A stretch of 32,000 nucleotides of DNA, taken from contig JACRAZ010000064.1 of NCBI GenBank assembly GCA_016213205.1, positions 1 to 32,000 of the forward strand, read 5' to 3'. The position numbers and the translations under genes are program-made. The notes beneath the pieces are model-generated. The model made no database searches and had not been told where the DNA came from. It saw only the letters and a list, made by a program, of their open reading frames with translations. Shown piece after piece: positions 1 through 32,000 of this stretch; position 1 is the stretch's first letter; each line of letters starts with the position of its first letter. Source of the DNA: Burkholderiales bacterium. Its GTDB lineage: Bacteria; Pseudomonadota; Gammaproteobacteria; Burkholderiales; Burkholderiaceae_C.

Positions 1-23
1 AGGTCACCCGCACGCGCTGCCGC

Positions 24-137
24 TGTCCGCCATCACGCTGAAACGCTGTCCGCGATCAGCGTGAAACGGTGTCCGCCTTGCCGTGAAATGCTGTCCGCGA
101 TCCCGTGAAATGGGTGTCCGCGATGGCGTGAAATACG
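24..137. repeat. Array of five contiguous direct repeats of 22-23 bp, with units starting at 24, 47, 70, 92 and 115. Consensus TGTCCGC-GATCn-CGTGAAA-yGn. No spacers.
   Basis: Read directly: tgtccgccatcacgctgaaacgc / tgtccgcgatcagcgtgaaacgg / tgtccgccttgccgtgaaatgc / tgtccgcgatcccgtgaaatggg / tgtccgcgatggcgtgaaatacg. A degenerate extra core TGTCgGCG follows at 143-150. The confidence refers to the existence of the repeats, not to their function. Candidate functions are transposase-binding end repeats, iterons or a regulator array. Confidence 0.9.
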
Positions 138-478
138 CACAATGTCGGCGCGTCGGGGGGGGGTTAACCCCAAATGCAGGACTTTGTGCTCGCATTTCGA
201 GCTGAGGCCGGCACTGCGGTGAGCACCGCCATTGCGGGCACCCGAAGTTCGCTGCCTGGGGAAATCTGCGTGCACGGTGCACGCAGAGGGCACGCGGCCG
301 GCGACCCGAGGCCGATCCTGTTTGGCGGTGCCGCTCAGCCGGACAAGGCCGGCCCCATCGATCCAGTTCCGTGTGCCTGGCCGCCTACCGCGCGCGCTGG
401 CGCCATGAGCCTCATCCAGTGCTGTCCCCGGCACGTTCACAGATGACGGGGGCAAGGAGCCAGCCCTTCCGAACATCA

Positions 479-495
479 CCCGCCAGTTCGGCGGG
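479..495 (-). terminator. Candidate weak intrinsic terminator downstream of the alcohol dehydrogenase gene
   Basis: On the minus strand, 15 nt after the stop codon at 510-512: CCCGCC-GAACU-GGCGGG (6-bp GC stem, 5-nt loop), followed by UGAUGUUC. The tail is only moderately U-rich. Confidence 0.3.
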
Positions 496-509
496 GCCAT
501 CGGCGTCCG

Positions 510-2681
510 TCACGACTTCAGCGACAGCAGTAGCTTGAGCGCCTGAGCCGCGATCGAGTAGAAGAAATCCTTGATCGCTTGCCACCAGCCGCCCTGATCC
601 TCGGCCAACTGGTCGTGGGCGCGCTTGTTGAGGTAGGCGCGGATCGCATCTGCATCGGCTTTGGTCAGCAGATGCCCGAAGCCAACCATTCCGGTTTCCT
701 TGTACACGCCTTCGAGCACGATCTTGTCAAAGGCGGTTTGGGTGGCAGGTGACATGTAGCGCAGATCAGGCAGCATGCTGCCGCTGATCGCCGTGGCTCC
801 GTGGCAGGCGGCGCAGAAGGTGTGGTACTGCTCGTAGCCCTTCTTCAGCGTGGCCTCGTTGGCGGTCTGTGGCTGGGGTGAGAGCTGCCGTGCCGGGCGC
901 TGGAAGGGCGGCAACTGCGCCGTGCCTCCCAGCTTGTAGACCAGCAGGCGGCCACCCGGCCCCTTCTGCGCGAACTGCGCCGCGCCGCCCGCGGCCAGCG
1001 CGAATGCGCCGCCCCAGCCGGCCATGACGGCGACGTACTGTTCGCCATCGACCTGGTAGGTGACCGGCGGCGCGATGATGCCGGTCTGGGTGGGTGTCTC
1101 CCAGAGGGGTGCGCCGCTGTCGGCGCGGTAGGCCGCCAAGCGCCCGTCGGCGGTGCCCTGGAACACCAGGTTGCCTGCGGTGGACAGCACGCCGCCGTTC
1201 CAGGGGCCGGTGTGCTGCACGCGCCAGACTTCCTTCTGCCGCACCGGATCCCAGGCGCTCAGGTGGCCTTTGGCGAGCAGCGCCGCGAGTTTGCGGTCGA
1301 GCACCTGCGGCATGCCTGAGGGCGGCATCGCGGCGACCAGATCAACGCCGGTGTTCCAGGCGTTGGGAACGTACTTGAAACTTTCCGGGTTCTTGTAGAG
1401 CAGCGGCAGGTCCAGCGCCGGGATGTACACCAGGCCCGCCTTGGGGTTGAAGGCCATCGGATGCCAGTTGTGGCCGCCGTAGGGCGAGGGGAAGGTGAGC
1501 TTTTCCTTCTTCCGGTACTGTTCGTCGGCGGTCTCCACCGGCCGGCCGGTGGCCGGGTCGATGTGCGTGGCCCAGTTGACCTTGACGTAGGGCTGCGCCG
1601 AGATGAACTTGCCCGTGGCACGGTCGAGCACGTAGAAAAAGCCGTTCTTGGGCGCCTGCATCAGCACTTTGCGCACTTGGCCGCCGATCGACAGGTCGGC
1701 CAGCATGATGTGCTGGGTGGCCGTGTAGTCCCAGGTCTCGCCGGGCGTGGTCTGGTAGTGCCAGACGTACTCCCCGCTGTCGGGCCTGAGCGCGACGATC
1801 GACGACAGGTAGAGGTTGTCGCCGCCGCCGGGGCTGCGGATGTCGCGGTTCCACGGCGAGCCGTTGCCCACACCAATGTAGAGCAGGTCGAGTTCGGCGT
1901 CGTAGGCCATCGAGTCCCAGACGGTGCCGCCGCCGCCGATCTTCCACCACTCCCCCTTCCAGGTCTGTGCCGCTTTGGTGAGGGCTGCCGAGGCCTGGGG
2001 CTTGGAAGGATCGCCCGGCACGGTATAGAAGCGCCACGCCTGCTGGCCGGTGGCCGCGTCGTAGGCGCTGACGTAGCCGCGCACTCCGAACTCGGCACCG
2101 CCGTTGCCGATCAGGACCTTGCCCTTGACCACGCGCGGTGCGCCGGTGATGGTGTAGGGCTTGTCGCGGTCGATCGTGTTGACCTCCCACGCCGGCTTGC
2201 CGCTGGCAGCGTCGAGCGCCACCAGACGCCCGTCGAGCGTGCCGACGAAGACCTTGCCCTGGTAGACCGCCACGCCGCGGTTAACCACGTCGCAGCAGGC
2301 CTTGACGCCCCAGGACTTGGGGACCTGCGGGTCGTACATCCAGAGCTGCTTGCCGGTGCGCGCATCGATCGCCCACACCACACTCCACGAACCGGTGGTG
2401 TAAATCACGCCATCGACGACGATGGGCGTGGCCTCCAGACCGCGCGTGGTGTTGGTGTCGAAGTACCAGGCCAGGCCGAGGTTCCTGACGTTGCCGTCGT
2501 TGATCTTGGTGAGCGTGCTGAAGCGCTGTTCGTCGTAGGTGCGGCCGTACGAGAGCCAGTTCTGCGGCTCCTTGTCGGCGTTTACGATGCGCGCGGTGTC
2601 GAGGGCCTGCTGGGCGCCTGCGCCAGCGGCGATGAAGGCGGATGAGGCCAAGGCCAGCGCGGGGGCGAGGATCGGTTTCAC
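510..2681 (-). CDS. Quinohemoprotein (type II) PQQ-dependent alcohol dehydrogenase with a C-terminal cytochrome c domain
   Basis: 723-aa ORF with a GTG start at 2681 and AAGGAGA 9 nt upstream.
- Signal peptide: [23 protein letters not shown].
- PQQ-ADH propeller hallmarks: vicinal Cys pair ([12 protein letters not shown]), repeated W-containing blades, catalytic region [14 protein letters not shown].
- C-terminal heme c motif FCAACHG with a downstream Met (ETGMVGFG).
- The length matches quinohemoprotein ADHs of Comamonas/Pseudomonas. Confidence 0.93.
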
Positions 2682-2749
2682 GAGGGCTTGTCTCCTTCTG
2701 GGAATCGATGGGGTGGGGCGTCGGTCGGGCGGCCGGCTTCTTACCAGCC

Positions 2750-3337
2750 TCAGCGCGCCGCGGTCTTGTCGCGCGGGCGGGTCAGGCGCAGCAGCAGCCA
2801 GACGAAGGCGACCACGATCATCGGCACCGGCAGGTACTTCCAGTAGTTGCGCACGCCCACGCGGAACGGGAACACCGAGTGCTCGACCTTGCCGCTGGCC
2901 GGATCCCTGGCGCTGAGCACGCCCACGTACCAGCCAGCCTCGGTGAACCGGTGTTCCAGCGTGAGCGTCCCGCGCGGGTAGCTGCGCGCCGGCAACTCGG
3001 CCAGCAGATTCGAAGCTTGCCCGGCAGCATCGCCCAGATCAGCCAGCGTCGTCTTGGCACCGCGCCCCGAGGTCTCGCGCAGGATGCGGAACTCGACGCT
3101 GCGCTCGCGCAGCACCGGCTGGATGAAGTCCACCACGAAGACCGCGCGCCCGACCTCCGGAATGTCCTCGCAGAACTCCTGGCTCGAGCGGAAGTCCGGC
3201 TGGTAGCCGGCAAAGTGCGCTTGCGCCTCGCCGATGCGCAACACGCACTTGTCGTCCTCCATGGCCATGCCGCCGTGTGCGAGGGCAGCCCCGCAGGCCA
3301 GCGCCGCCAGCGGCGCAGCGATCCAGCGCGCGCTCAT
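2750..3337 (-). CDS. Secreted, C-terminally membrane-anchored protein of unknown function in the pmoD/amoD position. Possibly PmoD-like; homology not established.
   Basis: - The start at 3337 is chosen over 3469. The ATG overlaps the xmoB stop as ATGA (ttcggATGAgc), and a signal peptide follows immediately ([20 protein letters not shown]|HGGMAM).
- 195 aa, with a single C-terminal TM helix ([18 protein letters not shown]).
- The architecture (signal peptide + ~150-aa periplasmic domain + C-terminal TM) and the position after subunit B match PmoD/AmoD.
- I cannot align it to PmoD from memory. Confidence 0.6.
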
Positions 3338-4572
3338 CCGAACAGCGGAATCATCGGGCCGCTGATCTCCACCGCCCAGCGCTTTCCCTGCGCGTCGTAG
3401 AAGAACAGCATGCCGGCGATCACCGCGTCGGGCGAGGTAATCATCGTCGTCATGCGCTGCGTTTCCCACATCGCGTCGTCGGCGTAGATCACGATCTTGC
3501 GCGTCTGGCCGGGCGCGATGGTGGCGTCGCCGTCCACGCGCAGCGCGTCCGGTGCGACCAGATCGTCCGGGTCGCGCGGCTGGGCCTGGAGCACCTTGGC
3601 GTTGACGAAGCGCAGGTTGCCGCTGTTGAACTCGCCCACCGACACCGGGCTCTGGCCGTTGTTGGTGACGTTGAGCTCGATGCGGAAACTGCGGCCCGGA
3701 ATGCGGTAGCGCGCGTCATCCATGCGGACCGTCAGCGGCGAAGGCTCACGCTGCAACTGCGCGGTCTCGATCTTGCCGGTCTGCGGCGGCGTGTTGACCG
3801 GCCAGCGTTCCTGCGCCCAGAAGTAGCCTCCCAGCACCAGCAGCAGCGTGACGGTGAGCGTCAGCATCGCCGCCTTGCGGTCGCGCCCGGTGATCATCTC
3901 GTCGGCGCGGTCATTGCCCAGTTCGACGACGCGGCGGAAGCGGGGCAGCACCAGGGGCGCCTTGCTCAGCCAGTAGCCGAACCAGGCCAGGCCGATCATC
4001 GCCCACAGCGCCGACCATCCCGCAGCATTGGCCAGGCCGTAGCTCTCCAGGTCGATCTCCTGGCCCGTGAGCGTCTTCACGGTGTTGCTGAAGTTCGCCG
4101 CGCTGCCGCCAACTTCGACCCAGATGCCGGGGCCGATGATCGGGCCGGCATCCTTGACGTTGAGCAAGGGGTGGACGTGGTAGCGCCCGGGCGTGCGGGC
4201 CTTCAGTGTGATCACGAAGTCGTACTGCACGCCGGGCTTGAACGAACTGCTGCGGATGCCCGGCGTGCCGTTGATGCGGTTGTCCAGCCGCACAAAGGCC
4301 GGTCCAGGCACGCCGATGTTCAGGAACGCGGTCTGCTGCGCCGAGGGCACGTGCTCTGGCCAGGCATGCGACGGGACGAAGCTGCCCTTGACCACCAGGG
4401 TCTGCCCCACGTCGAGCCGGCGTGCTGACACATCGACATCGAACCAGTGCAGCGTGCGCATGCGAAGCACCGGCTGCTGCGCCTTTTCGCCATGGGCCCA
4501 GGCAGGGCTCGTGAACAGCGTCATGCTGGCCAACCAGCACAGTGCGATCATACGAAACGTTCTTGCGAGCAT
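3334..4572 (-). CDS. pmoB: Copper membrane monooxygenase subunit B (PmoB/AmoB family)
   Basis: 412 aa with the start at ATG 4572, 2 nt after the subunit A stop. The longer ORF to 5145 overlaps subunit A and is rejected.
- Signal peptide ...SPAWA, then HGEKAQQPVLRMRTLHW (compare M. capsulatus PmoB HGEKSQAAFMRMRTIHW).
- HxH copper motif: GRYHVHPLLNV.
- Conserved blocks: GPIIGPG and TLTGQEIDLE, two central TM helices, LLFFYDAQG and a C-terminal PMIPLFG. Confidence 0.96.
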   Translation of the reverse strand: MLARTFRMIALCWLASMTLFTSPAWAHGEKAQQPVLRMRTLHWFDVDVSARRLDVGQTLVVKGSFVPSHAWPEHVPSAQQTAFLNIGVPGPAFVRLDNRINGTPGIRSSSFKPGVQYDFVITLKARTPGRYHVHPLLNVKDAGPIIGPGIWVEVGGSAANFSNTVKTLTGQEIDLESYGLANAAGWSALWAMIGLAWFGYWLSKAPLVLPRFRRVVELGNDRADEMITGRDRKAAMLTLTVTLLLVLGGYFWAQERWPVNTPPQTGKIETAQLQREPSPLTVRMDDARYRIPGRSFRIELNVTNNGQSPVSVGEFNSGNLRFVNAKVLQAQPRDPDDLVAPDALRVDGDATIAPGQTRKIVIYADDAMWETQRMTTMITSPDAVIAGMLFFYDAQGKRWAVEISGPMIPLFG

Positions 4573-4574
4573 GT

Positions 4575-5327
4575 TCACACCGCCTTGCGAAGCCAACCCG
4601 CCTTGACGCCGAGCGAGCCGATCCAGACCCACAGCCAATAGGAAAGGATGGTCAGGAAGCCCGCGAACACCGCCGTCACCGGTGTGACTGCTTCGCCGAA
4701 TGTGCGCAGGGTGCTCCGCTCGATGATGCGCACGTACTCCGGCATCGCCGTGCGTACGTACTGGAAGCCCATGGTGTCGGCCACGGTCAGCAGCGTGCCG
4801 TGCAGTTCCACAGGCACCATGAAGGGCGCCAGGATCGGCCAGTTGAGCGGATAGATCAGCAGGCCCATCAGGAAGCCGCCGAACACCCCGGTGAAGAAGA
4901 AGCTTCGCGTCAGCAAGAGGATGCAGTCGATCATCAGCCCCAGTGCGATGTACGTCGATGGAAAAACCATGTTCATCGGGAAGTTCGCGAAGCCATGGAA
5001 GTTCAGGTAGCGGCTGAGCCAGGCCGCCCCGGTGAGCGCCAGGATGCTGAGCGTCGCCCCCACTGGAATGCGCAGCAGCCGCCAGAAGGCGTAGCCGAAC
5101 ACGCCTGACAAGGTCGACAGGGCCAGCGGCGTGACCAGAGGCCACCAGCGACGATCGCGCCAGTCGATCCAGTAGTCCCAGTCACCGACCAGCAGTGCGA
5201 ACTCGAAACTGAACACTGCGCCGAGCAGCAGGACAAACAGCGGGATGATGACCCAGTCGAGTTGGGCATCGACGCGCCGGGCCTCCGCGGGGGTCAGCGG
5301 CTGGTCGGGATGGGGGAGGGCGGTCAT
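4575..5327 (-). CDS. pmoA: Copper membrane monooxygenase subunit A (PmoA/AmoA family)
   Basis: 250 aa, with GGAGA 6 nt upstream of the ATG. Full-length resemblance to PmoA:
- GDWDYWIDWRDRRWWP (compare GDWDFWSDWKDRRLW)
- YPLNWPILAPFMVPVE
- YVRTAMPEYVRIIERSTLRTFG (compare [22 protein letters not shown]). Confidence 0.96.
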   Translation of the reverse strand: MTALPHPDQPLTPAEARRVDAQLDWVIIPLFVLLLGAVFSFEFALLVGDWDYWIDWRDRRWWPLVTPLALSTLSGVFGYAFWRLLRIPVGATLSILALTGAAWLSRYLNFHGFANFPMNMVFPSTYIALGLMIDCILLLTRSFFFTGVFGGFLMGLLIYPLNWPILAPFMVPVELHGTLLTVADTMGFQYVRTAMPEYVRIIERSTLRTFGEAVTPVTAVFAGFLTILSYWLWVWIGSLGVKAGWLRKAV

Positions 5328-5411
5328 GAGTTGTCTCCACCGCCTGCCGCATGGGCGGACGGTTCTTCGCGAGAGTCGCGGTGAGGGGGCCTTGCGTGCC
5401 CCCCGGTTCTT

Positions 5412-6206
5412 TCAGGCAGCCTGTGCGGCGCCTTGCGCGGGGCGCGTCAGTTCCATCACGCGCGTCGCGATCTGCGTCAGCAGACCACCGGCGGCGAACG
5501 ACGACCAGCCCAGCATGACGAAGCCCCAGTGGATCGGCGCGGCGAACAGTTCCTCGGCGTAGAAGAAGGTGTGGCCCCACTCGTTGAAGCCGAGGTTGGG
5601 CATGATCATGAACGCGCCCGCGACGATGATCGCGAAGGGCAGCGAGATGCGTCCGCCGAAGTACGGAATGCGCGTGTGCGCGTACGCGAACGAGATGAAT
5701 CCCCACATCACCAGCACCGGCACGCCGAAGTAAAACAGCCCGATGTGCGTGGGGGTGAAGTCGGTGTCGCGAATCGTCACTTGGTGCCACGCGGCATCGG
5801 ATTCCGTATAGATCGACCCGGTGATGTAGAAGATGGTGCCAAACACCAGCAGCATCGACGAAACCACGAACAGCCGTCGCAGTTCCTCGCGGCGCCCGAC
5901 GCGGCTGAAGTCGCGCTCACGCGTGCGCCAAAGCCACACCAGGACGCCAGTGCCGCCGCCGATGACCAGTACCAACTGCGTGTAGAGCAGACGCATCCAG
6001 TAGGCCTGGAACTCGCCGCTGAAGTAATCAAGCCCGTGCGTGAACGCCGTGGTCTCCTGGTAGATGCGGTAGACGAGAAAGACGAAGCACAGCGCCACCA
6101 GGCCTGCGAACACGCGCAGCCACGGCGCGCCGGTGCTCGCCTTGGATGTCGGTACCGCCATCCGCTGCATGCTGCCGGCGCCGGCCGGCCGGGGAATCGC
6201 GCTCAT
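5412..6206 (-). CDS. pmoC: Copper membrane monooxygenase subunit C (PmoC/AmoC family)
   Basis: 264 aa from ATG 6206. The start was chosen because AAGGAGAccgtATG gives a strong SD. The ORF extends to 6260 but has no SD there.
- FSGEFQAYWMRLLYTQ (compare FAPEFETYWMNFLYTE).
- WHQVTIRDTDFTPTH...AYAHTR carries the Asp/His/His ligand block.
- NEWGHTFFYAEELFAAPIHWGF carries the Asn/His/His block (compare [22 protein letters not shown]). Confidence 0.95.
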   Translation of the reverse strand: MSAIPRPAGAGSMQRMAVPTSKASTGAPWLRVFAGLVALCFVFLVYRIYQETTAFTHGLDYFSGEFQAYWMRLLYTQLVLVIGGGTGVLVWLWRTRERDFSRVGRREELRRLFVVSSMLLVFGTIFYITGSIYTESDAAWHQVTIRDTDFTPTHIGLFYFGVPVLVMWGFISFAYAHTRIPYFGGRISLPFAIIVAGAFMIMPNLGFNEWGHTFFYAEELFAAPIHWGFVMLGWSSFAAGGLLTQIATRVMELTRPAQGAAQAA

Positions 6207-6273
6207 ACGGTCTCCTTTCGATTGATATCTCATCGTCGCCCACACGGAAAGCATCTCCAACAGCTTGCCGTTT

Positions 6274-6288
6274 CAGTATCAAATACTG
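6274..6288. promoter_or_regulatory. AT-rich perfect inverted repeat CAGTAT-caa-ATACTG in the xmoC upstream region. Candidate operator.
   Basis: Read directly. It lies 68-82 bp upstream of the xmoC ATG, in the 156-bp gap between the LuxR-type regulator stop (6363) and xmoC. It stands out as AT-rich in GC-rich DNA. No convincing -35/-10 or -24/-12 promoter could be assigned. Confidence 0.35.
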
Positions 6289-6362
6289 CCAAATCGGCGT
6301 TCGCAATGCACCCAACTTTCGTTAGGTTGAATGCCCGAAAAGGGCTGGGGGTTACCCTGCCA

Positions 6363-9074
6363 TCAGGCGTGGAGCCACCCGCGGGCGCGGGCTTCGCGCA
6401 GGGCCCCGGTGCGGTTGCGCACGCCCAGCTTGGCGTACAGGTTGTGCAGATGCCACTTGACGGTGCCTTCGGTCAGCACCAGGCGCATGGCCACGTCGTT
6501 GTTCGACATGCCCTCGGCCAACAAGATCAGGATTTCCATCTCGCGCTCGCTGGCGCGCGCGTCGTCAGCCGCCGGGGCGCCGGCCGATGACGCGCTGGGC
6601 TCCAGGGCGCGCACGATCTGTCCTGCGTGGTTGGCGGCGGAGGTGCCGGCACCGGGCGAGCCAGGGGCGATGGCTGCTCGCAGCAGGGGCACCAGGGCCG
6701 GGCCCTCGTCGACGTACAGACGCTGGTAGCCATGCGCAGCGGCCAGCGCCAGGCTGTCCATCATGGCCAGCGTGGCGGCCGGCTCGTCGCCGGCTGCGTG
6801 CAGCGCGCGTGCGCGCAGCATCTGCATCTCGGCCTGCTTGTAGTTCTGGCCGTTGGCGCGGGCGCGCGCATGGCCGGCGTCGGCCCATCGCAGCGCCGCC
6901 TCGACGCGGCCGTGCGCAAGGTCCAGCCGTGCCCACAGCCGCTCGGCCTTGTCCAGATGCAGGGCCGAACGCGCGCTCTCCGGCTGCAGGCCCACATCGG
7001 CGGCGATGCGCCAGGCGCCGTCGGCGTCACCCGCGTGCAGCAGCAGCAGCGCGCGTTCGGCGGCCATCGTCAGTTGCAGGCGCACGAAGCCGCGCGCGCT
7101 GCCGATGCGTTCGCCCTCGGCGGCCGCGTCGAGCGCGGCCGAGAGGTCGCCGCGCGCTGCCTGCAGGCGCGCCGCGGCGACGTAGCCGGCCACCATCGCA
7201 TCGACCACGCCCTGGTGGGGCAGCAGGGGCAGCGCGGCTTCGGCCTCGTTCGTCGCCTCGGTGAGCAGACCTCGTTCGTACAGCAGCAGGGCGTGCATCG
7301 CGCGCAGCATGGCCACCAGCCCGGTGCGGTCGGCCGCGGGGTCGGCGGGCAGCGCAGCGGCGATCTCGGCCCGCGCATCGCGGTGCCGCCCGGCCTTGAG
7401 CAGGGCCACCGCGCTCACCACGCGAACCCACATCAGCCCGTAGGGCAGGCGCGCACGCTCGAAGGCGAACTGCGCCTCACGAAGTGCCTGCTCGGCCTGG
7501 GCGAAGCGCGAATGGCACTTGTGCGCAAAGCCGAGCACTGAAAACACCGCGCCGCGGTGGAAGGGCTCCTCGTCCGCTGCCTGCTCGAGCCAGCGCTGCG
7601 CGTGGGTCTGCGCCGCGTCGGCATCGTCGCGCAGCGCCGCCATCACCGCACGCACCGACAAGCCGGCGTGGGCCAGAGGCACGCTGTCGGGGCCGGCCTC
7701 GCGCTCGGCGCGGGCCAGGCGGCCCTCGGCTTCGACCCAGCGGCGCAGGAACACCAGCGCCCAGGCCGCGAACAATTGCAGCAGCGCATCGGCGCTGGTG
7801 TCGCGCCTCTCGATCTGCGCCAGCAGTTCGAGATAGGTCTCGTGCCGCCCTTCGGCCTGCACGAGCTGGCGCGCGTAGCCGCACAGGTGAGCGCGCGACT
7901 GCGCCGCGTCGTCGCCGGCCAGTGACAGGCGGATCGCGCGGTAGGGGTCACCATGGGCGTGCCACCAGTGTGCCGCCTCGCGGCGCAGTTGGTTGGCGCC
8001 GCGCCCTTCGCCGGCCAGGCGTGCCAGCGCGCTCTCGGCCAGCAGCGGATGCAGTGCGTAGAGCACCTCGTCGTCGACGCGCGCGCGCGCCTGCGCGATG
8101 CCCAGCGTCCCGGCTTCGGCCAGGGCCTCGCGCGCGCGCGGCACGCCCAGTTGCTCGAGCAGTCTGGGCGTGAACTCGCCCAGCGCGGCCATCGTGAAAA
8201 GTGCTTCCTGGCGTTCGGCCGGTAGGCCCTTGATGAAGCGTTGGTGGATGAAGTCGTTGACCAGCAGATCGGTGCCGGCCACCGGAGACGCATCGCCGCC
8301 GGCCAGGGTCAGCTGAACCAGTGCGGGCCAACCCTCGGTCAGCCCCAGCAGGCGCTGCACCGCAGCGGTGTCGCGCGGGCGCTTCAAGCGCAGTGACAGC
8401 TCGAGCACTTCGTCGGCGCCGAAGCGCAGCTCGTGCTGGGTGATCCAGCGAACGCGGCCGCGCGCGGTGAGCGAGGCGAGGTTCAGGTTGGCGGCGTCGC
8501 GCGTGGTCAGCACCCAGCGCACATGGTCCGGCGTTGCGTGCAACAGGTGGTTGAGCGTGTCCAGGCTGGCCGCGCCGCACAACTCGTGCACGTCGTCGAG
8601 AAAGAGCGTGCGCGGCTTCGGGTCGCGGCGCATCGCGTCGAGAACGGCCAAGGCGCTGGTCTCGGGCGTGACCATGGCGCTGAACGTGCCCGAACCTCCG
8701 GCCGGCATCGGCCGGTCCAGCGCGGCCAGCAGCGACCGCTCGAAGTGGGCCGGGTCGCGCCATGCTGCGTCCAGTGCGAGCCACGCCGAGGCGCCATTGG
8801 CCGGGCTGCCTTCGCGAAACCAACTCGCGGCAAGGGTCGTCTTGCCGAAGCCCAGCGGCGCGGCGACGACGACGATGCGCTCGCCCGGGGCCGGCAAGCT
8901 CAGGTGTCGGCGCGCCACCGTGGCGGCGGCGTCGCGCGGCGCCGTCCACCGGTCAGGCGGGGGAGATTCCTCGTGCAGACCGATAGCCGCCGACGACACG
9001 CGGCGCCGGGTGTTCCTGGTGGTCTTGGGGCGGCTCATCAGCGTCACGCAGGCGGTTCGCATTTCAAGCGACAA
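6363..9074 (-). CDS. Large ATP-binding LuxR-family regulator (LAL / MalT / AlkS type)
   Basis: 903-aa ORF.
- N-terminal NTPase with Walker A (VVAAPLGFGKTTLA) and Walker B-like (LFLDDVHEL).
- Long helical/TPR-like middle region.
- C-terminal LuxR HTH: REMEILILLAEGMSNNDVAMRLVLTEGTVKWHLHNLYAKLGVRNRTGAL.
- The start is uncertain (TTG 9074, ATG 9062 or ATG 9038) and none has a clear SD. Confidence 0.9.
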   Translation of the reverse strand: MSLEMRTACVTLMSRPKTTRNTRRRVSSAAIGLHEESPPPDRWTAPRDAAATVARRHLSLPAPGERIVVVAAPLGFGKTTLAASWFREGSPANGASAWLALDAAWRDPAHFERSLLAALDRPMPAGGSGTFSAMVTPETSALAVLDAMRRDPKPRTLFLDDVHELCGAASLDTLNHLLHATPDHVRWVLTTRDAANLNLASLTARGRVRWITQHELRFGADEVLELSLRLKRPRDTAAVQRLLGLTEGWPALVQLTLAGGDASPVAGTDLLVNDFIHQRFIKGLPAERQEALFTMAALGEFTPRLLEQLGVPRAREALAEAGTLGIAQARARVDDEVLYALHPLLAESALARLAGEGRGANQLRREAAHWWHAHGDPYRAIRLSLAGDDAAQSRAHLCGYARQLVQAEGRHETYLELLAQIERRDTSADALLQLFAAWALVFLRRWVEAEGRLARAEREAGPDSVPLAHAGLSVRAVMAALRDDADAAQTHAQRWLEQAADEEPFHRGAVFSVLGFAHKCHSRFAQAEQALREAQFAFERARLPYGLMWVRVVSAVALLKAGRHRDARAEIAAALPADPAADRTGLVAMLRAMHALLLYERGLLTEATNEAEAALPLLPHQGVVDAMVAGYVAAARLQAARGDLSAALDAAAEGERIGSARGFVRLQLTMAAERALLLLHAGDADGAWRIAADVGLQPESARSALHLDKAERLWARLDLAHGRVEAALRWADAGHARARANGQNYKQAEMQMLRARALHAAGDEPAATLAMMDSLALAAAHGYQRLYVDEGPALVPLLRAAIAPGSPGAGTSAANHAGQIVRALEPSASSAGAPAADDARASEREMEILILLAEGMSNNDVAMRLVLTEGTVKWHLHNLYAKLGVRNRTGALREARARGWLHA

Positions 9075-9277
9075 GCTCGCGCGCCGTTTGTGCAGCGTGC
9101 GAACGACCGACGCCTCGATGCCGGATGATCGGCTGGTTTAGCGGTTCGCCAGGCTGGTGCACAACGATGATACAGCGGAGAGGCGCCACACGGGCGCTGC
9201 GGTCGCGACGTCGCAGATCTGGTCTGGCGTGCGCAGGCTCATGTCGCGGCATTCAGCGGTACGGATCAACTTGGTCA

Positions 9278-11335
9278 CTAGTGAACGTGGTCGTCCGGCG
9301 GCGGCATCAGCCGCGGCTCTTCGCGCAACAGCTCGCCTTGCCGAAGCAGGAACTGCGCATCGGCCCACTCGGGCGACTCCGACGGCAGCCAGCGCGAGCG
9401 CGCGTAGCCGAAACGGTCGATCAGGAACTCCATGTGATGCGGCGATTCGTCGGCGATGGTCTTGCCGGCATCGGCCAGGGTTCGGCGCAGCAGCAGGTAG
9501 GCGGTGGCGGCGTCAGCCGCGCCATCGACCGGCGCGATGAAGGGCAGCGCGGTGCTTGCCGTCGGCGACCCGGGCAAGGGCACGGCGACGACCTGCACGC
9601 TGCGCTCGGCCAGGCGGGCTTGCCACTTGGCCAACCGCAGCAACCTGCGCTGCGACGCGGGCAAGGTGTAGAAGACGAGCAATACGACCTGGCCGCGCAG
9701 ATCCTTCAACGAACCGGGACGGCCCTGCGCATCGGTGAAGTCGAAGTTCGGCGCGCCCAGCCAGGGCCGGCCGGGCACCACGCTTGGCGTGAGGATGCGC
9801 GCTTGGAAACCCGAGGAAAACAGGCGCAGGAAGTTGACGATGTCCCAGCGGTCCTCGGCCGACGTGGTGTGCGCGAAGCCGGGCATTGGCGTGTCAGGCT
9901 TGCCGTCGGTGAGCCAGTGAAAGATGTCGCCCCCGGTGTGCAAGGCGGTGTGCGGCTCGGCCAGATCTGTCGGCGGCTTGGCGAGCCTGGCGGCCAGCGG
10001 GCCGTCGCCGCGCGCTGCCGCGCCGTGGCAGTCGGCGCAGTGGCGGCGATACAGCGCGATGCCGCGTGTGATCGATACAGCGTCGTAGGGCACCTCACTG
10101 CGAAGATAGGTGCGCGGCCAGGCCGGCACCGACAGGGCCCAGATCAGCGCACAGGCCGAGGCCAGCGCCAAGGCCGCGCCGGCGCAGGCGCGCCACGGCG
10201 CCGCGGGCCGGCGCATGACCACGGCCGTCCAGTCGCGGGCGCCGAGCGCCAGCGCCACCACCAGGCCTGCCACGCCCAGCCACAACCACAGCGCGACGCC
10301 GGGTTGGCCCCAGGTGGCGGCCAGCGATACGCGAAACGGCAGCGGCCACACCTTCACGTCATGCGCCGCAGGGATGGTGCCGGCCGCATTCGCCGCTGCC
10401 CACAGCAGGAAGGCCACCACCAGCGCTTCGGTCCGCACGCTGCGGTGCGCGCCTTGCCACGGCGCGGCGTCGCGGTTGTTCAGTGCCGGCACCCAGCGCC
10501 AGCGTACGGCGGCAGCCAGCCAAAGCACCGGTAGCAGCAGCGCCATCTTCAGCAGCACCCAGCCGCCGAAGCGGGTGGACAGCAGCGGCGCGACAAAACC
10601 CTCGATCACGGTCGAGGCGCCTGCCACCCAATCGTCGGCGCGCGCCGGCCACTCAGTGGGCGCGCCCAGCAGCAGATAGCTCATCGCCACGCCGCTGGCG
10701 ACGACGGTCGCCACGCCGAGCGTGGCCAAGCCGGAGAAGCGCCGCAGCAGGTCAGCCATCCACTGCCGGTAAAGGGCGTCAGTACCCGCGGCGGCAGCGC
10801 GCGCCGAGCCGAACGCCAGCCAGGGGAGGGCGCCGGCCCACACTCCGGCGGCCAGCAGGTGGGCCGCCGCCGCAGTGAGCGCCATTTCGGTGGGGTCGAC
10901 CGCCGCGCCGTGGCCCGACCAGGCCGCCACGCACAGAACGAAGGCCGCCAGCGCCCAGGCCGCGAGCGCTTCGGCGCGCAGGTGCGGCGCCGCTCGGCGC
11001 CGCCACAACAGCAGGCCGAGCAGCAGCACAGCCGCTGCCAGACGCATCTGCCAGACGGCGCCGAAGCGCGTGCGCTCGATCACGTGGCGCCACTCGGCCC
11101 ATTCCCAGGCCGCTGCGGGCCGGCCGCTCACGGCCGCCGCCTGGAGCCCCAGCGCAGCGAACGACAACACGATCCCTGCAGCGACCAGGGCGGCGCTGGC
11201 TCTCCACAGCTGGGCACGCCACCGCGCGGCCGGCTCGCCGCCACCGTGCCCACCGATCACGAGCAGGGTCTGAGCGCCGAGCACGGTGCAGGCGCACAGG
11301 GCTGACGCCCAGCGAACGTCGGTCGTGAAGTCCAC
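9278..11335 (-). CDS. copD: CopD-family copper membrane protein fused to a class I cytochrome c and a Sco/thioredoxin-like domain lacking the CxxxC motif
   Basis: 685 aa.
- About 390 aa of polytopic membrane domain, following CopC by 9 nt (typical copCD pairing).
- Then RRHCADCHG...TPMPGF (heme c CxxCH plus an axial Met).
- Then FDFTDAQGRPGSLKDLRGQVVLLVFYTLPASQRRL...HHMEFLIDRFGYARSRW. This follows the Sco1/SenC-thioredoxin layout, but the Cys pair is replaced by LPAS. Confidence 0.85.
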   Translation of the reverse strand: MDFTTDVRWASALCACTVLGAQTLLVIGGHGGGEPAARWRAQLWRASAALVAAGIVLSFAALGLQAAAVSGRPAAAWEWAEWRHVIERTRFGAVWQMRLAAAVLLLGLLLWRRRAAPHLRAEALAAWALAAFVLCVAAWSGHGAAVDPTEMALTAAAAHLLAAGVWAGALPWLAFGSARAAAAGTDALYRQWMADLLRRFSGLATLGVATVVASGVAMSYLLLGAPTEWPARADDWVAGASTVIEGFVAPLLSTRFGGWVLLKMALLLPVLWLAAAVRWRWVPALNNRDAAPWQGAHRSVRTEALVVAFLLWAAANAAGTIPAAHDVKVWPLPFRVSLAATWGQPGVALWLWLGVAGLVVALALGARDWTAVVMRRPAAPWRACAGAALALASACALIWALSVPAWPRTYLRSEVPYDAVSITRGIALYRRHCADCHGAAARGDGPLAARLAKPPTDLAEPHTALHTGGDIFHWLTDGKPDTPMPGFAHTTSAEDRWDIVNFLRLFSSGFQARILTPSVVPGRPWLGAPNFDFTDAQGRPGSLKDLRGQVVLLVFYTLPASQRRLLRLAKWQARLAERSVQVVAVPLPGSPTASTALPFIAPVDGAADAATAYLLLRRTLADAGKTIADESPHHMEFLIDRFGYARSRWLPSESPEWADAQFLLRQGELLREEPRLMPPPDDHVH

Positions 11336-11344
11336 CAGGGCAAG

Positions 11345-11716
11345 TCAGGGCTTGAGGGTGAACGTGTAGCCGTAGTCCACCGTGTGGCCATCGACTGAGA
11401 GAACGCGGTACTTCACCGTGTACTGCCCGGGCGCGAGCGCTGGCAGTTCCAGCACCAGCAGCTTGGGGTCGGCCGCATCCACGGTTGCCCTGGGTGCGTC
11501 AATCGGTTTGGCGTCGCCGTCGCGCTGGATGCTGATCGATGCATAGGCCGGCTCCAGGCGTTCGTTGAACCACAGCCGGATCTGCCGGGGGGCCTTGCTC
11601 AGCACCGCGCGGCGCGGCGGCTCCGACTTGACCAGGGCGGCGTGAGCGCGCGCCTGCCCGCCGGCGACCACTGCGGGCAGCGCGGCCAAGCTCTTGGCAA
11701 AGACACGCCGCCTCAT
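11345..11716 (-). CDS. copC: CopC periplasmic copper-binding protein, Cu(II)-site-only type
   Basis: 123 aa.
- Signal peptide ...GQARA|HAALVKSEP gives an N-terminal His in the mature protein.
- Conserved LSVDGHTV and the CopC-length beta-sandwich pattern.
- No Met anywhere in the mature sequence, so there is no Met-rich Cu(I) site.
- The start overlaps the upstream gene stop as ATGA. Confidence 0.9.
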   Translation of the reverse strand: MRRRVFAKSLAALPAVVAGGQARAHAALVKSEPPRRAVLSKAPRQIRLWFNERLEPAYASISIQRDGDAKPIDAPRATVDAADPKLLVLELPALAPGQYTVKYRVLSVDGHTVDYGYTFTLKP

Positions 11717-12201
11717 GGCTTGACTGCGCCCTTGGCACCGGGTGCGACGACGGTCACGCCGACACGGCGCACGCTCGCCTCGATCGTCTTGTGCCGGGCG
11801 TCCGACCAGTAGACAGCGACCGAGCGCTCGCCAGGCTGCGCCGGCAGGTCGAAGGTGTAGCGGTAGCGCTGGGCGCCGACGCGCTTCAGATCAGCAAGAG
11901 CCGGCATGATCGACACGCCGTCCATGTCGATGTGCAGGTGGATGCCGGTTTCGGCGCCGCTCATCGTCATCTTGCTCAGGTCGGCCGGCGTCTCGAATTC
12001 CACCGTCACCACCGGGCCCACGCGCGCTGCCGGCTGCGGCGAGACGATGCGGATTGGCGGCAGCGCCGCCGGGGAGACGCTTGCTGGCGCCTTGTCGTGC
12101 TGTGGATGGCCCGTGCTGCCTGCCCAGGCGCTGCCCGCCGACATGATCGACAAGCAGGCCGCCAGGGCGAGCCGCGTGCCATCGAACTCCAGGATCTTCA
12201 T
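11713..12201 (-). CDS. Small periplasmic His/Met-containing protein. Possibly DUF4399-like, from memory of that family.
   Basis: The start is set at ATG 12201 (MKILEF...), giving a signal peptide (LSIMSAGSAWA|GSTGHPQH) and 162 aa. The ORF extension to 12387 runs into the porin gene.
- Motifs: IRIVSPQP...VTVEFE, MTMSGAETGIHLHIDMDG, YWSDARHK, VGVTVV.
- Translationally coupled to copC (ATGA). Confidence 0.7.
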   Translation of the reverse strand: MKILEFDGTRLALAACLSIMSAGSAWAGSTGHPQHDKAPASVSPAALPPIRIVSPQPAARVGPVVTVEFETPADLSKMTMSGAETGIHLHIDMDGVSIMPALADLKRVGAQRYRYTFDLPAQPGERSVAVYWSDARHKTIEASVRRVGVTVVAPGAKGAVKP

Positions 12202-12322
12202 GGTGACTCTGAGCGCCGGTCCATGCCGGCGCGATGTGGTGAACGAAGAGTCCGGCTTCAAGGGCTTGGCCAGAGCTGCGGCGGCCCCGCACGAGGACGG
12301 ATGGTTACTGCGGCCTCTTGGG

Positions 12323-13660
12323 TCAGAACGAGAAGCTGGCCCCGACGCCGATCGCCCACATTTTGGCCTCGCCCTTGAAGCGGGCAACCGGAGCGCCCAG
12401 CGCGGCGGCAGCGGTGCCGTCGGTGCGCTCGACCGAATTCTTCATCGCGTAGGCGCCATAGACATCCACCCGCATCGACTTGTCGAACTGGTAGCCCAGG
12501 CCCGAACTGACCGTGTGCTTCATCACGACCGGCACCAGCGTGGTCTGGACGATGCGCACCACGTCGCGCGCCACCTCGCCCAGACCACCGGCTTCAGCAG
12601 CAGTCCCCAGGGGAAAGGTGCCGACGCCACGCAGGCCGCCGAAGGTGTTGTTGGGTGTCTTTCGCAGAATGTCGGACGAGTAGTGGTAGCCGGCGCGCAG
12701 CTTCCACAGGCCTGTCGTGTACTGCGCGCCCAGGGCCAACAGCCACTGGTCTCGCCACACGTCGCGGTAAGTGCTGGCCCTGGACCAGCCTTTCCAGACC
12801 AGATCGGCCTCCAGCAGCCAGGGCGAGTGATTGCCTGTGCTGGCCAGGCCCAGGATGACCTCCTCGGGCTGCTCGATCGTGAGGTTCTGGTAGCCGATGC
12901 CGGCCACGCTGGTGTGGACGATATTTTCGAACTTGTAGCGGACCTTGGACTTGTACGCCGCACCGGCGGTCAGATCGCCACCCAGCGCATAGGTGGCGCC
13001 CACGGAAAACCCGCTGCCGAAGGCGTGCGTGCTGCTCGTGGTGCCCCCGAAGTCGCCCAGGGGGATGCCGATGGACGGCCCGGCCGTGCCGAGCTGGCCC
13101 AGGCCGAATCCGGCGGTCAGCGCGGCGCCGACGCTCAGCCGGGGTGTCACCCGGTGCGCGTAGGCCAGGTTGGCATTGAACGAAACCAGCTCGACCACCA
13201 GCGGCAGGCTCGCCGCGCCCGCCACTCCGATCAGCGACACCGGCTGCGCGCGGAAATCGGCCCCCAGTCCCGCGTCGACCTCGATCCCCAAGCCCAGGAC
13301 TCCATTGGGTGACAGCTCGATGGCCATCCCCACGTCGGGCAGGATGTAGTCGTTCGTTCCCGAGGTGCTGATATTCGTTCCCGCGGCGCTGCTCTGCGTG
13401 TTCTTAGAGCTCGCGCCGAGATAGGACGCGCCGACGTTGACGTTGCGCCCCCTGAAGCCGGCCAGGGAAGCCGGATTGCCGAACACGGCCGCGGAGGCCT
13501 CCTGCGGCATCGTGTAGGCCGCGCCGCCCATGCCGCCCGCCGCAGCCTTGTAGCCGAGGTTGGAGTCGGAGCCGACGGCGGTGGCATGGGCCGCGCCGCA
13601 CAGCGCGAGCAGCCCCCCAGCCAGCAGCCACTGTTTGCGCATCACGTCGTTAGCCTTCAT
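12323..13660 (-). CDS. Outer-membrane beta-barrel channel of the FadL/TodX/OmpP1 type for hydrophobic compounds
   Basis: 445 aa, with a strong SD (AGGAGAcagagATG).
- Signal peptide ...LCGAAHA.
- N-terminal hatch-like segment GGMGGAAYTMPQEASAAVFGNPASLAGF (the NPA-x-L motif typical of FadL).
- Alternating beta-strand pattern and a C-terminal ...VGASFSF with terminal Phe.
- The family assignment is by motif and size only. Confidence 0.65.
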   Translation of the reverse strand: MKANDVMRKQWLLAGGLLALCGAAHATAVGSDSNLGYKAAAGGMGGAAYTMPQEASAAVFGNPASLAGFRGRNVNVGASYLGASSKNTQSSAAGTNISTSGTNDYILPDVGMAIELSPNGVLGLGIEVDAGLGADFRAQPVSLIGVAGAASLPLVVELVSFNANLAYAHRVTPRLSVGAALTAGFGLGQLGTAGPSIGIPLGDFGGTTSSTHAFGSGFSVGATYALGGDLTAGAAYKSKVRYKFENIVHTSVAGIGYQNLTIEQPEEVILGLASTGNHSPWLLEADLVWKGWSRASTYRDVWRDQWLLALGAQYTTGLWKLRAGYHYSSDILRKTPNNTFGGLRGVGTFPLGTAAEAGGLGEVARDVVRIVQTTLVPVVMKHTVSSGLGYQFDKSMRVDVYGAYAMKNSVERTDGTAAAALGAPVARFKGEAKMWAIGVGASFSF

Positions 13661-13695
13661 CTCTGTCTCCTGGTCAAGTTCGTGGGTTCATCCAA

Positions 13696-13709
13696 AACAC
13701 GATCGTGTT
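13696..13709. promoter_or_regulatory. Perfect 14-bp palindrome AACACGATCGTGTT upstream of the FadL-like gene. Candidate operator.
   Basis: Read directly. It lies 36-49 bp upstream of the ATG at 13660, within the 207-bp gap after the ALDH stop. Confidence 0.3.
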
Positions 13710-13867
13710 GGCCTGGCAGCGCTGCGAAGCCACGGGTGCCGAACAGCGCGACGGGACCGGTTTCGGGCAACTGCGGTCTGAGGGTTTGGCACAGCCCGAG
13801 CAGCGGAGCACGGTGAACCGTCGGCCCAGGCCAGCCCTTGAACCGCCCCTCATGGCTGCGCTGGGGA

Positions 13868-15364
13868 TCAGTTGCCCTTGAGCGGACGCGGTGGCGAGTA
13901 GTCTGCGGTGCGGTTGCTGCGCAGGGATGCGTCCCCCTGGCCCAGCCAGAGCTTCATCACCAGCCGCTGCACGACGTTGCCGTAGGGCGGATAGAACAGC
14001 CCCACCGGGAAGAAGCGGTGGCGCTTGAAGACCGTCCGGGCGTGCGACAGCTCGCGAAAGCCCTCCTCGCCGTGGTAGCTGCCCATGCCCGAGTTGCCCA
14101 CGCCTCCGAACGGCGCATCGTGGTTGAGCACGTGCCAACCCCAGTCGTTGATCGTCACGCCGCCGGAATGCGTGCGCTGCAGCACCTGCGCCCGCTGTCC
14201 TGCATCGTGGCCGAAGCAGTACAAGGCCAGTGGGCGCGGGCCCGCATTGACCAGGCCAATCGCTTCGTCCAGCGTGTCGTAGGGCAGCACCGGCAGGATC
14301 GGGCCGAAGATCTCTTCCTTCATCACCCGCATGTCCGGTCGCACGCCAGTCACGACGTGCAGCGGCACCTGGCGCCCCGCCCCGGCCGCAGCGCAGGCCT
14401 CGACCGTGGCCCCCTTGGCGCGGGCGTCGTCAAGCAGGGCCTGGATGCGCGCGGCATGGCGTTCGTTGACCACTGCGGTGTAGTCGTGGTTGCCGGCCAC
14501 GCTGCCGCCGTAGAGGGCCGCGAAGCTCTCCTTGACGGCCGAGACAAATTCTCCGACCTGCTTGCGCGGCACCAGGGCGTAGTCGGGCGCGATGCAGATC
14601 TGGCCGCAGTTGGCGGCCTTGCCATGCGTGATGCGGCGCGCAGCGTCGTGCGGCGAGGCGCCGTGCAGCAGAACCGCGGGCGACTTGCCGCCCAGTTCGA
14701 GCGTCACCGGCGTCAGGTTCTCGGCAGCGGTGCGCATCACGATACGCCCCACCGCCGGAGAACCGGTGAAGACGATGTGGTTGAAGGGCAGGGCGGTGAA
14801 GGCGTTCGGGTCGAGCAGTTCCTCGCCGATGACCGCCACCTGGTGCTCCGGAAACACCTCGCCCAGCATGCGGCGCATCACCGCATTGGTGGCTGGCGTG
14901 AGCTCCGACATCTTGATCATCACCCGGTTGCCGGCAGCCATGGCCGCGGCCAGCGGACCGAGCGTGAGATAGACGGGGAAGTTCCAGGGCACGATCACAC
15001 CGACCACGCCCTTGGGCTGGTAGTGCACGCGCAGGCTGTTGCTGAGGAATAGTAGTTCGGTACTGCGCCGGCTCGGTCTCATCCAGCGCGACAGATGCGA
15101 CAGCGCGTGATTGATCTCCAGCGTCGAGCCGAGCACGTCGAGCATCTTCGACTCGGCTGGCGAGCGGAAGCTGAAATCCTGGCTCATGGCCTCGGCTAGC
15201 ACGTCCTGGTAGCGGTGGAGCTGCGCCTTGAGTTTGCGCAGGTCTTCCCTTCGGCGCGACGCGCTCGGGTAGGGATCGCGGCCGAAAGCTGCCTGCTGGC
15301 TGGAAAGAACGGCGTTCAGATGCGCGGTCATGGCCGCTTGAGGATCGGCCAGTCGGTCGTTCAT
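13868..15364 (-). CDS. NAD(P)+-dependent aldehyde dehydrogenase (ALDH3 / coniferyl-aldehyde dehydrogenase-like)
   Basis: 498 aa from ATG 15364 (GGAGAcagcgATG). The ORF extension to 15538 was rejected because it would overlap the divergent AraC gene start.
- Motifs: VPWNFP, FTGSPAVGR, ELGGKSP (catalytic Glu), ANCGQICIAPDY (catalytic Cys), EEIFGPILP. Confidence 0.93.
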   Translation of the reverse strand: MNDRLADPQAAMTAHLNAVLSSQQAAFGRDPYPSASRRREDLRKLKAQLHRYQDVLAEAMSQDFSFRSPAESKMLDVLGSTLEINHALSHLSRWMRPSRRSTELLFLSNSLRVHYQPKGVVGVIVPWNFPVYLTLGPLAAAMAAGNRVMIKMSELTPATNAVMRRMLGEVFPEHQVAVIGEELLDPNAFTALPFNHIVFTGSPAVGRIVMRTAAENLTPVTLELGGKSPAVLLHGASPHDAARRITHGKAANCGQICIAPDYALVPRKQVGEFVSAVKESFAALYGGSVAGNHDYTAVVNERHAARIQALLDDARAKGATVEACAAAGAGRQVPLHVVTGVRPDMRVMKEEIFGPILPVLPYDTLDEAIGLVNAGPRPLALYCFGHDAGQRAQVLQRTHSGGVTINDWGWHVLNHDAPFGGVGNSGMGSYHGEEGFRELSHARTVFKRHRFFPVGLFYPPYGNVVQRLVMKLWLGQGDASLRSNRTADYSPPRPLKGN

Positions 15365-15527
15365 CGCTGTCTCCGGTGTCGTTTGAACGGCACGCTGGTC
15401 AAGAGCCATGCGCCGTCCTGCTATGAACCGAGTCTGGGGGCCTGGCGTGGTGTCGGCGAGGTTGAAATCTGCCAGGTGGGGGTGAAAATGCGCCAAACTC
15501 TCGTAATCCCCAGGGCAGGCAGCAATC

Positions 15528-16613
15528 ATGACGCGCATCCCGGCACAGCTGTTCGCGAGCTACGAAGGCAGCCGGGATGGCGCGGCGCACAGCCTGCTAG
15601 GCCTTCGGGCACTGATGGCCGAGCTGGCCGATCAAGGCGTGAGCGCAGACCAGGCATTGCGCGGCACCGGCATCGATCCCTGCCAAATGGACGATCCCGC
15701 CTTGCTCATTTCGCCGAACCAGAAGATCGCCGTCTTCGGCAACGCGGGGCGACTGGCGAAGCGCCCCGACCTCGGCCTGCGCGCCGGCGCCCGGCAGCGA
15801 CTGAGCGATTTCGGCGTCTTCGGCTACGCGCTGGCCTCGAGCGCGACCTTCGGGGACGCGCTGGCCCTGGGCATGAAGCACCTCAGGTTGGCTGGGCCCG
15901 TGCTGGAGAAGCGCTTTTGCCTCGTTGGCGATACCGCGTTATTTGAAGGCCGGGACGTGCTGGCGCTGGGGCCGGTGTTGCCACTGGCCACCGAGTTCTG
16001 GTTCAGCTCGATCCTCAAGCTCATCACCTGCGTCATCGAAACGCCCTTTCCCTCGCGGCGACTGCTGCTGCCATACCCCCGGCCGGCCCACGCCGCAGCC
16101 TACGAGCGCATGTTCGGCTGCCCGGCGCAGTTCGACGCCGGCGTCGTCCAGTGGCAGTTCGACGCTGCGGTGCTGCAGGCACCCTGCCCCGAGGCCAACC
16201 CGATCACCGCAGGGATGTGCACCCAGTTCTGCGAACGCATGCTCGACAGCTTGCCACACGAATCGGCGCTCGCTCGCAGCGTGCGCAACGCCTGCCTGGG
16301 CAGCCGCGGCAAGTTCCCGAGCGCGCGCGAAATGGCCGAGCGGCTCGGCTTGTCGGTGCGCACGCTGCATCGGCGACTGACCGAGGAAGGCCAGCACTAC
16401 CAGGGCATCGTCGATGAGGTGCGCAGCGCCTTGGCCATCGAGTTCCTGCGCAACACCACGCTGTCGGTCGAAGAAATCGCCTGCCGCGTCGGCTTCACCG
16501 AAAGCTCGAACTTCCGCAAGGCATTCAGGCGCTGGACCGGGCAGTCACCGGCGCGCTTTCGCGCACCGCAAGGCAATGCGCGCGCGGCGGCCGCACTGGC
16601 GAGGGCGCATTGA
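15528..16613 (+). CDS. AraC-family transcriptional regulator with an N-terminal AraC_binding_2-like ligand domain
   Basis: 361 aa, divergent from the ALDH gene. C-terminal double HTH: SAREMAERLGLSVRTLHRRLTEEGQHYQ...IEFLRNTTLSVEEIACRVGFTESSNFRKAFRRWTGQSPARFR. Confidence 0.9.
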   Translation: MTRIPAQLFASYEGSRDGAAHSLLGLRALMAELADQGVSADQALRGTGIDPCQMDDPALLISPNQKIAVFGNAGRLAKRPDLGLRAGARQRLSDFGVFGYALASSATFGDALALGMKHLRLAGPVLEKRFCLVGDTALFEGRDVLALGPVLPLATEFWFSSILKLITCVIETPFPSRRLLLPYPRPAHAAAYERMFGCPAQFDAGVVQWQFDAAVLQAPCPEANPITAGMCTQFCERMLDSLPHESALARSVRNACLGSRGKFPSAREMAERLGLSVRTLHRRLTEEGQHYQGIVDEVRSALAIEFLRNTTLSVEEIACRVGFTESSNFRKAFRRWTGQSPARFRAPQGNARAAAALARAH

Positions 16614-16742
16614 GTCCATTGAGCTTTCCGCAAAGCATCTCGGTCAGCGATGACGGCTGGGCATGTTGGCATGGCGCACCCCAGGGAGTGGGTGTCGTCA
16701 TCAATGTCTCGAATCAGGACAAGGGAAGGAAGGGCCCATCGA

Positions 16743-18638
16743 ATGGCAAGACTGCTGCTGGTTGACGACGATGTATCCGTCCTGCGCTTTGTGCAAGCAG
16801 CCACCAAGGACATTGCAGACTTGCGAGTTGCTCGCAGCGGACAAGACGCGCTTCGCCTTCTGCGAACGGACCGCCCCGACTTGCTGCTGCTCGATCTCCA
16901 ATTGGGCGATGCCAATGGCCTGGAACTGCTGATGAAGATGCGCACCGACTCGGCGCTCGCCAACATTCCGGTGATCTTCCTGAGCGGTGAGGCCGGAGCC
17001 GATCCACGCGTGCAGGCGCTGGACTTGGATGCCCTTGACTGGCTGCCCAAACCCCTGGACGAGCGGCGACTGCGTGCGAGGATTCAGGCAGCGCTGGACC
17101 GGATTGCCAAATCGCCGCAACCAGTTCCACCCAATCACGACGAGCCCTTGGACGGTGCTTGCGTGCTCATCGTCGATGATGATCCGATCATGCTCGATGC
17201 ACTCGAACACGCGCTGGCCCCACAGAATTTTCGCCTCGTGCGAGCCACCGATTCCCGGGAGGCCTTGAAGCTGGCCAGCGAACAGGCACCGGAAGTCGTG
17301 CTGCTGGACATCGGTCTGCCGGGTCTGAACGGGTTCGAGTTGGCTTACCGCCTGATGGCCATGCCGAAGCTCGCAGACTGCCCATTGCTCTTCGTGACCC
17401 AGTACGGTGAACTGGAAACAGAGCTTCAGGCGCTGCAGATGGGGGCCTTCGACTTTGTCAGCAAGCCTTTCGTACCCGCCGTCCTGAGGGCACGGGTGAG
17501 CAATGCGCTGCGTCTTCGGCGCCGCTCCACGCGCGCGCTGGAACACGCCGAAGCGCACTGGCGGCGCATCGGCGGGACGCAGCTGGCTTCCATCGTCGCT
17601 GACGCGCACGACCCCATCGTCGTGCTCGACGCCGATGACCGCGTCGTGCTGGCCAACCAGGCGGCGCATGCGCTGTTCGGCGATGCCGCCCCGCCGGGCA
17701 TCGGTTCGAGCCTGCCGACGTGGCTGTCCACCCCCCTGCCGGCGACGCTGATCAACGGTGAGCAGCACAGCGCCCGCAGCGTGGTGATGCAGCCCCCTGG
17801 CGAGCTTGCGAAGGTCTACGACCTGTCGTCATCGCTGTTGGCGGCAGGTGATGCACGACTGGTCGCGCTGACTTTCCACGACCAGACACTCCTGATGAAG
17901 GCTCAGGAAGAAGGCCGCGCAAGGCTACGCTTGGAGTCGGAGAGCCGTGCCCGAAGGCTGATGATGTCCTACCTGGCCCATGAGATCGGCAATCCGTTGA
18001 ATGGCATCATCGGATTCACGAGCCTCCTGCTGAATCCCGGCGCCGAACCGCTCACCGAAGAGCAGCGGCGCAAACTATCTCTGGTTGGCGATTGCGCAGA
18101 GAACCTGCGGCGCTTGATGAGCGATGCGCTCGACATGGCGCGTGGCGAGTCAGGTCACTTTTCCGTTGAAACGGCCCGCCATTGCCTGCGTAGCCCGGTC
18201 GAGGCCGCAGTTGCAGCGCATCAACTGGCTGCCGAGCGGACAGGTGCGGAGATGCACGCGCCGACGGGCGACCTCGACGTGTTTGTCCGTGCCGATGTGG
18301 GACGGCTGCGCCAGTGTCTGGACAACCTGCTCAGCAATGCCTGCAAGTACGGTCGTCCGAGAGGACGGATCCAGGTCGATATTTCGGCAGGGCCCGTGGA
18401 TGTCGAGATCTCGGTCAGCGACGATGGCCTGGGCATGTCGGCCGCCCAGATCGAACGACTGTTTCAGCCGTTCGAGCGGCTCGGCCGGCAGGGGCCGCCT
18501 GGCCACGGTCTGGGCTTGGCCGTCACGCGCATGCTCGCGCACGCCATGGGCGGGCGGCTGGAGGTGGCTTCCGAGGAAGGCGTCGGCACCCGCTTTACGC
18601 TGGTGCTGCCGCGCGACGACACGCTGGAGGGTGCGTAG
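16743..18638 (+). CDS. Hybrid signalling protein: REC-REC-PAS-HisKA-HATPase (histidine kinase with two N-terminal receiver domains)
   Basis: - REC1: MARLLLVDDD...DLLLLDLQLGDANG...LPKP.
- REC2: VLIVDDDPI...VVLLDIGLPGLNG...VSKPF.
- PAS segment: DPIVVLDADDRVVLANQAA.
- H-box: SYLAHEIGNPLNGI.
- ATPase N/G boxes: LLSNACKYG, DDGLGM, GHGLGLAV.
- The start is uncertain (ATG 16743 preferred; 16650 or 16704 possible). Confidence 0.88.
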   Translation: MARLLLVDDDVSVLRFVQAATKDIADLRVARSGQDALRLLRTDRPDLLLLDLQLGDANGLELLMKMRTDSALANIPVIFLSGEAGADPRVQALDLDALDWLPKPLDERRLRARIQAALDRIAKSPQPVPPNHDEPLDGACVLIVDDDPIMLDALEHALAPQNFRLVRATDSREALKLASEQAPEVVLLDIGLPGLNGFELAYRLMAMPKLADCPLLFVTQYGELETELQALQMGAFDFVSKPFVPAVLRARVSNALRLRRRSTRALEHAEAHWRRIGGTQLASIVADAHDPIVVLDADDRVVLANQAAHALFGDAAPPGIGSSLPTWLSTPLPATLINGEQHSARSVVMQPPGELAKVYDLSSSLLAAGDARLVALTFHDQTLLMKAQEEGRARLRLESESRARRLMMSYLAHEIGNPLNGIIGFTSLLLNPGAEPLTEEQRRKLSLVGDCAENLRRLMSDALDMARGESGHFSVETARHCLRSPVEAAVAAHQLAAERTGAEMHAPTGDLDVFVRADVGRLRQCLDNLLSNACKYGRPRGRIQVDISAGPVDVEISVSDDGLGMSAAQIERLFQPFERLGRQGPPGHGLGLAVTRMLAHAMGGRLEVASEEGVGTRFTLVLPRDDTLEGA

Positions 18639-19640
18639 ATGCCGGATCCAATTTCCGCCGAGGCCCTCTCGAGGGTGTGCGTCGTTGACGACGATGCCAC
18701 CGTTCTTGCTGCGCTGGTTGCCATCTTGCAGCCCGCATTCGATGTGCGCGTCGCCCGCAGCGGACGCGATGGTTTGCGCTTGATCCGACGCGACCCTCCG
18801 GACCTGGTCCTGCTGGACGTGAACCTGCCTGACGTGTCGGGCATGGCCGTGTGCCGCAGGCTCAAGGACGATCCACTGACCGAGGCCGTACCTGTCGTGT
18901 TCCTTACGTCTCACGCCGACGAGAAGACTGAGGTCGAAGGTCTGGACGCTGGCGCAGCGGACTTCATTGCCAAGCCTCCTCGGGGCCCGGCAGTGTTGGC
19001 ACGCATCCGCAACCTGGTGCGAATGAAACTGCTGGCGGAGCGCCTGATGCGAGAGGCCCAGACGGATGCGCTGACTTCGCTTGCCAATCGCCGCCGTTTC
19101 ACGGCGGCGTTACGCGAGGAGCTCCTGCGCGCCAGGAGGCAAGAGCGACCTTTGTCGGTCCTCATGGTCGATGTCGACCATTTCAAGGCCTACAACGACC
19201 ACTATGGGCACCTCAGCGGCGACGGCGCACTGCGTCAGGTGGGGCAGGTCCTTCGCGGCAGCTTGCGCCGCCCGGGCGATCTGGCCGGGCGCCTGGGCGG
19301 CGAGGAGTTTGCTGTCCTGCTGCCCGAGACGGATGAAGGCGGTGCCTGGCGGGTGGCCCAGCGCATGCTGAGCGCCATGGCGGATGCAGCCATCCCCCAT
19401 GCGGCTTCCGCGACCGCCGCGTGCCTGTCCGTCAGCATCGGAATGGCGACGTATCGGCCGCCGCCGCGGCCTGCCGAACCCGCTCCGGATACCGATGCTG
19501 CGGCCGACAGGGACGATTCGGCCAAGGATCTGCTGGCACGTGCCGATGCCGCGCTCTACGCCGCCAAACACCGGGGCCGCAACCGCGCCTGCGGTGAGAC
19601 GGACGTTCAGCCCGGGCAGGCTCACCACACCACCGCGTGA
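18639..19640 (+). CDS. Response regulator-diguanylate cyclase (REC-GGDEF, PleD/WspR-like)
   Basis: 333 aa. The ATG directly abuts the upstream TAG.
- REC: VCVVDDD...LVLLDVNLPDVSG...AKP.
- GGDEF domain with an intact GGEEF.
- An RxxD I-site (RPGD) sits exactly five residues upstream of GGEEF. Confidence 0.93.
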   Translation: MPDPISAEALSRVCVVDDDATVLAALVAILQPAFDVRVARSGRDGLRLIRRDPPDLVLLDVNLPDVSGMAVCRRLKDDPLTEAVPVVFLTSHADEKTEVEGLDAGAADFIAKPPRGPAVLARIRNLVRMKLLAERLMREAQTDALTSLANRRRFTAALREELLRARRQERPLSVLMVDVDHFKAYNDHYGHLSGDGALRQVGQVLRGSLRRPGDLAGRLGGEEFAVLLPETDEGGAWRVAQRMLSAMADAAIPHAASATAACLSVSIGMATYRPPPRPAEPAPDTDAAADRDDSAKDLLARADAALYAAKHRGRNRACGETDVQPGQAHHTTA

Positions 19641-22600
19641 TGCGCCCAGCCCCGGAACGGTACGCGGTACCCGCCGTCCTCGTGCTGGGGCTGGCCGCCA
19701 GCGCACTGCTGGCCTGGCGGCAAGAGGCGGTCAACCGAGAGGAACTGCAGGCCGCCACCGTGCGGGCCGCGCAGCGCGTGGCCGACCGCAGTGTGGCACA
19801 GCTCGAGCGGGCCGCGCTGGGCCTGAGGGGCGCCCGGGGCTTCTTCATGGGCGCCGGAACCGACGGCGTCAGTGCGGCGCAATTCCGCGCCTACTACGAG
19901 ACGCGCAGCCTCGAACAGGAGTTTCCGGGCGTGCGCGGGATCGGCTTCATCCGGCGCGTAGCACCCGAGGCGGAAACGGCCTACCTGGCGCAGGCGCGCC
20001 GGCAGGGCGGTGCGGACTTCTCGATCCGGTGGCTGCAGCCGCACGACGGCGAGCGCCAGGTGATCCAGTTCGTCGAACCCGTAGAAACCAATCGTGCCGC
20101 CGTGGGCTTGGATGTCGCCTCGGAAGCCAACCGGCGGCGGGCGACCAGGCTGGCGCTTCGGGACGACGCGCCGATCCTCACGCGACCCATCCGACTGGTG
20201 CAGTCCAAACCGGGCGACTCGCTCGGCGTGCTGATGGTGCTGCGCATGCCGGCGAACGCCGGCATGCCCGGCTTTGGCCTTGAGGCTGGTCCCCCGGGGT
20301 TCATCTTCTCGCCGATCCAGCTCGATGATCTGCTGGCGGCCGCCGACCTGCAGCCGGCGCTCCTCAGCCTCGCAGTCAGGGACGCGACCGACCAGGAGCC
20401 GGTTCAGGACTTCGCGCTTGCCGACCGCGGGGCGGCGCCGTTGGCGCAATCCAGCGCCGTCACGATCGACCGCAGTCTCATGGGTCGGCGCTGGCAGTTC
20501 AGCGTGCGCGCTCGGCCGGCATTTGCGGCGACGCTCAATCAAACCTCACCTGCCGTCGTCGGTACGGTGTCCCTGCTCATCTCGCTGCTGCTTGCCGCGC
20601 TCGCGAGGGTCTGGAGCACGCTGCACCGCCGCACGCGGGAGGCCTTGGCCGAGCGGGTCCGCCTGCGCACGATGCTCGGACACGCGAGCGACGCCATCGT
20701 CGGGCTCGACCTCAGCGGCCAGGTCACGCTGTGGAACGCCGCTGCCGCGCGCTTGTTCGGCTATCGCGAAGGCGAGGCCATCGGTCGGTCATTGACCGAG
20801 TTGACCCTGGATGCCGAGCACGCCGGCGAGGACGCGCAGCTGCGCGCTGCCGTCGCCGAAGGGCATGCGAAAGCGCCCTTCGACACGAAGCGGCGGCGCA
20901 GCGACGGCACCCTGGTGGACGTGGAGATCTCGGCTACCCCGATGCTCGACGAACGCGAGCGGGTGGTCGGCATGGCCGAAATCCTGAGGCCGATCAGCGA
21001 ACGCCTGGCGCAGGTGCGGCACCTGACGAGCGTCGCATCGACCAGCCGACAGGCCTTGTCGGTGCTGCAGCGCGATCAGCAGTCGCTGCTGGATGCACTG
21101 AACGAGTTCGCGCTGGTGTCGGTGGCTGACGCGCGCGGCACCATCGTCTCCGCCAACGACCGCTTCTGCGAGGTGTCGGGCTATACCCGGGACGAACTGC
21201 TGGGGCGCAACCACCGCATCGTCAACTCGGGCCACCACGAGCCGGCGTTCTGGCGCCAGATGTGGCGCACGATCGCCGGCGGCAGTGCCTGGCGCGGCGT
21301 GATCTGCAACCGGGCCAAGGATGGTTCGCCCTACTGGGTGAGCACCATCATCGTCCCGTTCCTGGACACCTCCGGCCGCAGCGAACGCTACGTGTCGATC
21401 CGGTTCGACATCACGCCGCTGAAGGAACTGGAGCAGAACCTGGCACGGGAGCGGGGCCGCCTCGAGAACATCCTGCGTGGCACCGACGCGGGCACCTGGG
21501 ACTGGGACATCGTCAGCGGCGCGGTCCGGTTCGATGCCCGGTGGGCGAGCATCGTCGGCCACGGCGTCGAGGACTTGCGGCCGGACATCTCCACGCGCAT
21601 CGGATTGAGCCACCCTTCTGAAATCGGTGCCTCGCGGGCATTGTTGCGCGAGCACTTCTCGGGCGCGTCGGACCGGTACAGCTTCGAATGCAGGCTGCGG
21701 CACCGCGATGGCCACTGGGTCTGGGTGCTGGATCGCGGCCGGGTGTCGGAGCGCAGTTCGGACGGGCGCGCACTGCGCATCATGGGGACCATCCTCGACA
21801 TCACCGCGCAGGTCCAGGCCCGCGAAACCATCCAGCGGCAGCAGGCCGCCACGCAGACGATGCTGGAGGCGGCACCGGTGGCCGTGCGCGTGGCGTCCCT
21901 CGGCGACAACCGAACCCGCCTGGTCAACGAGCGGTTCTGCCGCCTCGTCAGGCGGTCCCGCGACGAGGCGCTGGGACTGGACGTCTCGGGCTGCTACGTC
22001 GACCCGGCCGCGTTCGCGGCGATTCGCCAGCGGCTCGGCGCAGGGCAGAGCGTGATCGACCAGCTGATGGAACTGCGCCTCCCGGATCGACCGGAGGAAG
22101 CGCACGTCTGGGCACTCTGCTCGTACATGCTGGTCGAGCACGAAGGACAGCCGGCGGTGCTGGCCTGGATCTACGACGTGACCGAATTGCGCAGCCGTCG
22201 CGAAGAAGCCGAGCAGGCCCGGCGAATCCTCGACGCCGCATTGGATGCGGTGGACGAAGCCTTCGTGATCTACGACCCGCAGGACCGGCTGCTGATGTGC
22301 AATGAGAAGTATCGATCCATCTACCCGCTGAGCGCGCCGCACATGGTGCAGGGCGCGTCCTTCGAGTCGATCATCCGGGCTGGGGCGCTGCGCGGCGAGT
22401 ACCGGGCGGCGGCCGGCCGGGTCGAGGAGTGGGTCAGCGAGCGGATGTCCGCTCATCGCTCGGGGCAAGTGGCGCTCGAACAGGAACTGTCCGATGGGCG
22501 AGTTCTGCGCATCGTCGAGCGCAGGCTGCCGGACGGGCACACCGTGGGATTCCGGTTCGACATCACCGAGCTCGTTCGTGCCCGCCAGGCGGCCGAGGCT

Positions 22601-24787
22601 GCTTCACGCGCCAAGAGCGAGTTCCTGGCCAGCACGAGCCACGAGATCCGGACGCCGCTGAACGCCATTCTGGGTCTGGCCTACCTGCTCGAGCGCGAGG
22701 GGCTTCCCGGCGACGCGCAACTTCAGGTGCGCCGCATCTCGCAGGCCGGGCGTTCGCTGCTGGGGTTGATCAATGACGTGCTGGACCTGGCGAAGATCGA
22801 AGCCCGGCAACTCGTGCTGGACGAACACGTGTTCGCCCTGCGCCGCATGCTGGAACAGGAGGTGATCCCGCTGGGCACCGGCCTGAAGCAGAAGGGTGCG
22901 GAGATGGTGCTGGAACTGGCCCCCGACCTGCCCGAGGTCGTGCGCGGCGACGAGACGCGCCTGCGCCAGGTGCTGAACAACCTGCTGGGCAATGCACTGA
23001 AGTTCACCGAGCGCGGTGAGGTTCGCCTGGCCGTGCGCCGGGGCGACCCGCCGCCGCAGGTCGTGTTCGAGGTCTCGGACACCGGGATCGGGATCGAGGC
23101 CGAGGTGCAGAAGGGATTGTTCCGCCCCTTCGTGCAGGCCGATGCGTCCACCGCTCGCCGCTACGGCGGAACCGGGCTGGGCCTGTCGATCACGGCGCAA
23201 CTGGTCCAGATCATGGGCGGCCGCATCGAGTTGGCCAGCACGCCGGGGAACGGCAGCACCTTCACGGTTTCGGTGCCGCTTCCCGAGGCATTGCCGTCCG
23301 AACAGGACCGCGATAACGGGCACGAGCAAACCTTGCGTGTCTTGTTGGCCGAGGACGATGACGCGCAGCGCGCGGCCCTGGTCGGGGCGGCGCGCAGCCT
23401 GGGCTGGCAATGCGTGGCGGTGGCCACGGGCGAGGCGCTCGTCAGCGAGGCGAGGTCGGCCGCGCTGGCGGGCCATCTGTTCGACGCCCTGATCGTCGAC
23501 TGGCAACCCCCGGGCTGCGACGGCCTGCAAGCGCTGGCCGAACTCCAGCAAGGGATGCCGGAACACGACTGGCCTGCTGCGGTGCTGCTCGGGCCGTTCG
23601 AAGTCGACCGCGTGGCAGCGCACCCCCATGCCGAGCTGGCAGCGGCCCGGCTGTTCAAGCCGGTCAACCACGCGACGCTGTTCAACGCCGTGAACGAAAG
23701 TCTGTCGGCCCTGCCGGCACGCGCCGCGCGACTGCTCGAAACCAGTCTGGGCCGGTGTGACGACCTGATGTGGCTGAACGGCCTGCGCATCCTGGTGGTG
23801 GACGACAGCACGCTGAACCTGGACGTCGCGCGCAAGGTATTGGAGCTCGAAGGGGCGCAGGTCCTCACCTGCGAAAGCGGACCGCTGGCGCTTGGGACCT
23901 TGCAGCAGCAAGCCCCCTTCGACGCCGTCTTACTGGACGTGCAGATGCCCGGCATGGATGGCGTGGAGGTGGTGCGGCGTCTGCGCGAGATGCCCGGCGC
24001 GAAGACGCTGCCGGTCATCGCGCTGACCGCCGGCGTGCTGCGCGAGGAGCATGACCGCGCGCTCGCGGCCGGCATGAGCGACTTCCTGCCGAAGCCACTG
24101 GAACCGCAACGCCTGGTGGCCTGCCTTCGCCGCCATGTGGAACGCTGCCGCGGTCGGCCCGTCGCCGTGCTGCCGCGCGCAAGCGAGACCGCTGCCCAGA
24201 TCGACCGCATGCACATCGACGGCATTGAGGACGACGCCATCGCGGCCTCGTTGAGGCAGGATAGGCCGCTGGTGCTGTCGATGCTGCGCCGCCTGCTGTC
24301 GGAGTTTGCCGACGTGGCGACCGAATCCGCACCGTTGCTGCCCGGTCGGCTGCACAAGCTCAAAGGTAGCAGCCAAGTGGTGGGAGCGATGAAGGTCGCC
24401 CGCGCTGCCGCCGAGGCCGAGGCTGCCCTTGGCAACGCGCCTCCCGAAGTCCACGCCGCTTCCTTGCGGCGGTTGCAAGAGTGCCTTGAGGGGTTGGCTG
24501 TGGCCGCCGCTTCACACCTTGATGAAGAGTCGCGGCGACTGGCAATTCATGAGGCGCAGCAGTTGGCAGGCCGGCAAGGAGCGGCGCCTGCTTCAAGTGC
24601 AGAATTCGCGGAGTTGCGTCGCTTGCTTGAGCAGCAGAGTGCCCGGGCTGGCGCGCGCGTTGATGCCATGGCCGGGTCGATCATGGCGGCTTTGGGGGCA
24701 GATCGTCTGTCTCGCCTGCGCATCGCGCTGGAAGAATTCGACTTCGAGACCGCGCTACTGGTCCTCGAAAGGCTTGGTGATCAGTAG
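19637..24787 (+). CDS. Giant hybrid sensor kinase: TM-CHASE-TM, about five PAS/PAC domains, HisKA-HATPase, two receiver-like domains, HPt
   Basis: 1,716 aa. The start is GTG 19637 or ATG 19640, and both overlap the upstream TGA.
- CHASE-like periplasmic domain between two TM helices (residues ~10-330).
- PAS blocks, e.g. [26 protein letters not shown] and [16 protein letters not shown].
- H-box [15 protein letters not shown].
- N/G boxes [24 protein letters not shown].
- REC: ILVVDDS...[12 protein letters not shown]...LPKP.
- HPt: [13 protein letters not shown]. Confidence 0.93.
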   Translation: [1716 protein letters not shown]

Positions 24788-25992
24788 ACGAAGGGCCTTC
24801 CGCTGGAACGGATCATCGTGAGTTCCACGTACTTCGAGCCGTTCGGCTGACCCGAGCCGAAGCGCAACTCGAAGCCCCCCAGGTCGATGGGTCTTCCCGC
24901 GCGCAACGAATTGCCGAAGGACTCGCGTGTGGGTGATCCGCCGCTGCGGCGCAGCATCTCCGAGAACCCGTGTGCCGCAATGAAGCCCGTCATCGCTGCA
25001 TAGCTCGCATGGTCGCCCTTGCCGGCGGCTGTCATGGCCTGAAGGAAGTCCCGCGAGATTCTCAGTTTCTGGTGAAACGGTCCGGGCACGGTTTGCGTCA
25101 CGATGATGCCGTCGGCTGCCTTGCCAAGTTCGCGCGTGAGCTGGTTGGTGTCGGCGACCGACAGCAGCATGAGCTGGGTGCTGGGTCGGATGCGCCGCAG
25201 GTTGCGCACGAACTCGAGTGTTGCCTTGCCGGCCATCGTGGCGATCACGACCTGGGGTTCGGCGCGCGCGATCGCCTGGGCAGCCTCTTCGGCGTTCGAG
25301 GCATCGGTCTTGACGGCCACATTGGCCAGCGGGACAAGCTGACGCCTCTGGAGCGCCTCTTTGACGCCCTCGAGTCCATCGAGTCCGAAAGGGTTGTCCT
25401 GGTAGGCAACCGCGATTCGCCGCAGGCCAATCGTGTGCGCGTGGTTCACCATGCGCTCCGTCTCGTCCGCATATGACGCTATCACCGTGGAGAACTGGCG
25501 ATACGGTTGTTTGCGCAGACTGTTGGCGCCCGAGAAGGCGGCAAACAGCGGGACACCGCGCTCTTCGAGCAGCGGCATGGCCGCGAGGATGTTGGCGGTG
25601 CCCAGGGTGCCGAGAAAGGCGAAGGCCTTGCCTTCGGCGAGAAGGGTCTTGGTGTTTTCGACCGTGCGTTTGGCGTCATAGCCATCGTCGAGCATCGTCA
25701 AGACGATTTTGCGACCGTTCACGCCACCGCCGGCATTGACCTGATCGATGGCCACCTTCATGCCGGCGGCAAAGTCTTTGCCAATCGCCGCCAACGGTCC
25801 CGACAGTGCAAGGCTGGAACCGACGAAGACGCGGTCGGCCGTGACGCCTTCCTCGGCGCGCGCGTGTTGTGTCAAGCTCGATCCGAGCAGCACCGACGCG
25901 GCCGTGGCCAGGCGGCGTGCAACCGCCCAGAGGCGCCCAGAAACCAAGCCTGGCGTGGCCCGGGCGTGACCTGAAGTTTCATTGGTGTCCAC
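24781..25992 (-). CDS. Periplasmic substrate-binding protein, LivK / branched-chain amino acid ABC type (Peripla_BP_6-like)
   Basis: - SLALSGPLAAIGKDFAAGMKVAIDQVNAGGGVNGRKIVLTMLDDGYD is typical of the Leu/Ile/Val-binding family.
- The start is placed at GTG 25992 because of AAGGAGAccgcGTG. The ATG candidates at 26040-26076 lie deep inside the MaoC gene.
- The stop overlaps the convergent kinase stop. Confidence 0.85.
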   Translation of the reverse strand: MDTNETSGHARATPGLVSGRLWAVARRLATAASVLLGSSLTQHARAEEGVTADRVFVGSSLALSGPLAAIGKDFAAGMKVAIDQVNAGGGVNGRKIVLTMLDDGYDAKRTVENTKTLLAEGKAFAFLGTLGTANILAAMPLLEERGVPLFAAFSGANSLRKQPYRQFSTVIASYADETERMVNHAHTIGLRRIAVAYQDNPFGLDGLEGVKEALQRRQLVPLANVAVKTDASNAEEAAQAIARAEPQVVIATMAGKATLEFVRNLRRIRPSTQLMLLSVADTNQLTRELGKAADGIIVTQTVPGPFHQKLRISRDFLQAMTAAGKGDHASYAAMTGFIAAHGFSEMLRRSGGSPTRESFGNSLRAGRPIDLGGFELRFGSGQPNGSKYVELTMIRSSGRPFVY

Positions 25993-26569
25993 GCGGTCTC
26001 CTTTCGAGTGCCTGCGCTTGCTCACGGGCACGTTCGTCATGGGTTGATGCATCGCTTTGTCCCACGGCCGAGTCACCGGGCCCGTTTCCGGCCAAGGCCG
26101 GGCGGCGGCGGACCAAAAGCTTCCAGTTGCCTTCCACGACTACCTCGTCACGCTGGTTGAGCACCTGGCGGCGGAAGGCCACCACCCCGCGGTCGGGCCT
26201 GGATGTCTCGTTCTTCGCCGCCACTTCCACCCGCACCCGCAGCGTGTCGCCGATGAAAGTGGGCTTCGGAAAGCGGCACTGGATGTCGAGCAGGCCGATC
26301 AGGCTGGGCTCCAGGTGCTGGTTGAGCTGCATGCGTGTGACAAGCCCCGACATCACCGCCAGCACCAGCAGTCCGTGTGCGATGCGCTGTCCGTGAGGCG
26401 TGCACCTGGCGTACTCTGCGTCGACGTGCAGGCGGTTGAAGTCTGCCGACAGGCAAGCAAAGTTGACGACATCGGCCTCGGTCACCGTGCGCGTCGGGCT
26501 GTCGAACGCGGCGCCGACCTCGAGGTCCTCGAAGTAGCAGGCCTCGGGGGCAAGGGGCGAGAGCTTCAA
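25979..26569 (-). CDS. MaoC-like (R)-specific enoyl-CoA hydratase / hot-dog fold dehydratase
   Basis: 196 aa with a TTG start at 26569 that overlaps the acyl-CoA ligase stop by 4 nt.
- Motifs: EADVVNFACLSADFNRLHVDAEYA...GQRIAHGLLVLAVMSG.
- The last ~45 aa are a low-complexity tail. Confidence 0.85.
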   Translation of the reverse strand: MKLSPLAPEACYFEDLEVGAAFDSPTRTVTEADVVNFACLSADFNRLHVDAEYARCTPHGQRIAHGLLVLAVMSGLVTRMQLNQHLEPSLIGLLDIQCRFPKPTFIGDTLRVRVEVAAKNETSRPDRGVVAFRRQVLNQRDEVVVEGNWKLLVRRRPALAGNGPGDSAVGQSDASTHDERAREQAQALERRPRGHQ

Positions 26570-28098
26570 GGCGCCACCCCGGTTGCCGAAAGCGCCAGAA
26601 CCTGCTCGGCCAGTTGCGCCTTGAGCACGCGCCCGGTCAGGTTCTTCGGCACCTCGCTCAACAGGACGATTCGGCGCGGCTTCTTGTAGGCGGCCAGCCG
26701 GGCTGCGGCAAATGCGGACAGCTCTTCGGGCGCCGGCGACGCGCCCGCATGCGGCACGATCACGGCACAGATCAGTTCAGTCAATCGCTCGTCCGGCAGG
26801 CCGATGCAGTGCGCCTCGGCCACGGCCGGGTGCTGCTGCAGCACCTGCTCGATCTCGGAGGCGTAGACGTTGATGCCGCCGCTCTTGATGATGTCGCGCT
26901 TGCGGCCGACGAAGTGCAGCAGGCCATCGGCGTCGATGCGGCCGAGGTCGCCGACGGTGAGGAAGTCGCCGCGGCGGGTGCTTTCGGTGAGCGCGTCGTC
27001 CTCGAAGTAGCCGTCGTACTGCGAGTCGCTGCGGCAGCAGATCTCGCCCACCTCGCCAGGTGCCACCTCGCGCCCCTCGTCGTCCAGCAGTTTCAGCTCC
27101 ACGCCGAAGAAGGGTCGGCCGACGCAGTTGCCGTCCAGGTGCCGGGCGACCTCGGCGCCATCGAGGTTGGCATACGGCCCGACCTCGGTCGAGGCGGCAT
27201 AGATGTTGAGGACGCCTTCGCCCAGGCGGTTGAGCAGCCGGCGCTTGAGCGCGCCCGACAGCGTGCCGGCCCCCGACTGGATGACGCGCAGGCTCGACAG
27301 GTCGGCATCGCGCCAGCGCGGGTGATCGACCATCGCCTGGAGCATCGCCGGCAGCAGCATCGTGGCCGTGATGCGTTCGCGCTCGATCGTCTCGATCACC
27401 GCGCCGGCGTCGAAGTGCTCGAGCAGCGTGACGCTGGCGCCCAGGTACAGCGGCAGCAGCGTGTACACGCAGCCGGCACTCAGGCACAGCGGCAGGGCGG
27501 CCAATGTGCGGTCGTCGATGCCGAAGCGCTGCGCGATGGCGCGCTCCTCGAAACCGAAGCGCGAGCGCAGCGCGCCCTTCGGCCGGCCGGTAGTGCCCGA
27601 GGTGTGCAGCATGATCGTGCTGCCTTCCCGCCCGGCGGGCGGGGCGCGATGGGTGCCGGACCGCAGCAGTTCTTCCCCGTGCCATGCGTTCTCGGGCGCG
27701 TCGTGCGCGGCGCTGGCAAACGCGATCGGCCGCCATGCAGTATCGGCCAGCGCCGCAGCGCGCTCCCCGAAACCCGAACCAAAGAGGACGAAGCGCGCAT
27801 GCGCGGCCGAGATCCCGTGGCGCAGATCATCGTCGGCCAGACGGTAGTTCAGAGGCGCCGGCACAGCCCCGATGCCGGTGAGCGCGAAGTAGGCCACCAG
27901 CATGTCGGGGTGGTTGAACGAGAGCATCGGCACCTTCTCGCCTGGTGCGATGCCCAGTGCCGCCAGCGCCGCCGCAGCCTGCTCGGTGCGCGACAGCAGC
28001 TCGGCGTAGCTCCACGCCTGTTCTCCAAAGCGCAGCGCCGCTCGGTGCGGCAGACGCCTGGCGTTCAGGCGCAGCGCGTGCAGCAGTGGCATGCCCAT
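26566..28098 (-). CDS. AMP-dependent acyl-CoA synthetase/ligase
   Basis: 510 aa. AMP-binding motif MLHTSGTTGRPKGA, YASTEVG, GDLGRIDADGLLHFVGRKRDIIKSGGINV, and a C-terminal ...YKKPRRIVLLSEVPKNLTGRVLK. Confidence 0.93.
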   Translation of the reverse strand: MGMPLLHALRLNARRLPHRAALRFGEQAWSYAELLSRTEQAAAALAALGIAPGEKVPMLSFNHPDMLVAYFALTGIGAVPAPLNYRLADDDLRHGISAAHARFVLFGSGFGERAAALADTAWRPIAFASAAHDAPENAWHGEELLRSGTHRAPPAGREGSTIMLHTSGTTGRPKGALRSRFGFEERAIAQRFGIDDRTLAALPLCLSAGCVYTLLPLYLGASVTLLEHFDAGAVIETIERERITATMLLPAMLQAMVDHPRWRDADLSSLRVIQSGAGTLSGALKRRLLNRLGEGVLNIYAASTEVGPYANLDGAEVARHLDGNCVGRPFFGVELKLLDDEGREVAPGEVGEICCRSDSQYDGYFEDDALTESTRRGDFLTVGDLGRIDADGLLHFVGRKRDIIKSGGINVYASEIEQVLQQHPAVAEAHCIGLPDERLTELICAVIVPHAGASPAPEELSAFAAARLAAYKKPRRIVLLSEVPKNLTGRVLKAQLAEQVLALSATGVAP

Positions 28099-28158
28099 TC
28101 GTGTACTCCTCAGTGCAAAGCCTTGCCGACGAGTCCGGGGTCCATCGCCGCGGCCCGC

Positions 28159-28911
28159 TCAGGTGGCGTAGCGCCCGCCGGTGACGTGCAGCGTGGCGCC
28201 GGTGATGTAGCCCGCCGCTTCGCTGGCGAGGAAGCACACCGCGCTGGCGATGTCGCGTGGCATGCCCAGGCGCCCGATGGGTGTGCGCGCCAGCGCGTTG
28301 TCGCGAATCTTCTGGTAGTGGGGCAACTGGCGCACGCCTTCGGTTTCGATGAAGCCCGGGGCGACGGTGTTGACGGTGATGCCGTCGCGGCCCAGTTCGA
28401 GCGCCAGCGCGGCCGAAAGGCCGAGGATGCCGGCCTTGGCAGCAGAGTAGTTGGCCTGGCCCGGGTTGCCCAGGTGCGCGCGCGAGGAGATGTTGATCAC
28501 CCGGCCCCACCGCTGGGCAGCCATCATCGGCGCCGCCGCCTGGGTGCAGAGGAACGCGCCCTTGAGCACGGTGTCGACGACCGCGTCCCAGTCGGCCTCG
28601 CTGAGTCGGGCGAGGCGGGCGTCGCGGGCGAAGCCGGCATTGTTGACGAGCACATGCACGGCGCCGAAGGCATCGATGGCCGCGTGCGTCAGGCGCTCGA
28701 CATCGGCCACGCGCGTCACGTCCGCCGGCACGGCGATCGCGTCATGGCCGGCAGCCTGCAACGTTGCGCAGTGCGCCGCTGCGGCGACGCCATCGATGTC
28801 GGTGACGACGATGCGGGCACCTTCCTGTGCCAGCGCAAGCGCCGTCTCGGCCCCGATGCCGCGCGCCGACCCGGTGACGATGACAACCCTGTCCTTCAGT
28901 CCCAATTGCAT
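28159..28911 (-). CDS. Short-chain dehydrogenase/reductase (FabG-like 3-oxoacyl / 3-hydroxyacyl-CoA reductase)
   Basis: 250 aa. Cofactor motif VTGSARGIGAE, NNAG, and catalytic S...YSAAK. Confidence 0.92.
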   Translation of the reverse strand: MQLGLKDRVVIVTGSARGIGAETALALAQEGARIVVTDIDGVAAAAHCATLQAAGHDAIAVPADVTRVADVERLTHAAIDAFGAVHVLVNNAGFARDARLARLSEADWDAVVDTVLKGAFLCTQAAAPMMAAQRWGRVINISSRAHLGNPGQANYSAAKAGILGLSAALALELGRDGITVNTVAPGFIETEGVRQLPHYQKIRDNALARTPIGRLGMPRDIASAVCFLASEAAGYITGATLHVTGGRYAT

Positions 28912-28958
28912 GGTCTTCCGCCTTGCCCGGCGCTGGTTCGACGCTGTTCCCCGGCGGC

Positions 28959-30065
28959 CTACTTCAGCAGTTCATCGTCATGTTCGCCAATGTAGGGCGC
29001 CGGGGTCGGCCGCGCCGCCGGAGTGCGGCTGAAGCGCGGGGCAGGCGAGGGCTGCAGCACCCCCCCGCTTTCGAAGAACGTGGCGCGCGCCGCGTTGTGC
29101 GGGTGCGCTGCGGCCTCGGCGGTGGTGAGCACCGGAGCGAAGCAGACGTCGGTGTTCTCCATCAGTGCGCACCAGTGCTCGGCCGGTCGCGTGAGGAAGA
29201 CAGCGGCAATCTTGGCCTTCAGCGCGGGCCAGGCCGCCGGGTCGCGCTGGCGCGCGAACTCGGGGTCCTTGTCGAGGCCGAGCTTGTCCAGCAGCAGCGC
29301 GTAGAACTGCGGCTCCAGCGAGCCGATCGAGATCCAGCGGCCATCGGCGCACTCGTAGGTGTCGTAGAAGTGCGAGCCGCCGTCCAGCAGATTGCCCTGC
29401 CGCTGGTCGCGCCACAGGCCCAGTGCGCGCAACTCGCAGACGATGGAGGTGAGCAGTGCGGCGCCGTCGAGCACGGCCGCGTCAACCACCTGGCCCTGGC
29501 CCGAGGCGCGCGCTTCGAGCACCGCGCAGACGATGCCGAACGCGAGCATCATGCCGCCGCCGCCCAGGTCGCCGACCATTGCCGGCGGTGCGGCCGGCCC
29601 GCCCTCCTTGCGGCCGATGGCCGCCAGCGCGCCCGACAGCGCGATGTAGTTGATGTCGTGGCCGGCCCGCTGGGCGAGCGGACCGTCCTGCCCCCAGCCC
29701 GTCATGCGCCCGATCACCAGCCGCGGGTTGCGCGCCAGCAGCACGTCGGGACCGAACCCGAGCCGCTCCAGCACGCCCGGTCGGTAGCCCTCGATCACCG
29801 CGTCGGCGCCATCGATCATCGCCAGCACCTTGTCGCGGTGGGCGGGATCCTTCAGGTCCACCGCCACCGAGCGACGGCCGCGGTGCAGCACGCTGCGCGG
29901 GCCGGAGGCCAGGAAACCGGGCGCGCCGCGGTCCTTGCCCTTGTCGGCCTGGCGGTCCAGGCGAACCACGTCGGCCCCCATGTCCGAAAGCATCATCGCG
30001 CAGAAGGGGCCGGGGCCGATGCCGCCGAACTCGATGACCTTCAATCCCTGCAAAGGACCTGGCAT
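28959..30065 (-). CDS. Family III CoA-transferase (CaiB/BaiF; alpha-methylacyl-CoA racemase-like)
   Basis: 368 aa from ATG 30065. The ORF extension to 30215 overlaps the ABC ATPase gene. Motifs: [55 protein letters not shown]. Confidence 0.9.
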
Positions 30066-30090
30066 GTCTTGGCTTTCAAGTTGTTTCGCT

Positions 30091-30972
30091 TCAACCCAGC
30101 CAGCGCTTGCGCCGCCGGTAGTGTTTGACCTCGCGGAAGCTTTTGCGACCGCCTTCACGGTCCAGGCCGAGGTAGAACTCGCGGACGTCCTCGTTGGCGC
30201 GCAACTCGTCGGCACGACCTTCGAGCACGATGCGCCCGCCTTCCATCACATAGCCGTAGTCGGCGATCTCGAGGGCCACGCGGGTGTTCTGCTCGACGAT
30301 CAGCAGGGCCAGGCCCTGTGCGCGCAGCCGGTGCAGCACGGCAAACACCTCTTCGGTCATGCGCGGCGCCAGGCCCAGCGAGGGTTCGTCGATCAGCATC
30401 AGCTTGGGCTTGGCCATGATGGCCCGGCCGATCACCAGCATCTGCTGCTCGCCGCCCGACAAATAACCGGCGGTGCGCGTGCGCAGGTCTGTCAGGCGCG
30501 GGATGGCCTGGTACACGCCGTCGAGCGCCCGGCGCATCTGCGCGGCGCTGGAGAACATGTGGCCGCCGATGATCAGGTTCTGCTCCACCGTCATGTGGGG
30601 CAGCACCCGCCGGCCCTCCATGACGTGAACCAGACCGCTGCGCACGATGCTGGCCGTATCGTGGCCACGGATGGCGCGGCCATCGAAGCCGATGCTGCCG
30701 CCCGAGACCCGCCCGTCGTCCGAATCGATGACGCCGGAGATGGCTTTGAGCGTGGTGCTCTTGCCGGCGCCATTGGCGCCGAGCAGCGCCACGCAGCCGC
30801 CGGGCGCGATTTGCAGCGACACGCCCTTCAGCGCCAGGATCACGTCGGCGTACAGCACCTCGACATTGAGCAGCGACAGCAGCGCAGCGTCGCTCCCCTC
30901 GGCCTTGGCATGGCCCGACCCGGGTTCCCGGCGCCGCGATTCGGCCACGGCGGACTCGCTCACGTCGGCCAC
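30091..30972 (-). CDS. ABC transporter ATP-binding protein, LivF-like (branched-chain amino acid type)
   Basis: Walker [11 protein letters not shown], signature LSGGEQQML, Walker [14 protein letters not shown]. The start is uncertain: GTG 30972 lies 4 nt after the upstream stop, but the true start may be further downstream. Confidence 0.88.
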
Positions 30973-30976
30973 CGGC

Positions 30977-32000
30977 TCACCACTTCGGGATCGTGGGCAC
31001 GGGGGCATCGGCCGCCACACGCACGACCTTGCCGTCCTTCATCGTGGCGATGTTCACCTTGGCTGTGCCGGTCGGGAACGGATTCTCGGAATTGAAGTCG
31101 ACACCCGGCAGCAGGCCCATGAGCTGGGCCGCCGTGAAGTCGGTCGCCAGCAGGGCCGCGTGGACGTTCTCGCCGGTGGTGCCGGCAGCGCCCTTGGCCT
31201 TGACGGCTGCCTCGACGGCGCGAACGCCGACCACGGCCTGCCCCAGGCCAAGCATGGTCATCGCGTTCCAGCCGGACTTGAGGCCGTACTTGGTCTGCAG
31301 CATGGTGTAGAACCTGCGTGCCGGCGTGTCGTCTTCGCTGGCGTCGGCGATCGCGCCGACCTCGTAGTCGCCGGCGAAGCCGTTGGGGTTGCCCAGCGCC
31401 TTGGAGGAGCCCAACACGCCGTTGTGCAGCGACAGCATGATCGGGATGTTCTTGCCCAGCGCCTGCAGCGCGCGCTTGGTGGCCACGGCCTGCGCGGTGT
31501 TGGTCTGGATCACGATCACGTCGGTACCGGCGTTGGCCAGGCGGCGCACCTGCAGCGTCAGGTCGGCGGGCTGCACCTCGGTCCAGATGGCTTCGACGAA
31601 GGTTGCCTTGTCGGGATGGGCTTTGGCATAGGCCTGCAAGCCCTTGGCCATGTCGGCATAGGCGGGGGAGGCTTCCGAGGTGATGATGGCCACCTTCACC
31701 GCGCGCTTGCCCTCGAGCTTGGTGCTGCGGAACCACTCGAGGAAGCCGGCCGCCTCGTGCGGGTAGGTCGGGCGCACATTTAGCGCCCACTGCCCGGGCT
31801 TCCAGCCGAAACCGTAGGCGGCGGTGCCGAGCAGCATCGGCACCTTGTCCTCGGGCAAGCGCTGCTGCAGCGCCGCAGCGTCGGGGCCGCCCAGGCCGAA
31901 CACCATCGCCGGCTTCAGTTCGGCCTTGATGCCGGGCCACAGGCTCGCGGTCTGGGCCACGTCGTAGCGCGTGTCGTAGGTCTTGACGTTGATTCGCACA
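30977..32000 (-). CDS. Second LivK-type periplasmic substrate-binding protein. 5' end truncated by the window edge.
   Basis: 340 aa are visible with no signal peptide, and the ORF runs off the window. Its composition resembles Peripla_BP_6-type binding proteins, and it sits directly upstream of the LivF-like ATPase. Family assignment is by context and overall similarity only. Confidence 0.75.
   Translation of the reverse strand, partial: VRINVKTYDTRYDVAQTASLWPGIKAELKPAMVFGLGGPDAAALQQRLPEDKVPMLLGTAAYGFGWKPGQWALNVRPTYPHEAAGFLEWFRSTKLEGKRAVKVAIITSEASPAYADMAKGLQAYAKAHPDKATFVEAIWTEVQPADLTLQVRRLANAGTDVIVIQTNTAQAVATKRALQALGKNIPIMLSLHNGVLGSSKALGNPNGFAGDYEVGAIADASEDDTPARRFYTMLQTKYGLKSGWNAMTMLGLGQAVVGVRAVEAAVKAKGAAGTTGENVHAALLATDFTAAQLMGLLPGVDFNSENPFPTGTAKVNIATMKDGKVVRVAADAPVPTIPKW

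Follow-up and report, generated by a model that had tools for sequence, protein, structure and literature searches.

A probable hydrocarbon oxidation pathway encoded around a CuMMO in an uncultured Burkholderiales bacterium

The 32,000-nt stretch of DNA that was analysed (the window) stems from an uncultured Burkholderiales bacterium known only as a MAG. Eleven ORFs between positions 510 and 15364 are all co-oriented, and one AraC-type gene lies divergently from them (Table 1). The gene families named in the original prediction were all confirmed by Pfam, NCBIfam and PDB searches, and near-identical contigs in public databases, whose genes were called independently, carry the same eleven products at the lengths given, from the ALDH end downwards, in Table 1. 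The start codon of the CopD fusion is uncertain, with a PGAP call of 630 aa. The predicted tight spacing holds for some junctions (XmoA/XmoB 2 nt, CopC/CopD 9 nt, PmoD/ADH 68 nt, XmoC/XmoA 84 nt), but the 'several' 4-nt overlaps amount to two ATGA overlaps (small protein/CopC, 11713-11716; XmoB/PmoD, 3334-3337), and four gaps are larger, flanking fadL (207 and 121 nt) and the MalT/LuxR regulator gene (215 and 156 nt). The 156-nt region, upstream of xmoC, is AT-richer (GC 0.51). Because of these four gaps and the small number of overlaps, the cluster likely comprises several transcription units. No promoter or terminator signal shared between the gene units was detectable beyond, at most, a weak CGGTTCA repeat, and gaps of this size likewise weaken the case for co-regulation of the units. 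The sequence composition of the window shows no foreign-island signature, which leaves the earlier label of an 'island' unsupported.

Table 1. Genes of the cluster and the matches on which their assignment is based.
Feature	Length (aa)	Position	Strand	Evidence
AraC-family regulator, PF12625-type ligand-binding domain	361	15528..16613	+	Pfam Arabinose_bd 138 bits, HTH_18 72 bits
Cytoplasmic NAD(P)-dependent aldehyde dehydrogenase (ALDH)	498	13868..15364	-	Pfam Aldedh 282 bits
FadL/TodX-family outer-membrane channel	445	12323..13660	-	Pfam Toluene_X 100.8 bits (cut-off 29.7)
Small secreted His/Met protein	162	11713..12201	-	44 homologues; AF2 beta-sandwich; distant DUF4399 profile matches
CopC periplasmic copper-binding protein	123	11345..11716	-	Pfam CopC 80 bits
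CopD membrane domain + cytochrome c (CADCH) + C-terminal thioredoxin-fold	685	9278..11335	-	Pfam CopD, Cytochrom_C, AhpC-TSA
Large MalT/LuxR (LAL, AlkS-class) transcription regulator	899	6363..9062	-	Pfam TPR_MalT 123 bits, GerE 58 bits, weak AAA
XmoC, CuMMO subunit C	264	5412..6206	-	Pfam AmoC 245 bits
XmoA, CuMMO subunit A	250	4575..5327	-	Pfam AMO 264 bits
XmoB, CuMMO subunit B	412	3334..4572	-	Pfam Monooxygenase_B 414 bits
PmoD/AmoD-family protein	195	2750..3337	-	phmmer E 2.6e-16 to PmoD 6CPD
Type II quinohemoprotein PQQ alcohol dehydrogenase (QH-ADH)	723	510..2681	-	Pfam PQQ 272 bits + Cytochrome_CBB3

The assignment of XmoCAB is borne out by Pfam and by alignments to solved structures. 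XmoB aligns to PmoB 3RGB (E 6e-109), with both the His exposed at the N-terminus by signal cleavage (AHGEK) and the HxH motif (YHVHP) preserved; XmoC, aligned to PmoC 3RFR, retains the Asp/His/His of CuC and the Asn/His/His of CuD (ESDAAWH...TPTH and NEWGH...PIHWGF). Judged from these alignments, the copper ligands of XmoBAC are all intact. XmoA is 76-80% identical to its counterparts from Polaromonas, Rhodoferax and an Acidovorax MAG. The protein predicted only by its 'PmoD position' proved a genuine PmoD homologue, matching no Pfam or NCBIfam model. Behind its signal peptide, the mature protein starts with HGG and continues into a cupredoxin-like domain, in which an alignment of 20 loci shows two Cys and one His to be conserved; a membrane helix forms the C-terminus. 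The motif reads Cx7QxH, whereas the CuA motif of PmoD is defined as Cx7MxH (PMC6189053); as the Met of this ligand set is missing, the chemistry of the studied PmoD is not transferable to the protein in the window. Likewise confirmed were CopC and the CopD-cytochrome c protein. Once cleaved, CopC begins with a His; it also bears a DGH motif, and its top PDB match is 5ICU (E 3.7e-15, His1 aligned), the CopC of Methylosinus trichosporium OB3b. The thioredoxin-fold (AhpC/TSA-like) domain of the CopD fusion is cysteine-free, and the three-part architecture is common to 49 homologues. The link of the small His/Met protein to the copper genes is strengthened by its invariant residues (M78, T79, M80, H88, H90, M99, D134 and H137) and by its fusion to CopC in 4 of 44 homologues. 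This protein matches nothing among Pfam, NCBIfam and PDB sequences, and Foldseek with its AF2 model (a beta-sandwich, pLDDT 82) returns generic Ig/Fn3 matches only. With Pfam DUF4399 accounting for 10 of its 50 distant profile matches, it represents a diverged Ig-fold domain of the DUF4399-like type.

The remaining genes would supply substrate entry, two further oxidation steps and regulation. The QH-ADH gene has a GTG start preceded by a GGAGAC ribosome-binding site. Its product carries a signal peptide, and its PQQ propeller, which contains vicinal Cys-Cys, is followed at the C-terminus by a heme c domain (CAACH). The ALDH bears the catalytic motifs ELGGKSP and CGQICIAPDY and belongs to the coniferyl-aldehyde/ALDH3-like group; PGAP names it coniferyl aldehyde dehydrogenase, and its best NCBIfam match, MdlD, scores below cut-off (292 bits). 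It is probably controlled by the divergent AraC regulator. Another xmo cluster also has a regulator of this architecture beside it. The large MalT/LuxR-class regulator is called AlkS-class from its family match. It shares 54% identity with its counterpart in the Polaromonas xmo cluster; among plasmid homologues, the best full-length one (29% identity over 96% of the length) adjoins alkB-rubredoxin on the Methylibium PM1 plasmid.

Synteny with other CuMMO carriers, suggested as a check on the prediction, turned out positive. We compared 30 related CuMMO loci from Beta-, Gamma- and Alphaproteobacteria. Near the CuMMO genes, a PmoD-like gene recurs in 29, CopC and CopD-cytochrome c in 24 each, the small protein in 21 and a MalT-like regulator in seven. 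ALDH homologues (39-43% identity) adjoin xmoC in 16 loci, and a QH-ADH lies within 10 kb of the CuMMO in 13, in varying gene orders and lineages; both enzymes are missing from many related loci. Of the loci recovered by XmoB or CopD-cytochrome c similarity, only a near-identical strain has FadL, and the 28 others lack it. Its closest homologues (49-70% identity) sit within three other CuMMO clusters, which also hold the ALDH, the small protein, CopC and CopD-cytochrome c. Because the same families recur around CuMMO genes in 30 loci of three classes, the gene set is, by its content, a recurrent cluster and no chance juxtaposition. Such a juxtaposition would have been implied by relatives that lack the CuMMO. 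One such case occurs, a module of Polaromonas sp. JS666 without xmoCABD, but just beyond its ADH gene lies a CYP153A alkane hydroxylase system, an arrangement that speaks for a role in hydrocarbon use and against chance. The cluster is also a mosaic: xmoCABD and the MalT-class regulator are nearest to the Polaromonas type, and FadL and the copper module to a second CuMMO lineage, whose XmoCAB is only 38-45% identical.

We propose, with a probability of roughly 0.7, that the cluster encodes an oxidation pathway for a hydrocarbon, most likely an n-alkane, around a CuMMO of the Polaromonas/Rhodoferax/Nevskiales clade. A hydrophobic substrate would enter through the FadL-type channel and be hydroxylated by XmoCAB. 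The periplasmic QH-ADH would convert the alcohol to the aldehyde, with electrons leaving via its own heme c, and the cytoplasmic ALDH would yield the acid. The PmoD homologue, CopC, the CopD fusion and the DUF4399-like protein may serve to take up copper and hand it on to the enzyme, perhaps after reducing it, and expression would be governed by the MalT/AlkS-class and AraC regulators. The alkane pathway of the original prediction thus gains support from family matches, recurrence and the JS666 module, and its 'short-chain' part is an extrapolation from relatives. Gaseous alkanes need no FadL channel, so the substrate chain may be short or longer. The cluster type is not new: Rochman 2020 (ISME J 14:714) describes relatives of this CuMMO as encoded by alkane-utilising Betaproteobacteria, and the window adds a further case of such clusters. 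A 2021 paper still lists the CuMMOs of Polaromonas, Rhodoferax and Solimonas as of unknown function.

Two established CuMMO functions compete with this proposal. An ammonia monooxygenase for autotrophic or heterotrophic nitrification, with unrelated dehydrogenases as neighbours, seems very improbable. XmoB does exceed the cut-off of the NCBIfam equivalog AmoB_BACT (527 vs 336 bits), PGAP names the subunits methane/ammonia monooxygenase and the beta-AOB layout amoCAB-amoED-copCD is similar (PMC6189053). Yet XmoA (268.7 bits, cut-off 290) and XmoC stay under the cut-offs of AmoA_BACT and AmoC_BACT, and solved AMO and pMMO chains match the enzyme about equally. Pfam searches found neither hao nor cytochrome c554/cM552 genes within the window. 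The recurrence of ADH, ALDH and alkane-type regulators with this CuMMO clade, and of the same module with the CYP153A hydroxylase in JS666, also argues against ammonia. Methane is, in our judgement, even less probable. A particulate methane monooxygenase with a methanol dehydrogenase would fit the copper ligands, identical to those of pMMO, the PGAP placement of the ADH in the 'methanol/ethanol family' and the FadL homologues (44-48% identity) in Methylococcus, Methylocaldum and Methylomicrobium. The ADH, however, is a single-chain quinohemoprotein far more similar to butanol-type ADH IIB (1KV9, P. putida HK5; E 2.2e-245, 819 bits; then 1YIQ and 1KB0) than to MxaF/XoxF methanol dehydrogenases (250-360 bits), and the window lacks genes for mxaI and cytochrome cL. 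Moreover, XmoB is about 43% identical to its best methanotroph-derived plasmid match, from Methylomagnum, which is annotated amoB. Relatives reportedly grow on ethane and propane, with propane inducing xmoA, and are said not to assimilate methane.

Less improbable, though still unlikely, is another small hydrophobic substrate handled by a different catabolic route, such as an alkene (by epoxidation), a ketone like acetone or an aromatic or terpenoid compound. CuMMOs are promiscuous (e.g., ethylene-assimilating Haliea, acetone-oxidising PMO3), and fatty acids and aromatic hydrocarbons are the compounds with which the FadL/TodX family is most commonly associated. The coniferyl/benzaldehyde-like group of the ALDH would also agree with such substrates, as would the MimR-like sigma-54 regulators in one second-lineage cluster. 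On the other hand, Pfam searches of the window revealed no epoxide-handling, Baeyer-Villiger, carboxylase or ring-cleavage genes, the alcohol-to-aldehyde-to-acid enzyme pair suits terminal alkane oxidation, and the module shared with JS666 serves a terminal alkane hydroxylase there. We give only slightly less credence to a smaller system, in which xmoCABD, the copper module and perhaps the regulator belong together and the ALDH-AraC pair, FadL and perhaps the ADH are independently regulated neighbours with other roles. The gaps around fadL and the regulator gene, the divergent AraC gene, the patchy occurrence of FadL, ADH and ALDH and the missing common promoter motif all speak for it. Nonetheless, the repeated association of ALDH and QH-ADH with the CuMMO across gene orders and lineages, the joint presence of FadL, ALDH and copper module in three second-lineage clusters and the co-orientation of all eleven genes favour a single system.

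Among the closest known systems are the xmoCABD clusters of alkane-utilising Polaromonas and Rhodoferax (Rochman et al. 2020; L003, L005 and L007), which encode XmoC, A, B and D in the order seen in the window and with 66-77% identity to them. They too carry a QH-ADH directly downstream, with the MalT-class regulator, ALDH, CopC, CopD-cytochrome c and small protein nearby. The copper module with FadL, however, lies upstream of the regulator in the window and downstream of the ADH in these clusters, the ALDH gene, which diverges from xmoC in those clusters, stands here at the far end in the common orientation, and the window cluster has neither a GMC oxidoreductase nor a CoA ligase. Identity to the Polaromonas enzymes is only 49% for its ADH and 40% for its ALDH, and its CopD, CopC and FadL are nearer to the second lineage. 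The latter is represented by clusters from Rhodoferax ferrireducens OTU1 (QEII01000281, L046) and two metagenome contigs (L043, L045), where xmoCAB and a PmoD-like gene are clustered with FadL (49-70%), the small protein (48-62%), CopC (68-78%), the CopD fusion (66%) and ALDH. Unlike the window, they lack a QH-ADH and a MalT-class regulator; they carry an acetyl-CoA hydrolase/transferase, and L043 the MimR-like regulators. Plasmid 2 of Polaromonas sp. JS666 (NC_007950.1) has a regulator (IS6-truncated), CoA ligase, GMC oxidoreductase, ALDH and QH-ADH that match the Polaromonas xmo cluster at 88-95% identity, its regulator, ALDH and ADH being 61%, 41% and 49% identical to those of the window. 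It has no copper module, and its hydroxylase is the P450 CYP153A (identical to PDB 7ANT), which is accompanied by a ferredoxin reductase and a ferredoxin. The CYP153 of JS666 is reported to hydroxylate medium-chain n-alkanes.

The predicted parallel with amoCAB-orf4-orf5-copCD agrees with the extended operons pmoCAB-pmoD-copC-copD-PCuAC of Methylosinus/Methylocystis and amoCAB-amoE-amoD-copCD of beta-AOB (Fisher 2018, PMC6189053). As in the window, a PmoD-family gene follows the CuMMO with copC and copD attached, and the CopC of the window is most like 5ICU. In contrast to these operons, the substrate context here is set by an alkane-type regulator together with ADH and ALDH, the PmoD motif differs, cytochrome c and thioredoxin-fold domains are fused to CopD, the place of PCuAC is taken by a DUF4399-like protein and the gene order deviates. 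The alk system of Pseudomonas putida GPo1 (alkBFGHJKL/alkST) is alike at the level of logic, combining a membrane hydroxylase, alcohol and aldehyde dehydrogenases, an outer-membrane channel and a large LuxR/MalT-class activator. Its components differ, with a diiron AlkB and rubredoxins for the copper CuMMO, the GMC-type AlkJ for the PQQ/heme c ADH and the OmpW-family AlkL for FadL, and the window cluster has no acyl-CoA synthetase. Finally, the actinobacterial hydrocarbon/butane monooxygenases (HMO of Mycolicibacterium chubuense NBB4 and relatives) are plasmid-borne CuMMOs for short-chain alkane/alkene oxidation; the XmoB of the window is only 26-30% identical to these types, and host phylum and accessory genes differ.

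All eleven ORFs of the cluster are read in the same direction, with an AraC-type gene opposite them, which confirms the gene cluster of the original prediction, and the same eleven products follow from separate gene calls on near-identical public contigs. The window has a GC content of 0.64–0.75 and a GGAGAC ribosome-binding motif precedes most cluster starts. The short gaps and several overlaps that had also been claimed hold only in part. ATGA overlaps are present at two junctions (small protein/CopC and XmoB/PmoD) and two further gaps measure 2 and 9 nt, but the remaining genes lie 68–215 nt apart, and the cluster is therefore likely transcribed as more than one unit. A promoter and terminator scan of positions 1–17,000 returned no more sites than shuffled sequence, and Rfam and tRNA scans of the window DNA gave no matches. 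The motif CGGTTCA occurs twice upstream of fadL, the copies being 25 nt apart, and once upstream of the aldehyde dehydrogenase (ALDH) gene, while a related sequence, TCGTTCAC, lies upstream of the small-protein gene. CGGTTCA is a possible regulator site; across the whole window it is found five times versus 3.9 by chance, i.e., not in excess. A putative sigma-54 site upstream of xmoC (TGGCAG) was dismissed by eye because its spacing is wrong. Directly past the xmoC stop, the xmoC–xmoA spacer holds a GC-rich hairpin (GGGGGC...GCCCCC); the folding energy of this spacer is not significant (z = -1.42). An Arg/Gly-rich ORF of 155 amino acids past the alcohol dehydrogenase (ADH) gene matches no family and is probably not a gene.

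Features of the cluster and its flanks, with the number of loci (out of 30) in which tblastn finds the window protein
Feature	Position (nt)	Strand	Loci
Tandem repeats, putative transposon end	1–140		
155-aa ORF	33–500	minus	
Cluster of eleven ORFs	510–15364	minus	
Quinohemoprotein ADH	510–2681	minus	13/30
PmoD-like protein	2750–3337	minus	29/30
XmoB	3334–4572	minus	
GC-rich hairpin	5385–5403		
Small His/Met protein	11713–12201	minus	21/30
CopC		minus	24/30
CopD-cytochrome c		minus	24/30
MalT-like regulator		minus	7/30
ALDH		minus	16/30
CGGTTCA, two copies upstream of fadL	13814–13845	minus	
CGGTTCA, one copy upstream of ALDH gene	15424–15430	minus	
AraC-type regulator	15528–16613	plus	
Signalling block	16650–24787	plus	
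Binding-protein/acyl-CoA block	24781–32000	minus	

The three Xmo subunits form a copper membrane monooxygenase (CuMMO), as indicated by their Pfam scores (AmoC 245 bits, AMO 264 bits, Monooxygenase_B 414 bits) and the gene order C-A-B. All copper ligands are kept, namely the N-terminal His and HxH of XmoB (compared with PmoB, 3RGB) and the Asp/His/His and Asn/His/His of XmoC (compared with PmoC, 3RFR). The ADH is a single polypeptide that carries Pfam PQQ and Cytochrome_CBB3 domains together with CC and CxxCH motifs, and hence a type II quinohemoprotein, as originally predicted. Over its full length it scores 819 bits against 1KV9, 768 against 1YIQ and 718 against 1KB0, compared with 250–360 bits against methanol dehydrogenases; its nearest characterised enzyme is ADH IIB of P. 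putida HK5 (1KV9). No additional Asp follows in its D-Y-T motif, as is characteristic of Ca-type and not of lanthanide-type enzymes. The ALDH contains the catalytic Cys and Glu motifs. The outer-membrane protein belongs to the FadL/TodX (OMPP1) family (Toluene_X, 100.8 bits; cut-off 29.7); a sequence search of the PDB detected no solved structure for it, and plasmid sequences yielded weak porins and nothing else. The large regulator is of the MalT/AlkS class (LAL), with TPR_MalT at 123 bits, GerE at 58 bits and a weak AAA match below cut-off. It is not MalT itself (NCBIfam, 197 versus 537 bits), and among plasmid sequences its best full-length homologue, in Methylibium PM1, stands next to alkB and rubredoxins, which is indirect support for a possible likeness to AlkS and response to alkanes.

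The recurrence of the accessory genes was counted over 30 CuMMO loci, 29 of which come from an XmoB scan of species-representative genomes and one from a CopD homologue. They belong to Comamonadaceae (Polaromonas, Rhodoferax, Hydrogenophaga and an Acidovorax-labelled MAG), Nevskiales (Solimonas, Panacagrimonas, Nevskia) and, as a third group, alphaproteobacterial MAGs. The ancestral core is likely xmoCAB-pmoD-copC-copD(cytochrome c)-small protein, an array that is seen with overlapping genes in another xmo cluster, L041. Two cluster types occur in one genome, Rhodoferax ferrireducens OTU1 (GCA_003347515.1): a first type (L007), shared by Polaromonas and Rhodoferax, and a second (L046; compare L043 and L045), ordered FadL-xmoCAB-PmoD-like-ALDH-acetyl-CoA hydrolase/transferase-small protein-CopC-CopD-cytochrome c. 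In L043, two MimR-like sigma-54 activators, a methyltransferase and an NnrU gene are found in addition. The FadL channel is not unique to the window, as homologues are present in these second-lineage clusters. Its nearest homologues (49–70% identity) all lie inside such clusters, together with ALDH, the small protein, CopC and CopD-cytochrome c, and one of them is in the OTU1 assembly that also has a first-type cluster. More distant homologues in Methylococcus/methanotrophs and Cycloclasticus symbionts have no adjoining CuMMO genes, and the association of FadL with CuMMOs is therefore limited to the closer homologues.

Automatic annotation (proteins MBI5257615 onward) calls the three subunits methane/ammonia monooxygenase A, B and C, and names their neighbours PQQ-dependent dehydrogenase, coniferyl aldehyde dehydrogenase, outer membrane protein transport protein and CopD family protein. 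An ammonia monooxygenase is indeed what the NCBIfam score of XmoB would indicate (AmoB_BACT, 527 bits; cut-off 336), but the other two subunits fall below their cut-offs (AmoA_BACT, 268.7 bits versus 290; AmoC_BACT, 271.2 versus 319), so that only one of the three equivalogs supports the assignment, which we consider very unlikely. Neither hao nor cycAB is found within the 32-kb window. Since XmoB alone clears the AmoB cut-off, pipelines can label a non-nitrifier enzyme AmoB, and methane/ammonia monooxygenase labels on such CuMMOs can distort carbon- and nitrogen-cycle inferences. The CuMMOs of Burkholderiales and Nevskiales are common in metagenomes, with substrates still listed as unknown, and a paper later than Rochman 2020 still gives their function as unknown.

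A chance juxtaposition of the CuMMO with the oxidation genes would be expected to leave relatives of the cluster that lack the CuMMO, and one such relative exists. Plasmid 2 of Polaromonas JS666 (NC_007950.1, 52–66 kb) carries orthologues of the regulator, CoA ligase, GMC oxidoreductase, ALDH and quinohemoprotein ADH, with 88–95% amino-acid identity to Polaromonas AET17H-212 and the regulator truncated by IS6, and this module has no xmoCABD. Directly beyond its ADH gene, however, the plasmid encodes a P450 together with ferredoxin reductase and ferredoxin. The P450 sequence is the same as that of PDB 7ANT and, after this, most closely resembles the alkane hydroxylase CYP153A7; the title of the cited paper states that the JS666 CYP153 hydroxylates medium-chain n-alkanes. 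The slot of the CuMMO is thus taken by a different alkane hydroxylase, so that a hydrocarbon role is better supported than chance. That a CYP153A system and xmoCABD stand beside the same downstream oxidation module is a genomic argument for an alkane substrate, and the reading of the cluster as an alkane (or alkene) oxidation system, as originally proposed, is supported by comparative evidence. As to chain length, the short-chain acyl-CoA transferase and the MimR-like regulators of the second lineage point to a C2–C4 substrate, and longer chains would be compatible with CYP153A, with the FadL channel and with the ALDH3-like enzyme too.

CopC has the expected fold and Cu(II) ligands (Pfam, 80 bits; cut-off 23.3), as His1 and DGH align to 5ICU, and it remains below the NCBIfam equivalog cut-off (76 bits; cut-off 95). 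Its closest match is 5ICU, presumably the CopC of the methanotroph Methylosinus trichosporium OB3b. The CopD membrane domain is likewise recognised by Pfam (41.3 bits; cut-off 32.1) and below the cut-off of the NCBIfam equivalog (102 versus 195 bits); the protein has an extra cytochrome c domain and a thioredoxin-fold (AhpC/TSA-like) domain without cysteines. Sequence searches of Pfam, NCBIfam and the PDB gave no match for the small His/Met protein, and none of its 44 word-indexed homologues carries a Pfam domain. Invariant positions in the family are M78, T79, M80, H88, H90, M99, D134 and H137, and four homologues are fused to CopC. The AlphaFold model is a beta-sandwich (pLDDT 82, core above 90), for which Foldseek returned only generic Ig/Fn3 folds, so an assignment as PCuAC or cupredoxin was dropped. 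A profile search of 1.84 billion representatives retrieved 273 relatives, and 10 of the 50 distant profile matches are Pfam DUF4399 members; the DUF4399 model (PF14347) itself does not match the small protein even at E 10. These distant matches indicate that the protein is a divergent DUF4399-like domain and that its family is a related, unmodelled sister group of DUF4399. In methanotroph operons, the position of this DUF4399-like protein is held by PCuAC (PMC6189053).

The 195-amino-acid protein encoded after xmoB matches no Pfam or NCBIfam model and belongs to the PmoD/AmoD family by its match to PmoD 6CPD (E 2.6e-16). It starts with a signal peptide, ends in a helix and keeps the two conserved Cys as well as the His, in line with the family features described in Fisher 2018 (PMC6189053); the Cys and the helix are visible across an alignment of 20 loci. 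CuA formation is confined to the Cx7MxH motif (Fisher 2018, PMC6189053). The full motif Cx7MxHxnC is absent from the window protein, which reads C-x7-Q-x-H, and across the same alignment the Met position is Gln or Arg in the relatives. After predicted signal cleavage, the PmoD-like proteins of this clade (the window and L001–L029) all start with His-Gly-Gly. As PmoB and CopC both bind copper through an N-terminal His, this suggests a copper site that may differ from that of the studied CuA PmoD.

Combining these proteins, we tentatively propose, at roughly three chances in ten, that the DUF4399-like protein, CopC, the CopD-cytochrome c-thioredoxin-fold fusion and the non-CuA PmoD form a dedicated and hitherto uncharacterised cassette that captures, reduces, imports and inserts copper and that moves between unrelated CuMMO lineages. 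In the window, the copper cassette is attached to a CuMMO that is only 38–45% identical to the one served by the closest relatives of the cassette. If true, it could be the missing accessory set for an active recombinant proteobacterial CuMMO. It is also a possibility that the adjacent quinohemoprotein ADH feeds electrons back to the monooxygenase via heme c. Among the leads, the putatively portable copper module, which includes the DUF4399-like protein and the CopD-cytochrome c fusion, is the more novel, and the non-CuA PmoD subgroup adds another. Its link with CopC makes the DUF4399-like protein a candidate for a new periplasmic copper protein, which can be tested.

The original prediction called the cluster an island, and its composition speaks against this. 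GC3 is 0.85–0.91 throughout, tetranucleotide usage correlates with that of the rest of the window at 0.977, and no tRNA was found. The flank past the ADH gene differs in three strains. L001, a MAG contig that is 98% identical, departs from the window 34 nt past the ADH stop (window 476–510; L001 from 13519 onward) and continues with a periplasmic-binding-protein gene, and the near-identical contig L030 departs at position 140 and runs into a chemoreceptor-like gene. The first 140 nt of the window contain five tandem copies of a unit of about 23 bp (consensus CGCTGTCCGCCATCACGTGAAA) and finish in a TG-terminated tip that reads TG(T)GCGTATTTCAC on the minus strand. This stretch, inserted about 370 bp past the ADH stop, looks like a transposon end with multiple putative transposase-binding sites (Tn7-like or Mu-like), with the body of the element outside the window. 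Beside the AraC gene lies a signalling block with a hybrid histidine kinase (two receiver domains and PAS), a receiver-GGDEF diguanylate cyclase and a 1715-amino-acid CHASE/PAS hybrid kinase with translationally coupled starts. At other loci, this block is not seen linked to the CuMMO cluster. The final block encodes a periplasmic binding protein, an AMP-dependent acyl-CoA synthetase, a FabG-like SDR, an ABC ATPase and a second binding protein, next to an ORF that resembles a CaiB-type CoA-transferase by look rather than by a family-library match. These genes could activate and process the acid product of the cluster.

As a compact version of about 15 kb with every recurrent accessory gene on a single strand, the cluster is a practical candidate cassette for heterologous expression, in which the accessory proteins that a CuMMO needs can be tested. 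Such needs are a long-standing obstacle for pMMO and AMO. Compared with the known clusters, XmoCABD (66–77%) and the regulator (54%) of the window are closest to the first type of Polaromonas and Rhodoferax, whereas the best matches of FadL (70%), CopC (78%), CopD (66%) and the small protein (62%) are in the second lineage; the XmoCAB of that lineage shares only 38–45% identity with that of the window. By these identities the cluster appears to be a mosaic of both CuMMO cluster types, which explains its unusual gene order, and the window thus unites in one array what are two separate loci in Rhodoferax OTU1. It is a rearranged new member of the known betaproteobacterial alkane-associated CuMMO clusters rather than a new kind of system.

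Follow-up and report, generated by a model that had tools for sequence, protein, structure and literature searches.

Proteins of the PmoD/AmoD family were defined by a signal peptide, two invariant cysteines, a C-terminal transmembrane helix and the association with CuMMO genes (Fisher et al. 2018, PMC6189053). Electron transfer, copper delivery and stabilization of the enzyme are candidate roles for them in the methane, ammonia and short-chain-alkane monooxygenases. In PmoD of Methylocystis sp. Rockwell (Met49242_1452, PDB 6CPD), an AmoE-type protein with the motif Cx7MxHxnC, the CuA ligands are Cys41, Met49 and His51; the exchange M49A or H51A abolishes CuA, and the two cysteines form a disulfide in the crystal (PMC6189053). 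All PmoD classes assayed in vitro bound copper; CuA was formed by Cx7MxHxnC proteins only. The representative of the Cx9HxnC class, MettrDRAFT_0370 of Methylosinus trichosporium, bound 1.40 Cu per protein and gave neither CuA spectra nor the dimerization with copper that goes with a mixed-valent CuA center (PMC6189053). [quoted passage not shown] Coupled acetol production was examined in Methylomonas sp. DH-1, a strain for which conversion of acetone to acetol was previously unreported, by expressing pMMO together with a PmoD that is unable to form CuA because its Met is changed to Ala; the title of that report announces boosted acetol production. A protein of Solimonas aquatica (Ga0070002_104146) was catalogued as PmoD with a CuMMO operon, the Cx9HxnC motif, histidine at the position termed "H1" and the gene layout "cabdcd" (pmoCAB-D-copCD) (PMC6189053).

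The gene cluster and the pmoD-like gene after xmoB

The window analyzed here, a stretch of 32,000 nucleotides from a Burkholderiales bacterium (contig JACRAZ010000064.1), carries an xmoCAB operon that is directly followed by a gene of 195 codons, called uncharacterized in a preliminary description made from the sequence. The features are listed below; all lie on the minus strand.

510–2681, minus strand: PQQ-dependent alcohol dehydrogenase with a C-terminal cytochrome c domain (Pfam PQQ 1.6e-80, Cytochrome_CBB3; TIGR03075 2.2e-208)
2750–3337, minus strand: pmoD/amoD-family gene, 195 aa plus stop, Cx9HxnC class with the "H1" histidine (open reading frame list, phmmer, Foldseek)
2753–2779, minus strand: basic cytoplasmic tail of the pmoD-like protein, after the predicted transmembrane helix
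2780–2836, minus strand: predicted C-terminal transmembrane helix, residues 168–186 (Kyte-Doolittle, AF2 helix)
2840–3277, minus strand: predicted periplasmic beta-sandwich domain with PmoD fold, residues 21–166 (AF2 model, 6cpd_A match)
3170–3172, 3215–3217 and 3245–3247, minus strand: codons of Cys56, His41 and Cys31, within the PmoD-fold domain
3269–3277, minus strand: His21-Gly22-Gly23, predicted mature N-terminus, "H1" of Supplementary Data 2 of Fisher et al. (family conservation)
3278–3337, minus strand: predicted Sec signal peptide, residues 1–20 (Arg4, hydrophobic core, Ala at -3 and -1)
3334–3337, minus strand: four-nucleotide overlap (ATGA) between the end of xmoB and the start of the pmoD-like gene (junction GGATGAGC)
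3334–4572, minus strand: xmoB, 412 aa, signal peptide end AWA, mature N-terminus His27 at 4492–4494 (Pfam Monooxygenase_B 9e-124)
4575–5327, minus strand: xmoA, 250 aa (Pfam AMO 2e-78, independent gene call)
5412–6206, minus strand: xmoC, 264 aa (Pfam AmoC 1.3e-72, independent 264-aa gene call)
6363–9074, minus strand: MalT/LuxR-type regulator, upstream of xmoC (Pfam TPR_MalT 2.5e-35, GerE 9.5e-16)
9278–11335, minus strand: copD fused to cytochrome c and AhpC/TSA-like (thioredoxin-fold) domains (Pfam CopD 2.2e-10, Cytochrom_C 2.1e-10, AhpC-TSA 8.5e-07)
11345–11716, minus strand: copC, 123 aa, predicted mature N-terminus His25 at 11642–11644 (5icu_A match)

Genes for a FadL/TodX porin and an aldehyde dehydrogenase also lie upstream, on the same strand as xmoCAB. 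This gene set is the one expected for short-chain alkane oxidation, and the host cluster is a Burkholderiales-type alkane-oxidizer CuMMO cluster. The PQQ alcohol dehydrogenase directly downstream of the pmoD-like gene keeps this position in Rhodoferax and Polaromonas loci, and the MalT/LuxR-type regulator is conserved in one related locus (L001). A related contig, labeled as a metagenome-assembled genome (MAG) of an "uncultured Bordetella sp.", encodes proteins that are 97–100% identical; for the host cluster the identity to this MAG is given as 98%. The order xmoCAB-D is shared with the Solimonas aquatica locus, but in the window the PQQ alcohol dehydrogenase, not copC, follows directly downstream.

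The junction of xmoB and the pmoD-like gene, GGATGAGC, was read directly. xmoB ends with GGA-TGA and the following frame opens with ATG-AGC, which confirms the ATGA overlap that had been described before. The identical 195-aa frame was called by independent gene callers on four metagenome (Logan) contigs. From the overlap, stoichiometric co-expression had been proposed. Translational coupling is supported, as the start codon overlaps the xmoB stop by 1 or 4 nt in 31 of the 54 loci with synteny, but stoichiometry does not follow from it. The Burkholderiales and Nevskiales clade conserves this predicted coupling to xmoB, and alkane-type CuMMO operons of the clade carry a tightly coupled non-CuA PmoD.

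The pmoD-like protein has 147 close homologues, and a profile search for the family yielded 795 clusters (50% identity). The co-occurrence with CuMMO operons, for which the preliminary description had proposed such a search, is borne out: xmoCAB lies immediately upstream of the gene in 54 of 80 genome loci. copC is found directly downstream in about 20 of the 80. Copies without a CuMMO neighbor adjoin either a multicopper oxidase, or haem-copper oxidase subunits together with a YtkA-like protein and MauG/CCP.

Two other proteins of the cluster had been predicted to mature with an N-terminal histidine, and both predictions agree with structures of their relatives. In XmoB (...SPAWA|HGEKAQ), His27 aligns with His33 of PmoB, where the deposited mature PmoB and AmoB chains open; the match to PDB 3rgb_A has a value of 5.6e-109, and the CuB site keeps its HxH. 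In CopC (...GQARA|HAALVK), His25 falls on the first residue, a His, of chain 5icu_A, the CopC of M. trichosporium (E=3.7e-15). This CopC keeps the DGH Cu(II) motif and is without a Met-rich Cu(I) site. The N-terminal histidine of XmoB and CopC is established family biology.

Homology to PmoD and the motif class

Scans of the pmoD-like protein against Pfam-A and NCBIfam returned no family match. The gene had been labeled uncharacterized because neither collection holds a curated profile for this family; their result is silent on homology. It is probably also the reason why the protein had looked unrelated to PmoD in the preliminary description, where a divergent protein or a non-homologous, analogous replacement of PmoD in the same operon slot was suggested. 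Direct comparisons contradict the lack of similarity. With phmmer against PDB sequences, residues 30–161 matched 6CPD_A (PmoD) with E=2.6e-16, and in this alignment Cys31, His41 and Cys56 fall on Cys41, His51 and Cys65 of PmoD. The second cysteine of the earlier reading (EFCEDIP) is therefore Cys56, the counterpart of Cys65 in 6CPD.

Structural comparison led to the same result. Two AlphaFold models of the protein (mean pLDDT 88 and 90.2) were searched with Foldseek, a check against the cupredoxin-like PmoD domain that the preliminary description had proposed. 6cpd_A ranked first with both, far ahead of all other matches (E=1.7e-12 and 8.4e-13, TMt 0.87 and 0.86, rmsd 2.1–2.4 Å). LPMO folds had been named as a further candidate. 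AA10 LPMOs appeared as second-tier matches with TM 0.35–0.48, below TM > 0.5, and an rmsd of 4–8 Å; we take this as a generic beta-sandwich resemblance and rejected a relationship to LPMOs. For homology to CopC, with its PF04234-type domain, Pfam and NCBIfam gave no match and no CopC chain was among the PDB sequence matches.

Comparison with the published family was done with blastp against five PmoD members of the Fisher 2018 set and revealed 31–39% identity (E from 1e-22 to 6e-34). The Solimonas aquatica orthologue (locus L024) is 48% identical to the pmoD-like protein. Cys31 and Cys56 are invariant, present in 262/262 and 268/269 aligned members, respectively. Sequence similarity, the CxnC pattern, topology, the PmoD fold and the CuMMO operon were thus all found, and the length of 195 aa lies inside the family range of 150–250 aa. 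Sequence homology to 6CPD, the structural superposition and an orthologue in the published PmoD set refute a replacement by an unrelated protein, a reading to which we assign next to no probability. The pmoD-like gene is a new member of the already catalogued PmoD/AmoD family and does not define a new protein family.

The layout is that of PmoD and AmoD as well. Signal peptide and transmembrane helix were judged by heuristics. Segment 168–186 has the highest Kyte-Doolittle score of the protein (1.91, 19-residue window), and the AF2 model has a helix at 170–186. A single C-terminal transmembrane helix and the slot after subunit B, both pointed out earlier, are in line with these data.

Within the family, the motif decides which copper chemistry may be expected. 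In the alignment, Gln39 stands at the position of the CuA ligand Met49, where the clade has Arg, Lys or Gln, and Ala40 precedes His41. The Met at Cys+8 is missing and the His at Cys+10 is present; the motif is Cx9HxnC and not Cx7MxHxnC. Signal peptide, PmoD fold and the two cysteines are common to the Cx9HxnC proteins of Solimonas aquatica, M. trichosporium (MettrDRAFT_0370) and Methylococcus (MCA2130), and these share with the pmoD-like protein the His nine residues past the first Cys, the C-terminal transmembrane helix and the predicted H1 histidine. The identity to the MettrDRAFT_0370-like protein is only about 31%. The Rockwell PmoD has the same fold, Cys and His positions, membrane anchor and operon slot, but is about 30% identical and differs by the Met ligand, which is lost here (Gln39). 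Moreover, 6CPD-type proteins have Glu-Gly-Gly where the pmoD-like protein has His-Gly-Gly. The nearest class of the Fisher set is AmoD (orf5) of ammonia oxidizers, Cx8MHxnC, with about 39% identity; the CuA type is more distant in the same comparison (about 31%). An AHGG mature start is common to both; AmoD has Met directly before the second His, where the pmoD-like protein has Ala40.

A CuA-like purple species had been named as an outcome that would indicate PmoD chemistry. Such chemistry is unlikely because the Met ligand is absent, and judged from the motif we would not expect a purple species from this protein. The same evidence bears on the function as an electron carrier. Like Methylocystis PmoD, the protein could form a dimer with a mixed-valent CuA bridged by the Cys31 thiolates and pass electrons to the monooxygenase. 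Fold and family are the same, Cys31 and His41 are conserved and match the CuA ligands Cys41 and His51, and the gene occupies the same slot after subunit B. However, the third ligand is replaced by Gln39, the exchange M49A abolishes CuA in the Rockwell protein, and the assayed Cx9HxnC protein bound Cu without CuA features. We therefore regard a CuA carrier as quite improbable.

The predicted mature N-terminus

The preliminary description had placed the signal peptidase site of the pmoD-like protein before a histidine (ALA|HGG). With only the target sequence to go by, cleavage after any of the residues 14, 16, 17, 18, 20, 22 and 25 is compatible with the (-3,-1) rule. Since the rule could not choose among these seven sites, the cleavage site was derived from family conservation. 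[AGST]|HGG was found in 80 of 80 genome loci from different species, about 16–39 residues past the start. A family profile alignment of 270 members was evaluated column by column. The predicted +1 column, which covers 252 members, has His in 239, and the next column has Gly in 250 of 252. The -1 column has Ala in 201 members, with Gly also seen, and the -3 column has Ala or Val in 212. Residues before -3 are variable and hydrophobic, and family conservation opens exactly at His21, which is exceeded in conservation only by the two cysteines. Local alignments to H1-bearing PmoDs of the Fisher set open at residue 20 of the pmoD-like protein. Based on these comparisons we infer that the protein is cut after Ala20 and that His21 becomes residue 1. 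Comparative support for a predicted N-terminal histidine is strong, and the earlier placement agrees with it.

An internal His21, resulting from cleavage elsewhere or from lipidation at Cys15 (LAALA-C), would leave no amino-terminal chelate. Cleavage after residues 14, 16, 17, 18, 22 or 25 is permitted by the (-3,-1) rule, and Cys15 of the window protein sits in a loosely lipobox-like context. The canonical lipobox is [LVI][ASTVI][GAS]C, and ALAC at Cys15 departs from it. Cys15 is also confined to the window protein and its 90–98% identical relatives and is missing from the other aligned homologues; being lineage-specific, it led us to drop the lipoprotein as main reading. Across the family, the sole conserved small-x-small site is the one preceding the histidine. 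In addition, one construct of Fisher et al. 2018 (PMC6189053) was designed to begin with the corresponding His: the primer for MettrDRAFT_0370 codes for SM-HDGVKL. An internal His21 is thus unlikely, and cleavage after Ala20 is kept in what follows.

Downstream of the predicted cleavage site, His21, Met24, Met26, Cys31 and Cys56 were all found in the 195-aa protein. The residues of the earlier observation, a Met-x-Met and a Cys within ten residues of the His, are therefore present, but the Met-x-Met is lineage-specific: in the 270-member alignment, 203 sequences have Val at position 24, and no more than 100 have Met at position 26. The family consensus at the mature start is HGGVSMEDDxC. In a small subclade Gly-Gly-Gly replaces His-Gly-Gly, while Cys31 and His41 are retained. 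This subclade and the Glu of CuA-type PmoDs indicate that His1 is dispensable for the fold and for family membership. The N-terminal arm is of low confidence in both AF2 models; the first 10 mature residues have a mean pLDDT of 55, and residues 19–22 fall below 50 in one of them. Packing of His21 against His41 or Cys31 is accordingly not seen in the model.

Probable copper handling and the predicted N-terminal histidine

Taking homology, motif class and topology together, the pmoD-like protein is probably a membrane-tethered periplasmic copper-handling accessory of the PmoD/AmoD type that serves an alkane-type CuMMO and is not a CuA carrier. The protein would be exported by the Sec pathway and cut by signal peptidase after Ala20, and the C-terminal helix would keep it in the inner membrane with the domain in the periplasm. 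Copper could be held at the N-terminal face, for which His21, His41, Cys31/Cys56 and the acidic residues Asp29, Glu57 and Asp58 are candidates. A ligand role of the two cysteines in vivo is uncertain because of the disulfide in the 6CPD crystal. Alongside CopC and CopD, the protein may supply copper to the monooxygenase, or load or maintain it there. The copies beside other cuproenzymes and away from CuMMO genes would fit a general copper-handling role. Functional precedents are the growth defect of the pmoD deletion, which depends on copper, and the non-CuA PmoD expressed with pMMO in strain DH-1.

Alternatively, the protein could be a subunit with a structural or assembly function in the monooxygenase, its conserved His, Cys and acidic residues serving folding and contacts and not metal binding. 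The disulfide between the two cysteines in the PmoD crystal agrees with this, the tight translational coupling with xmoB would suit a partner in the complex, and no density has been assigned to PmoD in cryo-EM maps of pMMO or AMO. An assembly subunit does not account well for copper binding by every PmoD class assayed in vitro, for orphan paralogues that adjoin other cuproenzymes, or for the copper dependence of the pmoD deletion phenotype. We judge this function to be improbable and retain the copper-handling accessory.

How an accessory of this type holds copper leads back to the N-terminal histidine. A histidine brace, in which His21 would bind Cu with its amine as well as its imidazole, is a plausible refinement. 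The "H1" position is tracked only in the Supplementary Data 2 table of Fisher et al. 2018, and in that study a Ser-Met from the vector preceded the native sequence in every construct (PMC6189053). A brace could not form in these published constructs because Ser-Met blocks the N-terminal amine; in vitro work on the non-CuA class has thus used amine-blocked proteins only, with two extra residues. In our search, no open-access paper was found that links PmoD or AmoD to a histidine brace. Among the 860 sequences of Supplementary Data 2, the string HGG occurs 345 times and AHGG 226 times. The HGG motif is shared by this clade, the AmoD proteins of ammonia oxidizers and at least about 40% of the catalogued PmoDs.

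These data allow a tentative proposal, which we hold with less than even confidence: the conserved HGG may be a histidine-brace Cu(II) site and the physiological copper site of most PmoD and AmoD proteins, missed with the Ser-Met constructs. In that case the proteins of the family would act as CopC-like carriers of Cu(II), tethered to the membrane and with a flexible arm, and would load or repair the copper sites of CuMMOs. The CuA center of alpha-proteobacterial PmoD, with Glu in place of His, would then be the exception and not the rule. The question of a native His1 bears on AmoD of nitrifiers as well.

Comparison with known N-terminal-histidine proteins shows both likeness and difference. 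CopC (C0-1, 5ICU), PmoB with its CuB site, PCuAC and AA10 LPMOs are periplasmic or secreted proteins as well, and cleavage at an AxA site is predicted to leave His at their N-terminus. The pmoD-like protein has no sequence homology to histidine-brace proteins, and its N-terminal arm is Gly-rich and of low confidence in the model, not part of a rigid core as in those proteins.

Some further observations concern the surroundings of His21. Neutral or unfavorable for a brace are the Gly-rich arm, the GGG subclade and the EGG of CuA-type PmoDs. Favorable are the near-invariant His exactly at +1 and, within the cluster itself, the precedents PmoB and CopC. Also favorable are Asp29 and a second His, His41; both are conserved, lie near His21 in sequence and recall the His1/Asp/His Cu(II) site of CopC.

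Fold and N-terminus of the PmoD-family protein

AlphaFold models m73ba1963a474 and m4f1b80860984 were compared with the PDB by Foldseek. The matches that ranked next after PmoD were repeatedly AA10 LPMOs, and Helicobacter pylori CrdA and the Leptospira structure 6OE6 were also found in this second tier (E around 3e-4, TM 0.35-0.56). No classical cupredoxin or CuA domain was observed among the top 50 PDB matches of these models.

The predicted mature N-terminus of the 195-aa window protein is His-Gly-Gly, beginning with His21 (H1). In a natural subclade of the family (P0131, P0138, P0170, P0182, P0229 and P0268), Gly-Gly-Gly is found at this position instead, while the equivalents of Asp29, Cys31 and His41 are retained. 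These proteins represent ready-made, natural 'H1-minus' controls.

Signal peptide and start of the gene

Within the signal peptide, a Cys (Cys15, codon at 3293-3295) was observed in a weak lipobox-like context (LAALA-C-G). It is common to the window protein and its relatives of 90-98% identity; other homologues do not carry it. The mechanically called ORF runs 44 codons further upstream, to a GTG within xmoB (3338-3469, minus strand). We rejected this extension (ending in DDSAVR) as part of the gene. Its peptide appears conserved across loci only because the same bases encode the conserved C-terminus of XmoB in another frame.

Neighbouring genes in the window

The following features were assigned in the window, the domains of the CopD fusion by Pfam:

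9278-11335, minus strand: CopD fusion adjoining CopC, in which the CopD membrane domain is joined to a cytochrome c (CADCH) domain and to an AhpC/TSA-like domain of thioredoxin fold
12323-16613: FadL/TodX-type outer-membrane hydrocarbon channel, aldehyde dehydrogenase and AraC regulator, flanking the copper genes
16650-24787, plus strand: run of signalling genes, which encode a receiver-GGDEF protein and two hybrid kinases, one a histidine kinase carrying two receiver domains and the other a CHASE/PAS protein of 1716 aa

Since CopD is fused to cytochrome c and AhpC/TSA-like domains, the three-part protein suggests a redox-coupled module for copper import or reduction. Together with the PQQ alcohol dehydrogenase, the channel, the aldehyde dehydrogenase and the AraC regulator complete an alkane-to-acid route.

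PmoD-family genes away from CuMMO

The copper enzymes served by the PmoD family may be broader than CuMMOs alone. Family genes that lack a CuMMO neighbour lie next to other cuproenzymes, as two genome loci illustrate. At one (L052, 5950-8311), a multicopper oxidase adjoins the gene. At the other (L064, 2261-8347), the adjoining genes encode COX1, COX3 and COX4 as well as a di-haem protein of the MauG/CCP type and one that is YtkA-like.
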